Part shown: positions 1 through 64,000 of the stretch, piece by piece
How positions within the stretch are numbered: the first letter of the stretch is position 1
Layout of the letters: the number at the start of each line of letters is the position of its first letter
From: a virus
Reading direction: 5' to 3' (one strand)
DNA: 64,000 bases
Virus record (IMG/VR): IMGVR_UViG_3300024262_003767
Notes under the pieces: generated by a model
Databases searched by the model: none
What the model was told of the DNA's origin: nothing
The model's input: the letters and a program-made list of their open reading frames with translations, nothing else
Made by a program: the position numbers and the translations under genes

Positions 1-1280
1 AAGAAAAAGGCTAGTTTCTTAATATTTTTACCTTCACATTTTGGATTAACACACATAATTTCAACTCCACTTTTATTCCAAACTAACTCAGAACCACAAC
101 TTGGACAATGTGTTGGAACATCTGCTTGTGTCGGTACTGAAACTCCAACGATTTTAGGAATAACAGATCCTGAACGAATAATTTCCACAACAGCATCTTT
201 ACCAATTTTATTATCTAAAATAAATTTCGCATTATAACCAGTCGCTCTTGAAATTGTCACACCTTCAACGTCAAATGGTACAACATTCACAACAGGTTTT
301 ACATAACCATTTTTTGATGTTTCCCAATCATTGAAAAGTGTTGGTGTTGATATTGGTTTTGCCCAATCTGATTTGTATGCAATTGCGTATGATGGATTGT
401 TATTTGTTTCTCTACCTAATTGTTTTCGTAATTTTTCATCATTGACATCAAGAACAATACCATCAATTTCATATTTTTCACCCCAAGTGTAATATAATTC
501 ATCTAACATTTCTGATGTTAGTTCAGAAATGCGAATTTTTTTGAAAGGAACTTTAAATCCTGTTTCTTTTTCAATGAGTTCAATTTGTTCTAACTTGCTC
601 ATATCTTCATCAGCAACACCATAACGAACATGATCAACAAATTCCCAATAAGGCGATACTTCATCGTGATTAACTAAGCCAGCAACCATATTACGAGGAT
701 TTTTATAAGGTTCACCATTACTTCTCACAAAATTATTTTCTTCAAAAACTTGTCTTGGAATAATGAGTTCTCCAATTGTGTAAAATTCAACAGTTGATGG
801 TTTAGAATCTGTGAATGTGTTTAGATGTTCTGTGATATTTTGACCTTCAATACCATCACCTCTTGAGTGTGATACTTGTGTAAATTCATTTCTAAGTGCG
901 GAAACGCCATCATATTTGGCTGTTGCGATTAATATTGTATTTAAAGGTATACCTTTATTTTTTGCCCATTTTTTTACTTCTTCAACAGTTTTCTTTTTTT
1001 CAAGTGAGTACATTGGTTTATCCAATGTTTCCATTCTTTCTGTTGAACCTAAATCTTCAACATTTTCAATAACAGCGTTATCAAAAAGTTCATCATTTGG
1101 TTTGATTTCTTTCATTTTTTCAACTAATCTATCATAGTCTCTATCAGAAAGTTCACCACTTTTTTTACCTAAAAATTCTTGAATATCTTCTGTAAGTTCT
1201 GATATATCTACTGGATTACCAATTCTATACCTTGCATTTGAGATTAAAATTGCGTCTTTTAGGTTCTGTTGAAATGTCAT
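1..1280 (-). CDS. ligA: NAD-dependent DNA ligase (LigA), N-terminal ~426 aa; the 3' end runs off the window start
   Basis: Manual translation of minus strand from ATG (rc of 1278-1280): MTFQQNLKDAILISNARYRIGNPVDISELTEDIQEFLG...; adenylation motif KYDGVS (KxDG); Zn finger CPSCGSEL...C..C near window edge; no stop inside window so absent from ORF track. Confidence 0.85.
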   Translation of the reverse strand, partial: MTFQQNLKDAILISNARYRIGNPVDISELTEDIQEFLGKKSGELSDRDYDRLVEKMKEIKPNDELFDNAVIENVEDLGSTERMETLDKPMYSLEKKKTVEEVKKWAKNKGIPLNTILIATAKYDGVSALRNEFTQVSHSRGDGIEGQNITEHLNTFTDSKPSTVEFYTIGELIIPRQVFEENNFVRSNGEPYKNPRNMVAGLVNHDEVSPYWEFVDHVRYGVADEDMSKLEQIELIEKETGFKVPFKKIRISELTSEMLDELYYTWGEKYEIDGIVLDVNDEKLRKQLGRETNNNPSYAIAYKSDWAKPISTPTLFNDWETSKNGYVKPVVNVVPFDVEGVTISRATGYNAKFILDNKIGKDAVVEIIRSGSVIPKIVGVSVPTQADVPTHCPSCGSELVWNKSGVEIMCVNPKCEGKNIKKLAFF

Positions 1281-1421
1281 ATTTTATGATTTTAATTTTT
1301 TGTTTTAAATTATAGTACAAAAGTAAGGATAATATTTGAATAAAAAAAGAAAATTTAATTTTTATATATAAGATATACTGTCTTTGTTTTTGATGTGTCA
1401 AAAAAAAATAAATAAAAATTA

Positions 1422-2321
1422 ATGATAAAAGAAAAAGAAATTGAAATATCTATAGGTTCTAGCAATTATTCACATTATGAAAAATACAAACCATATAAAA
1501 AGGGTGATAAAATTTTAGTTAAGATATATGACTTAATAGAAAATTCCACAGTTATCATTACCGCAATTTGTGATATTTGTAATAAAGAGAAGAAAATAAA
1601 ATATCAACCATACAACAATCAAATAAAAAAAAGCAATTTTTATTGTTGTTCTGAATGTAAAATGGTGAAAACTAGAGCTACAAATAAAAAAAAATATGGA
1701 TTTGATTATCCTATGCAAAGAGTGGAGGTTATGGTAAAGTCTAAAAATACATTATTAGAAAAATATGGAATAGAAAACATATCACAACGAGATGATATTA
1801 AACAAAAACGGAGTAAAATAATGTGTGATCCAAAATACCAAAAAAAACTTAAAAATGGGGTAATTAAAAAATATGGAGTCGATAATGCATCTTCTTTACA
1901 ATATGTTAAAGATAAAAAGAAAGAAACTACATTATCAAACTATGGTGTTGAGAATCCTTCTCAATCATCCGAAATTTTCATTAAGGCTCAAAAATCAGGA
2001 AAAAAAATTAAAGAGCATCACACAGGATTATTCTATAGAGGTACATATGAAAAAGATTTTTTAGACTTTTGTTATAAACATAAAGTACCTATCGAAAAGG
2101 GTAAAACACTTAAATATACACTAAATGGTAAAGAACGATATTATCATTCTGACTATTATATGAAAAATCTAAATTTAATAATTGAAATAAAATCAAATTA
2201 TTATTATGAGAAGTATAAAGAACAAAATATACAAAAAAAGATTTCTTCTATTAAAAATGGCTTTAACTACATTATTATTATTGATAAAGAATATGACGAA
2301 TTTTTAAGTAAATTTTCTTAA
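1422..2321 (+). CDS. Lys-rich repeat protein, homing-endonuclease-like (repeated [EK]KYG[IV][ED]N.SQ modules, C-terminal PD-(D/E)xK-like segment)
   Basis: Four KYGxxNxSQ repeats (KYGFDYPMQ, KYGIENISQ, KYGVDNASS, NYGVENPSQ); C-terminal HSDYYM...LIIEIKS resembles the PDFYL...YVEVKG module of ORF 5658..6491; the same repeats occur in ORF 61267..62148. Confidence 0.45.
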   Translation: MIKEKEIEISIGSSNYSHYEKYKPYKKGDKILVKIYDLIENSTVIITAICDICNKEKKIKYQPYNNQIKKSNFYCCSECKMVKTRATNKKKYGFDYPMQRVEVMVKSKNTLLEKYGIENISQRDDIKQKRSKIMCDPKYQKKLKNGVIKKYGVDNASSLQYVKDKKKETTLSNYGVENPSQSSEIFIKAQKSGKKIKEHHTGLFYRGTYEKDFLDFCYKHKVPIEKGKTLKYTLNGKERYYHSDYYMKNLNLIIEIKSNYYYEKYKEQNIQKKISSIKNGFNYIIIIDKEYDEFLSKFS

Positions 2322-3175
2322 TAATTTCTTTCATACACTCGTATATAATCAACTACAAAATCAGCGGGCATTTCTGATGGTTCAGGTAAATATCCTAAAT
2401 CTCCTGCGGTGTTGACAATAACACTCATTTTATTATTAGGTACATTATAAATTTGTCTATATACTGGAACATTATCGATATACCATTCAACATAATTCCA
2501 TTCCCATCTACAAGCATATGTGTGAAAGTCTTTACTCCAATCAATTCTATTATTATAAGTTCTACCCAATTGTGTGCCAAAGTATCCAGTTTTTTCTTTT
2601 TTTCCAGGTGTACCAAAATGTGTGGTTAAACTAATACCTTTTGTATAATCTTTTCCAACATCACTTGTACTCATAAATTCAAAAATGTCAATCTCTGGGG
2701 GCCAGGTACTTCCATACAACCAGAACGCTGTCCACCATTTTAAACCTTGTGTTGGTGGTTTACATCGTATTTCAAAATATCCATATTGTTGATCAAATCC
2801 AATATCTTCCCATCTTGCAGTATTTAACCACCCTCTTTTGAGTTTATACTCACCCCCTGGGTTATCTTTAACATATAAATGTAAATAATTATCTTTTAAT
2901 TCTATACAGTCCAATGAAGATTCACCAGCAACCTGTTGTGGTGTGTGTTCTGTATGAGTAGAATACCATTTATTCCATTTTGTCCAATCCATTTCAGTAC
3001 CATTAAACTCATCATTAAATGTTAGTGTCCAACCTTCTTTGTCTATTGGATTGATTGGTGGGTTTGAGAACAGTTTTTTATTTGAAAAATAAAATTTACA
3101 GTAATAGTAACCATTTAAGAAAATAACATAAATGTTCCATAAAATCTCTTTAATAGCGTATAGTAAATAAGTCAT
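2318..3175 (-). CDS. Glycoside hydrolase family 16 (laminarinase/beta-glucanase-like) with N-terminal hydrophobic anchor
   Basis: GH16 catalytic signature E-I-D-I-F-E in WPPEIDIFEFMS; ConA-like jelly-roll features; hydrophobic N-terminus MTYLLYAIKEILWNIYVIFL. Confidence 0.8.
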   Translation of the reverse strand: MTYLLYAIKEILWNIYVIFLNGYYYCKFYFSNKKLFSNPPINPIDKEGWTLTFNDEFNGTEMDWTKWNKWYSTHTEHTPQQVAGESSLDCIELKDNYLHLYVKDNPGGEYKLKRGWLNTARWEDIGFDQQYGYFEIRCKPPTQGLKWWTAFWLYGSTWPPEIDIFEFMSTSDVGKDYTKGISLTTHFGTPGKKEKTGYFGTQLGRTYNNRIDWSKDFHTYACRWEWNYVEWYIDNVPVYRQIYNVPNNKMSVIVNTAGDLGYLPEPSEMPADFVVDYIRVYERNY

Positions 3176-3222
3176 ATCTATTTTTATTTTTATATATAAA
3201 AATGTTATGGTAATGTTATATT

Positions 3223-3483
3223 CTAATTTAGATTTTGTAACTTTTTTATTCTAACATATTTTAATAAGTCTGAAAAGTCTAATTTTACAACATTCAACAT
3301 TTGTCTCATATTAAATCTATTATAACTAGGTGTGGATTCAACATCAACAAAATATGCTATCTCACAATCACAATTAATATCTATAATACCGATATTTTTA
3401 TTATCAATTTGATAAATTGATTTGACACTCAAATTGTATTTGTGTTCTAAATAATCATTTATTATTTGTTCTTTGAAAACCAT
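3223..3483 (-). CDS. hypothetical protein
   Basis: 86-aa ORF co-oriented with neighbours; no recognisable motif. Confidence 0.4.
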   Translation of the reverse strand: MVFKEQIINDYLEHKYNLSVKSIYQIDNKNIGIIDINCDCEIAYFVDVESTPSYNRFNMRQMLNVVKLDFSDLLKYVRIKKLQNLN

Positions 3484-3671
3484 TTTCTTGTGATTTTATC
3501 GAAAATCTTATCTCCATAATATTTTATAACGGTGGCAATTGTTGATATAACAAAAGATGCAACGATACTATCAAGTAATCCGAAACCATAAAATACCATA
3601 GATATTGTTATTACTATAAATATTAGTAAAAATAAGATTTTATATTTCTCCATTATTTGTGTAACTTTCAT
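3462..3671 (-). CDS. small hydrophobic membrane protein
   Basis: 69-aa ORF, hydrophobic core LFLLIFIVITISMVFYGFGLL...ISTIATVI. Confidence 0.4.
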   Translation of the reverse strand: MKVTQIMEKYKILFLLIFIVITISMVFYGFGLLDSIVASFVISTIATVIKYYGDKIFDKITRKWFSKNK

Positions 3672-3689
3672 ATTATGATTTATTTATTT

Positions 3690-4088
3690 TTAGTAATAAT
3701 TTATATAATTTACAATTGGTAAAAATAAATTTTTAGGGAAATTTTTCCAATCAAACCATCCAATTTCTGTACATTTTTCAGGTTCCATAATTTTGGCATC
3801 ATACGATTTAGATTGACACCTTACAAAAATTGTAATATAATGCAAATCCTCTTCAATAAACATATCATTAGTAAATCTATCAACTTGTAAATTGATGATA
3901 TCTAGTCCTGTTTCTTCTTTTGCTTCTCTGATTGCACAATCTACAATTGTTTCAAATTTGTCTAATTTTCCACCAGGGAAACTCCAGGTTCCTTCGCTGT
4001 GAGCACCTTTTCTTTTCATTAGAAGAACTTTACCATCGTAATCTTCTATTATAACACCTACGCCTATGTGTGGTCTATTACATTTCAT
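3690..4088 (-). CDS. NUDIX hydrolase
   Basis: Nudix box GKLDKFETIVDCAIREAKEETGL fits Gx5Ex7REUxEExGU. Confidence 0.85.
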   Translation of the reverse strand: MKCNRPHIGVGVIIEDYDGKVLLMKRKGAHSEGTWSFPGGKLDKFETIVDCAIREAKEETGLDIINLQVDRFTNDMFIEEDLHYITIFVRCQSKSYDAKIMEPEKCTEIGWFDWKNFPKNLFLPIVNYINYY

Positions 4089-4437
4089 TTTCTATTTTAT
4101 TTAATTTGGTTTTTCTTATATCTTTTTCTAATTTTTTCTTTAATCTATCAAAATCTGATATTTCAAAGAAATACTCAAATGCATTTTCATATGTTTCTTT
4201 TGTGATATAATATGTCTCTCCGTCTTTGGTATATGTTCGGGGTGGTAGTATTTTAAAAAAGTATGTAGTATCACGATTAAATCCAGAACTTCTTTCTAAT
4301 CTGATTATATCACCACTATATAAAAAAGTAAACATTCCTCTATCTACATATTTAGTATTGGTATTTTCATCGGGTATATCATATCCTTTCTGAACCCCAA
4401 TATCAATCAATCCTAATATAAATTCATCATTCATCAT
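4078..4437 (-). CDS. hypothetical protein
   Basis: 119-aa ORF; start/stop overlap with neighbours suggests an operon. Confidence 0.5.
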   Translation of the reverse strand: MMNDEFILGLIDIGVQKGYDIPDENTNTKYVDRGMFTFLYSGDIIRLERSSGFNRDTTYFFKILPPRTYTKDGETYYITKETYENAFEYFFEISDFDRLKKKLEKDIRKTKLNKIENEM

Positions 4438-4705
4438 TTATTTGCTCTAATTTCTTTTTTCTCAAATTTTTTCTCAAATGTTCTTTATATCTATCAGATT
4501 TTAATAAGAAGTTTTTTATTTCATTTTGTGTTGATTTTAAACCACAAGTAATAGATCCACTTGAGTATGTTAGCCAACCATTATGAAAAAAAAGATATTG
4601 ACCTCTATTAATAATTATACATTCTCCTAGTAAACCACTATCTTTTTTCAAAACATATATATCCTCGGGTATATCAAAAAAATCTATTGCTTCTAATAAA
4701 GTCAT
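4427..4705 (-). CDS. hypothetical protein
   Basis: 92-aa ORF in co-oriented block. Confidence 0.5.
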   Translation of the reverse strand: MTLLEAIDFFDIPEDIYVLKKDSGLLGECIIINRGQYLFFHNGWLTYSSGSITCGLKSTQNEIKNFLLKSDRYKEHLRKNLRKKKLEQINDE

Positions 4706-5215
4706 TTAAATGTTATTTTGTCTAATTATTTCTTCGAAAATAGTTGATTTTAAATCTTCATACAAATCTTCAAGTGAATTATTAATTTTCTGAGATGTTC
4801 GTATCACTCTTGTTTGTATTATTACATCATCTTTTCTTTCATATTCTGGATCTATACCAACCACTAATCTCATTGCTGTAGGTAAATATTTGCCATATTC
4901 AAATAATGTAATAGGATTTAGTGAACCTTTAGAAAACCAAAAAAGTATAATATTTGATTCTTTTAATTTATTATGTTCCCAAATGATTTGTTCTTTTAAT
5001 TTATTTCTTGATATTTTCTTTGACATTTTCTTCCGTCTCGGATTAAAAATGTCCGTGTGTTCAAACATATTTTTAGTTTGTGGATATTTTTCAGACTTTA
5101 TCTTTTCAATTATTTCATTTTGCCAATTTGGACAATTTGAAATTCCACCTGCTAAAAATAATTTAATTTTATTCAGGCTTTTAAGTTTACTCGGGGCTTC
5201 TAATATTTTTAACAT
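4706..5215 (-). CDS. nucleoside 2-deoxyribosyltransferase / DNPH1(Rcl)-like protein (tentative)
   Basis: KLFLAGGI...W near N-terminus and ILFWFSKGSLNPITLFEYGKYLPTAMRLVVGIDPE resemble the YLAG.. and FEhGyA motifs of the NDT/Rcl family. Confidence 0.4.
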   Translation of the reverse strand: MLKILEAPSKLKSLNKIKLFLAGGISNCPNWQNEIIEKIKSEKYPQTKNMFEHTDIFNPRRKKMSKKISRNKLKEQIIWEHNKLKESNIILFWFSKGSLNPITLFEYGKYLPTAMRLVVGIDPEYERKDDVIIQTRVIRTSQKINNSLEDLYEDLKSTIFEEIIRQNNI

Positions 5216-5216
5216 T

Positions 5217-5651
5217 TTAATAGTCTGTTATTAATTTTCCAATTAGATGATCATATTCGTGTTGAATTATACGTGCCATAACACCTTCAAATTCTTGTTG
5301 TTTATACTCCCATGCTCTATTGTGATATTGTATTCTAACTCTACCTTTTCGTGTGACAGTTATTGGTATATCAGGCACACTCAAACAACCTTCAGTCATT
5401 TGTTCTGAATGACCAAATGCGTATATTTTAGGATTTATATATGTTTCCTCAAAACCTTCATATGAAACAATAAATAGGTTTAAATTTTTACTAACTTGTG
5501 GTGCTGCTAATCCAACCCCAGTTGATGATCTCAAAGTTTCAAACATATCCGATATTAACTTTTTAGAATGTTCATTATTTATAACATCTATGTTTGGTTT
5601 TCTTAATATACCTCTTGGATCTTGATTATATTTTATTACATCTAATATCAT
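5217..5651 (-). CDS. def: peptide deformylase
   Basis: All three PDF motifs present: GVGLAAPQV, EGCLS, QHEYDHL (HExxH). Confidence 0.9.
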   Translation of the reverse strand: MILDVIKYNQDPRGILRKPNIDVINNEHSKKLISDMFETLRSSTGVGLAAPQVSKNLNLFIVSYEGFEETYINPKIYAFGHSEQMTEGCLSVPDIPITVTRKGRVRIQYHNRAWEYKQQEFEGVMARIIQHEYDHLIGKLITDY

Positions 5652-5657
5652 TATTTG

Positions 5658-6491
5658 TTATATAATTTTTAATTTTTTAAGTTTATCTTTATCATAAACT
5701 TCTATTTTTTTGTCTCTATATTGTTTTTTAAAAGCAAGATATTTATCTTTTGCATCATCTCTCCACCAGCCTTTAACTTCAACATATAAATCACAATCAA
5801 TAAGGTAAAAATCTGGTCTATATGTTCCTTCAGCATTATTATAATTGATAGGAAATGCTTCTGGTTCAAAGAACCATTCTATGTTATTTTTATCCAAATA
5901 AGTTGCATATTTTATTTCCCAAGAACTTCTCATCCACACAGAATCACCATTTTTACATTTATACCATTCACCTTTACCATGATAACATTTACCATAAAAA
6001 TTAGATTCCTTACCTCTTTTTACATTTTTACTTTTATTGATTAGCATTTTTTGATATCTTATGTTTGCTTCTATTTCGCCATATTTTTCTAACCAAACAC
6101 TAAATACTGAACGACCATACATTGGATTTTTATCACCAGACATTTTGACACTTATCTTTTTTTTAGTTTTGTCTGAATGATAATTACCTATGTTAGATTG
6201 ACTTATTTTTTTCTTTACCTCGTCTGTTCTATGCTTACCTTTAAAATGATGTGTATTATTTTTGTGCCATTCGATAAGTTTTTCAATCTTAACATCTTTA
6301 TTTGTATTCGCATTCACTTTATTAGAACACGATAAGCATAGATCATTTTTAACTGCATATCTATATTTTTTTTCTACTTCAGCATCACAATCTTTACATT
6401 TCCAAATTACAGTCTTTTCGCTACTTGGTTTCAAATCATTTGAATAATACCCAAACATATCCTTTGTTTTTTGTTCTAAAATAATACCCAT
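5658..6491 (-). CDS. homing-endonuclease-like protein with NUMOD3-type repeats and C-terminal PD-(D/E)xK nuclease-like domain
   Basis: NUMOD3-like repeats (HSDKTKKKIS, GDKNPMYGRS), N-terminal Cys pairs CKDCD..CLSC; C-terminal RPDFYLIDCDLYVEVKGWW = PD...EVK. Confidence 0.55.
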   Translation of the reverse strand: MGIILEQKTKDMFGYYSNDLKPSSEKTVIWKCKDCDAEVEKKYRYAVKNDLCLSCSNKVNANTNKDVKIEKLIEWHKNNTHHFKGKHRTDEVKKKISQSNIGNYHSDKTKKKISVKMSGDKNPMYGRSVFSVWLEKYGEIEANIRYQKMLINKSKNVKRGKESNFYGKCYHGKGEWYKCKNGDSVWMRSSWEIKYATYLDKNNIEWFFEPEAFPINYNNAEGTYRPDFYLIDCDLYVEVKGWWRDDAKDKYLAFKKQYRDKKIEVYDKDKLKKLKII

Positions 6492-6554
6492 AACATTTAT
6501 ATATTTTTCGATTATATATAAATATATACCAGTTGTATTTGTACCAAAAACAAA

Positions 6555-7016
6555 TTATATTATATATTTCCAAAATTCTTCAGGTAAATGAATATTTGTT
6601 AAAAACAAAACATTTTTAAATAATGGTGCAATGTCTGATGCTGCATAACCTGCTAACCCGCAACCTATTGGAGTAACTAAAAATATTTGTTCCTTATGTT
6701 TACAAGCATATTCAATAAAATTACCAACATACTTTTGGATTTCGATTACTGATAATGTTTTAATATTTTTATCTTTTGTTGGTATTGCATATGTTTGACC
6801 CTGAATTCCTTCACCTTGACCATAAATTGCGCCCCATTTAATTGCTTGTTTTGCTGCCCCTTTACCATGTCTTCCCGATTTGTTAGATCCAAAAATAAAC
6901 ACTTCATTGTCTTTTAATTTAGTAATTTTTTCTGGTGTTACTCTTTTTTCTTTATTAATATATTTACTATCACTAAAGTAAGAACCTCTCATTGCTTCTG
7001 ATCTTCCATCTGACAT
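6555..7016 (-). CDS. macro-domain-like protein (tentative; possible ADP-ribose-1''-phosphate processing)
   Basis: VFIFGSNKSGRHGKGAAKQAI and FLVTPIGCGLAGY resemble macro-domain glycine-rich motifs (vvNAAN..GGGVagAI / aFPaIstGiyG); weak, by eye only. Confidence 0.35.
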   Translation of the reverse strand: MSDGRSEAMRGSYFSDSKYINKEKRVTPEKITKLKDNEVFIFGSNKSGRHGKGAAKQAIKWGAIYGQGEGIQGQTYAIPTKDKNIKTLSVIEIQKYVGNFIEYACKHKEQIFLVTPIGCGLAGYAASDIAPLFKNVLFLTNIHLPEEFWKYII

Positions 7017-7136
7017 TGTTTTAATTGTTTTAATTTTAATTTTCTTAAATAACTATTTAATCCTTTTTCATTATTTACAAAATGTGATAACCCCATATTT
7101 TATATAATGTATTTTACTTTTTGTGATTTGTTTAAA

Positions 7137-7164
7137 TAAAAAAAGGGCTACAATAGCCCTTTTT
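7137..7164 (-). terminator. rho-independent terminator overlapping the stop of ORF 7148..7390
   Basis: hairpin gggctacaatagccc flanked by A-run and T-run; the minus-strand transcript reads hairpin then TTTTTTT. Confidence 0.6.
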
Positions 7165-7390
7165 CAATCCATTTTCCATTAATTTTAACTTTATCAAGTT
7201 TTGTTAATGTAAATCTCCATTTTTCAGGAAAATCTAATAATCTTAGATTCATTTGTGTTACCATTTTATGAGCAGTTTTATACTCATTTTGATTAGTGTT
7301 CACCTCTATCAATTGATAAGGTGCGTGATACCCATTACGGTGTATCAGATCAACTCTCCAAAGTTGACATCTTTCGCTTGTGTTTGCCAT
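7148..7390 (-). CDS. hypothetical protein
   Basis: 80-aa ORF followed by terminator. Confidence 0.45.
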   Translation of the reverse strand: MANTSERCQLWRVDLIHRNGYHAPYQLIEVNTNQNEYKTAHKMVTQMNLRLLDFPEKWRFTLTKLDKVKINGKWIEKGLL

Positions 7391-7446
7391 AATCTGAACT
7401 AGTCAGACTACGATGTATTAAAATACCTCATACAACTATATATTAT

Positions 7447-7818
7447 TTATTCTGTGTGAAGTTTTCTTATTTTTGATTTTTTATTTAGTTCATCAAGTTT
7501 CATCTTTCTCAACGCCAAATTACCTAAAAATCGTTTAACAGTGGTCCAAACCATGGTGCCTTTATCACCTTGTATTTTTATTTTACCTGGTTTTTTATCT
7601 AAAACTTTATATACCTTACCAACTGTAAAAGATTGTATCTTTTCTGCTGTTCCATTTTTAGAAAATCTTGGATCAAATGATAAATCTCTATCATCAAAAC
7701 ACAATATAGTATCACCTATATTACAATCTCCATGTTTCAACAACATTCTATCAAGTTCTATTTGTTTTTGGTAGAAATGTAAATTATAAAATTTTTTTGA
7801 ACGTAATTTATTTATCAT
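7447..7818 (-). CDS. hypothetical protein
   Basis: 123-aa ORF. Confidence 0.45.
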   Translation of the reverse strand: MINKLRSKKFYNLHFYQKQIELDRMLLKHGDCNIGDTILCFDDRDLSFDPRFSKNGTAEKIQSFTVGKVYKVLDKKPGKIKIQGDKGTMVWTTVKRFLGNLALRKMKLDELNKKSKIRKLHTE

Positions 7819-7838
7819 ATAATGATATATGATAAACT

Positions 7839-8660
7839 TTAAGAAATGTTTTCAAGTTTTAATGCTCTGATTTGTTTTTTAGAAAAAATATTAGTTTTTG
7901 ACTTCTTTATTAAATGTGAAAATATTTTATTTTGTATTAATTTTTTCTTTACGGAAAAATCCGCATTTACTATTTTTTCTTCAAATTCAATTAAACATTC
8001 AGGCTCACGACCATCACCTAAATAAACTTTATCTCCTACTGTGTGAAACCAAAACCATTCTATTTTAATGTCATTTTCTTTAAACAATTTATCTACTTCT
8101 GAACTTAAATAATAATAAAAATATGTTAATAATTCAGTTAAAAATTCAGTTTCAGAAAATCCATCATTACTATTTAAATAATAATACCAAAAATTACTAG
8201 GTTCAACACCTAACTCAAGACAAAGATTATCAATTTTATCAATATTTTTGTTGGTTTTATTAAAAACATAGTCATTAAACAAACTTTTAAATGATTTAGT
8301 ATCTCCATTACCTTTATCACAATTACATTTTGAACACATTGTCTGATAATTGGTAGAAGTGTTTTTACCACCTTTAGATTTTGGTATGATGTGATCTTTC
8401 GTCATTAAAATTTCATCACCGTTTTCATTTACACCATACATATTGATGTGATATTTTTCAATTTCGGGTAAATGCTTCTCAATTGCTAAAAAAATTCCTT
8501 CAAGTCCACATTCAACACAGAATCTATTTTCTTGAAATAATTTGTATCGTTGTGAGGTTATCTTAACAGTAACCCCGTTAATTGTTCGGTATCTATTTGG
8601 TCCTACACTATCCTTTAGTTTTTTTAAATAACTTATATCTAATTTACTATGTCTTATCAT
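7839..8660 (-). mobile_element. HNH homing endonuclease
   Basis: HNH motif TKDHIIPKSKGGKNTSTNYQTMCSKCNCDKGN; Cys pairs CVECG; sits between conserved genes, typical of a free-standing HEG. Confidence 0.75.
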
Positions 8661-8675
8661 CTTTTTATTTAAAAA

Positions 8676-9188
8676 TTATTTCAGGTAAATAGGATCAACG
8701 TGATCAACTAACCATACACCATTTTCTGATTGATAAAATTTAATTTTATCAACAATCATTGGATAAGTATCAATTTTGAAGATATATGGAGTATCATTTT
8801 TACAATATCTATTTGCAACATCTAAAGCAGTATCATAATCAGCACTTAGATGTACATGATTTCTTTTCATTTTAGAAAGTCCATTTTTTCTAATTGATTT
8901 AACATTTCTAGATGCTGTGCCGTGATATAAAAATTTTGGTGGCATCTTTGATTTCAATTCAACATCAACTTTTAAAGAATGTCCTTGATTTGCTCTAATT
9001 TTAGTTTCATCTTCATTAAAACTAAATCTTTTCTTATCATTATTATCTACAATCCATTGTAAATCTTCAAATGATATATTAACTTTATTCAATAAATCAT
9101 CAACATCAACCCAACCATTTTTATCCATAGACAAATCTTCTGGGTTATGTCTTAATAAATAACTTATTTGTATTCCTTTATTTTTCAT
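8676..9188 (-). CDS. kptA: RNA 2'-phosphotransferase KptA/Tpt1
   Basis: Near-collinear with E. coli KptA: LLRHNPEDL, NGWVDVDDLL, RFSF, NQGHS, PPKFLYHGTASR, HVHLSAD, ENGVWL. Confidence 0.9.
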   Translation of the reverse strand: MKNKGIQISYLLRHNPEDLSMDKNGWVDVDDLLNKVNISFEDLQWIVDNNDKKRFSFNEDETKIRANQGHSLKVDVELKSKMPPKFLYHGTASRNVKSIRKNGLSKMKRNHVHLSADYDTALDVANRYCKNDTPYIFKIDTYPMIVDKIKFYQSENGVWLVDHVDPIYLK

Positions 9189-9227
9189 TTATTCCTTTAT
9201 TTTTCATCTATTTTATCTAATTACTCA

Positions 9228-9689
9228 TTATAATTGATTAAGTTTTAATTTTCTATTTTCTTTAATGAAAGAATTGTTGATTTTATTCCATAATTGTTCT
9301 TCTGAAAGTAGTTTTTGTATTTTATCATCAGAACAATACTCACATAAATATTTTTGTTTGATTAATCCCAAACAGACAGGACAATCTATGTCGCCATATT
9401 TACAGCCGTGGTTAATACAACAATGAGTTTCATGTACACCATATTTTTCCTTGGGTATTGTCGTTTTACCTTTTTTTACAGCTATCTCTTTTTCTTTTTG
9501 TTTTCGTTCAAACTCAGTTGTACTTTTGATATCTTCTAAAATATCATCACAAGTGAATTTGGAAAATTGATCTGATAATTTTTCATCCAAACCTTCAGTT
9601 CTCATTTTTTTAATAAAATCCGAAAATTCTTTCCTTTGCTCTTCATTTAAAGCAAATATTAAACTTGATATATCACTAAACATCTTCAT
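9228..9689 (-). CDS. Cys-rich hypothetical protein (putative Zn-binding)
   Basis: Cluster THCCINHGCKYGDIDCPVCLGLIKQKYLCEYC. Confidence 0.5.
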   Translation of the reverse strand: MKMFSDISSLIFALNEEQRKEFSDFIKKMRTEGLDEKLSDQFSKFTCDDILEDIKSTTEFERKQKEKEIAVKKGKTTIPKEKYGVHETHCCINHGCKYGDIDCPVCLGLIKQKYLCEYCSDDKIQKLLSEEQLWNKINNSFIKENRKLKLNQL

Positions 9690-9915
9690 CTTTCAACTTA
9701 TTATAAATTTCAAAATCAACACTACCATCTTCATTAATGTATTGTTCGTAAGTAAACTCACAACATGCTCTAATATGCATCATTGAAAATCCTTTTCGGT
9801 GACACATACACATACAAATATTTTCTTTTTTCTTTTCCATACGGCAAATATAAACAAAAATATGTAAATAAAAAATGTTCACTAAATAGAAAATGTGTTC
9901 GTTTTTGATGCACAT
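9676..9915 (-). CDS. small Cys-rich hypothetical protein (likely starts at internal Met MEKKKEN)
   Basis: CMCMCH...ACC motif; weak. Confidence 0.3.
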   Translation of the reverse strand: MCIKNEHIFYLVNIFYLHIFVYICRMEKKKENICMCMCHRKGFSMMHIRACCEFTYEQYINEDGSVDFEIYNKLKDEDV

Positions 9916-10019
9916 TTTTAATTCATTATTATCACATTATTATATAATATAATGCTAATTAAGTACTTAGTATTTTTGGCACACTTTATGAGATAGTAAT
10001 AAAAAACAATATAGAAATT

Positions 10020-10265
10020 ATGAAAAATTACTTTAAACAAAGATTAAAAAGAGACAAACAAAATAAGATGATTGCTGGCGTTTGTTCAGGAATCGCAAAT
10101 TATTTTGATGTAGATCCAGTATTAGTAAGATCGGTATTTCTCGTTGGATTATTAATGCCGATTAATGGTTTTCCATTGATATATATTGTATTATGGATTT
10201 TAACACCATACGAAGAAGTTGAAGTTAAACATTATAGTAATGAAAAATATTCAGATGAAAAATAA
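10020..10265 (+). CDS. PspC-domain membrane protein
   Basis: LKRDKQNKMIAGVCSGIANYFDVDPVLVRSVFLVGLL...LIYIVLWILTP matches the PspC domain consensus (R...iaGVCgGlA.Y...dp..vR..f). Confidence 0.7.
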   Translation: MKNYFKQRLKRDKQNKMIAGVCSGIANYFDVDPVLVRSVFLVGLLMPINGFPLIYIVLWILTPYEEVEVKHYSNEKYSDEK

Positions 10266-10275
10266 AATTAATAAA

Positions 10276-10515
10276 ATGAAAACAATGAAAACTATGCTAA
10301 TAATTTTAGCAATCCTAATGTTAGGAACAACACTTGGAACATCAACACCAAAAGTAAATGAATCTATTTTTGATTTTCCTGAAGAAGAATATATTGATGA
10401 TATTCCTTTTGATACAGATAAGGTAATTAACCAGGACACTTTTAAAATGGAAGAAGAAGGTTATATTGATGATATTCCATTTAATACAGAAAAAGTTGTA
10501 GAAGAATTATCATAA
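10276..10515 (+). CDS. small secreted protein with tandem acidic repeats
   Basis: Signal-like MKTMKTMLIILAILMLGTTLG; tandem repeat EEEYIDDIPFDTDKV / EEGYIDDIPFNTEKV; start moved to an internal Met after the PspC stop (track ORF begins 10219). Confidence 0.5.
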   Translation: MKTMKTMLIILAILMLGTTLGTSTPKVNESIFDFPEEEYIDDIPFDTDKVINQDTFKMEEEGYIDDIPFNTEKVVEELS

Positions 10516-11070
10516 TTCCTCTACAACTATATTTGTCTTATTGTGTTCGTGATCTGAATAAATATATTTACTTCCAAATAATGGCACTTCTTTCAAATTA
10601 TCTTTTACATACTTACCCCCCATTCCTTTCTTAACATAAGCAATTGTCATGTGTGCATGATAATCTGGATGATTATTTGTGTATTCAAATCTAAAGCACA
10701 TAGTCTTATTAAGTTCTCTTAACTTATCTGAGTGAATATCAAATTTAACAACATCATATTCATCTTGTTCAAATATTGTTATATCACCTCTCATAATATC
10801 ATCTATATCTTCCAATTTAGGTAAATATGTTTTGATATCTTTTGCTATACCATCATAGTGATGAAATCCATATAAAATTGTACAATGTGCCTCATCTTCA
10901 TATCCATAATCATTTGTATCATCATCATCTTGTGATGTGTAAATATCTTCTTCTGGTATCATTCTTCTAATAAATTCGATCCAATTACTAAAAGAAAAAT
11001 ATAACATCAGACAACCTAATTTTGGTTTATCATCTTCCATATAGTTATCAAATTTTAGTATTTCAGCCAT
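10510..11070 (-). CDS. 2H phosphoesterase (LigT/CPDase-like, 2',3'-cyclic phosphodiesterase family)
   Basis: Two H-x-T-x motifs HCTILYG and HMTIAYV; start placed at Met MAEILKFDNY (11070) because the track start at 11160 would overlap the divergent gene 11121. Confidence 0.75.
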   Translation of the reverse strand: MAEILKFDNYMEDDKPKLGCLMLYFSFSNWIEFIRRMIPEEDIYTSQDDDDTNDYGYEDEAHCTILYGFHHYDGIAKDIKTYLPKLEDIDDIMRGDITIFEQDEYDVVKFDIHSDKLRELNKTMCFRFEYTNNHPDYHAHMTIAYVKKGMGGKYVKDNLKEVPLFGSKYIYSDHEHNKTNIVVEEL

Positions 11071-11120
11071 AATTTTAATGCTTTTTCTTTTATATATAAA
11101 TAAAAATATTTTTTGTTTAA

Positions 11121-11684
11121 ATGACTGAAAATTTAATAATTGTTGATGTACAACCAACATATAACAAATTTATAGATTTTGATATTGGTGAATTTGTTAG
11201 TTGGATAAATAACTCATCTTTTGATGAGGTTTTTTGTTTATATAATGGTCCTGAATTAGGTTATGAAGATGATGAATGGAGAATATCAAATTGGTATTAT
11301 GATTGGGGATTAGATAGGGATATAAGTTTTAGATTTTTTGAAAAATCTTATGGTTGGTTTCGTGATTTTATGGAAGATATGGATGATGATAATATAATTT
11401 CTATTGGTAAATATATGATAGAACACGACATATGGGATTCGAGATATTTTAAAAAGAAAGATATAAAAATTTTAAAAGATAGAGGAATAAGTACAAGGTA
11501 TTTAGGTAAAGAAAGTAGAGTAATGTATATACCTGAATTAAAAGATTACTTATCAAATAATATATATACTAACGAAGAAATTATTATTTGTGGTGGTGGT
11601 GTCGATGAATGTTACAAAGAAGTTAATATGTTATTGGAAATGATGGGATATAAATTTAAAGAAAAAATAAAATTTGTCTATTAA
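11121..11684 (+). CDS. hypothetical protein
   Basis: 187-aa ORF with upstream TATATATAAATAAAAAT motif; TAATG overlap with next gene. Confidence 0.55.
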   Translation: MTENLIIVDVQPTYNKFIDFDIGEFVSWINNSSFDEVFCLYNGPELGYEDDEWRISNWYYDWGLDRDISFRFFEKSYGWFRDFMEDMDDDNIISIGKYMIEHDIWDSRYFKKKDIKILKDRGISTRYLGKESRVMYIPELKDYLSNNIYTNEEIIICGGGVDECYKEVNMLLEMMGYKFKEKIKFVY

Positions 11685-12703
11685 TGTATAGTAAAGAACC
11701 AATTATAAAGTTATTAACATCTATGATCAAATCTTATGTAGAATATGGAGATGAGATAGGTTATACAAAAAAAGAGATGGATGATATTATTGAAAAATAT
11801 GAGTTATTATATTTAGATTATGACTATAACGATGCAATCTTATTATATGACGAAAAATATGTAACAAAAAAAGAGTTTACAGATAAAATTCGTGAACTTT
11901 TTGATGATGCCCAAAATGGTCATTTAGATATTGATATCGTAGAATATATTGAGTTTTTAGAAAAAAATAGTTTAGTTAATATTTGTATAGATAAAATGGA
12001 ACGATCTGATATTAAAAAAGATGATGATGGTAATTGGTATTTTTATGCAAAAGGTGGTTGGGATTATTTTTGTGATTGGTTTAAGGTTGATAGTGATTAT
12101 AGAGACAATGTTGTTAAAATGATATTAAATGGTGAAGGTTATGAATTGTTTGATTATAATCCTAGCGATTATTCTGATTTTTCGTATATAAATATAAATG
12201 ATGATAATTTGAAATATTTGAAAACTATTGTTCAAAATATGAAAGATGATTTTGAACTTGATCAAGATGAAATAGATAATATAGGTGATATAGATGATGT
12301 TTATAGTATTGCTAAAAATAATGATTTAGATGATTTAGAGACTGCATTAACAATGGTAAATTGTAGAGCGCAGGGTTATGCTGATGAGGGTGAAGCATAT
12401 GACTACACAACTAATCTAATTCTAGAACATTTTAATCTTACTCTTGATGGATTAAAATGGGTAAAATTTAATAAAAATTCCGAATATGATGATACTTTAA
12501 AAATAAAATTTAAAGATGAAGAATCCGCAAAAAATGCTATAATTTTATTATATAAGATCGAAAATAGAACTTATGATGATGATGATTTTTTTATAGAATG
12601 GAGTTCACCCTACGGTGGTTGGATTGGAGACGCAGATAAATATATTGATGATGAAATACAAGAAAGAGTTCCAGATTATGTTGATGAAAAATATTTGCCT
12701 TAA
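11684..12703 (+). CDS. highly acidic hypothetical protein
   Basis: 339 aa, D/E-rich (DDDDFFIEW, DEIDNIGDIDD). Confidence 0.55.
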   Translation: MYSKEPIIKLLTSMIKSYVEYGDEIGYTKKEMDDIIEKYELLYLDYDYNDAILLYDEKYVTKKEFTDKIRELFDDAQNGHLDIDIVEYIEFLEKNSLVNICIDKMERSDIKKDDDGNWYFYAKGGWDYFCDWFKVDSDYRDNVVKMILNGEGYELFDYNPSDYSDFSYININDDNLKYLKTIVQNMKDDFELDQDEIDNIGDIDDVYSIAKNNDLDDLETALTMVNCRAQGYADEGEAYDYTTNLILEHFNLTLDGLKWVKFNKNSEYDDTLKIKFKDEESAKNAIILLYKIENRTYDDDDFFIEWSSPYGGWIGDADKYIDDEIQERVPDYVDEKYLP

Positions 12704-12724
12704 AAAATTAATATATACAGTACA

Positions 12725-12934
12725 ATGAAAAGATTGAAAAAGTTAAACGAATTATTTTTTGATAGAAGTGAATTAGATGATGGTAATGTTAGATTTTACC
12801 TATTAAATCCCGATACAAATAAAGGTTTTGCGTTTGATGTAGAACGTGAAGATATGAATACTTTAGAAGATATCCTGAAACGCAACAATGTAGTATATGA
12901 AATTGATGATGGTGGAAATGATTTACCGTTTTAA
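12725..12934 (+). CDS. small acidic hypothetical protein
   Basis: 69-aa ORF. Confidence 0.45.
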   Translation: MKRLKKLNELFFDRSELDDGNVRFYLLNPDTNKGFAFDVEREDMNTLEDILKRNNVVYEIDDGGNDLPF

Positions 12935-12964
12935 AAAATGAAATAAAAAATTAAATATATACAT

Positions 12965-13342
12965 TTGGAAAATAAAATACAACACATGTTTAAAAATACC
13001 TCTGAAAGATTTAAAGATATGAATTTCGGGCAAAAAATAATTATCGGCATTTTAACAACCGTTGGTGCCGCAATAATTATAGGGTTATTTATTATGGCAA
13101 CAAAAGTATATTCTTTTGAAGTTGATATAACAGACATTAAAGGTGATATGAAAGAAAAAGCGGCAATAGAGTATGTTGACAAATCTATCGAAAATATAGA
13201 TATTAGTGTTGGTACAAATGGCGAAAAAATAAAAGCTATCAAAGAAGAAGATATCAAAGACATAAAGGAAGGTATCAAAGATTTAAATAATAAAATAGAT
13301 GAAAACCAAAAATTCATCCTTGAGTATATCAAAAACAAATAA
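12965..13342 (+). CDS. single-pass membrane protein with coiled-coil
   Basis: TM segment IIIGILTTVGAAIIIGLFIMA followed by a K/E-rich heptad-like region. Confidence 0.5.
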   Translation: MENKIQHMFKNTSERFKDMNFGQKIIIGILTTVGAAIIIGLFIMATKVYSFEVDITDIKGDMKEKAAIEYVDKSIENIDISVGTNGEKIKAIKEEDIKDIKEGIKDLNNKIDENQKFILEYIKNK

Positions 13343-13423
13343 AAATTTCCATAAATTATACATTTTTTAAACTTCACAATATTTTTTAATATATAATCAT
13401 CAAATTAAAAAATAATTTGTGAT

Positions 13424-13771
13424 ATGAAAAGAAAATATAGTGATTATTTGGACGCATCAGGAAATTGGCAATTATTAGTAAATGGTGACGAAGATAGTTG
13501 GTGGGATTATAAAGGTGATTGTATTGAAAGAATTTTAGAATTATTAAGTTCAGAAAGTGGTTTACAGGAATTTGATTATGAAGGTGACATTCTAGATTTA
13601 GAAGATCTTAAATATGAATTGGAAAGTCTTTCTGAAGAAGATTTTTATACTGTATTAGAAGAAATAAAAAGAGAGTGTGATTTTTCAGGTGATATTAAAA
13701 TGTTTAATATATCAGATGAAGATGAAATAGATTTCTTAAAAGAAGAAAAAGAGTATTACGATTTCGATTAA
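13424..13771 (+). CDS. highly acidic small protein (DNA-mimic-like composition)
   Basis: 115 aa, large excess of D/E (GDEDSWWDY, DYEGDILDLEDLKYELESLSEEDF). Confidence 0.5.
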   Translation: MKRKYSDYLDASGNWQLLVNGDEDSWWDYKGDCIERILELLSSESGLQEFDYEGDILDLEDLKYELESLSEEDFYTVLEEIKRECDFSGDIKMFNISDEDEIDFLKEEKEYYDFD

Positions 13772-14487
13772 TCTTTATCCAACATAAATAAAGCCAAATC
13801 ATATTTTATTGGATCTTGGCTATCCATCTTTTTCAAATTATTAGTTAGTTCAATAACTGATTTCCAATCGTTTTGATTTCTGGTAAGTAATCCAAATTCT
13901 CTTGACATGTTTCCAACATGAACATCAAGAGGTATGTATAAATTGGACTTATCTATATTTTTCCATAATCCAAAATCTACATTATCATCTCTAACCATCC
14001 ATCTTAAAAACATATTTAATCTTTTTGCCGCTGAATTGTTTTCTACGTTGGAAAGGTGTTTTTCACTTCGTTGTTCATGTTCAAGAGAGAAAAAAATTTT
14101 CCAAAATCTAATTAAACTATTTTTTATATCATTCGTGAAAAATGTTTCCAATCCACTATAATTCAAATAAATATATCTTAGAGATTTCATATAATATATC
14201 ATATCAATATCCTTAATTGTTCTATGTTTAAATCCTTTAAGATTATTAAAATCTCCATATAAAATATAATTGTGAGGTTCATTATTCATTAATTCCATTA
14301 ATGAGTTTGACTTATTTATGATAATATCTCTCCTACCAAATGATATTATAGAAGTTAAAAATGCTGAGATTTCTATATCATAGAAACATTCAAATCTATG
14401 TGGAATTGATATTGGGTCATTTTCTATGAATAATTTATTATTATTAATTTTATAACTTTCTTCAAGTTGCTCTTTTATGTCTTTCAT
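13768..14487 (-). CDS. hypothetical protein
   Basis: 239-aa ORF, no confident motif. Confidence 0.5.
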   Translation of the reverse strand: MKDIKEQLEESYKINNNKLFIENDPISIPHRFECFYDIEISAFLTSIISFGRRDIIINKSNSLMELMNNEPHNYILYGDFNNLKGFKHRTIKDIDMIYYMKSLRYIYLNYSGLETFFTNDIKNSLIRFWKIFFSLEHEQRSEKHLSNVENNSAAKRLNMFLRWMVRDDNVDFGLWKNIDKSNLYIPLDVHVGNMSREFGLLTRNQNDWKSVIELTNNLKKMDSQDPIKYDLALFMLDKD

Positions 14488-14500
14488 TCTGTATTTCCAT

Positions 14501-15514
14501 TTATAAATTTTTTAAATTATATTTTAAATACCAATCTATAAATTTCTTTATTCCAATTTTGTATGATGTTGAAGGTTTAAAATCTATTGCTTCTTCCAGT
14601 AATGTGGTGTCTGCACCAGCATATCGAATATTTGTTATGTTGTTTCCAACAAAATCTTTTTCTGACTCTTTATTTAAATTTTTTTCAATCTCTTTAATAA
14701 AATCCATAATATTAATTGGTTCAGAATTACCAATATTATAAATTTTACATAAACCTATACTATTATCCTTCATTAATAAATAAATGCTTTTTACAACATC
14801 ATCAATATAAGTAAAATCTCTATAAATTTTACCATCATTATAAATTGTTATTGGTTTATTATTTATTATTTTTTTAGTAAAAATATAAGCGGCACTATCT
14901 GGTCTACCCCAAGGACCATAAACACTAAATAATCTCATACCTATTGTTTTAATGTTATGTATATGGCTATATGTGTGAGCCATTAATTCGTTAGATTTTT
15001 TAGTTGATGCACACATAGATATTGGTAAATTGGTGTTGTCTGTTTCTTTTAATAATATTTTACTTCTATCTGCTGTTAATCCATATACTGAAGATGCGCT
15101 TGCATACATTATTTTATCTACACCATAATCTTTTGATATTTCTAAAACACTATTAAACCCATGAATATTAATATTAATAAATTTGCTTGGATATACTTCA
15201 CTTAATTTTATTCCCGTAAGAGCAGCAAGATGTATAACAATTTTTACATGAAATTCTGAAAATATTTCTCTTAACCTTTTTGTATCGTTAATTTCTACAT
15301 ACGAAAAATCAAAATTTGAATATTTTTTACTTGTTACTGCTCTACCAATTTCTATTGTATCTATTCCTAATTCTTTAAGTCTATCTAATTTAATAGTATT
15401 ACTATAACCTATTTCTTCAAGAAAATCAACGCCAATAACATCTTCACCTTGTTCAATTAAATATTTTGCCAAATTAAACCCTACAAATCCAGCAACACCA
15501 GTAATTAGTATCAT
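14501..15514 (-). CDS. NAD-dependent epimerase/dehydratase (extended SDR, UDP-sugar 4-epimerase-like)
   Basis: Rossmann ILITGVAGFVGFNLAKYL; YASASSVYG; FSVYGPWGRPD; start placed at Met MILITG (15514) rather than track start 15598. Confidence 0.8.
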   Translation of the reverse strand: MILITGVAGFVGFNLAKYLIEQGEDVIGVDFLEEIGYSNTIKLDRLKELGIDTIEIGRAVTSKKYSNFDFSYVEINDTKRLREIFSEFHVKIVIHLAALTGIKLSEVYPSKFININIHGFNSVLEISKDYGVDKIMYASASSVYGLTADRSKILLKETDNTNLPISMCASTKKSNELMAHTYSHIHNIKTIGMRLFSVYGPWGRPDSAAYIFTKKIINNKPITIYNDGKIYRDFTYIDDVVKSIYLLMKDNSIGLCKIYNIGNSEPINIMDFIKEIEKNLNKESEKDFVGNNITNIRYAGADTTLLEEAIDFKPSTSYKIGIKKFIDWYLKYNLKNL

Positions 15515-15604
15515 AATTTTTTGATGTTTTATTTTTATATATTGATTTTTTATAAATAAAAAATAATTTTTAATATATAGATAGAGAAAAAATAACAATT
15601 TCTA

Positions 15605-16657
15605 ATGAAACATATTACACCTTTTAAAATTTTTGAAAATATCTCATATGATAAATTAGTTCCAATAGCAACAAATGAAATTAATTGGGGTTGGGAAGAC
15701 GATTCTGTTCATATTAAAGCGACAGTATTTTTCGATCCAACTGGTTCAGGCGAATTATTTTTAAGTATAAGAAGAGTACACACAAAACATGGACTTGGTG
15801 CTGGCAAATTTCCAAGTGATGTAATATCTTACGAACCAATAGGAACAATTGATAAACCAGATTTAAGAAAAGTACAACAATTATTGAGTAAACATAAATA
15901 TGGAACTTCATCTCGTGCGGGTGGAGGTGGTTTCAAAAGACAGTGGACTGACAATAAAGGTGATAATGTAGCTCTTGGTAAAATTATAACTAATTCTAGA
16001 TATCTTAAAATGTCCAATTTAAAAAACAAATTAGCAAAAAAACATACACCAAAAACTGAGATAATTGAAGATATAAAGATTATGAAATATGGTAGAGGTT
16101 ATGTTGTTTATGGACAAGGTACAAAGGCTATTAAGGATAAATTAAAACAAATTGGTGCTAGATTTAATTTTAGATTAACACATCCTGTAACAAAAGAAAA
16201 ATTTGTAGGTTGGGTTATTTCACCAAGCAAATTAAATGATGTTAAACAACTAGCTGGGGTTAAAATTATAACAGAATCTTATGTTTCCCAAAATTTAAAA
16301 AATGATATAAAAGAAAATTTTGATGATGGCGAATTGGTTAGATTTTTTCCAAAAATATATGAAGAATTTTTTGATATTATAACTGAAGATGATGAATTGG
16401 ATTATTCTGATTCTGATGAAGATGATATAGAATTTGATTTTGCTGAAGCCGTCAAAATGTACATTATGGATAATTTTGATGAAACATTAGAAATTAATTT
16501 CTTAGAATCATATTTAAATGAAAAGGAATTTAGTTCACCTTCAAAAGATTATAGAGATCTAAGTGAAAATGCTAAAATTATTTATGATAATTTAGAACAA
16601 AGATTAGAAATAGTTTTTTGGACTGCGTTAGAAAATCAATTAATAAGTAGTTTATGA
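15605..16657 (+). CDS. hypothetical protein with acidic C-terminus
   Basis: 350-aa ORF; Gly-rich SSRAGGGGFKRQW; upstream TTTTAATATATAGA motif. Confidence 0.55.
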   Translation: MKHITPFKIFENISYDKLVPIATNEINWGWEDDSVHIKATVFFDPTGSGELFLSIRRVHTKHGLGAGKFPSDVISYEPIGTIDKPDLRKVQQLLSKHKYGTSSRAGGGGFKRQWTDNKGDNVALGKIITNSRYLKMSNLKNKLAKKHTPKTEIIEDIKIMKYGRGYVVYGQGTKAIKDKLKQIGARFNFRLTHPVTKEKFVGWVISPSKLNDVKQLAGVKIITESYVSQNLKNDIKENFDDGELVRFFPKIYEEFFDIITEDDELDYSDSDEDDIEFDFAEAVKMYIMDNFDETLEINFLESYLNEKEFSSPSKDYRDLSENAKIIYDNLEQRLEIVFWTALENQLISSL

Positions 16658-16986
16658 AATATTTAAAAGTTTACGAAGAACACACCAAAAAGTATATGCC
16701 TATCTGTATATGGATTGGAGAAGGTGAGGATAGTTGGGATAGTTATTTTTCTGATGATATTGAATTTGATTTTGATGAGGCTCAAACTCGGTTATCAACT
16801 ATGAGAAGCGATTGGGAAAAGAATCAACCTGATGTGTATGATCATTATAAATTATCATTTATGGTTATACCATATTACAAATATGTTGCTATTCAAGATA
16901 TCGAAAAAGGTAGTGAGATAATGGAGTTATTAAATGATAATGAAAGATTAAATTTATTGATACAGTCAAAAAAATATAATTTATGA
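16654..16986 (+). CDS. hypothetical acidic protein
   Basis: ATGA overlaps with flanking genes. Confidence 0.5.
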   Translation: MKYLKVYEEHTKKYMPICIWIGEGEDSWDSYFSDDIEFDFDEAQTRLSTMRSDWEKNQPDVYDHYKLSFMVIPYYKYVAIQDIEKGSEIMELLNDNERLNLLIQSKKYNL

Positions 16987-17408
16987 AAAAATTTGAAGAA
17001 TTTAAAATTAATGAATCTTCAACACTCAAATACTCTGTTGTTGGAAGATTTATGACTAATAATGTTAAAAAATGGTTTTTTTCTGAGAATGACAATTTTG
17101 CTGAACTTAATTATTGGAACAAGAATCCAGATTATGCTTTTGAATTTAAACTCAAAAATTTCGATAAAGATATAATATCAAGGGTTGAAAAAATGAGAGA
17201 TTTTTTTAACTTAAAAAGAGATTGGAAAATAGTAGCAATAACATCAAGTAGAGTAGGGTTTTATTTTCATATAAAATCTGATGATATGCCTATAATCTTA
17301 GAAAGATTAAAAGAAATAGATCCTGAAAATATTAAAACAATTGATAGTCTTTTAAAAGGTTTAGAACAACGAAAAATATTAAATACTGCTAATAAATATA
17401 ATTTATAA
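16983..17408 (+). CDS. hypothetical protein
   Basis: 141-aa ORF, translationally coupled. Confidence 0.5.
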   Translation: MKKFEEFKINESSTLKYSVVGRFMTNNVKKWFFSENDNFAELNYWNKNPDYAFEFKLKNFDKDIISRVEKMRDFFNLKRDWKIVAITSSRVGFYFHIKSDDMPIILERLKEIDPENIKTIDSLLKGLEQRKILNTANKYNL

Positions 17409-17500
17409 TTATAAACTTTTTGACTAAATTTTTTTATATATAGACAAGTTTTAAAAGAATTAATTGGAGGTAATTTACTTACCTTTAAAAAAAAATTTTT

Positions 17501-18367
17501 ATGACGAAAGTAGATTACAAAACGAATTATATTGAACCTCAAGATTTTAACCTCTTAATTTCAAAATTAAGAGGATTTTTTATGGAAAATGGTTTCCTTG
17601 AGACATTTCCACAACCTAAATTAACAATACTTGCAGCGTGTGAAGACCCAAAAACTGTTAGAAGTTTTGAATTTGGTGGTGAAAAATTTCCACTACCCCA
17701 AACAAATCAGATGAACTTGGAAGAAGAACTTATGGTAGACTCAACAATAGATGGACTTTTTTGCTTAACAGCATCATATAGAGATGAACCAAACCCTATT
17801 GAAGGTCGCCACATGAAATCATTTCCAATGTTTGAAGCAGAACATAAAGGGGATTTTTCAAATCTAATACAAACAATAAGTGAGTGTTGTGTGTATTTAG
17901 GTTTAGTCGAAAAGGTTGCCGATATCCCAATATTCACATATGATGAACTTTGTGAACATTATAAAGTTGAAGATTTAACTTCTACTGAAGAAACATTGAT
18001 GTGTAAAGAATATGGTGATGTTGTCGCTATTACTATGTTTCCTGATAGGACAGATCCATTTTTCAACATGCGTGTTGATGGTTGTAACTTAAAAGGTGAA
18101 AAATTGTCCAACAAAGTAGATTTTATTGTTTGTGGACAGGAAACATTTGGTTGTGCTGAAAGAGAGATAGACATAAACTTAATGAGGAATAACTTCCACA
18201 CAATTAGTAATGGCGGGTATTCTGGACTATTATTTGAAAAATTTGGTAAGGAAAGAGTTGAAAAGGAATTGGAAGACTTTTTGAAATTGCCAATGATTGA
18301 AAGGTGGGGATTTGGTTGTGGTTTGACTAGATTATCAAGAGCAATGAAAAAGAAAGGATTAATTTAA
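17501..18367 (+). CDS. class II aminoacyl-tRNA-synthetase-like catalytic core protein (EpmA/GenX- or AsnA-like paralog)
   Basis: LRGFFMENGFLETFPQP resembles EpmA/LysRS motif 1 (IRRFFADRGVLEVETP); C-terminal ERWGFGCGLTRLSRAM resembles class II motif 3 (GxGxGxDRL); only 288 aa, so no anticodon-binding domain. Confidence 0.55.
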   Translation: MTKVDYKTNYIEPQDFNLLISKLRGFFMENGFLETFPQPKLTILAACEDPKTVRSFEFGGEKFPLPQTNQMNLEEELMVDSTIDGLFCLTASYRDEPNPIEGRHMKSFPMFEAEHKGDFSNLIQTISECCVYLGLVEKVADIPIFTYDELCEHYKVEDLTSTEETLMCKEYGDVVAITMFPDRTDPFFNMRVDGCNLKGEKLSNKVDFIVCGQETFGCAEREIDINLMRNNFHTISNGGYSGLLFEKFGKERVEKELEDFLKLPMIERWGFGCGLTRLSRAMKKKGLI

Positions 18368-18386
18368 TTAATCCTTTCTTTTTTTA
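18352..18386. terminator. bidirectional hairpin terminator between convergent genes
   Basis: gaaaggattaatttaattaatcctttc perfect inverted repeat followed by a T-run; overlaps both gene ends. Confidence 0.55.
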
Positions 18387-19362
18387 GTAAAATATAATTT
18401 TTACTGATGGAATTATTTATTATTCCTTCATAACTTATTCTATTTGAACCTATCAAATTTAATTTGATATTAAGTTCATTAAAATATTTTCTCATTTCAT
18501 TTCTACCTTGAAATTCTTCAATTTTATCATCTGGACATTTTATTGTATATAACATCAATTTTCTATGTGACATTTGTGATGATTTATTTGTTCTTTTATT
18601 TACACTCCAACTCATATTTCGATAATCATTAGATTTATTATATAGATTATATCCTTTAGATCCATTTTTATATAATATTGCTGCTGGGCTTATTTTGTGT
18701 TTACCTGTTAATTTTTTTTCTTCATTCAATTCTCTAAAATACCCATGTACATTTTTTGAACCACTCATTTTTATTATATCTCCTTGTGGTGTCTTTATTT
18801 CATAAATTACTGATAGTGTTTTTTTTATTTTGTCAATAGTAATGCTAGTTTTATTTTTTTTGTAATTGGCGTTTTTGTGTGTCTCATAATACCTTTTTAA
18901 AGAGTCTCCAATTTTTTTCAATTTAGTTGCACTTCGTTTACTTTCTTGAAATTTTTTTGATATTTTTAACGATGCTGATATATTCTTTTTATGTTTATCT
19001 GTAAAAATTACACCACTTTCACCTTCACCACCATCACTTAAATTTATTAATGATCCTAATTTTAAATCTTTCCTTCCTATCTTTTTTATTGTAAGTTTTT
19101 CTAAATTAAATGATATATTTTCCTTTAAATTTTCATACAATTTAATAATTATTGGTTCTACCCCACTCTCTCTAATTTTTTTAATTTTATAGTACCGTAT
19201 TTTACTTTTTTTTATAACACTTTCATATAAGTGTACTTTAAATCTATCACCCTTACCTTTACCGACATAAAATGGTTCATGATCAAAAATTAAATCATCA
19301 AAAATATATTTACCAGGTTTTCTTGGATCTAAATAAACATAAACATAAAATTCATCACACAT
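18364..19362 (-). mobile_element. GIY-YIG homing endonuclease
   Basis: N-terminal YVYVYLDPRKPGKYIFDDLIFDHEPFYVGKGKGDRF (GIY...YVG motifs); long K-rich DNA-binding tail. Confidence 0.75.
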
Positions 19363-19464
19363 TTCTTTTCTTTTTATTCTATATATAAAATAAAAAATGT
19401 CATATTTTTACACTTTTTTGTAAAAGTAGAACTTTATGAATTTATATATAAATATAAAAAGAAT

Positions 19465-19614
19465 ATGAAAAAAAAGAAAATAAAAGTATATTTTACTATG
19501 GACGAAGAATTATATATAGAATTTGAGAAACATATTGATAGAAATTTGGTAAATAAATCTAAACTTATTGAAAAATTAATAAAAGAATATATGAAAATTA
19601 AAAAATTAATATAA
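19465..19614 (+). CDS. ribbon-helix-helix (CopG/Arc-like) small DNA-binding protein
   Basis: 49-aa ORF (below the track cutoff): MKKKKIKVYFTMDEELYIEFEKHIDRNLVNKSKLIEKLIKEYMKIKKLI; beta-strand plus two helices RHH pattern. Confidence 0.4.
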   Translation: MKKKKIKVYFTMDEELYIEFEKHIDRNLVNKSKLIEKLIKEYMKIKKLI

Positions 19615-19619
19615 TAAAA

Positions 19620-19808
19620 ATGGAAAACAAAAAACGAATTTTTTGTCACACTTGCGAAAAAGAGTATGTTATTACTTCAAAAGAAAATAGTGAAAAATTA
19701 AAAAAAGATTATAAATGTGATTATTGTGACAATGAATTTATTCATGTTGAAAATGATAGAGGTCATAGCATATCTTTTAGATTCCAAAATTTAGATATGA
19801 TATATTAA
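19620..19808 (+). CDS. small zinc-ribbon protein
   Basis: CHTCEKEY...CDYCDNEF, two CxxC pairs. Confidence 0.4.
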   Translation: MENKKRIFCHTCEKEYVITSKENSEKLKKDYKCDYCDNEFIHVENDRGHSISFRFQNLDMIY

Positions 19809-20017
19809 GGATTTTTCAAATGTTTATTACAATTGTTATACATACATACACCCAAAATAATTGTAGACAATGCAACCAAACCTATAATTATTTTGTGGTA
19901 TAACATTGTGTCTACACCAGCGCAACAGCTAAAAAAACTAAATGTTATTATAAGTAGATAAGTTACAAATCCTATAGATGAACCTAATAGTGCAAAATTT
20001 ATTAAAAATGTTTTCAT
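19805..20017 (-). CDS. small membrane protein
   Basis: Two hydrophobic segments; 70 aa. Confidence 0.4.
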   Translation of the reverse strand: MKTFLINFALLGSSIGFVTYLLIITFSFFSCCAGVDTMLYHKIIIGLVALSTIILGVCMYNNCNKHLKNP

Positions 20018-20080
20018 ACACTATATATACTTATAATAACATTAAGTTGCTATTTTTGTGTGTGATAGATAATTCTATTT

Positions 20081-20100
20081 AATGTGATAAAAATCACATT
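20081..20100. promoter_or_regulatory. perfect palindrome aatgtgat-aaaa-atcacatt (operator-like) in an intergenic region
   Basis: 8-bp arms with 4-bp spacer; a related half-site tgtgtgat sits 20 bp upstream. Confidence 0.3.
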
Positions 20101-20113
20101 TTTATTTTAGTTT

Positions 20114-20431
20114 TTAATTTTTTTCAACTAAAATAATATCTTTTTTTGAAAATCTAATAATGAAAAATTTACTGAGAATATTTTTTAGTTCATTATCCAA
20201 ATTTGAATCTGGTAGGGTTTCAAAATCAAAAATTCGTAATTGCTTTCCAAATATCTTATTTTCTAAAATTAATTTAAATAGAAATTCTCCCGCATTTAAA
20301 ATTTCACCTTTAATATCCAATTCAATATCATTGGTAGTTTCACCATTAATTTTAATCTGCCCATTTTTAAACCGTTGTCTTATATCATTCGAAAAAAGCC
20401 CCATCGATTTAAGCACTTCTGAAATTTTCAT
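20114..20431 (-). CDS. hypothetical protein
   Basis: 105-aa ORF. Confidence 0.45.
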   Translation of the reverse strand: MKISEVLKSMGLFSNDIRQRFKNGQIKINGETTNDIELDIKGEILNAGEFLFKLILENKIFGKQLRIFDFETLPDSNLDNELKNILSKFFIIRFSKKDIILVEKN

Positions 20432-20433
20432 TA

Positions 20434-20676
20434 TTATATAATTTGTTCAATCTTGATTTGCGTATCAATGATTGTAAAAGTTAAACATTTCTTTATTTTT
20501 GATCCAAAGTAGATATATAATACTCTTACACTATCATAATGTTCATCTTTTACTTTACTTATTTTCACGTCAATAGAGTCTTTAAGCAAAGTTCTAACAT
20601 CTGATATTTTAAACTTGAAGTTGTTTTGTATAATAAAAGATTTTACAATAGCACTTATTAATTCACCATCTCTCAT
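20434..20676 (-). CDS. hypothetical protein
   Basis: 80-aa ORF. Confidence 0.45.
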   Translation of the reverse strand: MRDGELISAIVKSFIIQNNFKFKISDVRTLLKDSIDVKISKVKDEHYDSVRVLYIYFGSKIKKCLTFTIIDTQIKIEQII

Positions 20677-20790
20677 TTATATTAATTTTGAAGTTATTTA
20701 TACCATTTATATATTCAATGTTTTACACAAGTTTAAAAATTATTATATAAACTACATTGCAAAACTACTAAAAAGATTTAGAAATAAAAA

Positions 20791-21897
20791 CTATTTACCA
20801 AATCTACTTTTTGTTGAATTGTAAATTTGTAAACTCTCATCTGATGTTAAATTTCTATCATATATCATCAATTTACCAATAGAACCATTGCCGAAAGTAA
20901 AACTTCCATATTGGTTGAATTGTATCTGAGTCCATGATGATAATGCAACATTTTTAAATTCTAACATATGCCATTCACCATCTCGGATATAATCATATAT
21001 GTTTGGTGTATCAACCGTGTCCATATAAAAATCAGGAGTACCACAATTACCATAATATTCTTTGTTAGATGAACTATATGCACCAAGGTAAAATGCTGTC
21101 GTTTGTGCACCTAAAAATAATGCCTGTGTGTCTGTTGTTTTTATCCAAAATATAACCGTACAAGTATTTGAGTTTGTTATTGTGTCTGTACAGGTTATAC
21201 CACCATCAGTTAAATTAAATATTTCTTCAAAACTGTCATGAACTATACCAGAACCGTCAAGAGAGAAAGATAAGTTTCTATTCACATCATACCAAGTAGT
21301 GTTGGTTCGTTGAGGTCCAGTAAAATTTGTCATATAAGATTTCTGTTCTATTTGTGGCGCATAAAAAGCATATTTATTTCCAGTTGAACCACCATAAGAA
21401 CTAATATACATTGAAGTCACATCTGTAGCAGGAGTTGTAAAAGTTTTAGATATTCTTATCCATCTATTTGAGGGCCAGGTGTTCCACGATGAACTTCCTT
21501 TATATTCTAAATATCCTTGATTTGTGTTGTGTGGTTGAGGTCTACAATACGGTGAACTTCCACCAATTATAGGTTCATTTTGCCAGAACCAAACAGATGC
21601 GGTATATTCTGTAGATGTTGTGACTGCGGCATTTCCACATCCCATATGGAGACTACCTGTTGTTGTAACTAGTTCAGATAATACACTATAACCTGGAAAA
21701 GGAGGATCAATAGTCAAATCGTTTGAACTCCAAGTAGCAGCACCAGAATTAACCCAACTAGATCTCCAACTTAATGAATTGTCAGATTGATATGATAGAT
21801 TAGTAGTAGATTCACCAGGAAATGAATTCAAATCTTTGGCATCTAAATTTATTAAAAGTCCATCTGTTACTATTTTTGGTCCTATTGATACTCCCAT
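20791..21897 (-). CDS. LamG/ConA-like lectin-domain protein, paralog A (putative structural/receptor-binding)
   Basis: N-terminal MGVSIGPKIVTDGLLINLDAKD shared with the upstream paralog; C-terminal LMIYDRNLTSDESLQIYNSTKSRFGK matches the LamG C-terminal motif (iYnraLs..Ei..ly). Confidence 0.6.
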   Translation of the reverse strand: MGVSIGPKIVTDGLLINLDAKDLNSFPGESTTNLSYQSDNSLSWRSSWVNSGAATWSSNDLTIDPPFPGYSVLSELVTTTGSLHMGCGNAAVTTSTEYTASVWFWQNEPIIGGSSPYCRPQPHNTNQGYLEYKGSSSWNTWPSNRWIRISKTFTTPATDVTSMYISSYGGSTGNKYAFYAPQIEQKSYMTNFTGPQRTNTTWYDVNRNLSFSLDGSGIVHDSFEEIFNLTDGGITCTDTITNSNTCTVIFWIKTTDTQALFLGAQTTAFYLGAYSSSNKEYYGNCGTPDFYMDTVDTPNIYDYIRDGEWHMLEFKNVALSSWTQIQFNQYGSFTFGNGSIGKLMIYDRNLTSDESLQIYNSTKSRFGK

Positions 21898-23243
21898 TAT
21901 TTACCAAATTTACTTTTTGTTGAATTATAATTTTGAATGGCTTCTGACTCTAAAATTGCTCTATTGTAATATTTAAAAATTGATATATATCCGTCAAAAT
22001 AAGATCCATATGATGCGTGAGCAGTTCCATACCCTTTACCAATACTACTAATAGTCACATTATTGGTTGTGAATGATGGAGAATACACTCCGATATATTC
22101 CCCATCAAAATAAAGAGTTTGTGCTCCATTAGTTGATGTTATTATCACATGGTGCCAGTTTAAATCGGCAACAACACCAGTATTAAAAACTCCCCAATAT
22201 TCTTCATTAATATCTCTTTCACCTCTAAATTGAAATGTATTTGAAACTATTGTATAATCAAGAAGTTGCATATAACCAGCAACACCATTCAATAATCGTA
22301 ATGCGTTATTAGTATTTGTTACATCTTGTGAAGTTAATGTGTTTCGTTTAACCCAAAATTCAACAGTACAAGAATTGAGATCTATTATTGTTGTGTTTAT
22401 ATCAACTTTATTGCCGCTTGTTACACCACCACTAAAATATATTTGTTTGTTACTATCATAGGACATATTTGTAATGTCTCCATTATTGTTACCTATTAAA
22501 TCCACCCAACCTTTTGTTGGTGATACACCCAATAAATCTCTAATATAAGGTTCTGAACCATCACACTTATCCATTCTTGGGTCATAAAATTGTAATTGAG
22601 TTGTACCATCAGTACAATAGTAATGATAAGTTCTATGATATGATGTTGTTGTTGATGGGTTCCACTTACAATCAACACCTATATTACAACCATTAATATC
22701 ACCAATTCTACCACTAGTTGAATACACACCCGTATCATTGTGTCTAGTTGTACCGTCATATGTATGGTAAAAACAATGTCCAACATATAAATACCATTGA
22801 TCTTTTATTAAAGATGATGTTGCTGAACAATTCCAATATGGATTACCACCTTCAGAACCATCTAATTTTACAACAGTAGGACCTAATCCAAAATAAAAAG
22901 TGCCACCACCAGAATCAGAAATTCGTTTTACCCAAATGGAAAATCTATAAGTATAATTAACATCTACACTATAAGATGATGTATTCCAACCACCATCTGC
23001 GTCACTAATTGTGTTTCCACTTGTCTTCCATACAACTGCCGATTCCCCCATAGGGTTTATATCTACAATTCTACTATTCTCACTAGTTGCACCATTTTGA
23101 CTAAATCCAGTCACACCACCTGTTCCAACAGTCCAATTATCCATATTAATATCAGAATGTCTAACATAAGATCTACTATTTGTTGCATCTAAACATAAAA
23201 CTAAACCGTCTGTTACTATTTTAGGACCAACAGTTACACCCAT
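21897..23243 (-). CDS. LamG/ConA-like lectin-domain protein, paralog B
   Basis: N-terminal MGVTVGPKIVTDGLVLCLDATNS; C-terminal YYNRAILESEAIQNYNSTKSKFGK; Gly/Thr/Ser/Asn-rich beta-sandwich-like composition. Confidence 0.6.
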   Translation of the reverse strand: MGVTVGPKIVTDGLVLCLDATNSRSYVRHSDINMDNWTVGTGGVTGFSQNGATSENSRIVDINPMGESAVVWKTSGNTISDADGGWNTSSYSVDVNYTYRFSIWVKRISDSGGGTFYFGLGPTVVKLDGSEGGNPYWNCSATSSLIKDQWYLYVGHCFYHTYDGTTRHNDTGVYSTSGRIGDINGCNIGVDCKWNPSTTTSYHRTYHYYCTDGTTQLQFYDPRMDKCDGSEPYIRDLLGVSPTKGWVDLIGNNNGDITNMSYDSNKQIYFSGGVTSGNKVDINTTIIDLNSCTVEFWVKRNTLTSQDVTNTNNALRLLNGVAGYMQLLDYTIVSNTFQFRGERDINEEYWGVFNTGVVADLNWHHVIITSTNGAQTLYFDGEYIGVYSPSFTTNNVTISSIGKGYGTAHASYGSYFDGYISIFKYYNRAILESEAIQNYNSTKSKFGK

Positions 23244-23295
23244 AAAACTTTATTAGTTTTACAAATATATATTTTAATAAAAAATTGGGTATTTT

Positions 23296-24060
23296 TTAAC
23301 CGTAGTATTTTTCACACAAAACCTTATCATTATACATATCACCAGTTTCTAAAACCATAGGTATATCGTATAATTTAATCATATTTACAATATTATCAAC
23401 CTCACGATTATTAAATTTTCCTGTTTCATCGAAAAGAGAAATATTATGTCTATCAAGGTGTTTTCCAAATTCAACTTCGGGACTTGGATTATTTAGGTGA
23501 ACTAAATCAATATACTTATGATATTTTTCAATAATTTCAAGAACATCATAACCAGCAGCGTAAGAATGTGCAGTATCAAAACACATACCTAAATTTAATT
23601 CAGGATTATTATCAATAAATTCAATAATATCATTAAGATTTAACCGATTACCACCTTCAGCAGTACTTTCAATTAAAATTTTAGTTTTTGCATTTGTTTT
23701 TTGGTAGGCTCTTTTTAGATTATAAAGTGTGTTTTTAATACCTTCTTCTTTGTCTTTATTTGAACCCATATGTATAACTAATCCACTTGCTTCAATAGCA
23801 TCACAAAAATTAAGATTGTCGGCTAATGATTTAGGTAAAACTGGTTTATCTGATGCAAGGTTTACATAATAATTAATGTGTACAAATATAGGAATGCGCA
23901 ATTCTTTCATTGCTTGAACATTTTCGTTTGTGTGGTTTGAAGGAAAATAACTTCTTGGACTACCAGGAAAAATCTGTATAGAACCAAGTTTCTCAATCTT
24001 TGCTTGTTCAGCAGCGATTTTTAATCCTTTTGATATTGATAAGTGATATCCTATTTTCAT
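23296..24060 (-). CDS. nfo: endonuclease IV (Nfo, AP endonuclease family 2)
   Basis: Collinear with E. coli Nfo: GYHLS, HINYYVNL, HMGS, ESTAEGGN, CFDTAHSYAAGYD, HLNN..FGKHLDRH, VLETG. Confidence 0.85.
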   Translation of the reverse strand: MKIGYHLSISKGLKIAAEQAKIEKLGSIQIFPGSPRSYFPSNHTNENVQAMKELRIPIFVHINYYVNLASDKPVLPKSLADNLNFCDAIEASGLVIHMGSNKDKEEGIKNTLYNLKRAYQKTNAKTKILIESTAEGGNRLNLNDIIEFIDNNPELNLGMCFDTAHSYAAGYDVLEIIEKYHKYIDLVHLNNPSPEVEFGKHLDRHNISLFDETGKFNNREVDNIVNMIKLYDIPMVLETGDMYNDKVLCEKYYG

Positions 24061-24074
24061 ATATTTTAAAATTA

Positions 24075-24111
24075 AAAGTGTTTACCCATTATATAATGAG
24101 TAAACACTTTT
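24075..24111 (-). terminator. hairpin terminator downstream of gene 24114..24923
   Basis: aaaagtgtttac...gtaaacactttt 12-bp inverted repeat. Confidence 0.5.
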
Positions 24112-24113
24112 GT

Positions 24114-24923
24114 TTATTTGATATTTACAACATAAAATGCTTTCTTCTTATGAAGAACATCAATGAAAGTGATGCTAGTGTTGTCACCTTTATATGGTTT
24201 TAAAGTGTGAACATCACCACAAGGATTATGTCCAACTATCTGATGATATCCAACTATTGGTTTATTTGCCAATTCTTTATCTAACCATAGTGGTCCACCT
24301 ACTTTACAATGTCCACCTCTACGATGACCAACATCAAACATACATTCCATTCTATGAGTAAATGCCAAATTCAATTTATCTGCAAGGTTGTTGATTGTAT
24401 AATCAATTTCCATTCTTTTTAGAAATTCTTCTACTTTATAGAATTCTTTATCAAATCTAGTATTGTACCAACCTTTGTGTACGCCTGCGTGAGTGAATAG
24501 ATAATTTTCAACTTGAAATGCCATTTGAAACAACTCAAAGTTTTTATTAAATAGTTCATATAAATCAAATCGCATTTCTGGACGATAACCACTACATTCA
24601 TATTTATTGCTATGAATCCAAGGTGAAGTTAATGCGTAATGTAATTCGTGATTACCCCACAACAGAATAACATTCCGTGGATAAAGTGTTTTGAATTTAA
24701 TTAAATCAATTATATTTTCTCGTATCTGATTGTTATCTTTATCAAAAGCATCACAGTAGTCACCAAGAAAAACATAATAATCATAATCCATATCAACAAT
24801 ATCATATATCTGGTTGCCTTCTTCCATTTGAAGAAGGTAACTGATATCGGCAAAAGTTTTCCAAACATTTCTACCGTGCAAATCTCCTATGACCATTATT
24901 TTTTTCATAATGCAAAGATACAA
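24114..24923 (-). CDS. PPP-family metallophosphoesterase (Ser/Thr phosphatase / ApaH-like)
   Basis: GDLHG, GDYCDAFD (GDxxDRG-like), GNHE motifs in canonical order. Confidence 0.8.
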   Translation of the reverse strand: MYLCIMKKIMVIGDLHGRNVWKTFADISYLLQMEEGNQIYDIVDMDYDYYVFLGDYCDAFDKDNNQIRENIIDLIKFKTLYPRNVILLWGNHELHYALTSPWIHSNKYECSGYRPEMRFDLYELFNKNFELFQMAFQVENYLFTHAGVHKGWYNTRFDKEFYKVEEFLKRMEIDYTINNLADKLNLAFTHRMECMFDVGHRRGGHCKVGGPLWLDKELANKPIVGYHQIVGHNPCGDVHTLKPYKGDNTSITFIDVLHKKKAFYVVNIK

Positions 24924-24933
24924 CTTTTCTTAT

Positions 24934-24966
24934 TATAAAAAAAGAGGTATTACCTCTCTTTTTTTA
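24934..24966. terminator. hairpin terminator overlapping the 3' end of the hpf gene
   Basis: A-run, agagg-tatta-cctct, T-run. Confidence 0.5.
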
Positions 24967-25249
24967 ATCGTTTTGTTTTTTGTTTTCGTAATTGCCTTCG
25001 TAATGCTTCAGTTGCCATATCAATTGAACGTTCAAAGTTTTCAGATTGTTTTTTTGAATATAAAGAACAACCTTGACAATTTAATTTAATTTCAACAATT
25101 TTATTTTCAGGTTTATTCCCTATTCCTAATATTACGTCAACATCTATAATATGTTGATGATGTTCTGTTAATTTTTTAATTTTTTCTTTTATAAAAAAAA
25201 CGAGTTTATTGTCTGTTTTAAAATGAACAGATTCAATGTTTAAATTCAT
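24950..25249 (-). CDS. hpf: ribosome hibernation-promoting factor / RaiA (YfiA family, short form)
   Basis: 99 aa; beta-alpha-beta-beta-beta-alpha pattern collinear with E. coli YfiA (MNLNIESVHFK..., ERSIDMATEALRRQLRK). Confidence 0.75.
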   Translation of the reverse strand: MNLNIESVHFKTDNKLVFFIKEKIKKLTEHHQHIIDVDVILGIGNKPENKIVEIKLNCQGCSLYSKKQSENFERSIDMATEALRRQLRKQKTKRLKKER

Positions 25250-25333
25250 TGTGCGAATTTTTATTTGTGAAATGAGATTTGATCATCTTATGTTTTATAT
25301 AAGATATTTGAAATGAAGTTTTAAACTTTGGTA

Positions 25334-25684
25334 TTATTTTTCAACATTTTTTGGAATAAACACAGATTTGTTATATCTATTTGTTGTTTCATTATTTAGA
25401 GTGGCAACTTTTTGCACATTTCTAACATTTTTACTTGCATTAAGTACATCCATTTTAAATGCATCTATATAATGATATCTGATGATTTTATTCTTTTTAA
25501 CTTTAGTATAATCCTTTTCAAGATTGATTACTTTTTTTACTTCTAAAAGTGCATCTTCATACCTCTTAAATGGTAATTTATTATATTTTCTCCAATATTT
25601 TATAAATAAAAACCATTTGGTATATTGAATGGTATACTCTTTACTTTCTCCAATAATTATTTCTTTTATTCTAAAATGTCTCAT
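25334..25684 (-). CDS. hypothetical protein
   Basis: 116-aa ORF. Confidence 0.45.
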   Translation of the reverse strand: MRHFRIKEIIIGESKEYTIQYTKWFLFIKYWRKYNKLPFKRYEDALLEVKKVINLEKDYTKVKKNKIIRYHYIDAFKMDVLNASKNVRNVQKVATLNNETTNRYNKSVFIPKNVEK

Positions 25685-25701
25685 ATGTTATATATTATTA
25701 A

Positions 25702-25974
25702 TTAAAAATCCCCAGAAGTAGTAATTTTTTTCACCAAACCATTCTCATCAATTCTAACTGTGTCACCTTCAACTAATGATTTGCTGATTGCATTTGTGGT
25801 TGCTGTTTTATAAATAGTAAACACCTTATTATCACCATCTCTTAATACAATAGAACTTGTTTCTGGATCTATTGCTACCACAATTACTGGTGGTTTGCGA
25901 TTATTTATTCTATTATTTGATGAATAATGACACCCAAACATTAAGAATAATAATAATATGAGTATTTTTTTCAT
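25702..25974 (-). CDS. lipoprotein
   Basis: Signal peptide MKKILILLLFLMFGC with lipobox L-M-F-G-C. Confidence 0.6.
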   Translation of the reverse strand: MKKILILLLFLMFGCHYSSNNRINNRKPPVIVVAIDPETSSIVLRDGDNKVFTIYKTATTNAISKSLVEGDTVRIDENGLVKKITTSGDF

Positions 25975-26030
25975 ACTACTTTCTTTTTTTATTATATATT
26001 AAATATTATATTTGTAAAAAAATTGTACAT

Positions 26031-26282
26031 ATGTTTGATAAATTACCATATACATCTAAGTTGAAAGTTTGTGAATTGTTTTATCTTGAAACAATTAGGA
26101 TTCCTAAAGATTATTTGTTACCGAAAAAAATATTTTTTTCGTGGAGTTGGATAACTGTTGAAACGTTATCAGGTGAAAGACTATTTAGAAGGGTTGAGGT
26201 TGAGAATTGGTATAATAATAATTTAAAATCAATTAGAAAACATAAATTACTTAGCATAACAAAAAGAGAAATGGTTAGCTAA
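26031..26282 (+). CDS. hypothetical protein
   Basis: 83-aa ORF. Confidence 0.4.
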   Translation: MFDKLPYTSKLKVCELFYLETIRIPKDYLLPKKIFFSWSWITVETLSGERLFRRVEVENWYNNNLKSIRKHKLLSITKREMVS

Positions 26283-26324
26283 ACTAACTACCTCTCTTTA
26301 ATGTATATTTCTTAGGATGACTAT

Positions 26325-26473
26325 TTATCTTTTTTAGTCTCTTTGGTTTCCTTTTCTTCTTTCTTTTCAAGAACATCTTTAGCAACGTCTGTTCTCTTAG
26401 TTTTCTTTGCTGGCTTGTTGTACTTTTCACTATGTTCTGTGAAAGAAAGTAAGTTATTTAATTTATCTGCCAT
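26325..26473 (-). CDS. small K/E-rich protein (alternative to the + strand ORF 26343..26525)
   Basis: Minus-strand 49-aa ORF MADKLNNLLSFTEHSEKYNKPAKKTKRTDVAKDVLEKKEEKETKETKKDK preceded (in gene orientation) by the conserved TTTTAATATATAATAAAAAAT upstream motif. Confidence 0.3.
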
Positions 26474-26665
26474 TTCTTTGTTTTATTTTTTATTATATAT
26501 TAAAAATATAAACTCATTTTTATAGTCTATATATTAATATTTTTCTTTGTTTTTTCTAACTATCAGAAAAAAGAAAAAACTTATCATACACTTTTTTATA
26601 TATATTAGAAATTTAAACTATAAATGAAACATATTTATTCATACAAATCAGGTCTAACAGCGGAT

Positions 26666-26738
26666 TTTTGTTTTAGTGGTTTTAAACAAAAATTCCGTAT
26701 ATGATTTGCTATATAGTTTAAAACCACTTCATTACGAG
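26666..26738 (+). promoter_or_regulatory. attenuator-like alternative RNA structure with terminator, upstream of gene 26773
   Basis: 13-bp perfect inverted repeat agtggttttaaac (26666-78) / gtttaaaaccact (26706-18); IR2 overlaps the left arm of the hairpin aaaccac...gtggttt + T-run (26711-26738). Confidence 0.4.
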
Positions 26739-26772
26739 GTGGTTTTTTATTTTTAAAAACATACTATAAAAA

Positions 26773-27324
26773 ATGGAACAATTAATTTGGAAAAAATGGA
26801 ATCGGGAAACTATTGATGATATCAATCAGTATGTCTTGGATTATGTAAAAAATGTTGATAGGAATGTTAAGATTATTGTTGGTTGTGACTCACATCCACA
26901 TAGAAGAAGATTAGTATATGCTGTCACTATTATTTTATATAATGAATCACTCAGAAAGGGTGCTCACGTTGTTTATGCTAAAGTAAAAATACCAAGATTG
27001 CGTGATGTTAGTGCAAAAATTAGAAAGGAAGCAGAATTTGTTTATACTGTTGCTGAATCCTTAGACCAAACATTAAGGGGCACTTACTATCATAAGTTTG
27101 ATAAAAATACTTACGATGATACTATCCCAACCAAATTAGTTGAAGTTCACGTTGATGTTAATCCTAAGAGAAACACAAGAAATGGTAGAAAATATTCAAA
27201 TAACTTATCTAATGATGTATATCAAGAAATTATGGGTTGGTTATGTGGTTCAGGTTTCAAGGTGTTCGCTAAACCACATGCGTATGGTTCAACTGGATCT
27301 GCGGATAAATTATCAAAAAGTTAA
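26773..27324 (+). CDS. hypothetical protein
   Basis: 183-aa ORF; IIVGCDSH motif of unknown affinity. Confidence 0.55.
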   Translation: MEQLIWKKWNRETIDDINQYVLDYVKNVDRNVKIIVGCDSHPHRRRLVYAVTIILYNESLRKGAHVVYAKVKIPRLRDVSAKIRKEAEFVYTVAESLDQTLRGTYYHKFDKNTYDDTIPTKLVEVHVDVNPKRNTRNGRKYSNNLSNDVYQEIMGWLCGSGFKVFAKPHAYGSTGSADKLSKS

Positions 27325-27352
27325 ATTAAAAAGCCTAATTATATTAGGCTTT

Positions 27353-28216
27353 TTAATTTAATTCACCTTCCCAAACAATTTTATATTCATATTTACCTGG
27401 TAGTAGTATAATTTCTCTTTGATTTGTATGGTAATATTGTGTTGGTAATTTCTGTACGTCAACTAGTACATCTTTAGGTTGTACTTCCATCATAATAACA
27501 AAAGGTGGTGATGATGGTTGTTCATCCACAAATCTTCTAGCCACTAATATATTTGTAGTCCAAGATGTCGACATATTGAAATCGGATATAACTTTTTCAC
27601 CAACTTTGTATGGTGGGGTTTTTTTTGAAAAATGTTTTATTTGAACTTCTTCAATACCTTTATAAATCTTTAAAGGTTTATCTGGTTTAAAAGGTTTTAA
27701 TTCGTCTATAATATCTTGTGTTAATTTTGATAATAACAAAGAGCCAGAACCTATATATGAATATAACCAATCATCAGTTTTTTCAGATAATTCAACATTT
27801 ATCCTTTCAGGTGTATGTTTATCATATTTAGTAAATCCTCCAATGTAACGAAAAGATATCACATCTCCATTTTTAATTCTTGCTAACCATTCACCTGTTA
27901 TTGAATGTTTATAAAAATAACCAGAATAATCATCAACATCAACTTCTTCATCTTCACTAAATCCAAAAAAATCTACAATTTGTTTATATAGAGGTTTTTT
28001 TGTTTTAATTTGATAGATATATTCACTATTTATATCAGATGCGTCTGCTCTATTTGTTAAATAGATTCTTTTTAAATGATTTAGATTACTAAAATCTATA
28101 TCTTCTAATTTTAATGGTTCATCAGAATATAAATATAAATTTCCATTATATGTTTTTTGATCGTAATCTACTTCATTATAATCTACAAGTTCAAATAATT
28201 TGAATTTAGTTATCAT
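27353..28216 (-). CDS. hypothetical protein
   Basis: 287-aa ORF overlapping the start of the cca gene. Confidence 0.55.
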   Translation of the reverse strand: MITKFKLFELVDYNEVDYDQKTYNGNLYLYSDEPLKLEDIDFSNLNHLKRIYLTNRADASDINSEYIYQIKTKKPLYKQIVDFFGFSEDEEVDVDDYSGYFYKHSITGEWLARIKNGDVISFRYIGGFTKYDKHTPERINVELSEKTDDWLYSYIGSGSLLLSKLTQDIIDELKPFKPDKPLKIYKGIEEVQIKHFSKKTPPYKVGEKVISDFNMSTSWTTNILVARRFVDEQPSSPPFVIMMEVQPKDVLVDVQKLPTQYYHTNQREIILLPGKYEYKIVWEGELN

Positions 28217-29465
28217 TCATAAGATATTCATTTTTGAAACGCACAATCTCTCGTCTTTTCTTTTCTATTTCAATTTCAATTCCTTTGAAACCTTCAGCAG
28301 CTAAATCATTACCATTAACCACAAATCCATCATTACAATAATCAACAAATGGTTTATAGAATTCTTCACCCAAAAACTCATAAATTAAATCATCATCAAT
28401 ATGATATTGATTTTTCATTTTAGCCAAACCGTAAACATTTGAAACGTCAATGTTTTTAAATGATTTCCAATGTAAATCTAATTCCTTCTCAAGTTTGAGC
28501 AAAAATTCAATCTGGTTCACTAACTTGGAACTAAATTTCAATTCACTAATCATATATTTTCTCAATTTACGAATATCATTATCACGAAGTAAATGTGCAA
28601 ATAATATTGCGGAAATAGGTTTTGGTGTAAATCCATCGGGAGATATTTTCAATTTGGGAAACATTTGTTCCCACATATCATATTCAGTTAATAGTCTGAT
28701 ATAATTTTCTAATATTTTGTTTCCGCCTTTTTCTGCGTGTTCAATTACCTTATTCCATTCTTCATGTATTCTTTCTTGTGATACATCTTCTTTGGTACTT
28801 ATACCACGTAGTCTGTTATCACTTTTAATGGCTCTTGATGTCTCAGGTGATATGATACCACCTTTTCTACCTTGGGCTCTTGCAGCGAATCTAAATACTC
28901 TTAAAATTCTTAATCTATCTTCTTTAAATCTCTCAGCAGGATCACCAACAGCACGTATAACATTATTTTCAATATCTTTAACTCCACCAACCAAATCTAC
29001 AATTTCTTTTTTATTTATATCATAGAAAAGAGCATTGATAGTTAAATCTCTACGTTTAACATCATCTTCGATTGTAATATGGTTTCCAATTTCTACTTTA
29101 TCATCATCACCTTTTGTATCTCTACCTCCAGAAATATCTTTTCTAAAAGTTGCTAATTCGTGTCCGAGTGGTTCATCTTCAGTATAAATTCTAAGTACGC
29201 CAAAATTTTTACCTTGTTCATCAGAAACATTCCAACCTTTCAAAATTCTTTTACTTTCTTCTGGTAGAGCATTTGTGACTAAATCAAAATCATGTGGTAT
29301 CTTTTTTTGCAAAAAATCACGAACCGCTCCACCAACAACATAGATATCTTTACCAGCATTATTGAAGGCTCTTGATATTTCTTTAATGTCATAAGGAATA
29401 GGCATCTCAACAGAGATAGTATTTTCAGTTATAAATTCTAAATATTTTTTTAATTTTTCTACCAT
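28206..29465 (-). CDS. cca: tRNA nucleotidyltransferase (CCA-adding enzyme) / poly(A) polymerase family
   Basis: Head-domain motifs YVVGGAVRDFLQKKIPHDFDLVT and RRDLTINALFYD. Confidence 0.85.
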   Translation of the reverse strand: MVEKLKKYLEFITENTISVEMPIPYDIKEISRAFNNAGKDIYVVGGAVRDFLQKKIPHDFDLVTNALPEESKRILKGWNVSDEQGKNFGVLRIYTEDEPLGHELATFRKDISGGRDTKGDDDKVEIGNHITIEDDVKRRDLTINALFYDINKKEIVDLVGGVKDIENNVIRAVGDPAERFKEDRLRILRVFRFAARAQGRKGGIISPETSRAIKSDNRLRGISTKEDVSQERIHEEWNKVIEHAEKGGNKILENYIRLLTEYDMWEQMFPKLKISPDGFTPKPISAILFAHLLRDNDIRKLRKYMISELKFSSKLVNQIEFLLKLEKELDLHWKSFKNIDVSNVYGLAKMKNQYHIDDDLIYEFLGEEFYKPFVDYCNDGFVVNGNDLAAEGFKGIEIEIEKKRREIVRFKNEYLMNDN

Positions 29466-29529
29466 TTTACAAAGATAAGGTTTTTCTGTTTACATTTTTT
29501 ATATATATTAAAAAGAATTTTTTAGTTTC

Positions 29530-30435
29530 ATGAAAATAAAATTATTTGAAAATTTTGGGGGTGACACTATATTAGATAAACCTTTTGTTAAAAAAATAAG
29601 AGGTAAATATTTTTTACCAAATGTTGACTTTACCTGTTTTGATTTGAATTGTCTTAAAACCAGCAAAAAATTATCTACACTTAATTATTCATCACTTATT
29701 AGATTTTATTTATTTGTTTGGTTGTTAAAATATAATGGTACTGATGATTGGACTAATTATATTATTAGTGTTTTGAAAGATCCATCTAATCCAACATATG
29801 ATAAAGTGTGGAGAAATTTAAATCAGATGGGAAATAATAACGCAGTTCTCAAATATTTTAAATCTAAACTTGGGTTAAATATAAAAGATAATAAAGATGA
29901 TAATATTGATACTCTCACCAAAATGGATGAAATGAAAGATATGCTATTTAATGATATGAATTTTAGAGAAATAACATCTATTGTAAGTGATTTAACTAAA
30001 AAGGCAACAGAAAGTGAAACTAATGTTAAATTTTTCTTGAAAAGAATATGGGGTAAATATTATAAGATTAACGACCCTACTGATGCGGAAGATATAAAAG
30101 GTGTTGATTTATGGAGGTTGAATATTAAAACTGGTGATAGAGATAGATTACAAGTTAAAAATATTAGTGAAAGTGTAAGTGTTAATGTGTCTGGTGAAAC
30201 AATTGCGATTAAACCTTCAAGAATAGATCTAAGAGATTACTATTCAGGTACAGATACTTTAAAATTTGACTATTTAATTTTATATGATAAATTTAGAGAA
30301 AAATTGTGGGTTATAAATGGTAAAGCCATTTTCAAAATTAAGAAATATGATAGTATGGTTTTAATTATTTTGAAAAAATGGGATCCTAAATATAATCCTA
30401 TGAAAGAGTATGATATACCTAAAAGATTTACTTAA
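29530..30435 (+). CDS. hypothetical protein
   Basis: 301-aa ORF with upstream TTTTTTATATATATTAAAAAG motif. Confidence 0.55.
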
Positions 30436-31357
30436 TAGATTCTAAATAAGATTCATATGTCATTTTAATACCTTCTTCTAGAGAATATTTATGTTTCCAA
30501 CCTAAATTGTGTAATTTATCAACATTCAATAATTTTCTTGGTGTACCATCAGGTTTAGTTGTATCATATTTAATTTCACCTTCATAACCAATAACGTTTT
30601 TCATTATTTCAACTAATTCTGTAATCGACACATCTTCACCTGTTCCAATATTTACAATTTCACCATCTTCATATGTTTGCATCAAATAAAAACACGCATC
30701 AGCAACATCATCAACATATAAAAATTCACGTTTTGGTGTTCCTGTTCCCCACATTTCAATAAATGGTGTGTTGTTTATTTTAGCTTCATGAACTTTTCTA
30801 ATTAACGCAGGAAAAACGTGAGATGTTTCTAAATTATAATTATCATTTGGTCCATATAAATTTGTTGGCATCATTGAGATAAATTTAGTGCCATATTGAT
30901 TGTTATAACTTTGGCACATTTTAATTCCTGCAATTTTTGCAGTTGCATAAGCGTCATTAGTTGGTTCTAAGTAACCACTCATCAATTCAGATTCTTCTAT
31001 TGGTTGTTTTGCAAATTTTGGATAAATACAAGAACTACCTAAAAACAACAATTTTTTAACACCAAATACACAAGAATTATGAATTAAATTGTTTTGTATT
31101 TGTAAATTATCATAAATAAATTCTGCTGGATAATCTTTATTTGCCATTATACCACCAACTTTAGCCGCTGCGATAAAAACATAATCTGGTTTTTCTTCTT
31201 CAAAAAATTTTTGAGTATCGATTTGATTTTTTAAATCCAGTTGTGAATGTGTTCTAGTTATTATATTTTCATATCCTTCAGATTGTAATTTTCTAACAAT
31301 TGCACTTCCAACCATACCTCTATGACCTGCAACATAAATTTTATCATATTTATCCAT
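30428..31357 (-). CDS. fcl: GDP-L-fucose synthase (GDP-4-keto-6-deoxymannose 3,5-epimerase/4-reductase)
   Basis: Collinear with E. coli Fcl: [68 protein letters not shown]. Confidence 0.9.
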
Positions 31358-31366
31358 TTAATAATA

Positions 31367-31774
31367 TTATTTTTTTTGAAACTTTTTTATACGCTTAATA
31401 GTTTCTTTAAGATCTTCTTCATAATATAATATTAAAAAGTCAACATCCCTCTCATTAATATTATATCTTTTCATTAAATCATCTATCTCTTCTTTTTTAA
31501 ATTTAGATTTGATTTTTGTGGTTTTATTTATTTTAGTTTGCCAATACCAACCAGGTATATTTGTTGTACTACCAAATATTGCGAACCAAATATCTAATGA
31601 TGATGGTTTATTTATATTTTTATTATTAAAAAATTGTGCTTTTTTTATATCCTTATAGGCGAATTTGCGATTGAGAATAAAAAAATTTCTTTCTTTATCA
31701 TCATCAGTAATAAACCTATATTTATCTTTATCTTTGAAGATGATGTTTCCTAAACTTATAAAATCAATTGCCAT
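31367..31774 (-). CDS. hypothetical protein
   Basis: 135-aa ORF. Confidence 0.5.
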   Translation of the reverse strand: MAIDFISLGNIIFKDKDKYRFITDDDKERNFFILNRKFAYKDIKKAQFFNNKNINKPSSLDIWFAIFGSTTNIPGWYWQTKINKTTKIKSKFKKEEIDDLMKRYNINERDVDFLILYYEEDLKETIKRIKKFQKK

Positions 31775-33954
31775 TAATAAAATTGTTTAAATATTTTTGA
31801 GATTTTTTCTTTTGTTATTGGTTTTACAATTTGAAAATCTATATTCTTCTCTACCATATCTGTGGTAGATATTGTAATTATAGTTAACTCTTCATCTATT
31901 TGTTTTAATTTTTCTATGAAATCTAGTATATTAATATTTGATAAACTCATATCTATAAATATTGCATCAATATCACCTAATTTTTCTTCAAGTACATCAA
32001 GTGTTTCCTTTGATGATAGTGTCCATTTAATTTTAACATTCATAGATTTTAACATTATACCTAATAATGAATAGTTTTCAGGTATATCTTCTAATACTAT
32101 CACTTTAATATTAGAAAAATCATACACAATTTTATTAACTTGTTTTGTTTGAATATTTTGAACTTCTTGTAATGGAAGAGTAAAAAAGAATGTGCTTCCT
32201 TCTTTTTGAGTTGAATCTACCCATATATTTCCACCAAGTATATTAACTATACTTTTTGCGATAGATAATCCCAATCCTGTACCTTGGTATTGTTTTTTTG
32301 ATGATGCATCAACTTGCATAAATTTATCAAAAACTATTTCTAATTTATCTTCTGGAATACCAATACCAGTATCTTCAACAAAGAATGTTATAATATTGTC
32401 TTTTATTCTTGTACCAATTCTTATATGTCCACTTTCAGTAAATTTAATTGCATTACTAATCAAATTATATAATACCTGTTTTAATCTAAGAAAATCAGAC
32501 ACTATTATTTCATTATCTTCTCGTTTTTCGAAAGTTAATTTTACCGAATCTATATTCTTTCTAATATTTATATCTATAAAAATTTCTTCTAATTCTTCAA
32601 ATAAATCATTGATTGGGAATCGTTCATATAATAGTTCTAAATTTAATTCACCTGCTTCAATTTTAGCATAATCTAATATGTTATTTAATAATTCTTCTAA
32701 ATGTTTTGCATTAGCATTTATAGTTTTAAGAAATTTTTTATTATTGGTAGTATCAAACTTATCATCTAATAATATATCTGAAAAGCCTATAATCGAATTC
32801 ATTGGCGTTCTTATTTCGTGACTCATATTTGCCAAAAATAGTGACTTTAAAAGATCACTTTTTTCTGCTTCTATTTTTGATTTTTCTAATTCTATTTTAA
32901 TATTTTCTTGTTCTGTAATATCTTTACAATGAATTGCAATATACTCCGTTGAGCCATTATCATTTAAAATGGGATATATGTAATTTTCAAAATATTTATT
33001 ATTTATAACATCAATAAAATGTACTGGTTTGCCTGTAAATATTGCTTCAAGTGTTCTTTTTCTTTTGGGTTCTACACTCTCTTTAGGTAAAATCTGTGAT
33101 ATGTTCACTCCTACTAATTCTTCTCTTGTTTTATTAAAATATTTACAACCTCTATCATTTATTGCTAATAACTCACCTACTTTATTTGTTAAATAAGATG
33201 CACTTAATGTTGAATTTATAATATCTAAGTGTTGTCTCTCCTTTATTTTCATATCAGTAATATCTTGAAATATGGTAACAAAACGATGTGAGTTTTGTTT
33301 ATATGCATCAATTAAAAACCATTTCTGAAAAATATATGAATATTTTTCAAAATGTAAAGTCTTATTATCAGTAAATATTTGAGAATATATCCTTATCCAT
33401 TCACTCGAATCTTTATCTAATATTTCAGTTATATTTTTTCCAATAATTTCTGAATCTAAACCTGTGGTTTCGGTGAACGCTTTATTTATTCTAACAAATT
33501 TATAATCAATAGGTTTGCCACTATTATCAAATATCATTTCATGTAGAGAAAATGCTCGACTCATATTATCAATAATCTTTTCAAGTTCTTCACTTTTAAA
33601 AATATAATCTTTACTTATTTGAGATAAATGTTTTTCATCTTGATATACAACATGTACAAAATTTTCCTCACCTCGATAGATATAATTATATCTCCAACGA
33701 TTAAATTTATCGTCTTTATACTCTTTTAATTCGTGTGTCATACATTCTCCACTATCATACACTTTTAATATTTTATCATAAATACCAAAGTCGATTACTT
33801 TAGAAAAAACATCAACCAATTTTTTATCAATAACATCATATTCAATTCTTTCTACCGTATAAAAATTTTCTGATACTTCGTGAAAATATATATCTTCATC
33901 GATAATTTTATATGTGATAGAAACAAAATCAAAAATTTTTTCAAAATTTTTCAT
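31774..33954 (-). CDS. soluble hybrid sensor histidine kinase (PAS-like repeats + HisKA + HATPase + receiver)
   Basis: H-box SHEIRTPMNSIIGFSDIL; N-box NLISNAIKFT; G1 DTGIGI; G2 GTGLGLSI; C-terminal REC-like VIVLED...IFIDMSL...ITIS..KP; no N-terminal TM segment. Confidence 0.85.
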   Translation of the reverse strand: MKNFEKIFDFVSITYKIIDEDIYFHEVSENFYTVERIEYDVIDKKLVDVFSKVIDFGIYDKILKVYDSGECMTHELKEYKDDKFNRWRYNYIYRGEENFVHVVYQDEKHLSQISKDYIFKSEELEKIIDNMSRAFSLHEMIFDNSGKPIDYKFVRINKAFTETTGLDSEIIGKNITEILDKDSSEWIRIYSQIFTDNKTLHFEKYSYIFQKWFLIDAYKQNSHRFVTIFQDITDMKIKERQHLDIINSTLSASYLTNKVGELLAINDRGCKYFNKTREELVGVNISQILPKESVEPKRKRTLEAIFTGKPVHFIDVINNKYFENYIYPILNDNGSTEYIAIHCKDITEQENIKIELEKSKIEAEKSDLLKSLFLANMSHEIRTPMNSIIGFSDILLDDKFDTTNNKKFLKTINANAKHLEELLNNILDYAKIEAGELNLELLYERFPINDLFEELEEIFIDINIRKNIDSVKLTFEKREDNEIIVSDFLRLKQVLYNLISNAIKFTESGHIRIGTRIKDNIITFFVEDTGIGIPEDKLEIVFDKFMQVDASSKKQYQGTGLGLSIAKSIVNILGGNIWVDSTQKEGSTFFFTLPLQEVQNIQTKQVNKIVYDFSNIKVIVLEDIPENYSLLGIMLKSMNVKIKWTLSSKETLDVLEEKLGDIDAIFIDMSLSNINILDFIEKLKQIDEELTIITISTTDMVEKNIDFQIVKPITKEKISKIFKQFY

Positions 33955-33955
33955 A

Positions 33956-34525
33956 TCATTTTAATTTTTTGAAACAAACTCTACATAAAGGTTTATAACT
34001 TTCATTACCACCAATTTCTATTTGTTCTCCTTCGGTAACTATAATATTATCTTTAAATCTACTATTTACAATGGCTTTTTTGTTTTTACATTCAGAACAT
34101 ATCGTTTTTATTTCTTCTATACTATCTGCCATCGTCATTAAATATTTTGAACCTTCAAATGGTTCCAATCTATAGTCTGATCTTAAACCATAACATATTA
34201 CAGGTATGTTTAATATATCGACAATATCTGACAATTGAAAAATGTGGTCTTTTGTTAAAAATTGTGATTCGTCCACTAAAATAGCCTTTATTTCATATGC
34301 CATTGGTTTAACATATTGGTATATATTTAATTTTTTATCTACAGGAATTGCAGGTTTACTTAAACCTACCCGAGACTTAACCACACCTTCTCCATACCTA
34401 GTATCTAAGGCTGATGTGAAGATTAAAATTTTTTCATTATTCTCTTCATAATTATATGAAACTTTCAGTAAATCAAGGCTTTTACCAGCACCCATGCTGG
34501 AATATCGGAAAAATAATTTTGCCAT
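33956..34525 (-). CDS. tdk: thymidine kinase (TK1 family)
   Basis: P-loop YSSMGAGKS; DESQF; C-terminal zinc ribbon CSEC...CRVC. Confidence 0.9.
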   Translation of the reverse strand: MAKLFFRYSSMGAGKSLDLLKVSYNYEENNEKILIFTSALDTRYGEGVVKSRVGLSKPAIPVDKKLNIYQYVKPMAYEIKAILVDESQFLTKDHIFQLSDIVDILNIPVICYGLRSDYRLEPFEGSKYLMTMADSIEEIKTICSECKNKKAIVNSRFKDNIIVTEGEQIEIGGNESYKPLCRVCFKKLK

Positions 34526-34663
34526 TTTTTTAATTATTTTTTGTAAAAAGTCATTTTATATTCTCATAATTTTATATATACTTTCGATGACTTTAGTTAT
34601 TATAATTCCGAATTTTATAAAGGTTGAATTCTCAGCCTTATTTTTAAAAAATAATCATTCATT

Positions 34664-34876
34664 ATGGAAGATGTTAAAAAATCTAATGGTAATTTACCAT
34701 GGAAGCTTGTATGGGATGCTGAAACAAAAGAAGTTTTGTTTTGCAATAAAATTGATGGGGAATTTGAAACAATCAACGAACTCTTTGAGTCAAAAACGAA
34801 AGTTGATGTTTTTAGAAAAATAGATGAATTGGGACTCAAATATAACCCAAGTATTTTAGAAGAAGAATGGGTATAA
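34664..34876 (+). CDS. small hypothetical protein
   Basis: 70-aa ORF terminated by a bidirectional terminator. Confidence 0.4.
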   Translation: MEDVKKSNGNLPWKLVWDAETKEVLFCNKIDGEFETINELFESKTKVDVFRKIDELGLKYNPSILEEEWV

Positions 34877-34878
34877 AA

Positions 34879-34912
34879 TAAAAAAAGGGAGATGAAAGTC
34901 TCCCTTTTTTTT
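34879..34912. terminator. bidirectional rho-independent terminator between convergent genes
   Basis: A-run, gggagatgaaagtctccc, T-run. Confidence 0.7.
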
Positions 34913-35438
34913 ATTTGTAATATAAGTTGTCAAGTTCTTTCCACATATCAGGATATAAACCTCTAACTTTTAATGCGTACTTAAAGATTGGATATTCTTT
35001 TTTATACATTTGAAATAGAGAATCACCATTTGAGTTTGTTTCAAATGATTTTTTACTATTTCGAGTATTTGCGATTCTATCACAAAGTTTTACAAAAATT
35101 GAAAAATCACAACCCCAAATTTTAGGATATGTTTTGAAGTTTTTTTCTTTTCTATCTAATCCTCTTTCATTTGATACATTGAAGATAATTCTACTTACTC
35201 GTTCATTTGTCCATTGAACAATATCTCTTACTGAAACTTCTGTATCTTCTATTAAATCATGACCCAAACAAGCGTGTTCAACATCTTCTTTATCTTCATC
35301 TTTTAGGTAATACTCATATTCTTTCATCACATCGACTACATCTTGTAGATGTTTTGAATAAGGTGCGGAACCGTAACGTTGTGAGCCTGAAGGTTGGTTG
35401 TGTTTTTCTGTTACAAAGATTTTAAATTTTTCGTTCAT
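34911..35438 (-). CDS. SpoT/Mesh1-like HD-domain hydrolase (small alarmone hydrolase candidate)
   Basis: HLQDVVDVM...EDVEHACLGHDLIEDTEVSVRDIVQWT matches the RelA/SpoT HD motif (H...LHDvvEDT). Confidence 0.6.
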   Translation of the reverse strand: MNEKFKIFVTEKHNQPSGSQRYGSAPYSKHLQDVVDVMKEYEYYLKDEDKEDVEHACLGHDLIEDTEVSVRDIVQWTNERVSRIIFNVSNERGLDRKEKNFKTYPKIWGCDFSIFVKLCDRIANTRNSKKSFETNSNGDSLFQMYKKEYPIFKYALKVRGLYPDMWKELDNLYYK

Positions 35439-35490
35439 AGTTTTTATCTCCTTTCTTTTGCTAAGATAATAAATATTGTTGAATAAAAAA

Positions 35491-35772
35491 TTAAATATTA
35501 AGCTTATTTTTATTCTTGATAGCAGTTTTTAAGAGATACTTCATTAGAGCATCAAATTTAATTCCTTTTTCTTGACATAGTTCTGATGTTTCTTTTAACA
35601 ATTCATCATCCAAATCTAACAAAACAACATTATCACTTTCTACATAAAACTTGGAGAAGTTTCTGAGAACTTCAGACATTGTTTTATTTTTATCATCACA
35701 AGTCTCTTGAAAATACCCATACAACTCTTCTGATATTCTTAATTTTAAAAATTTTTGTTTTTCCATAGACAT
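35491..35772 (-). CDS. ribbon-helix-helix-like regulator (tentative)
   Basis: N-terminal KFLKLRISEELYGYFQETCDDKNKTMSEVLRNF fits the RHH beta-alpha-alpha pattern. Confidence 0.4.
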   Translation of the reverse strand: MSMEKQKFLKLRISEELYGYFQETCDDKNKTMSEVLRNFSKFYVESDNVVLLDLDDELLKETSELCQEKGIKFDALMKYLLKTAIKNKNKLNI

Positions 35773-35799
35773 ATATATTATAGAAATTGAGGAAAGTTT

Positions 35800-36228
35800 T
35801 TATAAATAAATTGGATCTCTATATGGATATAATTGATTAAAGAGGTTATTATAAAAATCTAATGACTCTCTTGAAAATATATTATCATAGGAATCTAATA
35901 TAGTATCTGTCACTAATGAAATCATACTACCTTCATACTCATTAATATTAACTACGTATAGTCTATCTTTAAAAGATAATAACCAATAATAATTAACACC
36001 ATCTTCATCAATGTATGGTGTTCCAAATTTTAATTTCATCAAAGCTATTGGTATACCGTGCGGGTTTCTTGTTTTTCTAATTTCATCAGAAGAATCGTAA
36101 AATTTACTTATAAAATAATGTGCGTTTGATATTGGTTCTCTATCATTTTCTTCTAAGAATTTTTTCAATTCATAGTCTGATTTATGTACTTTTTCTATTT
36201 TAGAAAATGTTTTAAGTGAATCTAACAT
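35800..36228 (-). CDS. hypothetical protein
   Basis: 142-aa ORF. Confidence 0.5.
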   Translation of the reverse strand: MLDSLKTFSKIEKVHKSDYELKKFLEENDREPISNAHYFISKFYDSSDEIRKTRNPHGIPIALMKLKFGTPYIDEDGVNYYWLLSFKDRLYVVNINEYEGSMISLVTDTILDSYDNIFSRESLDFYNNLFNQLYPYRDPIYL

Positions 36229-36229
36229 A

Positions 36230-36649
36230 TTATATATATTTTTCTTTTATTATTACAATTTCTCTTGCTTTTGAGTTATGAAATTTTCTGATAAATCTAT
36301 CAAGAGTGCGAACAAAATCATCATTATGGTTTGCTCCTGATTTAAAATGGTAATTGTGTGCGTGTGCGAATTCGTGAACTAATGTACCAACACTTTTGTC
36401 ACAATTTGCAATGGTGACAAAAGGTTTACCTCTCCTTTTACCACCCCAAGAACGATTACAATTTCTGAAATTGATATTCAATTCCATTTGGCATGAACGA
36501 GCCAACCATTTCAGTATTGTTTCAGATTCTTCTTGTGTTACACGAATCTTATTATATTTAAGTAATAACTCATATTCTTTGGTTTTATATGAAACCATAT
36601 GATATTCCCCTGGTATTTTTTCACGATTAGTGTACGTTGTTAATTTCAT
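36230..36649 (-). CDS. SprT-like zinc metallopeptidase-domain protein
   Basis: HExxHxxxxxH: LVHEFAHAHNYH. Confidence 0.5.
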   Translation of the reverse strand: MKLTTYTNREKIPGEYHMVSYKTKEYELLLKYNKIRVTQEESETILKWLARSCQMELNINFRNCNRSWGGKRRGKPFVTIANCDKSVGTLVHEFAHAHNYHFKSGANHNDDFVRTLDRFIRKFHNSKAREIVIIKEKYI

Positions 36650-36869
36650 ATTACTTTTGTTCTAAGTTAAATAATCTAAATTCGAGCCATTCTACGTATT
36701 CATATGTGTTTCCAACATATGATAATCCTGTTTCTTTTTTGAATTCTTTTTTAAGTTTATCTGTATAACTCATAATTTCTACCCATTTTTATTTTTTAAA
36801 TAGTTAAACACCAATTATGATACAAAGATATAAATTTAGTTTCGATTAAAAAAATTAATATATAATGAT

Positions 36870-37331
36870 ATGATTACCATTTTTAAAATATATGAGACTT
36901 GGAATGATGATACCATAGATAAATCGTTATTTGTTAGTGGTCGTGCTAAACATAATCCTAAAGTAAAAAACGATATAATAGAGTATAAAACTGATAATGG
37001 TAAATATGTAGCAAAGATTAAAAAATTGTCAAATGGTAAGTTTATTTGCAAAGTATATAGAATAAGAGACGATGGTAGTAAAATTAGAATTAGAAAGAAA
37101 GTAAAAAAAACGTTACAAACCGCTCATAATTTTATTAGAGAATTTCTAAATGATAGACTTGAAGGTAAAAAAATTAAAAAATCTAAAAAGAAAGAAAACA
37201 AAAAACAAAAGGATGATGATCCTCTTGATAAATTATTTGTGGATATTGACGAACCTGGGTTTTCAGATTCAGATTTTGATTTTAGCGAACCTAAAAAACC
37301 AAGAAAAACTATAATTAGAAGGTTTACTTAA
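36870..37331 (+). CDS. basic Lys-rich protein (possible DNA-binding/histone-like)
   Basis: K-rich throughout (KKIKKSKKKENKKQK); acidic patch before a basic C-terminal tail. Confidence 0.5.
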   Translation: MITIFKIYETWNDDTIDKSLFVSGRAKHNPKVKNDIIEYKTDNGKYVAKIKKLSNGKFICKVYRIRDDGSKIRIRKKVKKTLQTAHNFIREFLNDRLEGKKIKKSKKKENKKQKDDDPLDKLFVDIDEPGFSDSDFDFSEPKKPRKTIIRRFT

Positions 37332-38334
37332 TCTTATTTTCTAAAATATTTTCAATATTTTTAAATTGAGTGTAGGCTATTCTCAACATTTTTATATCAT
37401 TTTCCTTACAATATTTATTTTTAATTTTATCATTTTGTTTCGTATATTTTAATCTTTCTTCACCTCCAAAATGTTCAACAGATTTATAATGTTGTATACC
37501 ATCATATTCCACACACATATTAAGTTCAGGTAAATAAAAATCAAAATGTAAAACTTGTTTATTTTTACATCCATTGAAAGTATATTGAGGTTCAAATTTA
37601 ATATTATTTTCTTTCAAATAATTTAATATTATTTCTTCTCCTTTAGATTGTTTACAACCTGGACAACCAACACCTCGCAAAATAGCGTTTGGTGTTATTT
37701 CCCATATATTATCACATTGATTACATTTTATTTTAACTTTATTATTTGCTTTAATATATTTACCTATAACTTCATATTTATCACCATGTACATTAAAAAC
37801 ATCTTTGATAAATTGTTCAGGTGTTTTTCTTTGTTTTTCACCCTTTTCTTTTGCTGAACATTCTGGACATTCACATTTTGTGTGTGATAAATGATACGGT
37901 TTAATTTTCCATATATTTTCACATATTTTACACCTAACCTTTACTTTTGTATTAGCATTAATATAATCTGATAAAAGTTCATACTTATCACCATAGTTAT
38001 TATTAAATTCTTCTTTAAATTTTTCTGGGGTTTTTCTTTGTTTTAAAACTGCACATTGTTTACAACCTCTACCCCTTAATAATGAATTACCGTTAGTTTT
38101 CCATTTATATCCACATTCATTACATCTAACTTCTATTTCTGATTTAGAATTTATGTAAGGTGATAATGTTGTAAATTTATCACCATAATTTTCCTTTAGT
38201 CTTTTTTGAAACCTTTCTTCTGAAAAACTTTTTGGTGCTAATTCGTGTGTTTCCCTATATTTTTCTTTTAGTTTTTTAAGTATTTTTTCTTTATTTTTTA
38301 GATAATATTGTTTATGCCATTCCTTATTATACAT
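37324..38334 (-). mobile_element. homing-endonuclease-like protein: three zinc-ribbon repeats + C-terminal DUF559/Vsr-like PD-(D/E)xK domain
   Basis: Three ~55-aa repeats each with CxxC...CxxC (CNECGYKW..GCKQCA; CKICENIW..CECPECS; CNQCDNIW..GCPGCK); C-terminal FDFYLPELNMCVEYDGIQHY. Confidence 0.55.
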
Positions 38335-38389
38335 ATAAGTTTTTATTCTTATATATTAAAATAAAATTATGGCTTTTTTCTCCCATCAA

Positions 38390-39280
38390 TCAAAATATAA
38401 GGCTACTTTTCGTTTCCCAACGTGAATATAATTTTCCGTTCTCCCTCAATATCAAATATTTGTATGTATCTTTAACTTCTTCATTCATACAATCATCATC
38501 AACTACGACAGACATTTCATCAATATCGTAAATTGATGCACCAAAAGGAAGTTTACCTAAATATCTACCATTCTTTACAACATATTCAGAAATTTTATCA
38601 TAAAATATTGAAGATGCGTTTTCTTCAATCCATTTATCAATTTCATTGTTTGTTTCTGATTTGTAAAGTTTCCTAAATGTAATCTGATCTGCACCCATTT
38701 CTTTACATTTATTTAAAACTTCATCAACTGAATATTTATCATAATCATCAACAAGATTTAATGATAATCTAAGATTGAAATCATATTTTTTGATAAGAGA
38801 AATAATTTCATTCATATCAAATTTCAATTTATCTTTACATCCAATTATACTCATATTTTTTTCATTATCAAAAACATTAGATATTGAAAGTGAGATTGTT
38901 GTTACTCCAATATTCCTTAAAAATTTAAGGCTTATATCATCTAATAACACACCTGTACTTTGAATTTCAATACTTTTAAAAGGTGTAATCAATTTTGAAT
39001 TTGTCTCAGAAAAGAATTTCAAAAATGGAAAATTTTGTGTTGGTTCACCTGTACCTGTTAATATAACAACATTACAACCATTATCTCTTGCAAATTGTAA
39101 ACGATTAAAATAATCTTTATATTCAATTGTAGTAGTATCTACATCAACCCAAAATTTATCTTTCTTTTTTAAACAATTAGAAACTTTATCACTATAAGGA
39201 TTTGTGTGCGTCCTACTCACACAAAATTTTACACATTTGTTTTTTGTAGGGACAACAATCGATAAACTCTGTATATTCAT
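38390..39280 (-). CDS. radical-SAM-like TIM-barrel protein with non-canonical Cys motif (tentative)
   Basis: VVILTGTGEPTQNF resembles the radical-SAM GGEP motif; Cys motif CVKFCVSRTH...C (C-x3-C, third Cys displaced) instead of CxxxCxxC. Confidence 0.3.
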   Translation of the reverse strand: MNIQSLSIVVPTKNKCVKFCVSRTHTNPYSDKVSNCLKKKDKFWVDVDTTTIEYKDYFNRLQFARDNGCNVVILTGTGEPTQNFPFLKFFSETNSKLITPFKSIEIQSTGVLLDDISLKFLRNIGVTTISLSISNVFDNEKNMSIIGCKDKLKFDMNEIISLIKKYDFNLRLSLNLVDDYDKYSVDEVLNKCKEMGADQITFRKLYKSETNNEIDKWIEENASSIFYDKISEYVVKNGRYLGKLPFGASIYDIDEMSVVVDDDCMNEEVKDTYKYLILRENGKLYSRWETKSSLIF

Positions 39281-39402
39281 TTCTTTGTATTTTAACGTTA
39301 TAATTTTATTTTATATTGCAAATATATAACTTTTATTCAACACAAAAAAGAAATGTGAAATAATTTATATTAATTATTAACAAATAAAAATCAAAAATAT
39401 TT

Positions 39403-39912
39403 ATGAATTGGTATGTAATACGAGTAGTAACTAGTAAAGAAAAGAAAACAAAAGAATTAATTGAAAAAGAATTGGAACTATATAAATTAGATAATAAAGT
39501 GTCTCAAATTTTGGTTCCAAGTAAGAAAGTGATGCAAATGAGAAATGGTAAAAAATATACTATTGAAAAGAATGATTTTCCAGGATATATTCTCATCGAA
39601 ACGGATAAAGTTGATGAACTAGTTTCAACTATTAAAAATGTTTCAAATGTTTTAGGGTTTTTAGGTGTGACTCACCCAGAACCACTAAGGCAAAGAGAGG
39701 TGGAAACAATCGTTGGTAGACAAAATAACACAATAGTTGAAGATAAATATTTTATTGGTGAAGTTGTAAAAGTCACCGACGGTCCTTTTAACTCATTTGT
39801 TGGTGAAATTATTCTAGTGAATGATAAGAAGAAAGCTGTAAAAGTGAACATTAAAGTTTTTGGACGTGATGTTCCAGTAGATTTGACTTATATTCAGATA
39901 GAAAAGAATTAG
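39403..39912 (+). CDS. nusG: transcription termination/antitermination factor NusG
   Basis: Collinear with E. coli NusG: WYVIRV (NGN), FPGYILIE, KVTDGPFNSFVGEI (KOW), VFGRDVPVDL. Confidence 0.85.
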   Translation: MNWYVIRVVTSKEKKTKELIEKELELYKLDNKVSQILVPSKKVMQMRNGKKYTIEKNDFPGYILIETDKVDELVSTIKNVSNVLGFLGVTHPEPLRQREVETIVGRQNNTIVEDKYFIGEVVKVTDGPFNSFVGEIILVNDKKKAVKVNIKVFGRDVPVDLTYIQIEKN

Positions 39913-39931
39913 AACAAAAACTTTTCTAAAC

Positions 39932-39959
39932 AAAAAAAGAGGCTCACGCCTCTTTTTTT
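39932..39959. terminator. bidirectional rho-independent terminator between nusG and the convergent S1 gene
   Basis: A-run, agaggctcacgcctct, T-run. Confidence 0.7.
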
Positions 39960-39975
39960 GTTTAGAAAAAATGGA

Positions 39976-41106
39976 TTATTCCTCTTTTTCTTTAACTAAG
40001 TTAAGATATATCTTTCTATCATCTTTGATAACAGAAATAACCTTAACTTTTACTTGATCACCTTTCGTTAATTTGGCATTATTCTTCACAAGGTATGTGG
40101 TTTGTATTAACCCCATAGTTTCATAGTCAAGTGAAATTAATGCTCCAAAATTTTTCACATCAATTACTTTTCCTGATAATATTTTACCTACTTTAATTTT
40201 ATCCCAAAGAGACTCTTTTAAAGATTGTGTTAGTATAATCTTTTGACTTTTTGTGATTTCCTTAACATAAAAATCAATTGCCATACCAGGTAGGATTTGG
40301 TGCCATCTATCTTGCCACTCAGTATTTATGTTCATTTTATGAATCATACCTGTAAGACAATTATTGAATTGAACAAATACTCCAAATGGTGTTGTTCCAG
40401 TAACTTCGCCTGCATAAACGACATCATTTTTTAGTTTTTTGATCTCTTCTGGTATAAGTGTCTTAAGATATTTTCTTCGTGAAACAACATAAACCCCCTT
40501 TTCTTGTTGCAATGTCTCTAACATCACATTTAGAGTTTCACCAATAATTGATTCAGGATTTGCGAGTTTATTAACATCAGCTAATGTATTTGGCATAAAC
40601 GCATCGATAGTTACATTATCCATATAAATATCAAGCATATAGCCTGCTGGTATTAATTCCTTCACCTTAGCAACAAGTGATAATCTTTCTTCATAATAAG
40701 TTTTCAATTTATTATGAACATTCATTTTAATTAATTCTGTAATAGATCCTCTTATTAAGAATGGATCGTCTTGAATTGATGTTATTAGTACATCAATTTG
40801 TGAACCAGGCTCTAACCCTATCACTAATTTTCCTTTTGGTGTGTCAACATAAATGTAGTCTTTATACCCAAAATCAACAGTTATTTCTGTATCATCTATA
40901 GATACTATCACACCTTTGATTATTTCCCCTTCTCTTACTTCTCTTAAATCAAGAAAAGTTTTTTCCATCATACGATAAAGATTTTGATAATCTTCAGTAA
41001 GATTAGATAAATCACCTTTTACTTTGATTATTTCTCTATCATTAGTTAGAAACGGAAAAGGATCAGGAAGTGATCCTACATTTACGCCTTCGATTAATTT
41101 CGACAT
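39976..41106 (-). CDS. S1 RNA-binding-domain repeat protein (ribosomal protein S1-like, ~4 S1 domains)
   Basis: Repeated S1 signatures: GEIIKGVIVSIDDTEITVDFG, GEVTGTTPFGVFVQFNNCLTGMIH, GKILSGKVIDVKNFGALISL. Confidence 0.7.
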   Translation of the reverse strand: MSKLIEGVNVGSLPDPFPFLTNDREIIKVKGDLSNLTEDYQNLYRMMEKTFLDLREVREGEIIKGVIVSIDDTEITVDFGYKDYIYVDTPKGKLVIGLEPGSQIDVLITSIQDDPFLIRGSITELIKMNVHNKLKTYYEERLSLVAKVKELIPAGYMLDIYMDNVTIDAFMPNTLADVNKLANPESIIGETLNVMLETLQQEKGVYVVSRRKYLKTLIPEEIKKLKNDVVYAGEVTGTTPFGVFVQFNNCLTGMIHKMNINTEWQDRWHQILPGMAIDFYVKEITKSQKIILTQSLKESLWDKIKVGKILSGKVIDVKNFGALISLDYETMGLIQTTYLVKNNAKLTKGDQVKVKVISVIKDDRKIYLNLVKEKEE

Positions 41107-41175
41107 ACGATTTTTTTTAAGTTAAACATTTATTTTAATTACTCACAATATTATAGAACCATTAAAAATAAAGGT

Positions 41176-41832
41176 TTACTTTTCTTTATCTTCTTTGTAA
41201 ATATTTTGTTTTCTTTGTGAAGGTAATTGCTCGGTATGAGTCCAAACTTCTGTATCATAGATACTTTCTTCTTGAATTTCTTGTGTTGTGCTAAGAGCCC
41301 AATCTATATCCAAATATAAAAATTTGAAAGTTAATGAGAATGTTTGTTCTGATATGTCTTGTATATTATATGCAAGTCTAAGTTCAGATTCTGATTTCCA
41401 TAAAACTGAACGAAACTTAACTACATAAATCACATCTCCATCCTTATCAAGAATATCTAAAGTTAACCAAGGCATATAATATTTTCTTGTATTATTATAA
41501 TATTCAGTTAGTATTTGTCTTAACATGAAATAGTTGGCATGCGAATCTATACTTCTAAATGTTATATCTAATTCTTGGGAATTTAAATCGTGAATATTTT
41601 GTGTTGGTTTATATTCAATTTGTTTACTATATTTATGAACCTGTTGTGAACCATCAATTTGCATTGATGGAAAAACAATTTCTTTTATTGTTGAATTTAA
41701 GTAATCAATAGGTTTATTATATGGTATAAAATTCTTATCCATAAACCTTTGAAGTTTATCATTTGTTTCTTCTGAAACAAAATCAGTTGGAAAATTAAAC
41801 TTAAATTGATTATTTTGTGATCCTAATCTCAT
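41176..41832 (-). CDS. hypothetical protein
   Basis: 218-aa ORF in a co-oriented block with the 614-aa ORF. Confidence 0.5.
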   Translation of the reverse strand: MRLGSQNNQFKFNFPTDFVSEETNDKLQRFMDKNFIPYNKPIDYLNSTIKEIVFPSMQIDGSQQVHKYSKQIEYKPTQNIHDLNSQELDITFRSIDSHANYFMLRQILTEYYNNTRKYYMPWLTLDILDKDGDVIYVVKFRSVLWKSESELRLAYNIQDISEQTFSLTFKFLYLDIDWALSTTQEIQEESIYDTEVWTHTEQLPSQRKQNIYKEDKEK

Positions 41833-41846
41833 TTTTAAACATTATT

Positions 41847-42188
41847 TTATCCTGCAACACCACCTGCGCCAGGAACATTTTCACTATCATCTGTACTTTC
41901 ATTTGATAAATCTTGAAAGGCGATAGTCGTATTTTGTACTGTTACTGTTGGAATATCAGAAGTTTGATTGTTGCTGTATCTCTTTAATGGTAGCACTTCT
42001 AATGCTTCTATGTATGGACTTTTTAACAATTCTCTATATAACTCTTCTGATATTTCAGAAGCTACAATTATATTACCAGATTGATATACAACTGAACCAC
42101 CTTCATTTTTAATTAAGTTAGATATTTCAGGATTAAATGTTGAAGCTATTACTGATTCTGCTGTATTATTAGATGATGATGTTGCCAT
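41847..42188 (-). CDS. hypothetical protein
   Basis: 113-aa ORF. Confidence 0.45.
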   Translation of the reverse strand: MATSSSNNTAESVIASTFNPEISNLIKNEGGSVVYQSGNIIVASEISEELYRELLKSPYIEALEVLPLKRYSNNQTSDIPTVTVQNTTIAFQDLSNESTDDSENVPGAGGVAG

Positions 42189-42205
42189 TTTTATATTATT
42201 AATTT

Positions 42206-44050
42206 TTAAGTTGCTCTTATTTGCTCTGCTGGTGAACTTGTTACAGAACTTCGTGATTTCGTGTAAATTATTAACGTTTTACCTGCTTTTGGTTGCCATC
42301 CAGTATTTCCAATATTTACTGGTTTAATATTTGATGTATTAGATGAACTTAATGAACCATCATCCGTTATAGTTATACCATCTTCAACAAATCTAACATC
42401 TTCATAAAATGTGAACGTACCTGAGTATAATAATGTTTTTAATTTGTTGGCTTCTAACGCTATATAAAAATTATTATATCCCTTATCATATATTTTCTTT
42501 AGTACATTTAAATCATTTTCAGCAATTTTAAAATTAACTATACCTAATGTGAAATTATTTGTAGATTCTTTAAAAATTGATTTTTCAATTGATTCTGAAT
42601 CAGATTTAAATATTAATTTAACATCTGAACCTTTTGTTAATTCTGATAAATTAAAAGGTTGTAAACTTTTATTATTTATTAATTTTCCAAGTTTAAATTG
42701 AATCACATTATCAAACGGGGTTATAATTATGTTCAATAACCCCATACCTTTATAATTTTGTGGTTGTGAACTCTTTGGACTATTTACAATAACTTTACCA
42801 ACATCTATTAGAAGAGGATAAGGTATTTTTCTAATTTCAGTCACAAGAGGCTTAGTGCTAAAATCCCTATTAAGTTGAATTTGCTCTGGTTTAGCATTGT
42901 ATATCTTTAAATTATTAATATTTCCAACATCAAGAGAAATTAATCTTTTACCATATTTATGAATACTATCCCTAATTCCAAGTGTTGTAAATCTCACAAT
43001 TTGTGACATATCAACCAAATCAACAACTCTCATTGTAACTTTAATGGCAGCGGTTGTATTAGAGAATGTCATAATTGGTCTATAATATAATTTCTTTGTG
43101 AATATAGCTAAACCTAATGTTGGATCTTCTTCAACAGAAAATGTTTGTTTTGACGTTTGAATATTTTCTTCATAAAGATATACATCATATTCAAATTTTA
43201 CTCGTCTACCTTTTGTATATACATCTTCAATAAATTCGTTAAGATTCTCATTTGATTCACCATAAGTGCCATATATTTCAAAAAAATCACCTTCAGTAGA
43301 TTCTTCGACTTTAACTGCAAGAGTTTGATATTCAGGTGTTTGTGGTATAGACATTCTATACTCATTTGTGGCATAATAGTAATTCACCCCTAATATCGTA
43401 TCTTTACTAGTTAAAAATCTAAAATCTAAGAATATAGGTGCAGTTTGACTTAATCCTTCATGACTTGTTGTTAAATTATAATTTATAGTATTAGGTATTA
43501 CACTATTTGTGTTATCACTTAAAACTCGTTGATTAGATACGTAATTTATAGAAGGCACCTCAAATTCAAAATATTTACCCCATTCAATTTCATCATATAT
43601 GAATGGTATTGCCAAATTCAATAATGTTGAACCACTACGAGCATCTGTATTATCATAGAAAATGTTACTTAGATTATATGTTTTTGTATTATCAAATCCA
43701 TAAGCGAATGTTTTTAAATAAAATCCAACATAACCTTCTGTTTCAAAATTGTAATTTGTTGGTAAATAAACTCTTACCCTATCATATTGTATTGGTGCTG
43801 AACTATAATCTTGTTCTTGTAGATAATTATAACTATTATCAAATACGGTATATTTTCTTAAAACTGGATCGATTTGAAATAAGTTTCTACTTTTACTATT
43901 TAAAAGTGATGTTGAAAGGAAATTTTTCGTATTGTTTTCGTTAATATTTGTTATTATCTGATAATTCTCTGATATAAAATTATTACTATCAAATCCCCAC
44001 TCAATTAATACTTTTGGGTTTATTTTTATATACTTAGAAACAGTCGCCAT
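42206..44050 (-). CDS. large hypothetical protein (possibly virion structural)
   Basis: 614 aa, N/S/T/Y-rich; no catalytic motif seen. Confidence 0.5.
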   Translation of the reverse strand: MATVSKYIKINPKVLIEWGFDSNNFISENYQIITNINENNTKNFLSTSLLNSKSRNLFQIDPVLRKYTVFDNSYNYLQEQDYSSAPIQYDRVRVYLPTNYNFETEGYVGFYLKTFAYGFDNTKTYNLSNIFYDNTDARSGSTLLNLAIPFIYDEIEWGKYFEFEVPSINYVSNQRVLSDNTNSVIPNTINYNLTTSHEGLSQTAPIFLDFRFLTSKDTILGVNYYYATNEYRMSIPQTPEYQTLAVKVEESTEGDFFEIYGTYGESNENLNEFIEDVYTKGRRVKFEYDVYLYEENIQTSKQTFSVEEDPTLGLAIFTKKLYYRPIMTFSNTTAAIKVTMRVVDLVDMSQIVRFTTLGIRDSIHKYGKRLISLDVGNINNLKIYNAKPEQIQLNRDFSTKPLVTEIRKIPYPLLIDVGKVIVNSPKSSQPQNYKGMGLLNIIITPFDNVIQFKLGKLINNKSLQPFNLSELTKGSDVKLIFKSDSESIEKSIFKESTNNFTLGIVNFKIAENDLNVLKKIYDKGYNNFYIALEANKLKTLLYSGTFTFYEDVRFVEDGITITDDGSLSSSNTSNIKPVNIGNTGWQPKAGKTLIIYTKSRSSVTSSPAEQIRAT

Positions 44051-44139
44051 GTTATTTGATTATTTATTATTTACTTATATATATTAAATTGTAAACTTTA
44101 AACCGAAAAATTAATAAAAAGTAAAAATAAAGTCCAACA

Positions 44140-44694
44140 ATGTCATTAACAACAACTGCGGTAAGTTCTAACTATGGCACATTAACCGTCTCAGGTACAC
44201 TTTCAGGTTACACAACAACATCATCGACAATAACAATATGTACAGGGTACACTTACGCAGGTTATGGGTATTCACCTTATCTAATGGGTGTTGATGTTGC
44301 TTATTCAAAATTATCAAATTTAGATTATGAAATAGAATTTTCATATGATGTTGACGATCATTTAAAAAATAGTGTAAGTTTTATAAATCATAAAAAAATC
44401 ACATTTAATTGTGATTTTGTGGAGAAAGATAGAATTCAACCTTATGAACTAATAATGAAAATGATAAGTGAAAAAATAAAATTCGATATCACAATTGATG
44501 TGAGTGATATTTTAACAGTTAAATATCTAGATGTTAGGTTTAAAGATATTGAAAATAATTTTTTATTTAATGGTAAGTGTGACTTTAGTACATTACAAGT
44601 TAAAATTAAATATAAGAGTATAATTTACGATAACCATAAATTACACATAACAGAAAAACGAAAAGATAAATTAAATAAAATAATGGAATTGTGA
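44140..44694 (+). CDS. hypothetical protein with S/T/G/Y-rich N-terminus
   Basis: 184-aa ORF. Confidence 0.5.
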   Translation: MSLTTTAVSSNYGTLTVSGTLSGYTTTSSTITICTGYTYAGYGYSPYLMGVDVAYSKLSNLDYEIEFSYDVDDHLKNSVSFINHKKITFNCDFVEKDRIQPYELIMKMISEKIKFDITIDVSDILTVKYLDVRFKDIENNFLFNGKCDFSTLQVKIKYKSIIYDNHKLHITEKRKDKLNKIMEL

Positions 44695-45284
44695 TAGATA
44701 GAAGAAATGATATATACAAAATTCTCAATTTAAAAAATTATAAACTTGGTATAGAAGTGGGTACTTTTGAAGGTGATTTTTCAAGAACTATTTTAAGTAC
44801 TTGGAATGGTACATTATATTCTTTAGATATTTGGAAAACATTAGATAATGAAGAATATGTTGATACTAGTAATAATATCACACCATTTGACACATTAGGT
44901 AAGACTATTATTAATATTGAAGGATTTGAAGATAGGAGTGTCTTAATAAGAACCTCATCAGAAAATGGTTCAAAAATATTTCCTAATGAATATTTTGATT
45001 TTGTTTATATTGATGCAAATCATAAATATTCTTATGTTAAACAAGATATAGAATTGTGGTATCCAAAAATAAAACATGGTGGTATGATATCAGGTCACGA
45101 TTATATTAACGATTATAAACCTGATCAAACGGTTAATGGATATGATACTAATGTATGGATAGATAATAATTTTTGTGGATTGTTTGGAGTAAATCCTGCG
45201 GTTGATGAATTTGTTAAAAAATATAATCTAGATTTAAATATAACAAGTGAATATTTTGGTACATGGTACACATTTAAAAAATAA
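44691..45284 (+). CDS. class I SAM-dependent methyltransferase-like protein (TylF/MycF-type, tentative)
   Basis: Motif-I-like LGIEVGTFEGDFS; acidic residue after beta2 (YSLDIW); GHDY. Confidence 0.4.
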   Translation: MIDRRNDIYKILNLKNYKLGIEVGTFEGDFSRTILSTWNGTLYSLDIWKTLDNEEYVDTSNNITPFDTLGKTIINIEGFEDRSVLIRTSSENGSKIFPNEYFDFVYIDANHKYSYVKQDIELWYPKIKHGGMISGHDYINDYKPDQTVNGYDTNVWIDNNFCGLFGVNPAVDEFVKKYNLDLNITSEYFGTWYTFKK

Positions 45285-45291
45285 TTAAATT

Positions 45292-45495
45292 ATGAAAACG
45301 TTAAAGAAAAACAATGAAATTAAAAGAGTAAAAGATTCTTCACCATCAGACGAGGCACAAATTCAAAGTTTATTAAACTCTGGATGGAAATATTGTCCGA
45401 AAAGTGAATGGAAAGCAACAAGACCTGTAAAGGAAAAAGTTGACAAGAAAAAAGTTGACAAGAAAGAGAATAAAAAAAGAGGTATAGATTCGTGA
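45292..45495 (+). CDS. small Lys-rich protein with tandem KKVDKK repeat
   Basis: 15-bp tandem repeat gaaaaagttgacaag x2 encoding KVDKKKVDKK. Confidence 0.4.
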   Translation: MKTLKKNNEIKRVKDSSPSDEAQIQSLLNSGWKYCPKSEWKATRPVKEKVDKKKVDKKENKKRGIDS

Positions 45496-46370
45496 GTTTA
45501 AAATTGAAAAAAATTGTAAAATCAACACATGATAATACAATTAAATACATTTATTACACCAACGACAATTTAATTATAGAATTTTCTTACATAGATAAAA
45601 ATGATGGTAAAAATATTATATGTGCACCATCACAAACAATGTGTAATATTGGTTGTAAATTTTGTCACACCACAGATCATATTGGAAAAATCAAAACTAG
45701 AAATTTAACGGAATATGAAATATCTGATGGTGTTGAATATATATATAATGATTTGAATTTATCAAAAAATCCAAAAACATTATTGATATCATATATGGGT
45801 TGTGGTGAACCAATTCTCAATGTAGATGGTGTAGTTAACTCTATGCGTATCATAAACGAGATGTATGATGTATATACAAGGTTTGCAATTGCAACATCAA
45901 TACCAGAATATAAATATATTGAATTTTTTAATTTTACTAATAAAATTGATGAATTAAAATTACCAGTAAAATTACACTTATCGTTACACTATACTATGGA
46001 TCAAATTAGATCGCAATGGATGCCAAAATCTATGAATATTATTGAATCTTTAGCTGCTGTTGATTTTTTCAAAAAGAAAACTAATAATTCAGTTGAAATA
46101 CATTACGCTTTACTTGATGGTGTTAATGATACTGAACAAGATGCAATACTTTTAACTAATTTAATAAAAGATAGAGACTTTAATGTAAAATTTTTATTTT
46201 ATAATAAAAGAGAGATATTGGATATTGAACCATCAGACAAACAAAAATTGAGAACATTTAAAAGATATTTCAATAAATATAATATTGAACATGAGTATTA
46301 TATACCACCAGGATTAGATGTTGGGGCATCATGTGGACAATTCTTAATGGAAGAATATACCGAAAAATAA
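45492..46370 (+). CDS. RlmN/Cfr-family radical SAM RNA methyltransferase, short form lacking the N-terminal domain
   Basis: IICAPSQTMCNIGCKFCHT (RlmN: vSsQvGCal.CkFCsT), MGCGEPILN (GMGEPLLN), C-terminal VGASCGQF (AACGQL). Confidence 0.75.
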   Translation: MSLKLKKIVKSTHDNTIKYIYYTNDNLIIEFSYIDKNDGKNIICAPSQTMCNIGCKFCHTTDHIGKIKTRNLTEYEISDGVEYIYNDLNLSKNPKTLLISYMGCGEPILNVDGVVNSMRIINEMYDVYTRFAIATSIPEYKYIEFFNFTNKIDELKLPVKLHLSLHYTMDQIRSQWMPKSMNIIESLAAVDFFKKKTNNSVEIHYALLDGVNDTEQDAILLTNLIKDRDFNVKFLFYNKREILDIEPSDKQKLRTFKRYFNKYNIEHEYYIPPGLDVGASCGQFLMEEYTEK

Positions 46371-46380
46371 AATAAACACA

Positions 46381-46914
46381 ATGAAAGTAATAGTAATTAA
46401 TGGTACAGCACAAACTGGAAAGGATAAGTTTGTCTCTTTTTTTAATGAAGTCGCAACCGAACTAAGAGTAAAGAATTATTCATCAATTGATAGAGTTAAA
46501 CAAATAGCCGAAATATGTTTTGGTTGGGACACTAAAAAGAATGATAAATCTAGAAGATTTTTATCAGAAATTAAAAGAATTTGGACTGATTTTAATGATG
46601 GTCCGTTTGAGGTTATTAAAAATCAAATAGATGTTGATATAATATATTCAAAAAATAATAATAAAGATGTAAGTAAAAATATCTATTTTATACATATACG
46701 AGAACCAGAAGAAATAAAAAAAGTTAAAAAATATTACGATATTTTCTGTGTTACACTTTTAATAAAAAAAGATGTAGATTTTATTCCTGATAATGATTCA
46801 GATAAAAATGTTGAAAATTTTGATTATGATTATATTGTAGATAATAATGGTTCAGAAGAAGAATTAAAAATACGAGCCGAAGAATTTCTAACACACATAA
46901 AAAAAACCTTGTAA
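46381..46914 (+). CDS. deoxynucleoside monophosphate kinase (T4 gp1-like)
   Basis: N-terminal MKVIVINGTAQTGKDKF parallels T4 gp1 MKLIFLSGVKRSGKDT (Walker A ending in GKD). Confidence 0.55.
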   Translation: MKVIVINGTAQTGKDKFVSFFNEVATELRVKNYSSIDRVKQIAEICFGWDTKKNDKSRRFLSEIKRIWTDFNDGPFEVIKNQIDVDIIYSKNNNKDVSKNIYFIHIREPEEIKKVKKYYDIFCVTLLIKKDVDFIPDNDSDKNVENFDYDYIVDNNGSEEELKIRAEEFLTHIKKTL

Positions 46915-46933
46915 GAAATTACAAGGTTTTTTT
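46901..46933. terminator. bidirectional terminator between the dNMP kinase gene and the convergent clpB
   Basis: A-run, ccttgtaagaaattacaagg, T-run; hairpin overlaps the stop codon. Confidence 0.65.
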
Positions 46934-46955
46934 ATGCTTATTGGCGGGTTAATTT

Positions 46956-49472
46956 TTAGGCTTCTAAAAGTGGAGTTTCATCTTTTGGTGGTAATTCTTT
47001 ACTATTCAAATTAACAATAGTAATCTCACCATCTTTACTTCTAAGTGAAACTTTATCACCAATTTTAATTTCACCATTGAGAATAGCATCTGTTAGAGTA
47101 TCTTCAATGTGTCGTTGAATTGCTCTTTTCAATGGTCTTGCACCATATTCAGCATCCCATCCTTCTTCAAATAAGAAGTCTTTAAGTGACTTTGTGATAT
47201 TTACAACATAACCAATATCTTTAAGTCTATCGAGAGTTGTTTTAATTTCAAGGTCAATAATTCTGAAAATGTTGTCTTTTGAAAGAGCGTTGAACATTAT
47301 AAGTTCATCAACTCTATTAAGAAATTCTGGTGCAAATTTCTTTTTCAATTCTTTATCAATAACAGCGTTCTTCTTATCTTGAATGTTTTTGTTGGTGGCA
47401 TTTGTTTGAAATCCCATACCTGTACCAAAATCTTTAAGTTGTCTTGAACCTGTATTCGATGTCATTATGATAATTGCGTTTTTAAAATTAACTCTTCTAC
47501 CATAACTATCAGTAAGAATTCCATCATCAAGAACTTGTAGAAGTATATTAAATACGTCTGGATGCGCTTTTTCCATTTCATCAAGAAGAACAATTGAATA
47601 TGGTTTTCTTCTGATGGCTTCAGTTAATTCACCACCATCATCATAACCAACATATCCTGGAGGCGCTCCAATCAATTTTGAAACTGAATGTTTTTCCATA
47701 TATTCAGACATATCAATTCTAATGAGGTTTTCTTCTGAACCAAAGAGTTCTTTTGCTAGAACCTTTGCTAAGTAAGTTTTACCGACACCTGTAGCACCTA
47801 AGAACATAAATGTTCCGACAGGTTTTTTAGGATCTTTGATACCAATTCTACTACGTTTGATTGAACGAACAATTTTATCAACAGCATCATCTTGTCCAAT
47901 AACAATATTTTTCATTTTAGTTCCAAGATTTCTCAATTTGTTTGATTCATCATCATCAACAGCATCAAGTGGGATTTTGGTCATCATTGAAACAACTTCA
48001 GCAATATCTTCTTTTCCAACGATTTCACGATTTTCGTCCAATTTTTCGTTCCATTCCTCTTTCAATTTTTTCAATTGTTCTGTAAGGTTTCTTTCTTTAT
48101 CTCTCCAAGAAGCAGCTTTTTCAAATTTCTGTTCGTCAACACATTCAGTTTTCTTTTTCTCGGCTTCTGAAATTTTACTTTCAAGAATAGAAATAGCTTT
48201 AGGTTGATTTGAATTTGAATCTACATGAACTTTGGCACCAGCTTCATCCAAAGCGTCAATTGCTTTATCTGGCATAAATCTATCATTCATATATTTATCA
48301 GTCAATTTTACACAAGCTTCAATTGCTTCATCTGTGTACACGACTTTGTGATAATCCTCATATCTAACTTTGAGTTGTTTAAGGATTTCAATAGTTTCTT
48401 CAATGGTAGTAGGTTCTACCACAACTTTTTGAAATCTTCTTTCTAATGCACCATCTTTTTCAATATGTTTTCTATATTCTTCGAGAGTAGTTGCACCAAT
48501 ACATTGGAATGTTCCTCTTGCTAATGCTGGTTTTAACATATTAGATGCATCAAGTGAACCTTGTGCGCTACCAGCACCAATAATTGTATGAATTTCATCA
48601 ATAAAAAGTATAATGTTTGATGTTTCTTCAATTTCTTTGATAATTCCTCTTAAACGAGATTCAAATTCGCCACGATATTTTGTTCCTGCAACAAGGGCAC
48701 CCATATTAAGGGTGAAAATTCTTTTATCTTTAATGTTGTTTGGCACTTTACCATCAACAATTCGTTGTGCTAAACCTTCAACAATTGCAGATTTGCCAAC
48801 TCCAGGCTCACCTATAAGAATAGGATTATTTTTCTTTCTACGTGAAAGAATTTGACTTATTCTTTTAATCTCAATTTTTCTACCAACAACTGGATCGAGA
48901 GAACCTTCTTTTGCTTTTTTGGTAATATCTTCACCAAATTGTTCAATAAGTTTAGGTTTCTTATTTTTATTTGATGCTGTTGTATCACTATGATGCATTT
49001 CTGGATCATCCCAATCTGCACTATTACTTATTCCAGTAACTTTTTCGTGTAATTTTTTAATTATCTCACCTTCATCAATTTTTGAAAACATATCATTTAA
49101 AATATTATTTTTAGTATTTAAGAGTGAAAGTAATACTACATCAGTATCAACATATTTGACATCCATTTCATCAATTATTCCAACACAATTTTCAAGTATG
49201 TCCGTAACTTCTTGTGATAATTGTACTTTATCTTTTCTCTCTGCCAATTGAATATGCTCCATTTGGTTTCTCATTACCAAAGCATCTTGAATAGTTTTTT
49301 TGATTGTTGGAATACGAATATCAATTTCTTGAAGAACTTGATAAGCACGATAATTTTCATCCTCAATTAGAGCCAAAAACAAGTGTTCTGGTTCAATTTC
49401 AGATGATTTATATTGCAACGCAATCGTCTTACTATTCTTAATCACATTATCTACGTCTTTGTTAAAGTTCAT
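46956..49472 (-). CDS. clpB: ClpB/ClpC-family AAA+ chaperone (two nucleotide-binding domains)
   Basis: N-terminal Clp-N repeats; NBD1 GEPGVGKS + LFIDEIH; NBD2 [10 protein letters not shown] + [14 protein letters not shown]; sensor GARPLKR. Confidence 0.9.
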
Positions 49473-49538
49473 AATTAATTTTTTTAGTTATAATTTATAT
49501 ATTTAATTTTCTTTATAGGAGTTTTCCTCTTTTGTTTA

Positions 49539-49760
49539 TTAAAATAAATTGAAAATATCAATGTTTTTTGTTTCTCTCTCAAATATCATACCAAGATAAA
49601 ATAATGGAAAAAAGATAATAGATGCTACCCAAATATATATTCCTCGTACAAACCAAGCTGGTTTGATAAATGGTATCGCCCAATTTTTATATAAGTCCCA
49701 ATCTTCTTTCACAAAATTTAGATAAATATATAACATATATTTTGCTATAAATATTTTCAT
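49539..49760 (-). CDS. small membrane protein
   Basis: 73 aa, two hydrophobic segments. Confidence 0.35.
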   Translation of the reverse strand: MKIFIAKYMLYIYLNFVKEDWDLYKNWAIPFIKPAWFVRGIYIWVASIIFFPLFYLGMIFERETKNIDIFNLF

Positions 49761-49777
49761 TCGTTTTTTATTATTTT

Positions 49778-50080
49778 TTAATCTTTCTCAATCGTGAGTG
49801 TTAATCCTTGTTCTTCAAGTGCGGATTTAAAAGGTTTTAATTTATCTTTTGAACCAGTTTTTAAGATACTCGCACCTTTCATATGAACTGTCCAAGCTGT
49901 GTTTTCAGCTTTTTCTGGACTAAAACTCATAATTGATATCAGACATAAAATTACATGATCAAAAGAATTGACTTCATCATTCCATAAAATCAATTTATAG
50001 ACTTTATCATCCGATGGTTCAATACCCGCTTTACTGAGTATTTCTTCTAATGTTTTTGTTATTTCTTTTGTGTCGCTCAT
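49778..50080 (-). CDS. clpS: ATP-dependent Clp protease adaptor ClpS
   Basis: YKLILWNDEVNSFDHVI...AENTAWTVHMKGAS, typical ClpS core. Confidence 0.85.
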   Translation of the reverse strand: MSDTKEITKTLEEILSKAGIEPSDDKVYKLILWNDEVNSFDHVILCLISIMSFSPEKAENTAWTVHMKGASILKTGSKDKLKPFKSALEEQGLTLTIEKD

Positions 50081-51375
50081 ATTCCTAATTCCTCTTTATA
50101 TAGTTTAACAGTATTAAAGTTTCCAGTATATTTTCCTTCACTATCAGACAACTTTACACAATCTCTCCAAACTTTCATTCCTTCAGGTAAGGCTTCAGAC
50201 ATCTTAATTACCATATTTAAAGGTTTTGCCTTTTTTAAAGTTTCCATAAAATAACCACCATTTGGATTTGGTATCGATTCCCAATTAAATTGGTTATGAT
50301 AATCTTCATCATAGATACCATTTTGTGAAACCAAAACAACATCGTTTGATAGCCAAGTACCTATACCATAGGAAGATAATATTTTATTTCTCACACAATT
50401 TTCAATTGTTTTAATTTTTTCTATACTATTTATAGAGTCAGAAAATACAATTGTTTTTGGAATCATACCATTAGGCATTTTAATACCTTTATTTATGTAA
50501 TGTTTGATAGTTTTTTCTGCGAATTCAACAGGTTCACCAGAATCTTGACGAACACCGTCAAATAATTTTGAATAAAATAAATCAAAACCTTCAAAGAAAA
50601 TATCTGTTGTATATGTATCAGAAAGTGCAATTCCTAATGCTCCTTTATAAGCATCTACCCAACGACCCATTCCTACACGATTAGCCATCATCACACCGTA
50701 TTTAGCAGCGTGAAACATAAACCATTCGTGTGCCTGAGTTCCAATTGCTTTAATACCATATTTACGAGCAAACATCACATTGGATGTACCAACGATTGTT
50801 TTTGGTGCAACTTTCAAAAATTCTTCAATAACTCTACCTTGGATAAATTTTGAAAATCTTCTGCGGGTTCCAAATTCAGATAATGAAATTCCAAGTTCAG
50901 ATAATTGTTTAAATTTTTCATCCCAAATTTCCATTGACTTTTCTAAGTCAACTTCTTCACCTGAGAAAAGGAAGAATAATTCTGATATTAAAGCCATTAA
51001 TTGAACTTCCCAAAATATAGTTTTGTGCCAAAAACCTTCAATTTCTATTTCTAATACACCATTTTTTTGAGTAACTTTAACTTCATTAGGATCATATTGA
51101 TAACTCCTAAGATACATATAATAGGAAATATCAAAGAATGGAAGTTTACTTTTCAAATGTTCTTCAATTTCTTTGGTAAATTTTAAATTTTTGAAATGAG
51201 CAATCTGTTCTTTTAACTCGGTAGCAAAACCTTTTGGAAATTTACGGGTTTTATCTCTGAGTATGAACTTATACTTAACCTTAGCGTTAGGATAGTGTTT
51301 TAGTATGGCAAATTGCATGAAATACTTATAGGCGTCCTGATCATCAAATTCGGTAATTATTGGTTTAAATCTCAT
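50077..51375 (-). CDS. pncB: nicotinate phosphoribosyltransferase
   Basis: Collinear with E. coli PncB: DAYKYFMQ, FWEVQLMALISE, FGTRRRFS, GTSN, GTQAHEW. Confidence 0.9.
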   Translation of the reverse strand: MRFKPIITEFDDQDAYKYFMQFAILKHYPNAKVKYKFILRDKTRKFPKGFATELKEQIAHFKNLKFTKEIEEHLKSKLPFFDISYYMYLRSYQYDPNEVKVTQKNGVLEIEIEGFWHKTIFWEVQLMALISELFFLFSGEEVDLEKSMEIWDEKFKQLSELGISLSEFGTRRRFSKFIQGRVIEEFLKVAPKTIVGTSNVMFARKYGIKAIGTQAHEWFMFHAAKYGVMMANRVGMGRWVDAYKGALGIALSDTYTTDIFFEGFDLFYSKLFDGVRQDSGEPVEFAEKTIKHYINKGIKMPNGMIPKTIVFSDSINSIEKIKTIENCVRNKILSSYGIGTWLSNDVVLVSQNGIYDEDYHNQFNWESIPNPNGGYFMETLKKAKPLNMVIKMSEALPEGMKVWRDCVKLSDSEGKYTGNFNTVKLYKEELGI

Positions 51376-51376
51376 A

Positions 51377-52078
51377 TTATAAAAATTTTCCTATTGTTTC
51401 TGATTCAATTTCAATATCTTTTACTGAATTAATAACAAGTATATTATAATCGATTACTAACATTTCAATATATTTATCTAATTCTTCTTCTGTTCCTAAC
51501 CCTTTTGTTGCGGCAAGATTTAAGATAACTTGAAATCCAGCATTGGACAAATCCTTTAAAGTTTCACCTACACAGTAATTAAGTGCTAATCCACCAACAA
51601 TAATTGTTGTTATATTGTGATAATTATAAAATTCAATCAACCCAGTCGAAATTTTACCTTCTTGATCGTGATAAACACTTGTGTAAGGGTGTAGGTGTGG
51701 ATCGACTCCCTTATTTACAATAAAGTTAAAATCTTCAATTTTACCAAGTTCATCAAGAATTTCCGAACCAAATGTTCCTGATTCACAATGCAAATTCCAA
51801 AACATATCAACATTTTTGTGTCCAACTATAGGTGTGAATTGAGGATTTTCTTCAGTTGCTACCCATAACGCATTTTTTGAGTGCATATCTCTTGATATGG
51901 TTTTAACAATTCCTATTAAATTTTGTTTTGCTAATTCTTTACCAATTAGGTGTCCATCAGGTACAGGTAGTTCATTAGGACAGAGTGGAGTAAATCCCTT
52001 TTGAGGGTCAACGTTGTGACTTGCTGTTCTTTCGCTAATCACTCTAATCTTATTCGTATTTTCAAAACTTATATTCAT
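51377..52078 (-). CDS. pncA: nicotinamidase/pyrazinamidase (isochorismatase family)
   Basis: DPQKGF, K, and catalytic Cys in IIVGGLALNYCVGETL. Confidence 0.85.
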   Translation of the reverse strand: MNISFENTNKIRVISERTASHNVDPQKGFTPLCPNELPVPDGHLIGKELAKQNLIGIVKTISRDMHSKNALWVATEENPQFTPIVGHKNVDMFWNLHCESGTFGSEILDELGKIEDFNFIVNKGVDPHLHPYTSVYHDQEGKISTGLIEFYNYHNITTIIVGGLALNYCVGETLKDLSNAGFQVILNLAATKGLGTEEELDKYIEMLVIDYNILVINSVKDIEIESETIGKFL

Positions 52079-52164
52079 AATATTTTATTTATTTTTATGT
52101 TACAAAAGTAATACTTTTTTTAATAATAAAAAAATTGTATTGTTAAAGAATAACAATACAATTT

Positions 52165-52569
52165 TTATTCGTGAATTCTTTTAAAGTTTTCAATATATTT
52201 AGACATATTTACGGAGCCTATAATATTTTGAGTGTGAATTATACATATTGGTAATTTTTCATTATTATCAATACAGTAATCACACAACCATTTGACACAC
52301 TCCATACCTGTTTTTTCGGTGTATTTTGAGTAATCAACATCATCTTGATTTAATAAATATTGATAATGTTCATCTGCTAAATCGTGATCAAAACTAATCA
52401 TTTGAGGTAAACCATTTAACTCAATACATTTAATAAATTGATCGTAAGACCTAACAATAACCCAATCGAGATTTATATAGTCCATATTTTGTGTATAGTA
52501 ATATGCGTCCTCATAATTTCCATGAGGGGAATATGGAACTCTTTCATCATCTAAAAACAAATTGTACAT
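52165..52569 (-). CDS. hypothetical protein
   Basis: 134-aa ORF; LFLDDER...SFDHDL motif of unknown family. Confidence 0.5.
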   Translation of the reverse strand: MYNLFLDDERVPYSPHGNYEDAYYYTQNMDYINLDWVIVRSYDQFIKCIELNGLPQMISFDHDLADEHYQYLLNQDDVDYSKYTEKTGMECVKWLCDYCIDNNEKLPICIIHTQNIIGSVNMSKYIENFKRIHE

Positions 52570-52620
52570 AATTTTACCTTTTAAGTGTGCTAAATTAATA
52601 AAAAAAATTGGAATAAAAAA

Positions 52621-52974
52621 TTACAGTTTCTGTAACATAGTTATTATTTCGGTTAATGTTTCATCGTAATTGAGAATTCTTTTGTGTAAACTCTCATATC
52701 TTTCGTGGAAAAAGACATCACGATTTTTTACTGTAATATATGTGTCGTCTTTTTTGAAATTTATCTTAAATTGGTAGTTTCTATTATCATACTCAATATT
52801 ATGAATAACTTCATTATATTGAAAATCTCTCCACGTTCTACTAAATCTAGTTTTAATAACAAATTTGCATGGTTCATTTTTAAAAACCTTATTTAGATTT
52901 TCCAGTTCAATACGTATATGTCGTCCTCTTTGGTTATACATATTATATTCATCTATTTTTGTTATCATAATCAC
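52621..52974 (-). CDS. hypothetical protein
   Basis: 117-aa ORF. Confidence 0.5.
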   Translation of the reverse strand: MIMITKIDEYNMYNQRGRHIRIELENLNKVFKNEPCKFVIKTRFSRTWRDFQYNEVIHNIEYDNRNYQFKINFKKDDTYITVKNRDVFFHERYESLHKRILNYDETLTEIITMLQKL

Positions 52975-52981
52975 TATATAT

Positions 52982-53016
52982 AAAAAAAACCTCCCAAAAA
53001 ATTGAGAGGTTTTTTA
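52982..53016. terminator. bidirectional terminator downstream of the flotillin gene
   Basis: A-run, aacctc-ccaaaaaattga-gaggtt, T-run. Confidence 0.65.
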
Positions 53017-53033
53017 AGATTAAACATTAAAGT

Positions 53034-54539
53034 TTACTTCTTATCAGGTTTTTCAGTTTTTTTGGTTTTTGCTTTTTCTTCAAGCAATTTAACCATATCT
53101 GCATTACCTTCTAAGAATCCAGGCATATTCTGACCAACCATTTTAAAAGCGTCATCCATTGGAGGAACAGATTTTAAAAGGTTTGTCAACCAATTAGAAG
53201 TAGATGATCCAGCACCTTCACCACCATTACCAGTATCCCAAACTGTGATGTTATCAAATTTAATTTCTTTGATAGCTTCAACTTGAGTTCTAATAATTTC
53301 TGGAAGTTTGTCTGCAATCATCATTTGGACAGCCTTATCAGGATCACCACCCGCTGCACTTACATAAGCGGCAAAACCTTCGGCTTGTTTTGTCATTTGT
53401 TCAAACGTACCACGAGCCTGAGCATCCATCATAAAGAATACTCCATCAGCCTTACCTTTTTCAACTCTACGAATTCTTTCAGCTTCAGCCTCAGCATCTA
53501 CTTCAATTTTTTCTTTTTGAATCTGTGCAGGTACAACAATATCAGCGAATTTTTGAGAACGTTCTCTTTCTGCTCTCGCATCTTCAGCGATTTTCTCAGC
53601 TTTGTATGACTCTTCAAGAGCGTTTGCTGATTTTGTTTTTTGAGCAACGACAATTTTACGATCAGCCTCAGCTTCGGCTTCTCTCCTACCAGCAATAGAA
53701 TTTGCGATTTCAATAGCCGCTTTATTTTCACCATCAACAGCAGTTGAGTTAAAGGCTGCAGTATCAATTCTCATATTCTTATCTGCTTCTTTTTCACCAA
53801 TAACGGCTCTTGAATTAGCAGATGCGACTTTAATTCTTTGCTCTCTTTGAGCCTCAGCGACACCAATATCCCCATCTCTATCTTTCTCAGCAACTGATTT
53901 CTTTGCTTCGTTAATAGCCTGAGCCGCAGCTTCTTTACCAAGAGCCTCAATATAACCAGATTCATCATCAATATCTTTAATATTAACGTTGATAAGTTTC
54001 AAACCAACTTTCTTAAGTTCGTTTTCAACATTATCTTGAATCTTACTCAAGAAAGCGTCACGGTTAGCGTTGATTTCTTCAATAGTAAGAGTTGCGATAA
54101 TCGCCCTCATTTGACCAAAAATAATATCCTGAGCCAACGCTACGATTTGTGTATCTTGAAATCCCAACATTCTTTCAGCGGCATTAATTTTGAATTCATC
54201 TTCTGATGAAATCGCAACGGTGTACGTTGAAGGAACATTTACACGAATATTCTGATTCGAAAGTGCAGATTTCAAATCAACTTCAAAAGACATAGGTTTC
54301 AGAGATAAGAACTTGTATTCCTGAATGATAGGCCAAACAAATACACCACCTCCGTGATATACTCTGGCGCTGGCGTGTCCTGACCGTCCTTGTGAGTCGG
54401 CTTTTCCCTTCACACGCCCATATACAACTAAAAGTTGATCAGAAGGGCACCTTTTATATCTTGCTTTAAAAGTAAAGAAGAATGCGAAAAAGGCAATCGC
54501 TGCTAATCCAATGATAATAGCAATCGAAAATGATACCAT
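53034..54539 (-). CDS. flotillin-like SPFH/band-7 protein (YqiK/FloA-like)
   Basis: N-terminal TM; SPFH core; long Ala/Glu/Lys-rich coiled region (EAEAEADRKIVVAQ...AEAEAERIRRVE). Confidence 0.85.
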   Translation of the reverse strand: MVSFSIAIIIGLAAIAFFAFFFTFKARYKRCPSDQLLVVYGRVKGKADSQGRSGHASARVYHGGGVFVWPIIQEYKFLSLKPMSFEVDLKSALSNQNIRVNVPSTYTVAISSEDEFKINAAERMLGFQDTQIVALAQDIIFGQMRAIIATLTIEEINANRDAFLSKIQDNVENELKKVGLKLINVNIKDIDDESGYIEALGKEAAAQAINEAKKSVAEKDRDGDIGVAEAQREQRIKVASANSRAVIGEKEADKNMRIDTAAFNSTAVDGENKAAIEIANSIAGRREAEAEADRKIVVAQKTKSANALEESYKAEKIAEDARAERERSQKFADIVVPAQIQKEKIEVDAEAEAERIRRVEKGKADGVFFMMDAQARGTFEQMTKQAEGFAAYVSAAGGDPDKAVQMMIADKLPEIIRTQVEAIKEIKFDNITVWDTGNGGEGAGSSTSNWLTNLLKSVPPMDDAFKMVGQNMPGFLEGNADMVKLLEEKAKTKKTEKPDKK

Positions 54540-54567
54540 AATTTTAAAATTTAAATGTTAATAATTA

Positions 54568-55134
54568 TTAATTTGATTTACTTACTTTAACTAAATTATC
54601 TGTGATAAATTCAGTTACAATTACTTGTGAATTTGTATCAATTTTTTCACCAGTTTCTGAAAGAGCGTCAATAGTTCTCAATGCGCCACGAATGGACATT
54701 TGAATTTTTCCTCTCTTATCTTTTCCTGGTATAACCAGATACACGGTTGCAGGTTGTTTCAATACATCATTTTTATCGATGTCATTTGGTGTTGCTTGAA
54801 GTTTTTTGAAACCGAACATAATAGATGCGAAGATGATAGTTAGAACTAAACCAGAACCAACCGAAATTATAATTGATAGCCAAGTATTATAACCTTGTTC
54901 AATGCAAAAAACACCTACCCAACCAAAGAATGCTAAAAAATTAATCAAACTTCTTAGAGTAAATGCTTCACCCATTATACCACTTGCACCATCAACATCA
55001 AAATCACCATCTACGTCACCTATACCATCAGCATCCATATCTGAATCCATTCCGAAAAAGGCAGAACCATTCAAAAATAAAAAAATCGCACCGAATACGA
55101 TTGCGATGATGTAAAATACTGTTAAAAGTGTCAT
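54568..55134 (-). CDS. NfeD/YqiJ-like membrane protein (flotillin partner)
   Basis: Three TM segments followed by a C-terminal OB-like domain (ATVYLVIPGKDKRGKIQMSIRG...QVIVTEF); immediately upstream of the flotillin gene, as in bacterial operons. Confidence 0.7.
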   Translation of the reverse strand: MTLLTVFYIIAIVFGAIFLFLNGSAFFGMDSDMDADGIGDVDGDFDVDGASGIMGEAFTLRSLINFLAFFGWVGVFCIEQGYNTWLSIIISVGSGLVLTIIFASIMFGFKKLQATPNDIDKNDVLKQPATVYLVIPGKDKRGKIQMSIRGALRTIDALSETGEKIDTNSQVIVTEFITDNLVKVSKSN

Positions 55135-55265
55135 TTGTGTTAATTTAGAGATTAAACTTAATTATTTATCTGTATTTCTTAGTAATCGAAAAATAAAAAG
55201 TTTAGAAATTTTAATTAAAATCACTAAACTTTTATACCCCATAAGGGTTTTTGATCACCTTTCAG

Positions 55266-55721
55266 TTATAAATTATATTTATCCATTTGATCCATTTGAT
55301 CTTTCACATTCTTTCTCAAATCATCCAAATTTGTGAGTTGTTGTCTTGGATGACGAATTTTCAGTCTATCAGATATTGCATCCAATATAAAAGGTTCTAT
55401 ATCTTGATATCCTTTATTTTCTACCATATCACTAATATCTTTTGGTAACCAAATTTGATAATATTTAAGTTCACTATCAAAATTTCCTCTTGCTTGCAAT
55501 CCTTGTATATTAGACATTCCTTGACGGTCTTTATTAATTTTTATCATCTTTTCAATACCTAGAACTTTTTTAAATCTACCATCTTTTTCTTCAATAAATT
55601 CAGGTCTTGCCACAAAAGCAAATAAGTCATGTTCTTTACTATTTGGATTCATATCAAATAGTTCTTGAAATACTTTTAAATCTTCTTCACTATATCCTTC
55701 AAAATATTTTAAATGTTCCAT
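55266..55721 (-). CDS. hypothetical protein
   Basis: 151-aa ORF sharing a start/stop nucleotide with the C1 peptidase gene. Confidence 0.5.
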   Translation of the reverse strand: MEHLKYFEGYSEEDLKVFQELFDMNPNSKEHDLFAFVARPEFIEEKDGRFKKVLGIEKMIKINKDRQGMSNIQGLQARGNFDSELKYYQIWLPKDISDMVENKGYQDIEPFILDAISDRLKIRHPRQQLTNLDDLRKNVKDQMDQMDKYNL

Positions 55722-56407
55722 TATATTACGTTTATTTCATTAGCCATACAAACTTCACCATAATCTTTGATAAGTTTGTCCATATCATCAAATGAGATAT
55801 ATGCAAATCCTTTTTTACCCCATTCTCTACCCCAAGAATTTTTAATTCTTATTAGTTTCTTTTTAACATTAACACCATCTAATAAATATGCGTGTCCGCC
55901 CATTTTATTTCCTGTTGGAGTTATAATACCTTCACTATTTGGAAAAAACATATCATAGTACCACCAAGTACCAACAACAACAGGACCTAATGTTAATAAT
56001 GCGTTTACTGTTGTGTCAATATCCCAAGCCCAATTATATCCATTAATATACCCTGCAGATTGTAAAACTTTAGCACCAGCTCTAACACTAGTTCCATCAT
56101 AATCTTCACCAGGCCAACGATCTATCTTTTGTGCTTCATTATATAAATATTCTGTATCATAAGGTGCTACTCCACCTTTTCTACTTGCTTTTTGTGTTAT
56201 TGGACCAGAGGCTAACCAATGTATCCAACTAAATGCAACACAATGAGGTTTATAACCTTGATTTCCCCACCATCCATTTGTCCACCAATATTTATAATCT
56301 ATACCTGGTAATTTTTTAGGTAGCATTGAACTAATTAGGAATTGATGATCCCTATCATCAGGTTTTATAAATCTACCTAATCTTGATTTTAATTGATTTT
56401 CATTCAT
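55721..56407 (-). CDS. papain-like cysteine peptidase (C1 family), no signal peptide
   Basis: Gln/Cys: GNQGYKPHCVAFSW (QG.C.AFS); His: GGHAYLL; Asn: NSWGREWGKKGF. Confidence 0.8.
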   Translation of the reverse strand: MNENQLKSRLGRFIKPDDRDHQFLISSMLPKKLPGIDYKYWWTNGWWGNQGYKPHCVAFSWIHWLASGPITQKASRKGGVAPYDTEYLYNEAQKIDRWPGEDYDGTSVRAGAKVLQSAGYINGYNWAWDIDTTVNALLTLGPVVVGTWWYYDMFFPNSEGIITPTGNKMGGHAYLLDGVNVKKKLIRIKNSWGREWGKKGFAYISFDDMDKLIKDYGEVCMANEINVI

Positions 56408-56431
56408 AGAATGTGATTTTTATTCTATATA

Positions 56432-57583
56432 TTAAAATTCAGAATTATAAATGGATTTGTAAAATTTACCCCAATTAAAATACTTATCCATTGTTTGAAA
56501 TATATCATCAAGAGTTATCTTATGAATAAGGTGTTCCATACTCCAACATTCAGGTTCAATATATTTATTGACATTTGCGTGTCTTAATATGTCGTTCTTT
56601 TTTAGTTTAACTAAAAAATTATCTTTAATAATATCAAATCTATCTTGTGTCAAATAAATTTCTTTATTACTTAATACTTTACCTATTTCTTCTTGCAAAT
56701 GCTCTACATTCTTATTTGAAGTCTCAGTTAAGATTGTAACAACTGAAGATGTATTATTTAATTTTTGGTTAATACATTGAACATAATATGCTAATCCTGA
56801 TTTTTCTCTAATTTCTTGATATAGTGGAGAATTTAATCCAGAACCTAACATACTACAAGTATAACTAATTAATGGAAAATCTTCAGTTGCAACATTTGAA
56901 ATATTTATAATTGATTGTTTATTTTTATATTCGTTAATTAACTCTAACGGCACTAAACCTTCGGGTATAATGATATCATCATTAGTTCTAATTCCAAATG
57001 TTTCCGTTTCGATAAATTTGAATGGGGTATTTATAATACTATCTCTAAAATCAACATTAAAATCAAAATCATTGTTTTTAGATACATTAATTATCATTGT
57101 AGGTTTCTTATAGAAAAGATTTAAATATTCTTTACAATCATCTAAAGTGAAATTTTCTATATCACACCTTAATCCTATTGGGTGATAATAACCAAACATT
57201 TTTCTATTTAAATTTAGAAAATGGTTATTCATCTGTTCATTAAATGAATCTTTATATTCTTCCAAAACAATTTTTTTCTCATTTTCTAATTCTTCTTCTG
57301 TTGGATCATAAGATAGAATCAATTCTAGAAATTCATATTTATATTTATTAACATATTCATCCAATCCATTCATATAAAAAACTACTTCTGTATTAGATGT
57401 ATATGCGTTCCAAGCGACACCATATCTTTGAAAATCATCTTGTAAATGTTCAAATGACTTACAAATTAAATGCTCACAGATATGGGAGGCTCCAAATGTT
57501 CCAACTTTTTCTACCATTGTAGATCCATCAAATATTATATAAAATGAGGATAATTCTATTTCACTTTTAATGTTTTTTATCAT
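56432..57583 (-). CDS. M16 (insulinase/pitrilysin)-like zinc peptidase
   Basis: Inverted zinc motif HxxEH: HICEHL; 383 aa. Confidence 0.55.
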   Translation of the reverse strand: MIKNIKSEIELSSFYIIFDGSTMVEKVGTFGASHICEHLICKSFEHLQDDFQRYGVAWNAYTSNTEVVFYMNGLDEYVNKYKYEFLELILSYDPTEEELENEKKIVLEEYKDSFNEQMNNHFLNLNRKMFGYYHPIGLRCDIENFTLDDCKEYLNLFYKKPTMIINVSKNNDFDFNVDFRDSIINTPFKFIETETFGIRTNDDIIIPEGLVPLELINEYKNKQSIINISNVATEDFPLISYTCSMLGSGLNSPLYQEIREKSGLAYYVQCINQKLNNTSSVVTILTETSNKNVEHLQEEIGKVLSNKEIYLTQDRFDIIKDNFLVKLKKNDILRHANVNKYIEPECWSMEHLIHKITLDDIFQTMDKYFNWGKFYKSIYNSEF

Positions 57584-57879
57584 AATATTCTTTTTAATTT
57601 TATTTTACGAATTCTTTTTTCTATTTCTCTTAATTGTTTATCTGATATTTCACCTTTATCTATCTTACTTAAATATACATCAAATAGTGCTTCATCAGGT
57701 TCTTTACCTGTATATCCTAAAACACAATGTTTAAAGGCTTCTAATATTTCTTCACCATTTTCAACCTTTTTAATGTCACCATGATGATTATAATACACAT
57801 CCCCATTATTTCTAAATTCGAGTAATGGTTTATCTATTCCATTAATTGTGAATACTACTCCTGGAGTTAATCCTATCAC
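57580..57879 (-). CDS. hypothetical protein
   Basis: 99 aa, ATGA overlap. Confidence 0.45.
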   Translation of the reverse strand: MIGLTPGVVFTINGIDKPLLEFRNNGDVYYNHHGDIKKVENGEEILEAFKHCVLGYTGKEPDEALFDVYLSKIDKGEISDKQLREIEKRIRKIKLKRIL

Positions 57880-58097
57880 ATACCTAATATTTTTTTATAA
57901 TATTCTGATTGAATATTTTTTAATGAGCCATATAATTTATCTAAAAAATCTATTCTATCTTCAAGATTATCTATTTCTTCATCTGAACCATCTGTTATTT
58001 TTTCATCAAGTTCATCTCTAGTCTTTTTTACTTCTTCCATTAAATCTTCTAAACTAATATAAGGTTTCCCATCATCCCCACGCATTGTTTTTAACAT
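57876..58097 (-). CDS. small acidic hypothetical protein
   Basis: 73 aa. Confidence 0.45.
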   Translation of the reverse strand: MLKTMRGDDGKPYISLEDLMEEVKKTRDELDEKITDGSDEEIDNLEDRIDFLDKLYGSLKNIQSEYYKKILGM

Positions 58098-58111
58098 ATA
58101 TTCTATTATTT

Positions 58112-61100
58112 TTAAAAATCTGTTATCAAAGATGATATCAAATTATCATTTTTCTTAACAGTTATTAATCCATCATAATTTATTGGATGAACATGCTCAA
58201 TTATAATAATTTTATCAATTTTATTTTTTATTTCGTCTAATAGTTCAATAAATTCCATAACAGATTTTTCATATAATTTGCCCATAATCTCATCAAGAAT
58301 AATAAAATTAGGTCTTGATTTTACATTAATTTGTCTTAATGCAATTTTTAATGTTAATGCACAAAATGTTCTTTCTTTACCTGATGATTCGATTGCATTT
58401 TGTGAAACATCTAATCTATCATCCATACTTAATTTTAAAATTAAATCATCATTAAAGAATAATGTAAAATCAACATTAGTCAATAAGTCGTTCAATTCTT
58501 TATTTATTAGATGTATAGATTTTTTTAGAAGATAAGTAGGAATACCGTCTCTGGATATACATCTCTGGTACTCTTTCATTAGTTCTTCTTGCTTTTTTTG
58601 TTGAATAAATTTCTCAATTCGTGATTGAATATCTTCTATTGATTTTTCTAATAATGCTATTTCTTTTTTAATTTCAGATATTACTATATATTTTTCATCA
58701 ATATTACTTTTCAATTCTAAAATATACACATCTTTATCATCAATGTCTAATTGAGTTTGTTTATTTTCCTCAATTTGTGATTCATACATTTTAAAATTAT
58801 TAATAGTTTGTTCTATTTCTTTAATCTTCAAAAGATAATTATCAATATTTAATGTTAGTTTTTCTTTTAAATTGACTTTATCTTTTCTTAGTTCGTAATT
58901 TTCTTTAATTTTTTCTTCATGTTGAATATCATCTTCAATAGATTCAATATTTAATGATTTTAACTCGTTTTCAAGATTTTTAATTACCGATAAATTGTCA
59001 TTTTTATCTTTATCTAATTTTTTCAATAACATTTTACCTTTATCAAATTTATTTTTTAATTCTTCATTAATTGATAAATCATTATTTTTTAATCTTTCAA
59101 TTAACGATTCAATCATTAATATTTCATTCTCAAGATATTTAGTATCTTGAAGAACGTTTAATTCTGATAATATTTCTTCGTCATATTCACCACTTGTTAA
59201 TTTATCTCGTTTTAATCTGAGAGTCTGAATTTTTTCCTCTAATTCGGGTATAATAGGTGTTAAATCTTTATATTCCTCAATTAAATCCTTTATTTTAATA
59301 GTATTAATTTCTATATCATGTTCTAATGTTTTAATCTTTTCTTGAATGTGTTCTAAATGATCGGGTGTAGATTCGTCATAATCTCTACCACATGCAGGAC
59401 AAAAACTTGAATTTTTAAATTCTTCAATTTCTTGAAGTTTCTCATCATTTCGTGATTTTAAATTTGAACCATCTTTTTTCAGATTTCTAATTTTATTTTC
59501 GAGATTAATTTTTTCAAGTTCATTCTTCTTTATCTCATCTTTAATTGATATTATTTTTGAGTTTATTATACTCAATTTTTCACTTTCAACATTAGAAATT
59601 TCTTTTTCTTTAATGTTAATTTTGTCTTTTAAATTATTAATTTCTTTATCTCTAAACTCTCTAAGTTTTTGTTTTACTTTATCAACCTTCGTATCAATTT
59701 CATTATTATTTGTTTTAACTGATGATATTTCTTCTTTTATTTTTGAAATTTTATCATTAGTTAATTTTAATTTATCTTTTAAATTGTTAAGTTTATCTGG
59801 CTCAAATTTAGAAGGTAATTCATTTATATCTCTATCATAGATACTTATTTGTACTTTATTATCATCAATCTTTTGATTATAATTTGATAATGTATTATTT
59901 GAAATATTCAGATCAAAATTGATCATCGATTCATCAATTTTATTTAATTTTTTAATTAAATTATCTCTTAAAGAATTTTCACTATCCAATTCTAATTTAA
60001 AATCTATAATCAATTTCTTTTGTTCTTTTATCGTATTTTTCTTCTCTTCTATTACATTTACGATTTCAGAAATCTCTTGCTCTGATTGACTAACATCAAC
60101 TATAATTTTTTCAATGTTGAGATCTTTTTTATAATCTTTATATTCATTTTGTTTCTTTTCAAAAATATCATAACCAGCATCTCTAATGATGCTATCCATA
60201 AACACACTTCTATCAGCAGATAAAAGTTCATTCAAATTATCTGCATTAGTTAATGATATTCTAACAAAATCTTTAAAATCACCAAGAATAAGATCTAATT
60301 TCTTTTGAGTTTGAGTTTTTCTTTCACCAGTTTGTTTATTCTTTTCTTTTATTTCTTCAGTATCATAATAGTCCACATTGGTAGAACAAGATTTTATTTC
60401 TCCACTTCTATTTTCATCTCGTTCAGTTTTTCTCAAAATTGTAATTTTTTCACCATCAATATCTAAAACAGCGCCACCTGAACATTTATTTAATTTTCGT
60501 TTATTGTTAATATATCTATTATCACCGTGTTTTTCTCTTTTTACGGTAGTTGTGGTTGTACCATAAAGAATATATGTTATAACATCTAAAATAGTAGTTT
60601 TTCCTTGTTGGTTTTCACCATGAATTTGTATGATACCATTTAAATCTTTCCAATCAATTTTATTTTTATCACCAAAAACTCTAAAATTATCAAACCAAAA
60701 TTTTTCAATTTTCCACTCAATGTTAGTTTTTTGTTCTTTAATCTCTAATCTATCATTAATTAAATCATCAATTTTTAAAATTTCATCAATATCATTTTTT
60801 TTATATCCTTGTTCTTCAAGATATTCTTTAAATATTTTACGTTGAGTTTCAACATTTGTTAAATCTAATGTTTCAGATAACATTTTAGATGAAACCATAT
60901 CTGTATAAATGTATGTTTTATCAAATTTTACTTTGGTTGAATCATATTTATTTTTAATAAAGTTTCGTATTTTTCTTTCATTTTCAGTATTGATGTTGGA
61001 ACTTAAATCTTTCCAATGCACTTTAAATTCAGGAAAATTTCCAATTCTTTCATTTGTGTGTAATGTCAAATTATCATAATCTTCACCTTCATTGATATAT

Positions 61101-61279
61101 AAATTGATAAATGTATATTCATTAAGAATATCTATTTCTTCAACTCTAAAGTCAGTTTTACTTTTTATATCCCAAACCAAAAATCCATGTTTATCAACAT
61201 CTTCACCAAATGATTGTTGAACTGGACTACCAGGGTAACCAATAGTTGGTATTTTTTTCTTTATTTTTATTTTAGACAT
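58112..61279 (-). CDS. Rad50/SbcC (T4 gp46-like) ATPase with an N-terminal ~185-aa segment matching the C-terminal part of Mre11/SbcD
   Basis: aa 10-25 IPTIGYPGSPVQQSFGE = SbcD/Mre11 GSP..SF.E motif; Rad50 Walker A GENQQGKTTILDVITYILYG at ~aa 215; long coiled coil; zinc hook CPACG; Walker B/D-loop FIILDE near C-terminus. Confidence 0.8.
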   Translation of the reverse strand: MSKIKIKKKIPTIGYPGSPVQQSFGEDVDKHGFLVWDIKSKTDFRVEEIDILNEYTFINLYINEGEDYDNLTLHTNERIGNFPEFKVHWKDLSSNINTENERKIRNFIKNKYDSTKVKFDKTYIYTDMVSSKMLSETLDLTNVETQRKIFKEYLEEQGYKKNDIDEILKIDDLINDRLEIKEQKTNIEWKIEKFWFDNFRVFGDKNKIDWKDLNGIIQIHGENQQGKTTILDVITYILYGTTTTTVKREKHGDNRYINNKRKLNKCSGGAVLDIDGEKITILRKTERDENRSGEIKSCSTNVDYYDTEEIKEKNKQTGERKTQTQKKLDLILGDFKDFVRISLTNADNLNELLSADRSVFMDSIIRDAGYDIFEKKQNEYKDYKKDLNIEKIIVDVSQSEQEISEIVNVIEEKKNTIKEQKKLIIDFKLELDSENSLRDNLIKKLNKIDESMINFDLNISNNTLSNYNQKIDDNKVQISIYDRDINELPSKFEPDKLNNLKDKLKLTNDKISKIKEEISSVKTNNNEIDTKVDKVKQKLREFRDKEINNLKDKINIKEKEISNVESEKLSIINSKIISIKDEIKKNELEKINLENKIRNLKKDGSNLKSRNDEKLQEIEEFKNSSFCPACGRDYDESTPDHLEHIQEKIKTLEHDIEINTIKIKDLIEEYKDLTPIIPELEEKIQTLRLKRDKLTSGEYDEEILSELNVLQDTKYLENEILMIESLIERLKNNDLSINEELKNKFDKGKMLLKKLDKDKNDNLSVIKNLENELKSLNIESIEDDIQHEEKIKENYELRKDKVNLKEKLTLNIDNYLLKIKEIEQTINNFKMYESQIEENKQTQLDIDDKDVYILELKSNIDEKYIVISEIKKEIALLEKSIEDIQSRIEKFIQQKKQEELMKEYQRCISRDGIPTYLLKKSIHLINKELNDLLTNVDFTLFFNDDLILKLSMDDRLDVSQNAIESSGKERTFCALTLKIALRQINVKSRPNFIILDEIMGKLYEKSVMEFIELLDEIKNKIDKIIIIEHVHPINYDGLITVKKNDNLISSLITDF

Positions 61280-62148
61280 TTATTTAATTTTATTTTAAAT
61301 TCACCATTTAGAATATTGGTTTCCCAGAACCTTAAAATATTAAAATTATTAGATTTTGAAAGTTCATCTTTAAAAATATCATTTTCAATATTTAACATCT
61401 GAGTCTTATTTAATTCATTTATATTAAATATGTTGGGGTTAGCATGCCAATAATCACCATCTGCCTCAATAATTATATTTTTATCTATTAACATAAAATC
61501 ATATATTTTATATCTTAATTTACCATCAAGTTTATAGTATATTCTAAATTGTGGTTTATATTTTATTGATTTTTCATCTAAAAAATCACCTATAATTTTT
61601 TCTATTTTAGTTTTACTTTTTTTAAATAACCCTTTATGTGCGATTTCCGTCATACTTAAACCATATCTTTCAATGCAAGTATTATTAATTTTTTTTCTAC
61701 ATTCATCGTCTTTCCAATTATGTGTTGTACCATATCGTTCTAAGAACGTATTTTTTCTTTTTATTTTTGATTCAGGTTTCCATCCAAATGGAAATTCATT
61801 ATTTTGATTATATTCTAATTTAGATTTCCTAACTTTATTTTTATAATTTTCATCACTCCACAATTTTTTAGTTATTTTTGAATGTAAATCTTTACTTTCT
61901 TGTGTTTTTACCTTACCAAACATTGGATTTTTTTCACCAACATATATAATTTTTTTATGCTCATCACAACATTTCCTTGAGCAATATTTTTTATCATCAG
62001 ATACTAATACTTCAATATCAACTCCACAATTTATACAATAAATAATTTTTCTTTCAACCTTAGATTTCTTATAATCTTTATATTGACATTTCCTTGAACA
62101 ATATTTCTTATTATTATGTTTCTCACCACAAACTATACATTTTTTCAT
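61267..62148 (-). mobile_element. homing-endonuclease-like ORF inserted between the two halves of mre11
   Basis: N-terminal Cys pairs (CIVCG..CSRKC; CINCG; CSRKC); NUMOD3-like NPMFGK; ERYG repeats as in ORF 1422; C-terminal DUF559/Vsr-like YKIYDFMLIDKNIIIEADGDYWH. Confidence 0.55.
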
Positions 62149-62191
62149 AGATTTTTTGTTGTTTTATAGTATATATAAAAATATAATACTA

Positions 62192-62848
62192 CTATTCTGA
62201 TAATATCCAACCATTTTTTAAATATTCATCTAAGTCTTTATCATCTATCTCCATTTCTACTTCTTTATATTTGAAAAACTGCCTTTTATGTATATCACCA
62301 AGAAAAAGAAAATCATTCTTTTTAAAATCATTAATACTCTTGTACATACTATCAGTAAAAAATTTACCTCTATCGGTAGAACTATTTTGTATAGGGTCAT
62401 GAAACAAACCTATATAAATTTGTTCTTTTTTCTTTGTTTGTCCAACCCAAGGATCATTTAATTTGTCAGGGTGATCATATACAACCCAAGATATATTACC
62501 TTCATCATAAATACCTGTTGTGTCATAATATGTCACATTAGGATTATCAATCAATTTAACTACAACCTTTATACTATCAGTTCTATTTAAATTTTTCTTA
62601 CGCAAATCGTGATTACCTCTTGTTATAATAACTTTGGCTATATGTGAAAGTTTGTTTAAAAATTCACCACCGAGTATTTTTGCTTCATTGGAAATTTCAA
62701 TAAAATTTTCAAATAAATCACCAACAATTACAATTTTTTCTGGTTGTCTTATTTTTAATTCGTTATATATTTTTTCAAATACTTCTCTATACTCATCATG
62801 TCTCTCTACATTTCTAATGTGTACATCTGCTAAATGTGCTATCTTCAT
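62192..62848 (-). CDS. Mre11/SbcD (T4 gp47-like) nuclease, N-terminal phosphoesterase half only
   Basis: Motifs I HLADVH, II VGDLFE, III RGNHD, IV LFHDP, V GDIH; ends after 218 aa, before the GSP/SF.E motif that reappears at the start of ORF 58112..61279. Confidence 0.8.
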   Translation of the reverse strand: MKIAHLADVHIRNVERHDEYREVFEKIYNELKIRQPEKIVIVGDLFENFIEISNEAKILGGEFLNKLSHIAKVIITRGNHDLRKKNLNRTDSIKVVVKLIDNPNVTYYDTTGIYDEGNISWVVYDHPDKLNDPWVGQTKKKEQIYIGLFHDPIQNSSTDRGKFFTDSMYKSINDFKKNDFLFLGDIHKRQFFKYKEVEMEIDDKDLDEYLKNGWILSE

Positions 62849-62967
62849 TCAACTTCTTATTTTTTATTTAGAATAAATCTAATTATTATATGTTATACCC
62901 TTGAAATAGTTTAATGAAAAATAAATTATGAATTTTTATATATAAAAGAAAATTAATCATTAGTCAC

Positions 62968-63768
62968 ATGAAAAATATTACAAGTAGAGAAAAATTTCTA
63001 AAAAAAGTATATGAATATAGTCAAGGAATCCAAGATTATATAGGTTTAGTAGATTATACTATGTTAGGTTTAGATGCCACGGAAGGAGATATACTAGGTT
63101 TGTGTAAAAGAGCAAAAGAATATGGAGTCGCAACTGTTTGCGTTAGACCTAATATGGTATCTTTAGCAAAAAGAGAACTCGATGGTTCAGATGTTGGAGT
63201 TACAACAGTTATATCGTTCCCTGAAGGTACAAATTCTAAAGAAGCAAAATTATTTGAATGTAAGAAAGCGATTTCTGATGGTGCTGATGATATTGATATG
63301 GTTTTAAATTATCAAAAACTTAAAGAAGTATGGAATAAAATTGGTTCCGCTGATGAAGATGAACGTGAAGAGGAAATGTTTGATGTTATCTATTATGAAT
63401 TGGTTGATGAAGTTAAAGCATTAGTGGATATGTGTCATAATGCTAGTAAAATTTTAAAAGTTATTGTTGAATCTGGTAAATTAAATTCTGAACAAACAAA
63501 ATTTGTTACAGAGATATGTATAGAAGCAGGAGCAGATTTTATTAAAACATCAACTGGTATGGTAGATATTGGTGCGGAATTAGATAAAATTAAAATTTTC
63601 TATGATACAATTAAAGAAAAAGGTTCAGATATGTTAATTAAAGCATCAGGTGGAATTAGAACAATTGAAGATATTAAAAAATTCGCACCATACACAGATA
63701 GATTTGGTGTTGGTTCGGGTTCTATTGATAATATGATGGGTGTTAGTTCGGGTAGTTCATCATACTAA
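62968..63768 (+). CDS. deoC: deoxyribose-phosphate aldolase
   Basis: Collinear with E. coli DeoC: VCVRP, ISFPEG, GADDIDMV, KVIVESG, AGADFIKTSTG (Schiff-base Lys), KASGGIRT. Confidence 0.9.
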   Translation: MKNITSREKFLKKVYEYSQGIQDYIGLVDYTMLGLDATEGDILGLCKRAKEYGVATVCVRPNMVSLAKRELDGSDVGVTTVISFPEGTNSKEAKLFECKKAISDGADDIDMVLNYQKLKEVWNKIGSADEDEREEEMFDVIYYELVDEVKALVDMCHNASKILKVIVESGKLNSEQTKFVTEICIEAGADFIKTSTGMVDIGAELDKIKIFYDTIKEKGSDMLIKASGGIRTIEDIKKFAPYTDRFGVGSGSIDNMMGVSSGSSSY

Positions 63769-63787
63769 ATGAAATTCTAAATACAAA

Positions 63788-63822
63788 TAAAAAAACCAAT
63801 CATTTTTGATTGGTTTTTTTAT
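63788..63822 (+). terminator. rho-independent terminator after deoC
   Basis: aaccaatcatttttgattggtt hairpin + T-run. Confidence 0.7.
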
Positions 63823-64000
63823 TTGTATTTTTTTATTACTTTTGTGACATTATTATAAAATTTTTAATATGTCATATCATAATAAATTATCAGAAGTCAC
63901 ACACAAATTAAATACTCTTAAAATTAGGGTTACTATTTTATCGGTTTTTACCATATTGATATGGTTATTTAATGTTAGTTTATCAACATCTATTTTACTA

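Follow-up and report, generated by a model that had tools for sequence, protein, structure and literature searches.

What is the short, A/T-only element that recurs in front of so many genes in this viral DNA, and what might read it? The window, by which we mean the whole analyzed stretch of 64,000 nucleotides of IMG/VR record IMGVR_UViG_3300024262_003767, comes from a Mahaphage/Lak-like megaphage, and its host is probably a member of the Bacteroidota. It has a GC content of 26%, and a Shine-Dalgarno-like sequence occurs in only 7/90 of its genes. We analyzed it together with LR756501, a complete 735-kb relative. Judged from sequence, the element (here called the box) is very probably a promoter, and if so, its sites would allow transcription to be mapped for the first time in these uncultivated phages.

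Enrichment and consensus of the box

The first-pass annotation had described a recurrent upstream motif, and we confirmed that this motif is real. The core, ATATATA[AG], has 33 matches on the two strands of the 4,048 nt of intergenic DNA in the window, compared with 3.87 +/- 2.09 (maximum, 12) in 300 dinucleotide shuffles of the same DNA. Coding DNA of the window contains 16 matches in 58.5 kb, for a density of 0.27 per kb versus 8.15 per kb between genes. The motif is thus more frequent than in shuffled or coding DNA, the comparison on which the annotation had let it stand or fall. The longer form TT[AT]ATATATA[AG] was found 17 times in the window versus 0.5 in shuffles, and the full 21-mer was found 11 times when as many as 3 mismatches were allowed, versus 0.82 expected (0/100 shuffles reached 11). 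Neither TATAAT (29 versus 25 expected) nor the T4 late box TATAAATA (4 versus 4) was enriched in the window; TATAAATA was likewise not enriched in LR756501.

Across the window sites, the informative part consists of a T-run, W, the invariant ATATATA, R, and an A-rich stretch at +4 to +8, which can be summarized as TTT-W-ATATATA-R followed by an A five bases on. The 21-mer described earlier is therefore real, but its informative part is shorter. The alignment of window sites contains no -35-like element.

Placement and orientation relative to genes

The annotation had placed the motif before at least 13 genes. Of the 14 starts it named, 13 carry an exact ATATATA[AG] core 13 to 33 nt upstream in gene orientation; the last, 29530(+), lacks the exact core but has the variant TTTTTTATATATAT 21 nt upstream. 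This variant is one strand of a palindromic site, TTTTTAATATATATAAAAAA at 29499..29506, which ends in T on the + strand and reads ATATATAA toward ATG 29465(-) of a CCA-adding enzyme gene, 33 nt away. The list was correct but incomplete, as some 27 genes carry the core no more than 60 nt away.

A matrix trained on LR756501 only, which provides all bit scores given here, has 19 matches at 10 bits or more in the window versus 1.7 expected, and all 19 are intergenic and precede a gene of their own strand by 4 to 79 nt. The top match (18.8 bits) is the exact 21-mer TTTTAATATATAGAATAAAAA, with 0 mismatches, at 56425..56432(-), 17 nt upstream of ATG 56407 of a papain-like peptidase C1 gene. Also on the - strand are ttattttaATATATAAgaataaaa at 38349..38356, 14 nt upstream of ATG 38334 of a DUF4379/CapR nuclease-like gene (17.0 bits), and cores at 25992..25999, 17 nt upstream of ATG 25974 of a small lipoprotein-like ORF (16.1 bits), at 3190..3197 (acatttttATATATAAaaataaaa), 14 nt upstream of ATG 3175 of a GH16-like gene at 2318-3175 (15.3 bits), and at 7436..7443, with G as last base, 45 nt upstream of ATG 7390 (12.9 bits). 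Some starts have more than one copy. The endonuclease I/NUMOD3 homing-endonuclease-like gene (Pfam) starting at ATG 6491 has a core at 6512..6519(-), 20 nt upstream (14.7 bits), and a second at 6497-6504(-), 5 nt from the ATG. ATG 26473 is preceded by copies 19 nt (26493-26500(-), 14.9 bits) and 53 nt (26527-26534(-), 12.6 bits) upstream, and a third is nearby at 26596-26603.

Two further - strand cores lie at 20707..20714, 30 nt upstream of ATG 20676, and, with weak flanks, at 49495..49502, 22 nt upstream of ATG 49472 of a ClpC/ClpB-like ATPase gene, the latter kept in the relatives L011 and L012. On the + strand, a palindromic core at 62938..62945 precedes ATG 62968 of a DeoC-family aldolase gene by 22 nt (16.2 bits), and others lie at 19444..19451, 13 nt upstream of ATG 19465 of a small ORF (12.9 bits), and at 13389..13396, 27 nt upstream of ATG 13424 (10.2 bits). 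Weaker candidates, both palindromic cores on the + strand, are 1364..1371, 50 nt upstream of ATG 1422 in a divergent gap with the gene starting at 1280(-), and 17436..17443, 57 nt upstream of ATG 17501 of a class II aminoacyl-tRNA-synthetase-like gene. Across these sites the box is not limited to structural genes, as it also precedes the ClpC, epimerase, DeoC, peptidase, and homing endonuclease genes.

The suggestion that the motif often serves divergent gene pairs held up. The quasi-palindromic TTTTATATATAAAA at 11090..11099 is a single site readable on both strands, 19 nt from ATG 11070(-) and 21 nt from ATG 11121(+) of a divergent pair (15.6 bits on the - strand, 11.7 bits on the + strand). 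The box tttattttATATATAGaataaaaa at 19379..19388(-), 16 nt upstream of ATG 19362 of a GIY-YIG homing-endonuclease-like gene, is also readable on the + strand (16.5 and 13.4 bits for - and +). Another divergent gap is shared by two separate sites, 15535..15542(-), 20 nt upstream of ATG 15514 of an NAD-dependent epimerase gene (Pfam; 14.4 bits), and 15573..15580(+), with G as last base, 24 nt upstream of ATG 15605 (12.4 bits).

Such symmetry would also suit an operator, with the quasi-palindromic TTTTTATATATAAAAA bound by a dimeric phage regulator or a nucleoid-type protein and overlapping promoters of another kind. Many copies are indeed palindromic, including 10/35 in co-directional gaps, and several lie between divergent genes. 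However, half of the strong sites carry A instead of T ahead of the core, and the box always ends in R rather than Y; thus, the consensus is asymmetric. Non-palindromic copies in co-directional gaps point toward the downstream gene in 20 cases and away from it in 5 (p = 0.002), the A at +5 to +7 lacks a symmetric counterpart on the upstream side of the box, and the window sites share no other promoter element beside the box. We consider an operator highly improbable. As promoters, quasi-palindromic copies between divergent genes would be able to fire both ways.

The box is also tied to the starts of transcription units. Within the window, the core lies within 60 nt of 22/48 genes with an upstream gap of at least 40 nt, compared with 2/31 genes with a gap of less than 15 nt. 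By matrix score, the box is found at 15/50 candidate transcription-unit heads versus 1/38 internal genes in the window and at 123/402 versus 43/595 in LR756501. Thus, about one transcription-unit head in three is marked by the box, both in this giant phage and in its relatives.

Conservation and spacing in the relative LR756501

Enrichment extends to LR756501, where intergenic DNA contains 263 cores versus 29.1 +/- 5.1 in shuffles, about 9-fold more, and 136 copies of TT[AT]ATATATA[AG] versus 3.5. The sites are scattered across the whole 735 kb. Box sites lie 19 nt upstream of the major head protein gene (phrog_138) and 20 nt upstream of a baseplate wedge gene (phrog_219), and a variant precedes the DNA polymerase B gene. 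The best-conserved site is the core at 44075..44082(-), 24 nt upstream of ATG 44050(-), the start of a gene for a 614-amino-acid protein found only in the Mahaphage clade. Across 10 genomes with protein identities of 33 to 87%, the core is kept 16 to 24 nt upstream of this gene and the flanks have diverged; orthologues with the core are found in L003, L004, L005, L006, L007, L011, L012, L013, and LR756501. About 8 nt beyond this core, on its upstream side, AAAGTTTA is also conserved. The proposal of a candidate phage promoter is therefore backed by intergenic placement, orientation, conservation, and the cross-genome matrix, as well as by the register described below.

The distance from box to ATG in LR756501 has two peaks, one sharp at exactly 4 nt and one broad at 14 to 24 nt. 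The 4-nt spike comprises 33 genes, 27 of which have G as the last base of the box. In the 14- to 24-nt group, A follows the box at +5, +6, and +7 in 92%, 93%, and 83% of cases, and window sites have A at 78 to 89% at the same positions. Based on these spacing peaks and the fixed A, we predict that transcription starts 5 nt downstream of the box, giving leaderless or short-leader mRNAs. Taken together, the spacing and A positions of LR756501 and the window would place WATATATA at -13 to -6. This start position is plausible and derives from spacing statistics.

Several window sites have leaderless-type spacing. The core ATATATAG at 20021..20028(-) lies 3 nt upstream of ATG 20017, comparable to the 4-nt spike in LR756501, and the core at 25688..25695(-) is 3 nt upstream of ATG 25684. 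The core at 36858..36865(+), 4 nt upstream of ATG 36870, is kept in L011 to L013 (15.4 bits). Another ATATATAG core, at 52974..52981(-), is 5 nt upstream of ATG 52968, and its T-run doubles as that of an intrinsic terminator at 52978-53013(-), one of the canonical hairpin-plus-T-run terminators present. The sharp peak, at exactly 4 nt for the 33 genes in LR756501 and at 3 to 5 nt in the window, resembles leaderless promoters of Mycobacteria, Deinococcus, and archaea, in which the start codon follows a -10 or TATA element at a constant interval. Unlike those promoters, the box is phage specific, occurs in a phage of a phylum with mostly leadered mRNAs, and has this spacing at only about a fifth of sites.

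The same geometry bears on whether the element might act in translation, as an A/U-rich enhancer in the 5' leader, such as a ribosomal protein S1 site, that replaces the Shine-Dalgarno sequence. The rarity of Shine-Dalgarno-like sequences, the phage-encoded S1 protein, and the sense orientation of the element near start codons agree with this explanation, as does the link drawn by Al-Shayeb et al. between phage rpS1 and non-canonical ribosome-binding sites. We nevertheless regard it as quite improbable. The element is nearly absent before operon-internal genes, where translation must also be initiated, and occurs directly after terminators. Peaks at exactly 4 nt and at 14 to 24 nt with a fixed A five bases on suit a transcription start better than ribosome contact, and the strictly kept, alternating ATATATA does not resemble the loose preference of S1 for A/U.

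Candidate transcription machinery

Recognition of T4 late promoters depends on gp55 together with gp33 and the sliding clamp gp45. The T4 late box occupies -13 to -6, and many T4-like phages have either A or T at -13 (PMC1524935). Among the related forms, other T4-like phages have WATAAATA, Aeh1 has CTAAATA, and in the jumbo phages CBB and GAP32 ATAAATA is followed by A/T-rich DNA. The first-pass annotation had likened the motif to the T4 late box, and the register predicted here, identical to that of TATAAATA with one base different, strengthens the likeness. Both are single, A/T-only, 8-bp boxes with A or T at -13, no -35 element, and A/T-rich DNA downstream, present at one site per roughly 4 kb and before head and baseplate genes, and published work groups this phage lineage with T4-like jumbo phages. 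In contrast to T4, the base at the predicted -9 is T rather than A, giving ATATATA instead of ATAAATA; there is an additional upstream T-run and a conserved R at the predicted -5; a subset of boxes keeps a constant distance of 4 nt to the ATG; and many non-structural genes are also preceded by the box.

The reading we favor, and consider probable as a whole, is a single-box phage promoter used by a phage factor together with host polymerase. Such a promoter would comprise the T-run, WATATATA at about -13 to -6, R at -5, any four bases, an initiating A, and more A, without a -35 element. A phage-encoded specificity factor would direct the host multisubunit RNA polymerase to the box, as gp55 does at T4 late TATAAATA; both a phage sigma-like factor and use of the host polymerase are plausible. 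The products would be leaderless mRNAs, where the ATG is 3 to 5 nt past the box, or mRNAs with A-rich leaders of about 10 to 20 nt and no Shine-Dalgarno sequence, in keeping with how Bacteroidota initiate translation. We rate a T4-late-type mechanism, in which a phage factor acts with the host core enzyme, at about even chances. Specifically late timing is plausible but tentative, at slightly less than even.

Candidate factors were sought in LR756501 and the window. Searches by phmmer with T4 gp55, Atu_ph07 gp55, and sigma70 regions 2 and 4 gave no gp55-like or sigma70-like protein in either, and the best E value with a gp55 HMM built from 121 sequences was 0.3. By PHROGs and Pfam, NusG is the only transcription factor in the window. 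In the classification of Iyer et al., megaphage Lak-B8 belongs to T4-like group 2.2, whose members possess sigma factors and an orthologue of gp33 but no polymerase of their own (PMC7824862). This placement, like the canonical terminators noted above, is in line with use of the host polymerase.

The motif might instead be an early promoter, read by a phage RNA polymerase packaged in the virion. The AR9/phiKZ promoter AAATATATATTAT-N6-G resembles it in sequence and, like the arrangement predicted here, starts transcription at a set distance of a few bases past the consensus (PMC5312081). That consensus is likewise extended, highly conserved, and A/T-only, with ATATAT. However, AR9 and phiKZ require a phage multisubunit polymerase, and the beta-prime DFDGD signature, which is aimed at the multisubunit type rather than at single-subunit or highly divergent polymerases, is absent from all ORFs of LR756501 and the window. 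The largest ORFs are collagen-like proteins or glycosyltransferases, and the only polymerases reported by Iyer et al. were those of group 1 and of two jumbo phages in group 3 (PMC7824862). In addition, the AR9/phiKZ start base is G rather than the predicted A, and those promoters serve early genes, whereas the box precedes head and baseplate genes. We consider this the least probable explanation.

Finally, a host primary or alternative sigma might read TATATATA as a -10/-7 element without any phage factor, and the motif would then be host promoter grammar. Bacteroidota housekeeping promoters (sigma-ABfr; TTTG at -33 and TAnnTTTG/TAHHTTTG at -7) share with the box a dominant single downstream element, A/T-rich surroundings, and mRNAs without Shine-Dalgarno sequences, and the predicted 4 nt from box to start matches the 4 to 5 nt reported for the -7 element (PMC6847099). 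The empty sigma searches and the presence of the box genome-wide before genes of all functional kinds are also in line with a host-type promoter. Nevertheless, we consider it unlikely. The -7 box, TAnnTTTG (PMC6847099), fits the phage motif in no register, as its nearly invariant T-8, T-7, T-6, and G-5 are unmatched, and TATAAT is not enriched.

TAHHTTTG makes up a class of its own in these genomes, rarer than the box, with 47 copies in the window versus 25.6 in shuffles (20 sense and 6 antisense) and 123 in LR756501 versus 64.5. Its enrichment and sense bias at other genes argue for two separate recognition systems. The annotation had proposed at least two promoter classes, with a sigma70-like -10 as the second; a second class exists, but it is the Bacteroidota -7 box. 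Some 58 to 60% of candidate transcription-unit heads have neither motif. Box and TAHHTTTG sites do not segregate from one another along LR756501, and the element upstream of the S1 gene is conserved in close relatives only.

The box and its placement in the window

We confirmed that the recurrent A/T-rich motif, which the first-pass annotation had put forward as a candidate phage promoter, is real: a 21-mer allowing up to 3 mismatches gave 11 matches, compared with 0.82 expected. Its core, ATATATA[AG], occurs 33 times on both strands of 4,048 nt of intergenic DNA (a total slightly too high due to ATG-only ORF calling, which does not affect the motif statistics), compared with 3.9 +/- 2.1 in dinucleotide shuffles. 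With two T's in front, the count is 17 versus 0.5. Coding DNA of the window contains 16 cores in 58.5 kb, a density 30-fold below that of intergenic DNA. The shuffles thus exclude chance or base composition as the origin of the motif. At 13 of the 14 gene starts originally listed as examples, an exact core is found 13-33 nt before the ATG, and a variant is present at the fourteenth, 29530(+). ZOOPS expectation-maximisation on upstream regions with a zero-order background was degenerate, with A/T-rich DNA matching everywhere; we used anchored counts instead, together with shuffles and a matrix derived from a different genome. One 389-nt "gap" (44695-45083) is actually coding; it lies within a GTG-start ORF (44691-45284) that the ENA gene calls annotate as Methyltransf_24.

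Alignment of 18 window sites gave a T-run, W, an invariant ATATATA, R (A in 15, G in 3), and A-rich positions from +4 to +8. We refer to this element, TTT-W-ATATATA-R followed by A five bases on, as the box. Positions -20 to -6 relative to the core carry no information in this alignment except for the adjoining T-run, and thus a -35 element is absent. A sigma70-type -35/-10 promoter was rejected as the identity of the box, as no element lies upstream of it and TATAAT is not enriched in window intergenic DNA (29 versus 25.1 expected). We also rejected a microsatellite, based on TA repeats of five at most, and a mobile repeat, based on sharing that ends beyond about 24 nt.

The core lies within 60 nt upstream of 22 of 48 genes with a gap of at least 40 nt, compared with 2 of 31 genes with a gap below 15 nt. 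Scored by matrix, the box precedes 15 of 50 candidate transcription-unit heads but only 1 of 38 internal genes. At the terminator hairpin at 52969-53033, the T-run continues directly into a box. Asymmetric copies in co-directional gaps point toward the downstream gene 20 times and away from it 5 times (p = 0.002), counted over the window and nine related loci and not fully independent because orthologues of the window are among these loci; ten further copies are palindromic. A symmetric operator would explain the palindromic copies, but the consensus is only quasi-palindromic, and this asymmetry, together with the orientation bias, disfavors that explanation. Divergent gene pairs do share the motif as originally described, with single palindromic copies midway between the starts, such as that at 11090-11099, with one ATG 19 nt away and the other 21 nt away. 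The noncoding 299-nt gap at 26474-26772 has three minus-strand box copies and, on the plus strand, a hairpin-rich stretch that ends in an intrinsic terminator (26720-26754) and has no Rfam match; it may be a small RNA gene.

Conservation in the Mahaphage clade

The best-conserved box lies upstream of the gene for a conserved 614-aa protein (42206-44050, minus strand). Among 50,697 GenBank phage records, this protein has matches solely in the largest genomes described by Al-Shayeb et al. 2020, namely, LR756501/LR756503 (735 kb, 41% identity), LR756502, LR745206, LR756504, and LR756500. It also has more than 400 metagenome homologues, some on 501- and 531-kb contigs. The Mahaphage clade, for which Bacteroidetes hosts were predicted, includes the Lak phages and every genome larger than 634 kb (Al-Shayeb et al. 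2020). One homologue (protein P0090) carries the NCBI label "Candidatus Dojkabacteria bacterium," and another relative, locus L012, belongs to NCBI genome assembly GCA_029940505.1; bacterial genome bins are apparently now taking in megaphage contigs.

The core is found 16-24 nt before the ATG of the orthologue in every relative examined, across amino acid identities of 85% (locus L011), 81% (L012), 70% (L013), 56-60% (L004-L006), 41% (LR756501), 35% (L007), and 33% (L003, which is LR745206). The flanks diverge, and only the core and AAAGTTTA, about 8 nt further upstream, are conserved. Enrichment of the core also holds for intergenic DNA at each of these related loci. We analyzed LR756501 as a complete genome (735,411 bp, 999 ORFs), and its intergenic DNA contains 263 cores versus 29.1 +/- 5.1 in shuffles and 136 copies of TT[AT]ATATATA[AG] versus 3.5. 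A core lies at most 40 nt upstream of 166 of the 999 ORFs, distributed genome-wide. A 24-nt matrix built from LR756501 only gave 19 window matches of at least 10 bits (1.7 expected), and all 19 are intergenic, 4-79 nt upstream of a same-strand gene. The box is conserved across the Mahaphage clade and is very probably a promoter. We found no earlier description of the motif in the searchable literature.

The window itself has 26% GC, is about 91% coding, and has a gene set typical of a huge phage. This set includes ClpC, ClpS, ribosomal protein S1, NusG, a ribosome hibernation factor (24950-25249), peptide deformylase (5217-5651), Tpt1, a CCA-adding enzyme, thymidine kinase, NAPRTase, a hybrid histidine kinase, SbcCD, and six homing-endonuclease-like genes. 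The NusG homologue (39403-39912, plus strand) and the S1-domain protein (39976-41106, minus strand) are convergent, with a bidirectional terminator (39927-39964) common to both. We detected no tRNA genes and no Rfam families in the window, and megablast of 24 kb of it against GenBank phages gave no match; the identical sequence is also present on ENA contig ERZ27249621:k141_682913.

A Shine-Dalgarno-like sequence precedes only 7 of 90 window genes. Shine-Dalgarno sequences are lacking in Bacteroidota mRNAs (PMC6847099) and likewise in huge phages that encode S1 (Al-Shayeb et al.). Intrinsic terminators in the window are canonical and of bacterial type. Together with the enrichment of TAHHTTTG described below, these features fit a Bacteroidota host.

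Proposed promoter architecture and the polymerase

In LR756501, boxes lie at two preferred distances from the ATG: 33 genes share a spacing of exactly 4 nt, and a second, broad group falls at 14-24 nt. Genes of the 4-nt class have the form TTTWATATATAG-NNNY-ATG, and the last box base is G in 27 of 33, while in the 14-24-nt class it is mostly A. At 101 leadered LR756501 sites, A is found at the fifth, sixth, and seventh positions past the box with frequencies of 92%, 93%, and 83%, respectively. The spike at 4 nt and the A at +5 in leadered sites together place an A five bases after the box in both classes. In the simplest reading, this A is the transcription start. The 4-nt class would then produce leaderless mRNAs, and the 14-24-nt class would produce leaders of 10-20 nt. 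The same positions are A-rich in the window (78-89%), where six genes have a spacing of 1-5 nt. A position upstream of the ATG would also suit a translation enhancer in the leader, but this alternative is disfavored by the two-peaked spacing and fixed start A, as well as by the near absence of the box before internal cistrons.

Given a start at that A, we infer that WATATATA occupies -13 to -6 and that R is the base at -5. The register -13 to -6 is also that of the T4 late consensus, TATAAATA, in which many T4-like phages have A or T at -13 (PMC1524935). Like the T4 late promoter, the megaphage box would be a single A/T-rich 8-bp element in this register, lacks a -35 element, and lies upstream of virion structural genes (in LR756501), though of other genes too. 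The sole difference is at -9, which is T here (WATATATA rather than WATAAATA). The T4 consensus itself is not enriched in window intergenic DNA (4 versus 3.95 expected), and LR756501 has 42 copies versus 29.4 expected. In jumbo phage CBB, structural genes are preceded by ATAAATA and an A/T-rich stretch after it (PMC5259590). The predicted architecture of the megaphage box thus matches a T4 late-promoter layout with one base changed, in a very distant lineage.

The early promoters of the AR9/phiKZ virion polymerases, AAATATATATTAT-N6-G, look similar to the box. However, those promoters are read by a phage multisubunit RNA polymerase, and we found none in LR756501 or the window. The beta-prime signature DFDGD is in no ORF of at least 60 aa in LR756501 or at least 50 aa in the window. 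The giant ORFs of LR756501 were rejected as virion RNA polymerase candidates, as they are collagen-like proteins or glycosyltransferases. All T4-like group 2 jumbo phages, among which Lak-B8 is placed, are reported to encode sigma factors and a gp33 orthologue (Iyer et al., PMC7824862). Along with the bacterial-type terminators, this evidence argues against an AR9/phiKZ-type early promoter and favors a host core polymerase with a phage factor, as the T4-like layout also suggests. We consider it about as likely as not that the box directs a host polymerase retargeted by a phage sigma-like factor.

Searches with phmmer using T4 gp55, Atu_ph07 gp55, and sigma70 regions 2 and 4 gave no match in LR756501 or the window, and a hidden Markov model (HMM) of 121 gp55 sequences gave only noise against both (best E-value, 0.3). 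A weak top gp55/sigma match at LR756501 275058-275321 was rejected as not sigma-like; it belongs to a small-paralogue family with a common C-terminal motif. Small ORFs adjoining the window SbcC were also not sigma-like. Three small paralogous window proteins (16654-16986, 16983-17408, and 55266-55721) have a common C-terminal ...KYNL, and about 10 successive small ORFs beside SbcCD in LR756501 (274-278.5 kb) end in R-T-x-L-I-D-x-[ML]. A bolder and rather doubtful proposal is that a new phage-encoded factor, without detectable gp55 or sigma70 similarity, retargets Bacteroidota RNA polymerase across the largest known phage genomes, with about one-fifth of transcripts leaderless and dependent for translation on phage S1, NusG, and other translation genes, forming a self-contained megaphage expression system.

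Mahaphage/Lak-type megaphages are the largest known phages. To our knowledge, none has been cultivated. As the box can be predicted from genome to genome, it would, with the inferred start, provide a first transcription-unit map for 0.5-0.7 Mb genomes. It predicts leaderless mRNAs as well as sets of coregulated genes, among them head, baseplate, and free-standing homing endonuclease genes, and it could serve as bait for a factor that redirects Bacteroidota RNA polymerase. It would also carry the layout of the T4 late promoter, altered at one base, into a very distant lineage.

Genes preceded by the box and probable further promoter classes

In LR756501, hallmark late genes carry the box: it is found 19 nt ahead of the gene for the major head protein (phrog_138) and 20 nt ahead of a baseplate wedge gene (phrog_219). 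Window genes with a box include a GH16-like gene, an epimerase, ClpC, a C1 peptidase, DeoC, small ORFs, the 614-aa gene, and at least three homing-endonuclease-like genes. A variant, TTTTTATATATAC, is found 19 nt before the first ORF of a split DNA polymerase B gene in LR756501. This gene (708033-711034; L031:8033-11034) is apparently in two ORFs of 408 and 566 aa, 74 nt apart.

The six free-standing homing-endonuclease-like genes of the 64-kb window (1422-2321, 5658-6491, 7839-8660, 18364-19362, 37324-38334, and 61267-62148) belong to the DUF7487 (two genes), endonuclease I/NUMOD3, HNH, GIY-YIG, and DUF4379/CapR families. Three of the six have their own box 14-20 nt upstream, recalling the free-standing endonuclease genes of T4 with their own promoters. 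One DUF7487 ORF (61267-62148) separates an SbcD-like N-terminal nuclease ORF (62192-62848) from an SbcC-like ORF (58112-61279) within 58112-62848 on the minus strand. In LR756501, one 1202-aa ORF matches both, and the arrangement in the window resembles a gp47/gp46-type fusion gene that a mobile endonuclease has interrupted.

More than one promoter class had been proposed from the sequence alone, with a sigma70-like -10 at genes such as S1. The plurality of classes was supported, though in a different form: the sigma70-like class was not supported, while TAHHTTTG, the Bacteroidota sigma-ABfr -7 box (PMC6847099), is moderately enriched and sense-biased. Intergenic counts are 16 versus 7.0 in the window, 47 versus 25.6 +/- 5.0 in the window plus relatives, and 123 versus 64.5 in LR756501, and the motif was also noted in L011-L013. 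Orientation is sense for 20 sites and antisense for 6, mostly 18-51 nt from the ATG. Window sites are at 9971(+), 23262-23269(-), 24913-24920(-), 26007(+), 39319-39326(-), 52103-52110(-), and ~1320(-), and the motif is conserved upstream of radical-SAM, 139-aa, and NAPRTase orthologues. A second promoter class, of host type, is probably marked by TAHHTTTG, whose enrichment is evidence for a Bacteroidota host.

The box itself could instead be a host housekeeping promoter, an explanation we disfavor on the basis of the phage sequences and the published consensus. In the sigma-ABfr -7 box, TAnnTTTG, the bases T-12, A-11, T-8, T-7, T-6, and G-5 are nearly invariant (PMC6847099). With R at -5, the megaphage box has A-12, T-11 ... 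A-8, T-7, and A-6, giving at least 4 mismatches, and other registers fail too. The box is thus mismatched to TAnnTTTG, and that motif is present as a separate class in the same genomes.

About 30% of candidate transcription-unit heads have a box, 10-14% have TAHHTTTG, and 58-60% have neither. Box and TAHHTTTG sites are not spatially segregated along LR756501 (Spearman rho 0.24, p = 0.19), and thus no temporal modules can be read from position. Late timing of box promoters is at most plausible, as the box precedes many other genes in addition to hallmark late genes.

An element common to the regions upstream of S1 (41107-41175) and thymidine kinase (34526-34625), AACCTTTA-N13-TATAAT, is kept only in the close relatives L011 and L012. 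It is absent upstream of S1 in LR756501, although a few similar sites lie before genes in that genome. This sigma70-like element is not supported as a general class; it may represent a third promoter type.

What the first reader, a model, noticed from the sequence alone, without database searches (positions are those of the whole stretch)
3690..11070. Clustered KptA/Tpt1 + 2H cyclic phosphodiesterase + macro-like + NUDIX: a complete 2'-phosphate / ADP-ribose-1'',2''-cyclic-phosphate processing chain in a phage
Within about 7 kb lie a bona fide RNA 2'-phosphotransferase (KptA, 8676-9188), a 2H phosphoesterase with two HxTx motifs (10510-11070), a putative macro-domain protein (6555-7016) and a NUDIX hydrolase (3690-4088). 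From established knowledge of fungal/plant tRNA splicing, this is the exact chain that follows a Trl1-type ligation. Tpt1 moves the junction 2'-phosphate onto NAD+ to give ADP-ribose-1'',2''-cyclic phosphate. A 2H CPDase opens it to ADP-ribose-1''-phosphate. A macro-domain phosphatase yields ADP-ribose, and a NUDIX ADP-ribose pyrophosphatase clears it. A CCA-adding enzyme (28206-29465) and HNH/GIY-YIG nucleases lie in the same region. T4-type tRNA repair (Pnkp+Rnl1) leaves no 2'-phosphate, so Tpt1 here implies a different, eukaryote/Trl1-like repair chemistry or another 2'-PO4/NAD-linked RNA modification activity. This could be a counter-defence against host anticodon nucleases. No ligase or polynucleotide kinase could be identified by eye; unassigned ORFs such as 15605-16657, 11121-11684 and 27353-28216 are candidates.
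Basis: partly seen in the sequence, partly recalled or inferred. Interest (0 to 1): 0.8.

Follow-up and report, generated by a model that had tools for sequence, protein, structure and literature searches.

The report
Phage NAD-dependent RNA-end repair genes
A fragment of a very large phage genome carries an RNA 2'-phosphotransferase (KptA) beside a 2H phosphoesterase and a previously unnamed macro-fold protein, which fits an NAD-dependent tRNA repair module that comparative genomics has already predicted for jumbo phages, so it is a good new example and not a new kind of system.

Summary
All four ORFs exist at the stated coordinates. KptA/Tpt1 is unambiguous: Pfam gives 160 bits and the catalytic R-H-R-R tetrad is intact. 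The 2H protein has two HxT motifs and a confident 2H fold. ORF 6555-7016 has no Pfam hit, but its model is clearly a macrodomain of the TARG1/DarG type. The NUDIX protein is real but resembles MutT/NUDT1, not an ADP-ribose pyrophosphatase, and a close relative lacks it at this position.

KptA, 2H and the macro-like gene stay linked in relatives of this phage. The same trio recurs in unrelated phage lineages, sometimes with a classical Macro domain in place of the macro-like one. That supports a functional module.

The 2H subfamily is repeatedly fused to CCA-adding enzymes, which points to tRNA 3'-end healing at least as strongly as to Appr>p opening. The window holds no RNA ligase and no polynucleotide kinase. 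However, it is only about a tenth of a huge-phage genome, and two relatives place a P-loop kinase by the 2H gene.

The proposed KptA, 2H, Macro and Nudix chain was already predicted for jumbo phages (Iyer et al. 2021, 2022). Verdict: real, partly supported, and a new member of a known kind.

The parts
8676..9188 (-). KptA/Tpt1 RNA 2'-phosphotransferase (170 aa)
   Evidence: PF01885 at 160.3 bits, E 6.6e-47. phrog_5470 at 1.6e-57. NCBIfam RNA 2'-phosphotransferase at 197.5 bits, below the equivalog cutoff of 239. Best PDB matches are 7kw8 at 1.1e-39 and 6e3a at 5.5e-29. R13, H14, R65 and R109 are invariant in the 5-sequence alignment.
10510..11070 (-). 2H phosphoesterase (186 aa) with two HxT motifs. 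It forms its own transcription unit.
10494..10528 (-). Terminator-like hairpin with a 16-bp stem at the 3' end of the 2H gene
   Evidence: It is the strongest of 4 terminator-like sites in 3000-11800. It separates 2H transcription from the KptA operon.
6555..7016 (-). A1S_2505 / N4 gp14-like protein (153 aa) with a macrodomain fold of the TARG1/DarG class
7839..8660 (-). HNH endonuclease fused in frame to a conserved ~149-aa domain of unknown function (about 7851-8297). In a relative, that domain is a separate gene just downstream of KptA.
   Evidence: HNH_5/HNH match residues 86-119. L171:12496-12945 (149 aa, directly after KptA) matches window 8297-7851 at 44% identity, E 2e-34.
3690..4088 (-). 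NUDIX hydrolase (132 aa), MutT/NUDT1-like. Weakly linked accessory part.
   Evidence: PF00293 at 76.9 bits. Best PDB matches are 4kyx, AtNUDT1 and NUDT15. No ADPRase-specific model passes its cutoff. It overlaps upstream ORF 4078-4437 by 11 nt, which indicates an operon. It is absent at this position in L005.
4706..5215 (-). Nucleoside 2-deoxyribosyltransferase-like (DrHyd superfamily) protein in the same operon as the NUDIX gene
   Evidence: PF15891 at 64.3 bits. A homologue lies directly next to a NUDIX gene and 5 kb from KptA in L101.
11121..11684 (+). Conserved 187-aa protein of unknown family, divergently placed next to the 2H gene. Possibly isochorismatase-like.
   Evidence: No Pfam, PHROG or NCBIfam hit. 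Conserved next to 2H in L169, L170, L171 and L172. A 31%-identical homologue lies beside CCA-adding enzyme and KptA in the unrelated locus L107. hhalign against the window's isochorismatase-family protein is not significant, E 0.24.
24114..24923 (-). Calcineurin-like metallophosphoesterase, a candidate phosphate-end healing enzyme
   Evidence: PF00149. In relatives L169, L171 and L173 it lies only 4-6.5 kb from the 2H gene. Its homologues lie within 10 kb of KptA in L105, L109, L122 and L131 (HMM E 7.4e-51).
28206..29465 (-). Class-II tRNA nucleotidyltransferase of the CCA-adding / PcnB family
   Evidence: TIGR01942 at 162.5 bits and NF009814 at 141.7 bits, both below cutoff. Homologous to the CCA domains fused to the 2H subfamily.
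50077..52078 (-). NAD salvage pair: nicotinate phosphoribosyltransferase (50077-51375) and an isochorismatase/nicotinamidase-family protein (51377-52078)
   Evidence: NAPRTase plus NAPRTase_N at 155.6 and 110.7 bits. Isochorismatase at 35 bits. These could recycle the nicotinamide released by KptA (inference).

Best explanation
This is an NAD-dependent RNA (most likely tRNA) end-repair module of a huge phage. It is built around KptA, with the 2H phosphoesterase and the macro-fold protein as partners.

Proposed sequence of events:
1. A host metal-independent RNase cuts tRNA and leaves a 2',3'-cyclic phosphate.
2. The 2H enzyme opens it to a 2'-phosphate with a free 3'-OH.
3. The end is sealed or extended, by a ligase encoded elsewhere or by the CCA-adding enzyme.
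4. [quoted passage not shown]
5. The 2H enzyme and/or the macro-fold protein process that by-product. The macro-fold protein may instead remove stray ADP-ribose-phosphate adducts from RNA ends.
6. The PncA/PncB pair recycles nicotinamide.

Shown here: the family or fold of each protein, the intact catalytic residues, and conserved and recurrent gene linkage. Inferred: every substrate, the order of the steps, and the part played by the NUDIX protein, which I regard as only loosely attached.
For: - KptA is catalytically intact.
- KptA and 2H lie 0.75-1.4 kb apart in the window and in relatives L169 and L171, whose 2H proteins are 80% and 64% identical. KptA and the macro-like gene are linked in L005 and L169.
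- Among 52 non-redundant IMG/VR KptA loci, the same 2H subfamily lies 1.5-3.2 kb downstream in 5.
- A classical Macro domain lies 0.3-0.7 kb upstream in 3 of those loci, and an A1S_2505-type macro lies 2.4-4.5 kb away in 4 others. Two unrelated macro types therefore fill the same neighbourhood.
- A macro gene of either type occurs in 7 of 52 KptA loci versus 0 of 65 control loci (p = 0.0027). NADAR occurs in 6 of 52 versus 0 of 65 (p = 0.0065).
- Other recurrent KptA neighbours are tRNA-end enzymes and NAD salvage genes: Thg1 in 6 loci, RlaP in 4, CCA-adding enzyme adjacent in 2 (L107, L111) and 5.4 kb away in a third, NAMPT in 4, plus NMNAT-Nudix.
- The 2H subfamily is fused to CCA-adding enzymes in six different architectures and lies 2.2 kb from one in four more loci.
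- Relatives L171 and L173 carry a P-loop kinase (AAA_33 at 28.7 bits) 3 kb from, or directly upstream of, the 2H gene.
- The window also encodes a CCA-adding enzyme, a metallophosphoesterase and PncA/PncB.
- The model agrees with published predictions.
Against: - There is no RNA ligase, RtcB or polynucleotide kinase in 64 kb.
- 2H is transcribed separately from KptA. Two opposite-strand ORFs and a strong terminator lie between them.
- Unrelated genes interrupt the cluster: peptide deformylase, PspC-like, and homing nucleases.
- In the 80 pattern-selected 2H loci, none has KptA or a macro gene within 10 kb. Most of the 438 phage records carrying the A1S_2505 protein are N4-like podophages of about 60-90 kb, and none belongs to an organism group that dominates the KptA-positive records. 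Neither partner therefore depends on KptA.
- Macro, 2H and Nudix genes occur in 56%, about a third and 45% of jumbo phages respectively. Some co-location is therefore expected.
- The fold does not separate an RNA>p or Appr>p esterase from an Acb1-type nuclease.
- No biochemistry exists for any of these proteins.
Confidence: 0.5

Rival explanations
1. Coincidental auxiliary or anti-defence island. The four genes act independently:
- the 2H protein as an Acb1-like nuclease that destroys cyclic-oligonucleotide immune signals;
- the macro-fold protein as an eraser of host-imposed ADP-ribosylation (DarT- or CmdT-type), or a degrader of ADP-ribose-derived signals;
- the NUDIX protein as a nucleotide sanitiser or decapping enzyme;
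- KptA alone in RNA repair.
For: - Some subfamily members sit inside injected polyvalent proteins or next to baseplate genes.
- The A1S_2505 family is in 438 phage records, mostly N4-like podophages.
- None of the 80 2H loci has KptA or a macro gene nearby.
- Iyer et al. argue that phage Macro, NADAR and Nudix domains mainly counter ADP-ribose-derived signals.
- TARG1-like macrodomains remove thymidine-linked and phosphate-linked ADP-ribose.
Against: - The Acb1 score is below the gathering cutoff and no higher than in the CCA-fused members.
- KptA-2H and KptA-macro linkage recurs in unrelated lineages, with two different macro types.
- Fusion to CCA-adding enzymes is hard to explain for a cyclic-oligonucleotide nuclease.
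Confidence: 0.25
2. Ligase-independent tRNA 3'-end rebuilding:
1. The 2H enzyme opens a 2',3'-cyclic phosphate on a truncated tRNA 3' end to a 2'-phosphate with a 3'-OH.
2. The CCA-adding enzyme extends from the 3'-OH. This turns the terminal 2'-phosphate into an internal one.
3. KptA removes that internal 2'-phosphate. No RNA ligase or kinase is needed.
For: - 2H and CCA-adding enzyme are fused in both domain orders, or adjacent, in 10 of 65 loci.
- A CCA-adding enzyme lies directly beside KptA in L107 and L111.
- There is no ligase or kinase in the window, and an Rnl1-type ligase lies near KptA in only 1 of 52 lineages.
- The nearest characterised homologue, Runella Tpt1, acts on internal but not terminal 2'-phosphates. 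That fits removal after extension.
Against: - It is not known whether a CCA-adding enzyme accepts a 2'-phosphorylated primer.
- In the window the CCA gene is 17 kb from 2H and 19 kb from KptA.
- The window covers only about a tenth of a huge-phage genome, so a ligase may lie elsewhere.
- A P-loop kinase next to 2H in L171 and L173 suggests 5'-end healing, and therefore ligation.
Confidence: 0.15
3. A writer and eraser pair for nucleic-acid ADP-ribosylation. KptA caps 5'-phosphorylated RNA or DNA ends with ADP-ribose, to protect phage transcripts or disable host RNA. The TARG1-like macro-fold protein removes the mark.
For: - Tpt1/KptA enzymes ADP-ribosylate 5'-phosphate ends, and TARG1-type macrodomains reverse this (PMC11833690).
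- The macro-fold protein aligns with TARG1, including its catalytic lysine.
- KptA-macro linkage recurs.
Against: - The physiological relevance of phosphate-end ADP-ribosylation is unclear even in the source paper.
- It does not explain the recurrent 2H, Thg1, RlaP and CCA neighbours.
Confidence: 0.1

Closest known systems
Predicted KptA-2H-Macro (NADAR, Nudix) RNA-repair systems of jumbo phages (Iyer, Anantharaman, Krishnan, Burroughs, Aravind 2021, PMC7824862; Iyer, Burroughs, Anantharaman, Aravind 2022, PMC9503650)
   Same: The cast and logic match. KptA removes 2'-phosphates left after 2H opening of cyclic ends. [quoted passage not shown] The setting is large phages that also carry NAD salvage, CCA-adding enzyme, Thg1 and RlaP.
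   Different: - The macro partner here is the A1S_2505/N4 gp14-like family, which Pfam does not recognise as a macro domain.
- The 2H subfamily is the one fused to CCA-adding enzymes.
- No ligase is in view.
- The published systems are also computational predictions, not experiments.
Fungal/plant tRNA splicing pathway: Trl1/AtRNL, Tpt1, Cpd1, Poa1, Ysa1 (established knowledge; Tpt1 chemistry in PMC6573784)
   Different: No Trl1-type ligase or kinase is found. The proteins are stand-alone and are not orthologous to Cpd1, Poa1 or Ysa1. The NUDIX protein is not of the Ysa1/ADPRase type.
Phage T4 Pnkp + Rnl1 tRNA repair
   Same: The presumed purpose is the same: reversing host tRNA cleavage.
   Different: T4 Pnkp removes the cyclic phosphate completely, so no 2'-phosphate and no Tpt1 are needed. 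T4 Rnl1, Rnl2 and Pnkp seeds found nothing in the window.
Acb1 anti-CBASS 2H nuclease (PF23474; PDB 7t27, 9q2g)
   Same: It has the 2H fold and the 'Y-x-x-H-x-T-[IL]-A-Y' second motif. It also has the highest sequence identity among solved structures, 19%.
   Different: The score is below the Pfam cutoff, 23.6 versus 27. Context with KptA, a P-loop kinase and CCA-adding enzymes points to RNA ends.
TARG1/OARD1 and DarG macrodomains
   Different: There is no detectable Pfam Macro match. TARG1 Asp125 is replaced by Ala. There is no DarT partner.

Membership tests
Tpt1/KptA RNA 2'-phosphotransferase (PF01885) | Profile match above the curated threshold over the full domain | tested here: met
   160.3 bits against a cutoff of 26, covering residues 7-162. 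NCBIfam equivalog models score 197.5 bits against 239, which is below their stricter cutoff.
Tpt1/KptA RNA 2'-phosphotransferase (PF01885) | Catalytic Arg-His-Arg-Arg tetrad | tested here: met
   R13, H14, R65 and R109 are invariant in alignment A3. They align with LRH, RANQGHS and RHHVHLS of Runella Tpt1.
Tpt1/KptA RNA 2'-phosphotransferase (PF01885) | NAD+-dependent removal of an RNA 2'-phosphate | not testable with these tools
   This needs an enzyme assay.
2H phosphoesterase superfamily | Two H-x-T/S motifs on a duplicated fold | tested here: met
Acb1 anti-CBASS nuclease (PF23474) | Profile match above the gathering score | tested here: not met
   23.6 bits against 27. phmmer against PDB Acb1 gives E 0.4.
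LigT/ThpR RNA 2',3'-cyclic phosphodiesterase (TIGR02258, PF13563) | Profile match above the cutoff | tested here: not met
   TIGR02258 scores 15.2 against 65.7. PF13563 scores 22.2 against 27. Subfamily members do pass PF13563, for example L004 at 32.5 and L015 at 45.8.
Appr>p cyclic phosphodiesterase (Cpd1 / A. thaliana CPDase) | Specific relationship beyond the shared 2H fold | tested here: inconclusive
Macro domain | Pfam Macro (PF01661 or PF14519) profile match | tested here: not met
   No Pfam hit at E 0.1.
Macro domain | Macrodomain three-layer fold | tested here: met
Macro domain | TARG1-class catalytic lysine and the glycine-rich diphosphate loop | tested here: inconclusive
   hhalign gives E 2.9e-4 but only 41% probability. 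K81 aligns with K84 and IGCGL is shared, but the residue matching TARG1 D125 is Ala.
NUDIX ADP-ribose pyrophosphatase subfamily | Nudix box GX5EX7REUXEEXGU | tested here: met
   G39-L62 is read directly from the sequence. PF00293 scores 76.9 bits.
NUDIX ADP-ribose pyrophosphatase subfamily | ADPRase-specific signature: a proline about 16 residues after the box (recalled from Dunn et al. 1999), or a match to an ADPRase model | tested here: not met
   Position 78 is Ile, and there is no Pro in 63-80. TIGR00052 scores 15.9 against 79.55 and NudE scores 18.3 against 169. Apart from the structural-genomics entry 4kyx, which is labelled ADP-ribose pyrophosphatase MutT, the nearest PDB entries are NUDT1 and NUDT15.
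Trl1-type heal-and-seal tRNA repair pathway | ATP-dependent RNA ligase with a KxDG motif | tested here: not met
   No ligase Pfam family appears in any ORF of 183 aa or more. No KxDG...EG...KxK pattern is present. T4 Rnl1, Rnl2 and DNA ligase seeds give no window hit. This covers the 64 kb window only.
Trl1-type heal-and-seal tRNA repair pathway | 5'-OH polynucleotide kinase | tested here: not met
   The window has none. Relatives L171 and L173 have a P-loop kinase (GPPGSGKS...INRD, AAA_33 at 28.7 bits) near the 2H gene.

The most novel reading that the evidence does not exclude
The phage repairs tRNA 3' ends without any ligase. The 2H enzyme converts a cyclic phosphate on a clipped tRNA to a 2'-phosphate with a 3'-OH. 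The CCA-adding enzyme rebuilds the end from the 3'-OH and so buries the 2'-phosphate inside the chain. KptA then removes it with NAD+, and the macro-fold protein clears the ADP-ribose by-product. This would give bacterial and phage Tpt1 enzymes, whose role outside fungal-type splicing is still called obscure, a natural substrate that does not depend on a Trl1-type ligase.
Probability: 0.15. Interest if true: 0.8.

Novelty: new member of a known kind. Interest (0 to 1): 0.4.

Why it matters
The role of Tpt1/KptA in organisms without a fungal-type tRNA ligase is still described as obscure (PMC6573784). The phage version of the pathway exists only as a comparative-genomics prediction.

This locus and its relatives offer a compact, testable set:
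- one KptA close to the well-studied Runella enzyme;
- one 2H enzyme from a subfamily that is repeatedly fused to CCA-adding enzymes;
- one macro-fold protein from a very common phage family (N4 gp14-like, more than 2,800 database relatives) that has no Pfam assignment.

Two results would be useful:
- Showing what the 2H enzyme cuts: RNA>p, Appr>p or cyclic oligonucleotides.
- Showing what the macro-fold protein removes: Appr1p phosphate, or phosphate- or base-linked ADP-ribose.

These would assign functions to two large phage protein families. They would also show whether huge phages spend NAD+ on tRNA repair.

Tried and rejected
- Megablast of 25 kb against phage records found nothing.
- No tRNA genes were found.
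- An exact look-up of the KptA protein found nothing.
- The 100%-identical 2H protein is on record on a 70 kb contig, but only a 1.45 kb contig could be read.
- An exact DNA search found nothing in IMG/VR. In metagenomes it found only an 8.9 kb copy of the same region. The rest of the genome could therefore not be scanned for a ligase.
- Annotated neighbourhoods of KptA in phiCD211 and an Erwinia jumbo phage were uninformative.
They have no significant Pfam, PHROG or NCBIfam family, no KxDG motif and no P-loop. The two queried against PDB sequences (15605-16657 and 27353-28216) had no relative. I reject them as ligase or kinase on present evidence.
- The 387-aa ORF after 2H in L173, and the 347-aa ORF with a KMDGEN motif directly upstream of KptA in L101, also have no PDB or Pfam match.
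- The idea that 11121-11684 is a nicotinamidase-like hydrolase was not confirmed (hhalign E 0.24).
- The sigma-70 promoter scan was at chance level, 77 sites against 75.8 expected.
- Fold comparison could not decide between an RNA>p esterase, an Appr>p esterase and Acb1 for the 2H protein.

Full report
**Observation.** The window is AT-rich (about 26% G+C) and densely coded. An independent metagenome contig reproduces 5228-14153 at 99.87% identity, so the arrangement is not an assembly accident.

**What genome this is.**
- There is no close DNA match in the phage collection, and there are no tRNA genes.
- The window carries several cell-like genes: a hybrid histidine kinase, a Clp-family double AAA+ ATPase (ClpB/ClpC-like) with ClpS, peptide deformylase, thymidine kinase, an SPFH protein, two epimerases and PncA/PncB.
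- It also carries SbcCD-like genes split by a homing nuclease, plus HNH, GIY-YIG and NUMOD3 nucleases.
- The 614-aa ORF 42206-44050 matches only complete 'uncultured phage' genomes of 460-735 kb (LR756500-LR756504, LR745206), at up to 41% identity over 91% of its length. The 2H and macro-like proteins hit records from the same series.
- The window is therefore a fragment, roughly a tenth, of a huge-phage genome. 'In a phage' holds. It also follows that genes missing from the window may lie elsewhere in the genome.

**KptA (8676-9188).**
- PF01885 scores 160 bits, E 6.6e-47. phrog_5470 scores 1.6e-57.
- The best solved relatives are 7kw8 at 1.1e-39, which I recall to be Runella slithyformis Tpt1, and Clostridium thermocellum Tpt1 at 5.5e-29.
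- R13, H14, R65 and R109 correspond to the catalytic tetrad and are invariant.
- KptA in phages is not rare. It is in 97 GenBank phage records and at least 191 IMG/VR stretches.

**2H protein (10510-11070).**
- H62-x-T64 and H140-x-T142 are conserved in 41-42 homologues.
- Pfam scores for Acb1 (23.6) and 2_5_RNA_ligase2 (22.2) are both under the cutoff of 27.
- The superfamily is certain. The substrate class cannot be read from sequence or fold.

**Macro-like protein (6555-7016).**
- Pfam finds nothing. NCBIfam calls it 'A1S_2505 family phage non-structural protein' (144 bits).
- The family is large: more than 2,860 relatives and 438 phage records, mostly N4-like podophages, where it is the gp14-like early protein. 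A few depositors have labelled it OARD1 or an ADP-ribosyl hydrolase.
- A profile-sequence alignment to human TARG1 gives E 2.9e-4. I checked that the TARG1 sequence I used is identical to PDB 2lgr. The alignment places K81 on the catalytic K84 and IGCGL on IGCGL, while TARG1 Asp125 is Ala here.
The class (TARG1, DarG, Poa1) includes both an Appr1p phosphatase and erasers of nucleic-acid ADP-ribosylation.

**NUDIX (3690-4088).**
- The Nudix box is intact.
- No ADP-ribose pyrophosphatase model comes near its cutoff (TIGR00052 15.9 against 79.55; NudE 18.3 against 169).
- The proline that marks ADPRases about 16 residues after the box is absent (the signature is recalled from the literature).
- The nearest solved proteins are a Rickettsia structural-genomics entry and then AtNUDT1 and NUDT15, which are nucleotide sanitisers.
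- It lies in a tightly overlapping operon with two small unknown ORFs, a nucleoside 2-deoxyribosyltransferase-like (DrHyd) protein and peptide deformylase.
- In the closest relative, L005, the order is KptA, HNH, two small ORFs, macro-like, PDF, one small ORF, GH16. The whole DrHyd-to-NUDIX segment is missing there.
- A NUDIX gene directly adjacent to a DrHyd homologue does recur 5 kb from KptA in the unrelated locus L101. A link is possible but weak.

**Conservation in the lineage.**
- L169 (2H 80% identical) reads Metallophos ... 340 aa, 187 aa, 2H, 83 aa, PspC, KptA, HNH-fusion ... macro-like.
- L171 (64%) reads Metallophos ... P-loop kinase ... 187 aa, 2H, three ORFs, KptA, 149 aa.
- L173 (58%) has a P-loop kinase immediately upstream of 2H and a 387-aa unknown ORF immediately downstream.
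- The kinase has GPPGSGKS followed by INRD, as in T4 Pnk by my reading. It passes Pfam AAA_33 at 28.7 bits, and mammalian PNKP is among its weak PDB hits. It is absent from the window.
- The C-terminal half of the window's 'HNH' ORF (about 7851-8297) is homologous to the free-standing 149-aa gene that follows KptA in L171. A homing nuclease has therefore fused to a conserved KptA neighbour of unknown function.

**Independent lineages.** I fetched 80 IMG/VR loci centred on KptA and reduced them to 52 lineages at 90% KptA identity. Within 10 kb of KptA I found the following.

| Neighbour | KptA loci (of 52) | Position or note |
|---|---|---|
| Same 2H subfamily | 5 | 1.5-3.2 kb downstream, same strand |
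| Classical Macro domain (PF01661) | 3 | 0.3-0.7 kb upstream |
| A1S_2505-type macro | 4 | 2.4-4.5 kb away |
| NADAR | 6 | |
| NUDIX | 11 | includes NMNAT-Nudix fusions |
| Thg1 | 6 | |
| RlaP | 4 | |
| CCA-adding enzyme | 3 | adjacent to KptA in 2, 5.4 kb away in 1 |
| NAMPT | 4 | |
| R2K ATP-grasp | 5 | |
| Metallophosphoesterase | 6 | within 1.5 kb |
| YqeY-like (inferred from the L004 member) | 9 | |

I used 65 non-redundant 2H-centred loci from similar large phages as a control. A macro gene of either type occurs in 7 of 52 KptA loci versus 0 of 65 controls (Fisher p = 0.0027). NADAR occurs in 6 of 52 versus 0 of 65 (p = 0.0065). Two unrelated macro families fill the same neighbourhood, which argues for function and against shared descent.

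**The 2H subfamily's own context.**
- Of the 80 IMG/VR loci found with the subfamily pattern, none has KptA, macro or NADAR within 10 kb. The search pattern excluded the HATIAY variant that the KptA-linked members carry.
- Ten of the 65 non-redundant loci couple 2H to a CCA-adding enzyme.
- Six have them in one polypeptide, in either order: L022 is 2H-CCA, L055/56 has 2H then CCA inside a 2,417-aa protein, and L012, L014, L034 and L049 have CCA then 2H.
- These long proteins are polyvalent. Some also carry ART-PolyVal, SAM-lyase and a weak second tRNA_lig_CPD-like region.
- Four more loci have a CCA gene 2.2 kb upstream of a nucleotidyltransferase-2H fusion.
- These fused forms are among the closest IMG/VR relatives of the window's 2H protein.
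- Repeated independent fusion to a tRNA 3'-end enzyme is the strongest functional clue for this protein. It points to RNA 3'-end healing.
- Other members lie beside baseplate genes.

**Ligase and kinase.**
- Nearly every window ORF of 183 aa or more was scanned against Pfam, and no ligase or kinase family appeared. The exceptions are 44691-45284, which was not scanned, and the CCA/PcnB gene, which was scanned against NCBIfam only.
- No curated ORF has a KxDG...EG...KxK pattern. The only P-loops are in the Clp and SbcC proteins.
- T4 Rnl1, Rnl2, DNA ligase and Pnkp, taken from NC_000866, recover homologues in some fetched loci but none in the window.
- Near KptA, an Rnl1-type ligase occurs in only one lineage (L099/L100). 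DNA-ligase-like enzymes occur in the Clostridioides prophage group, L106 and L148.

**Mechanism.** The most economical reading is an NAD-dependent RNA-end repair module.
1. The 2H enzyme opens 2',3'-cyclic phosphate ends to a 2'-phosphate with a 3'-OH. ThpR and the Trl1 CPDase domain do this; that is established knowledge.
2. The end is sealed, or extended by the CCA-adding enzyme.
3. KptA transfers the 2'-phosphate to NAD+.
4. [quoted passage not shown]
5. The nicotinamide released can re-enter NAD synthesis through the PncA-like and PncB genes at 50077-52078.

All substrate assignments are inferred. The transcription layout argues against a single operon: 2H ends in a strong 16-bp hairpin and is separated from KptA by two opposite-strand ORFs.

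One detail bears on the ligase-free variant. The nearest characterised homologue, Runella Tpt1, removes internal but not terminal 2'-phosphates, whereas C. thermocellum Tpt1 removes both. If the phage enzyme behaves like Runella Tpt1, a terminal 2'-phosphate would have to become internal first. Extension by a CCA-adding enzyme would do that as well as ligation would.

**Rivals.**
- The genes may be independent members of an auxiliary or anti-defence island. Macro, 2H and Nudix genes occur in 56%, about a third and 45% of jumbo phages. The A1S_2505 family is mostly found in N4-like phages of about 60-90 kb, none from an organism group that dominates the KptA-positive records. The 2H protein's best Pfam score is to Acb1.
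- Alternatively, KptA and the TARG1-like protein may write and erase 5'-phosphate ADP-ribosylation.

**Comparison with what is known.** Iyer et al. [quoted passage not shown] Iyer et al. 2022 repeat this, add NADAR and Nudix (including a KptA-Nudix fusion in Bodo saltans virus), and tie it to phage NAD salvage. Three details appear unreported in the papers I read:
- the macro fold of the A1S_2505/N4 gp14 family, for which a literature search on the family name found only unrelated Acinetobacter papers;
- the repeated 2H-CCA fusions, which the polyvalent-protein paper never mentions, since it does not contain the term CCA-adding;
- the P-loop kinase beside 2H in relatives of this phage.

No experiment on any phage KptA system turned up in my searches.

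**Scores.** Interest is 0.4. The finding is a real, well-conserved and testable locus in a huge phage, with some new family-level detail, but the concept is already in the literature and the NUDIX step is not supported.

Noticed in passing
L022:9695-11758; L012:6755-10876; L014:5261-10882; L034:6434-10834; L049:3171-7604; L055:4913-12166: Single polypeptides of 687-2,417 aa in IMG/VR phage contigs fuse the same 2H subfamily to a CCA-adding enzyme, in both domain orders. Some also carry ART-PolyVal, SAM-lyase and a weak fungal tRNA-ligase-CPD-like region. They look like injected polyvalent proteins with tRNA 3'-end repair capacity.
   Followed up: partly
window 7839-8660: The HNH endonuclease ORF is an in-frame fusion. 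Its C-terminal ~149 aa are homologous to a free-standing gene that directly follows KptA in relative L171 (12496-12945). The fused form also occurs in L169 and L005. The function of this conserved KptA neighbour is unknown.
   Followed up: partly
window 11121-11684: This 187-aa protein has no family assignment. It is always divergently adjacent to the 2H gene in the lineage, and it lies beside CCA-adding enzyme and KptA in the unrelated locus L107. Its N-terminal 'IIVDVQP' and C-terminal 'CGGGVDEC' resemble isochorismatase/nicotinamidase motifs, but the profile comparison was not significant.
   Followed up: partly
L173:9233-9967 and L171:6345-7103: A P-loop kinase (GPPGSGKS...INRD, AAA_33) lies immediately upstream of, or 3 kb from, the 2H gene in relatives of this phage. 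It is absent from the window. In L173 a 387-aa ORF with no detectable family follows the 2H gene.
   Followed up: partly
window 50077-52078 and 46956-50080: A nicotinamidase-like gene and a nicotinate phosphoribosyltransferase sit next to each other (Preiss-Handler entry to NAD salvage). They lie beside ClpS and an 838-aa Clp-family double AAA+ ATPase (ClpB/ClpC-like). This NAD salvage route differs from the NAMPT/NMNAT route seen in other KptA phages.
   Followed up: no
window 31774-33954: A 726-aa hybrid sensor histidine kinase (PAS, HisKA, HATPase_c, receiver) is encoded in a phage genome fragment.
   Followed up: no
window 17501-18367: A 288-aa protein matches only the catalytic core of class II aminoacyl-tRNA synthetases (tRNA-synt_2). 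It may be a truncated synthetase paralogue such as EpmA or AsnA.
   Followed up: no
window 38390-39280, 45492-46370, 13768-14487: There are two weak radical-SAM proteins, both below the Pfam cutoff, and a strong DUF2400 protein (255 bits). DUF2400 lies next to the kinase-2H pair in L173.
   Followed up: no
window 58112-62848: The window has a 1,055-aa SbcC/Rad50-like ORF and an SbcD/Mre11-like ORF. A homing-endonuclease-like ORF (61267-62148, DUF7487/NUMOD3) lies between them. Related DUF7487 ORFs are at 1422-2321.
   Followed up: no
L004:7672-16455 (also L003, L115, L136): A compact phage cluster reads NADAR, Macro (PF01661), KptA, metallophosphoesterase, 2H, YqeY, PRPP-synthetase-like. In L115, L117, L135 and L136, NMNAT-Nudix and NAMPT are nearby, and Thg1 as well in L115, L135 and L136. 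It is a fuller version of the module than the one in the window.
   Followed up: partly
L006:2809-9387: A relative carrying the macro-like gene encodes a 2,192-aa multi-glycosyltransferase/methyltransferase protein, flanked by IS605 OrfB/TnpB elements.
   Followed up: no

Follow-up and report, generated by a model that had tools for sequence, protein, structure and literature searches.

A stand-alone synthetase core of AsnRS type in a viral genome and its possible link to pyrimidine synthesis

The locus and its protein

The window analysed here is a 64-kb stretch of viral DNA, and the gene of interest, which we call X, lies in it between a short spacer and a gene on the opposite strand:

17409..17500, no strand: AT-rich intergenic spacer upstream of X, with no tRNA or tRNA-like element
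17501..18367, + strand: ORF X, ATG to stop, 288 aa
18364..19362, - strand: GIY-YIG homing-endonuclease-like gene (PF22945 LEM-3_GIY-YIG, E = 1e-8)

The reverse strand across 17501..18367 is full of stops. The translation of X contains both peptides that a sequence-only reading of this DNA had quoted as motif-1-like and motif-3-like, LRGFFMENGFLETFPQP at residues 23-39 and ERWGFGCGLTRLSRAM at residues 267-282. The Pfam profile PF00152 (tRNA-synt_2, the class II D/K/N core) covers residues 19-282 (profile positions 28-292 of 308), and this match is far above chance, since it scores 59.3 bits against a gathering cut-off of 25 bits (E = 4.3e-16). X also falls in PHROG 29758 (E = 1.5e-68), to which no function is assigned there. 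An AlphaFold2 model (pLDDT 92.5, pTM 0.90) has the antiparallel-sheet fold of class II, and motifs 1, 2 and 3 are all present, as are the ATP-binding arginines R94 and R103 (motif 2) and R277 (motif 3). The profile match, the model and the intact motifs thus bear out the earlier claim of a stand-alone class II aaRS catalytic core. That claim included the lack of an anticodon-binding domain, and indeed the protein begins about 18 residues ahead of motif 1, no split-off anticodon-binding domain is found in the adjoining ORFs (Pfam recognises nothing in the three ORFs upstream, at 15605-17408), and nearly all of the 982 representatives of its family are 270-340 aa long. X is therefore confirmed as a genuine ORF encoding a class IIb aaRS catalytic core without an anticodon-binding domain. 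The protein is acidic (pI 4.85, net charge about -15; the median pI of tRNA-linked family members is 4.76), and a PADLOC search for an anti-phage defence role gave no match.

The GIY-YIG gene is convergent with X, overlaps it by 4 nt and fills the slot that the partner tRNA described below takes in other phages; homologous endonuclease genes flank X in its closest viral relatives (L007, L009, L010 and L012, cluster c11). ARAGORN finds no tRNA in the whole 64-kb window and Rfam is also without a match; the best match there of a covariance model of the partner tRNA, run with filters off, falls within coding sequence at E = 0.32. PyrD, PyrE, PyrF and the small PRT, the pyr partners of X elsewhere, are likewise absent from these 64 kb, so that the X gene of the window is a solo copy.

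Active site and closest relatives

The functional segments of X, as placed by alignment, are as follows:

17555..17620, + strand: motif 1 region, dimer-interface helix and strand, residues 19-40 ISKLRGFFMENGFLETFPQPK, aligning to AsnRS motif 1
17633..17650, + strand: family signature AACEDP, residues 45-50, aligned to AsnRS 'TQVEGGSTL'
17699..17722, + strand: QTNQMNLE, amino-acid-binding segment of AsnRS type ('QSSQLYLE'), residues 67-74, from phmmer and hmmsearch alignments
17774..17842, + strand: motif 2, residues 92-114 SYRDEPNPIEGRHMKSFPMFEAE, aligned to AsnRS 'SYRAE...RH...EAE'
18113..18163, + strand: KVDFIVCGQETFGCAER, residues 205-221, with D207, Mg-site E214 and side-chain-binding R221
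18302..18331, + strand: motif 3, RWGFGCGLTR, residues 268-277, with ATP-binding R277

Conservation was judged on 209 unique family sequences drawn from every genomic context. In this set, conservation reaches at least 97% at R24, F26, F27, E34 and Q38 of motif 1. The ATP-binding residues of motif 2 (R94, E96, R103/H104, E112 and E114) are invariant, as are R268, G270, G272, G274 and R277 of motif 3, D207, E214 and R221 of the preceding segment, and Q67, T68, Q70, L73 and E74 of the amino-acid-binding segment. E48 of AACEDP, also invariant, is aligned to the 'EGG' Glu of AsnRS, which in class IIb aaRSs binds the substrate alpha-amino group. In alignments to AsnRS (3m4p/2xgt) and AspRS (9m5m), L73-E74 stand where AspRS carries K-Q, and KVDFIVCGQETFGCAER aligns to AsnRS 'VDLLMPGVGEIVGGSMR' and AspRS 'YDFFMRGEEILSGSQR'. 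X thus has the AsnRS-type pocket (QxxQxxLE plus GxxxR), made up of Q67, Q70, L73, E74 and R221. C47 and K205 are both invariant and specific to the family, and N189-M190, T215 and A219 are further family-specific invariant residues. The ATP-binding arginines, whose loss had been named beforehand as the mark of a degenerate pseudo-enzyme, are all kept. With its residues for ATP, Mg and amino-acid binding intact, X is predicted to be a catalytically competent enzyme.

AsnRS is both the best fold match to X and its closest relative by sequence (25% identity), ahead of archaeal AS-AR (17%), GenX (14%) and AsnA (13%); GenX also ranks under AspRS. This comparison of cores with the predicted structure had been proposed together with the suggestion that X resembles EpmA (PoxA/GenX) or asparagine synthetase A, and its outcome is that the nearest relative of X by sequence and fold is AsnRS, and neither EpmA/GenX nor E. 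coli AsnA. The catalytic domain of AsnRS (e.g. P. horikoshii 1x54, human 8tc8, B. malayi 2xti) is the closest known system and has its core in common with X, but AsnRS carries an N-terminal OB-fold anticodon-binding domain and a hinge, both missing from X. X also differs from AsnRS in its family-specific residues (AACEDP/C47, N189-M190, K205, T215, A219), in its genomic context of PyrD/E/F or a dedicated tRNA, and in scoring 24.8 bits with the NCBIfam AsnRS equivalog model NF003037, where the cut-off is 414. X appears from its sequence to descend from AsnRS by loss of the anticodon-binding domain.

The archaeal AS-AR proteins (Pyrococcus abyssi 3p8t / P. furiosus 1nnh) have the stand-alone class IIb core architecture in common with X, but X reaches only 13.4 bits with the AS-AR model NF005055 (cut-off 389), over residues 69-133, and we know of no link of AS-AR to pyr genes or to a tRNA. 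Bacterial AsnA (E. coli, 11as) gives no Pfam or NCBIfam match to X at threshold, and these model scores rule out membership of X in either family. EpmA, a LysRS-core paralog that beta-lysylates EF-P, has a Lys-type pocket; that of X is instead of the Asn/Asp type, G-x-x-x-R with R221. Likeness to amino acid:carrier-protein ligases, also suggested earlier, did not hold up: these have a class IIa SerRS-type core, which X lacks. No carrier-protein family occurs among the Pfam-annotated neighbours of family X genes.

A large family in two genomic contexts

By its sequence X belongs to a large, widespread and uncharacterised family, with members in phages, giant viruses, CPR bacteria, DPANN archaea, Coxiellaceae, Rickettsiales, Chlamydiae and Pasteurella atlantica. 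Clustering at 50% identity divides it into at least 221 groups, and at least 376 species genomes carry it. About 70 positions are at least 97% conserved, and the signature AACEDP, QT(N/G)QM.LE, SYR.E....GRH, PF(F/W)NM, K.D...G.ET.G.A.R, R.G.G.G..R, every element of which is found in the window protein, is conserved to at least 97% over the 209 sequences. RefSeq labels the family 'amino acid--tRNA ligase-related protein', and our literature searches turned up neither a paper on the family nor biochemistry for any of its members.

The gene context of the family carries two strong, independent signals, pyrimidine synthesis and a dedicated tRNA. X is fused to PyrD or PyrF, and it also shares operons with the genes for PyrD, for PyrE or a small PRT, and for PyrF. 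Across phyla and viruses, these pyr-linked genes show at least five arrangements. A PyrD-X fusion (P0122) is found on 7 contigs, adjoining a divergent PRT-OMPdecase fusion, and an X-PyrF fusion (P0137) is followed by PRT and then PyrD. The operon X-PyrE-PyrF(-PEPCK) occurs at 11 loci of Coxiellaceae/Gammaproteobacteria, while Actinobacillus, Phocoenobacter, Rhodospirillaceae and Rickettsiales have X-PyrF-smallPRT-PyrD; PyrF-X-PyrD-PyrE, X-PyrD, PyrD-X and Dus-X-PyrE are further bacterial operons. In P. atlantica, X (WP_306354537) belongs to a PyrD-X-PyrF-PRT cluster. Phage loci read X-tRNA-PyrF-smallPRT or PyrF-PEPCK-HAD-smallPRT-X-tRNA, and the small PRT of phages (about 130 aa) is homologous to the bacterial one (E about 1e-27). 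Among cyanophage records, pyrE is found in P-SSM2, P-SSM5 and P-SSM7 only, the same three that carry X, which in P-SSM2 is PSSM2_198. CarAB, PyrB and PyrC are absent from the annotated conserved neighbours in pyr-linked X loci. In most viral loci, and in about 60 of the 80 cellular ones, X does not adjoin pyr genes, and in CPR and DPANN genomes its neighbours are translation or RNA genes (SerRS and Dus by Pfam; TyrRS-like and LigT-like genes recognised by sequence motifs only).

The second signal, seen in viral contigs, is a non-canonical tRNA with a GUU anticodon. Of the 58 GUU-type special tRNAs with enough upstream sequence for a test, 57 follow X directly on its downstream side. The gap is mostly 8-16 nt, and the X proteins concerned form 47 groups at 90% identity. 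Covariation backs the cloverleaf: 98% of cells are paired, and 17 of its 20 pairs are compensatory. While the stems co-vary, the partner tRNAs retain G73, GUU as anticodon and a first pair that is U1-A72 (or A1-U72), features that serve as identity elements of bacterial tRNA-Asn. X and the tRNA occur in an identical set of cultured phages, and in P-SSM2 it is the sole tRNA of the phage. X is often found without the tRNA, whereas the special tRNA(GUU) hardly ever occurs without X directly upstream, an asymmetry expected if the tRNA depends on X. In three loci the partner adjoining X has a GUC (Asp) anticodon with the protein pocket unchanged; GUC-type sibling RNAs were considered as alternative partners and rejected, as 1 of 31 adjoins X in a pattern scan, plus those at L008 and L040. 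None of the 80 cellular loci has a tRNA-Asn adjoining X, and no partner tRNA lies within 20 kb on either side of X in the huge phages LR756501 and LR756508 (735-kb and 484-kb genomes). In T4-like cyanophages the X-tRNA cassette has no consistent metabolic neighbour, only core phage genes as judged by sequence resemblance.

Possible functions

We propose that X may be an ATP-dependent adenylating enzyme of Asn/Asp type that feeds dihydroorotate to PyrD, PyrE and PyrF, with phage copies also engaging the acceptor end of tRNA-Asn; we hold this at somewhat less than even confidence. Because the residues for ATP-Mg and the alpha-amino acid are kept and the pocket is of AsnRS type, X should activate asparagine, or a close derivative of aspartate, as the acyl-adenylate. 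Judging from gene context, it would be the entry step of a short module that leads from X through PyrD and PyrE (or the small PRT) to PyrF. Dihydroorotate is asparagine plus CO2 minus water, and two routes to it are chemically plausible. In one, asparagine and ATP would give Asn-AMP, CO2 would be captured on the alpha-amine to form an N-carboxyanhydride, and attack on the latter by the side-chain amide would yield dihydroorotate. In the other, the beta-carboxylate of N-carbamoyl-aspartate would be adenylated in the manner of AsnA and the ring then closed; this route is disfavoured because the residues that bind the alpha-amine are invariant. We know of no enzymatic precedent for the proposed reaction. 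The proposal is also weakened by the absence of pyr genes and partner tRNA from the window and by the position of most family members, cellular and viral, away from pyr genes. A functional analogy can be drawn with PyrC (dihydroorotase), which delivers the product that X would deliver to PyrD, and in both fusions and operons X takes the corresponding slot, upstream of PyrD, PyrE and PyrF; the two are unrelated in fold and chemistry, PyrC being a zinc amidohydrolase that works without ATP and X a predicted ATP-dependent enzyme of class II aaRS type.

In cyanophages and other viral contigs X would be co-transcribed with its dedicated tRNA(GUU), and it therefore probably still docks the acceptor end of tRNA-Asn. 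It might charge the docked tRNA, or draw asparagine from Asn-tRNA made by the host's non-discriminating AspRS and GatCAB. A narrower form of the proposal, which we consider rather doubtful, is that X converts asparagine, ATP and CO2 to dihydroorotate as an undescribed entry to pyrimidine synthesis, its asparagine being free or taken from Asn-tRNA on a dedicated, non-translational tRNA(GUU) charged by that same host AspRS-GatCAB system. Such a route from asparagine would bypass carbamoyl-phosphate synthetase, ATCase and dihydroorotase, and in phages, giant viruses and reduced-genome symbionts it might escape the feedback control of the early pathway or replace those steps. The copy in the window stands alone, in an AT-rich virus related to the huge phages, and a homing endonuclease gene occupies the slot of the tRNA; any partners would have to be encoded elsewhere in the genome or supplied by the host. 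Since the family is fused to or stands beside the enzymes that make UMP, and in cyanophages is paired with an odd tRNA-Asn, X probably marks an undescribed enzyme step.

The tight tRNA linkage, which counts against a role in pyrimidine synthesis, is more simply explained by aminoacylation, and the main rival is a minimalist AsnRS, in which the core alone would activate asparagine and esterify tRNA-Asn by reading only its acceptor end (U1-A72, G73); the phage tRNA(GUU) would be matched to X and poorly handled by host enzymes, and solo copies would use host tRNA-Asn. Its AsnRS ancestry, AsnRS-type pocket and intact active site all fit, as do the near-constant position of X upstream of the special tRNA and its frequent occurrence alone, the features retained by the tRNAs as their stems co-vary, the exact co-occurrence in cultured phages and the translation or RNA genes beside X in CPR and DPANN. 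To our knowledge, many X-bearing lineages (Chlamydiae, Rickettsiales, most archaea) also have no canonical AsnRS. However, this role leaves two independent fusions (to PyrD and to PyrF) and the repeated PyrD/PyrE/PyrF operons unexplained, X is very acidic and has no RNA-binding appendage, the GUC partners go with the same pocket, cellular loci lack an adjoining tRNA-Asn, and the X of Pasteurellaceae, which presumably have a canonical AsnRS, sits inside a pyr cluster. We regard it, on balance, as unlikely. Asparagine synthesis of the AsnA/AS-AR kind, with the beta-carboxylate of aspartate adenylated and amidated with ammonia, would supply free asparagine for an AT-rich phage's Asn-rich proteome, the tRNA-Asn merely boosting decoding. 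An acyl-adenylate route to an amino-acid amide, as first suggested for this gene, is mechanistically possible, but the context favours pyrimidine-ring synthesis or a dedicated tRNA-Asn over free asparagine: a supplier of the latter gives no reason for the fusions and pyr operons, nor for the dependence of the odd tRNA on X. With X nearer to AsnRS than to AS-AR or AsnA and poorly scored by the models of the latter two, we consider this improbable.

Other synthetase paralogs suggest still other roles. HisZ, a paralog of HisRS, activates and regulates short-form HisG, a phosphoribosyltransferase, and GluQRS (YadB) acts on Q34 of tRNA-Asp. VlmL makes Ser-tRNA for a biosynthetic pathway (PMC5370406). 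All three show that a truncated or dedicated synthetase paralog can have a partner tRNA or PRT of its own. By analogy with HisZ, X might be a non-catalytic, allosteric partner that binds Asn, Asp or ATP as a signal and activates the small PRT or PyrE. We give this very little weight, because invariance of every catalytic residue, the Mg-site Glu and both ATP arginines included, is typical of an active enzyme and not of a regulatory relic; moreover, loci L247 and L261 have X with PyrD only, and the fusion partners of X are PyrD and PyrF, not the PRT. A ligase like EpmA/GenX, which would attach an activated amino acid to EF-P or to a lysine of some other protein, was also put forward for this gene. 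The fold ranking, the pocket of the Asp/Asn branch and not the Lys branch, and the lack of EF-P linkage make this highly improbable, and we reject it: a tblastn search of the window gives no EF-P, only 2 of 80 cellular loci have EF-P within 8 kb of X, about the chance expectation, and neither the pyr nor the tRNA context would be explained.

AsnA, AS-AR, EpmA, HisZ and GluQRS are stand-alone synthetase cores each of which brought unexpected chemistry, and family X, large and extremely conserved from phages to intracellular bacteria, is still without an assigned function. A 288-aa soluble protein and an 86-nt RNA are all that a direct test of either main outcome needs. If X is a core-only AsnRS with a non-canonical tRNA, the two would form a natural minimal synthetase and tRNA pair, of interest for tRNA identity, for phage takeover of translation and for the engineering of orthogonal pairs. 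If instead X supplies dihydroorotate, a textbook pathway would gain a new reaction and marine cyanophages a new auxiliary metabolic gene, and X could explain the use of PyrD, PyrE and PyrF by organisms and viruses that hold the late enzymes alone.

Catalytic core and distribution of family X

The sequence-only reading had described ORF X as a stand-alone class II aminoacyl-tRNA synthetase (aaRS) core without an anticodon-binding domain, and both parts of that description were borne out.

17501..18367, forward strand: ORF X, 288 uninterrupted codons opposite a stop-rich strand

Residues 19-282 match Pfam PF00152 (class II D/K/N synthetase core; E = 4.3e-16), the whole matches PHROG 29758 (function unknown; E = 1.5e-68), and the translation contains both peptides quoted in that reading. 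Since X starts about 18 residues ahead of motif 1 and Pfam recognises nothing in the three small upstream ORFs (15605-17408), an anticodon-binding domain is neither fused to X nor split from it. An AlphaFold2 model with 38 homologues as input is confident (pLDDT 92.5, pTM 0.90).

Residue-level alignment to AsnRS places E48 of X on the Glu of the 'EGG' motif, which binds the alpha-amine in class IIb enzymes, and aligns AsnRS 'QSSQLYLE' with Q67/Q70/L73/E74; at the last two positions of this segment AspRS has K-Q, whereas X has L73-E74 as in AsnRS. X also keeps motif 2 residues R94, E96, R103, H104, E112 and E114, together with D207, E214, R221 and motif 3 R277. The ATP arginines, which a degenerate pseudo-enzyme would have lost, are thus present, and with the other retained residues they make X look like an active enzyme. 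The alignment shows a predicted class IIb adenylate-forming site that is intact and has an AsnRS-type pocket. X scores hundreds of bits below each of the NCBIfam equivalogs for AsnRS, AspRS and archaeal asparagine synthetase A, which rules out membership in these three families.

A word-indexed search returned 640 homologues, nearly all of about 290 aa, and an exhaustive search of 1.84 billion representatives gave 982 matches, 221 of them at E < 1e-30. The only sequenced phages with the family are Prochlorococcus phages P-SSM2, P-SSM5 and P-SSM7, whose copies are annotated 'tRNA ligase', and three uncultured huge phages (best match 66% identity); Pithovirus also has a member. An unexpected finding is that X is also present (44-51% identity) in at least 376 species-representative cellular genomes, including CPR/Patescibacteria, DPANN archaea, Coxiellaceae, Rickettsiales, Chlamydiae, Dependentiae, Pasteurella/Phocoenobacter atlantica and others, and several of these copies sit on megabase chromosomes. 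In public records the members go by 'amino acid--tRNA ligase-related protein', 'hypothetical protein' or, erroneously, 'transposase', the last a clear mis-annotation in GenBank for UCE28179.1 (Coatesbacteria) and P0116 (Woesearchaeota). In 209 unique sequences drawn from every context, conservation reaches 97% or more at about 70 positions and no active-site residue varies, which we take to mean that the family probably has a single conserved activity. We found no publication on it. Stand-alone aaRS-core paralogs are a known kind of protein, to which X adds a new, uncharacterised family; we could find no earlier description of its context associations.

A tRNA downstream of X and a sibling tRNA-like class

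In P-SSM2, P-SSM5 and P-SSM7 an 86-88-nt tRNA with anticodon GUU begins about 10 nt past the X stop codon. P-SSM2 has a single tRNA in 252 kb (PMC8643167), and ARAGORN locates it beside X. RefSeq NC_006883.2 (locus L001) annotates a tRNA-Asn at 164094-164179, inside PSSM2_205; ARAGORN, Rfam and blastn put it at 162083-162168, an unannotated stretch that directly follows PSSM2_198, and the RefSeq coordinates seem to have been copied from GU071092.1.

A same-strand GUU tRNA lies just downstream of X in 24 of 80 IMG/VR loci found via the protein. In the reverse test IMG/VR was scanned with a pattern of D-arm plus GUY anticodon. For 58 GUU-type matches the sequence reached 1.3 kb or more upstream of the tRNA, and in 57 of these X came immediately before it, mostly 8-16 nt away; at 90% identity the X proteins of these loci form 47 groups. 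Ordinary T4-like core genes surround this cassette at differing genomic places, so it moves as a unit. Among 80 cellular loci none has a tRNA-Asn beside X.

The 18 distinct tRNA copies that we aligned match one another well and have in common U8, G9, G18, G19, a canonical T-loop, G73, a first pair U1-A72 (or A1-U72) and a 3-bp D-stem, in a D-arm that to our reading resembles that of tRNA-Leu; the variable region spans about 5 to 28 nt. G34-U35-U36 is invariant, while positions 32, 33, 37 and 38 vary (37 is often U or G). Pairing in the cloverleaf reaches 98%, with compensatory changes in 17 of 20 pairs. The cassette argues that X in phages still deals with the tRNA-Asn acceptor end.

A sibling tRNA-like class, overlooked by ARAGORN, has anticodon GUC and very long insertions, and adjoins X in one of 31 pattern-scan loci and in viral loci L008 and L040. 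The acceptor and D-arm design is that of the partner tRNA; the loop YUGUCUC is strictly conserved, with U37 and C38, and the insertions after the anticodon arm are variable, often exceed 60 nt and carry a 'GATAAA' motif. Besides L094, L100, L105, L108 and L126, about 35 further IMG/VR loci carry such genes, as do the following:

L008, 3880-3978: sibling RNA gene
L040, 2830-2937: sibling RNA gene
L194: sibling RNA gene

Pyrimidine genes and other neighbours

X is fused to late pyrimidine enzymes in two proteins: P0122, a PyrD-X fusion that occurs on 7 contigs and is oriented divergently to a PRT-OMPdecase (PyrE-PyrF) fusion, and P0137, an X-PyrF fusion followed by PRT and PyrD. Operons have the order X-PyrE-PyrF(-PEPCK) in 11 Coxiellaceae/Gammaproteobacteria loci and X-PyrF-smallPRT-PyrD in Actinobacillus, Phocoenobacter, one Rhodospirillaceae and one Rickettsiales genome; other bacterial layouts are PyrF-X-PyrD-PyrE, X-PyrDlike-PyrE-PyrF, X-PyrD, PyrD-X and Dus-X-PyrE, and viral ones are X-tRNA-PyrF-smallPRT and PyrF-PEPCK-HAD-smallPRT-X-tRNA-...-IMPDH/GMP reductase. 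Among cyanophage records, pyrE homologues occur only in the X carriers P-SSM2, P-SSM5 and P-SSM7. We infer a functional coupling of X to PyrD, PyrE and PyrF, since it is difficult to account in any other way for two independent fusions plus five or more operon layouts spread over bacteria, phages and giant-virus-like contigs. No CarAB, PyrB or PyrC is found among the annotated conserved neighbours of pyr-linked X loci.

The small PRT is an uncharacterised protein of about 130 aa with a PRPP-binding motif, VDDV(L/F)TTGGSM, that barely registers in Pfam and always lies within X/PyrD/PyrF clusters; phage and bacterial homologues are 35-39% identical (E ~1e-27), and it may be a minimal orotate phosphoribosyltransferase.

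L013, 3812-4240, reverse strand: phage small PRT
L020, 4141-4539, reverse strand: phage small PRT
L022, 4114-4506, reverse strand: phage small PRT
L031: phage small PRT
L048: phage small PRT
L050, 2550-2954, forward strand: phage small PRT
L238, 9481-9885: bacterial small PRT
L250, 9425-9904: bacterial small PRT
L279, 9971-10378: bacterial small PRT
L289, 3827-4237: bacterial small PRT

ATP-dependent PEP carboxykinase (PEPCK) recurs in the X-PyrE-PyrF cluster of Coxiellaceae/Gammaproteobacteria (L220, L227, L233, L236, L244, L245, L268, L288) and in one phage operon (L050, 888-2105), which hints that oxaloacetate/aspartate or CO2 supply belongs to the same module.

Several CPR classes have a conserved block SerRS-FtsQ-Dus-X-DnaX (L214, L216, L218, L219, L229, L231, L232, L235, L249, L262, L265, L280, L286, L292), and DPANN neighbours include TyrRS-like and LigT-like proteins, identified by motifs only; these informational neighbours are weak evidence either way. 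The Dus-family flavoenzyme adjoining X belongs to the fold clan of dihydroorotate dehydrogenase, and the gene order in L226 is Dus-X-PyrE.

The window itself (26.9% GC), whose closest relatives are huge uncultured phages, has no tRNA anywhere and no PyrD, PyrE, PyrF or small PRT. Its X is therefore 'solo', and partners, if there are any, would be encoded elsewhere in a large genome or supplied by the host. Other genes in the window are:

7839..8660, reverse strand: HNH endonuclease gene adjoining Tpt1/KptA
8676..9188, reverse strand: Tpt1/KptA RNA 2'-phosphotransferase (PF01885, E = 7e-47)
18364..19362, reverse strand: GIY-YIG homing-endonuclease-like gene directly downstream of X, with a 4-nt opposite-strand overlap
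20114..20431, reverse strand: 105-aa protein with a faint PF22421 match (E = 0.004, below cut-off)
20791..21897, reverse strand: 368-aa tandem paralog
21897..23243, reverse strand: 448-aa tandem paralog

GIY-YIG genes are likewise placed beside X in L007, L009 (two copies), L010 and L012, the viral relatives closest to the window, and this consistent flanking suggests that X or its downstream slot is a homing site in these phages. In L008, of the same clade (61% identity), the slot holds a GUC-type RNA instead. Tpt1/KptA is an RNA-repair or tRNA-splicing-type enzyme, here in a phage window without tRNA genes. PF22421 is the S4-like C-terminal RNA-binding domain of TyrRS, and the 105-aa gene lies 1.7 kb downstream of X. 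Both tandem paralogs carry MGV(S/T)(I/V)GPKIVTDGL at the N-terminus and YNSTKS(R/K)FGK at the C-terminus. Pfam gives no match for the first, and the pair are candidate fibre or receptor-binding proteins.

Possible functions of X

Our leading, still tentative, reading is that X is a pyrimidine-entry enzyme, which would supply the function missing upstream of PyrD, the production of dihydroorotate. Formally dihydroorotate is Asn + CO2 - H2O: the alpha-N and amide N of Asn would become N1 and N3, and CO2 would become C2. The AsnRS-type site might form Asn-AMP, the amine of which would capture CO2 to give an N-carboxyanhydride that the side-chain amide would then attack to yield dihydroorotate; alternatively, the beta-carboxylate of carbamoyl-aspartate might be activated as in AsnA before ring closure. 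Both routes fit the chemistry. The AsnRS-like L73-E74 and invariant alpha-amine binders lead us to favour Asn as the probable substrate, and, more speculatively, the dedicated tRNA could serve as a scaffold on which Asn is supplied to X in a tRNA-dependent way, which would unify the two signals.

Taken alone, the tRNA signal is most simply read as aminoacylation by a mini-AsnRS, the rival reading that we rank second and consider less likely. With a pI of 4.85 and a net charge of about -15 X is very acidic; it lacks an RNA-binding appendage, its pocket is unchanged in the three loci with a GUC partner, and it is embedded in pyr clusters of Pasteurellaceae, which have a canonical AsnRS. All of this argues against autonomous tRNA binding or charging as its sole function. 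A synthetase of free Asn is improbable, a HisZ-like partner of a PRT more so, and we give very little credence to the EpmA-like (EF-P-modifying) role that the sequence-only reading had included; the remainder goes to some function not yet imagined. Whichever reading of X proves right, the outcome would be of real interest, and it is quickly testable by simple assays.
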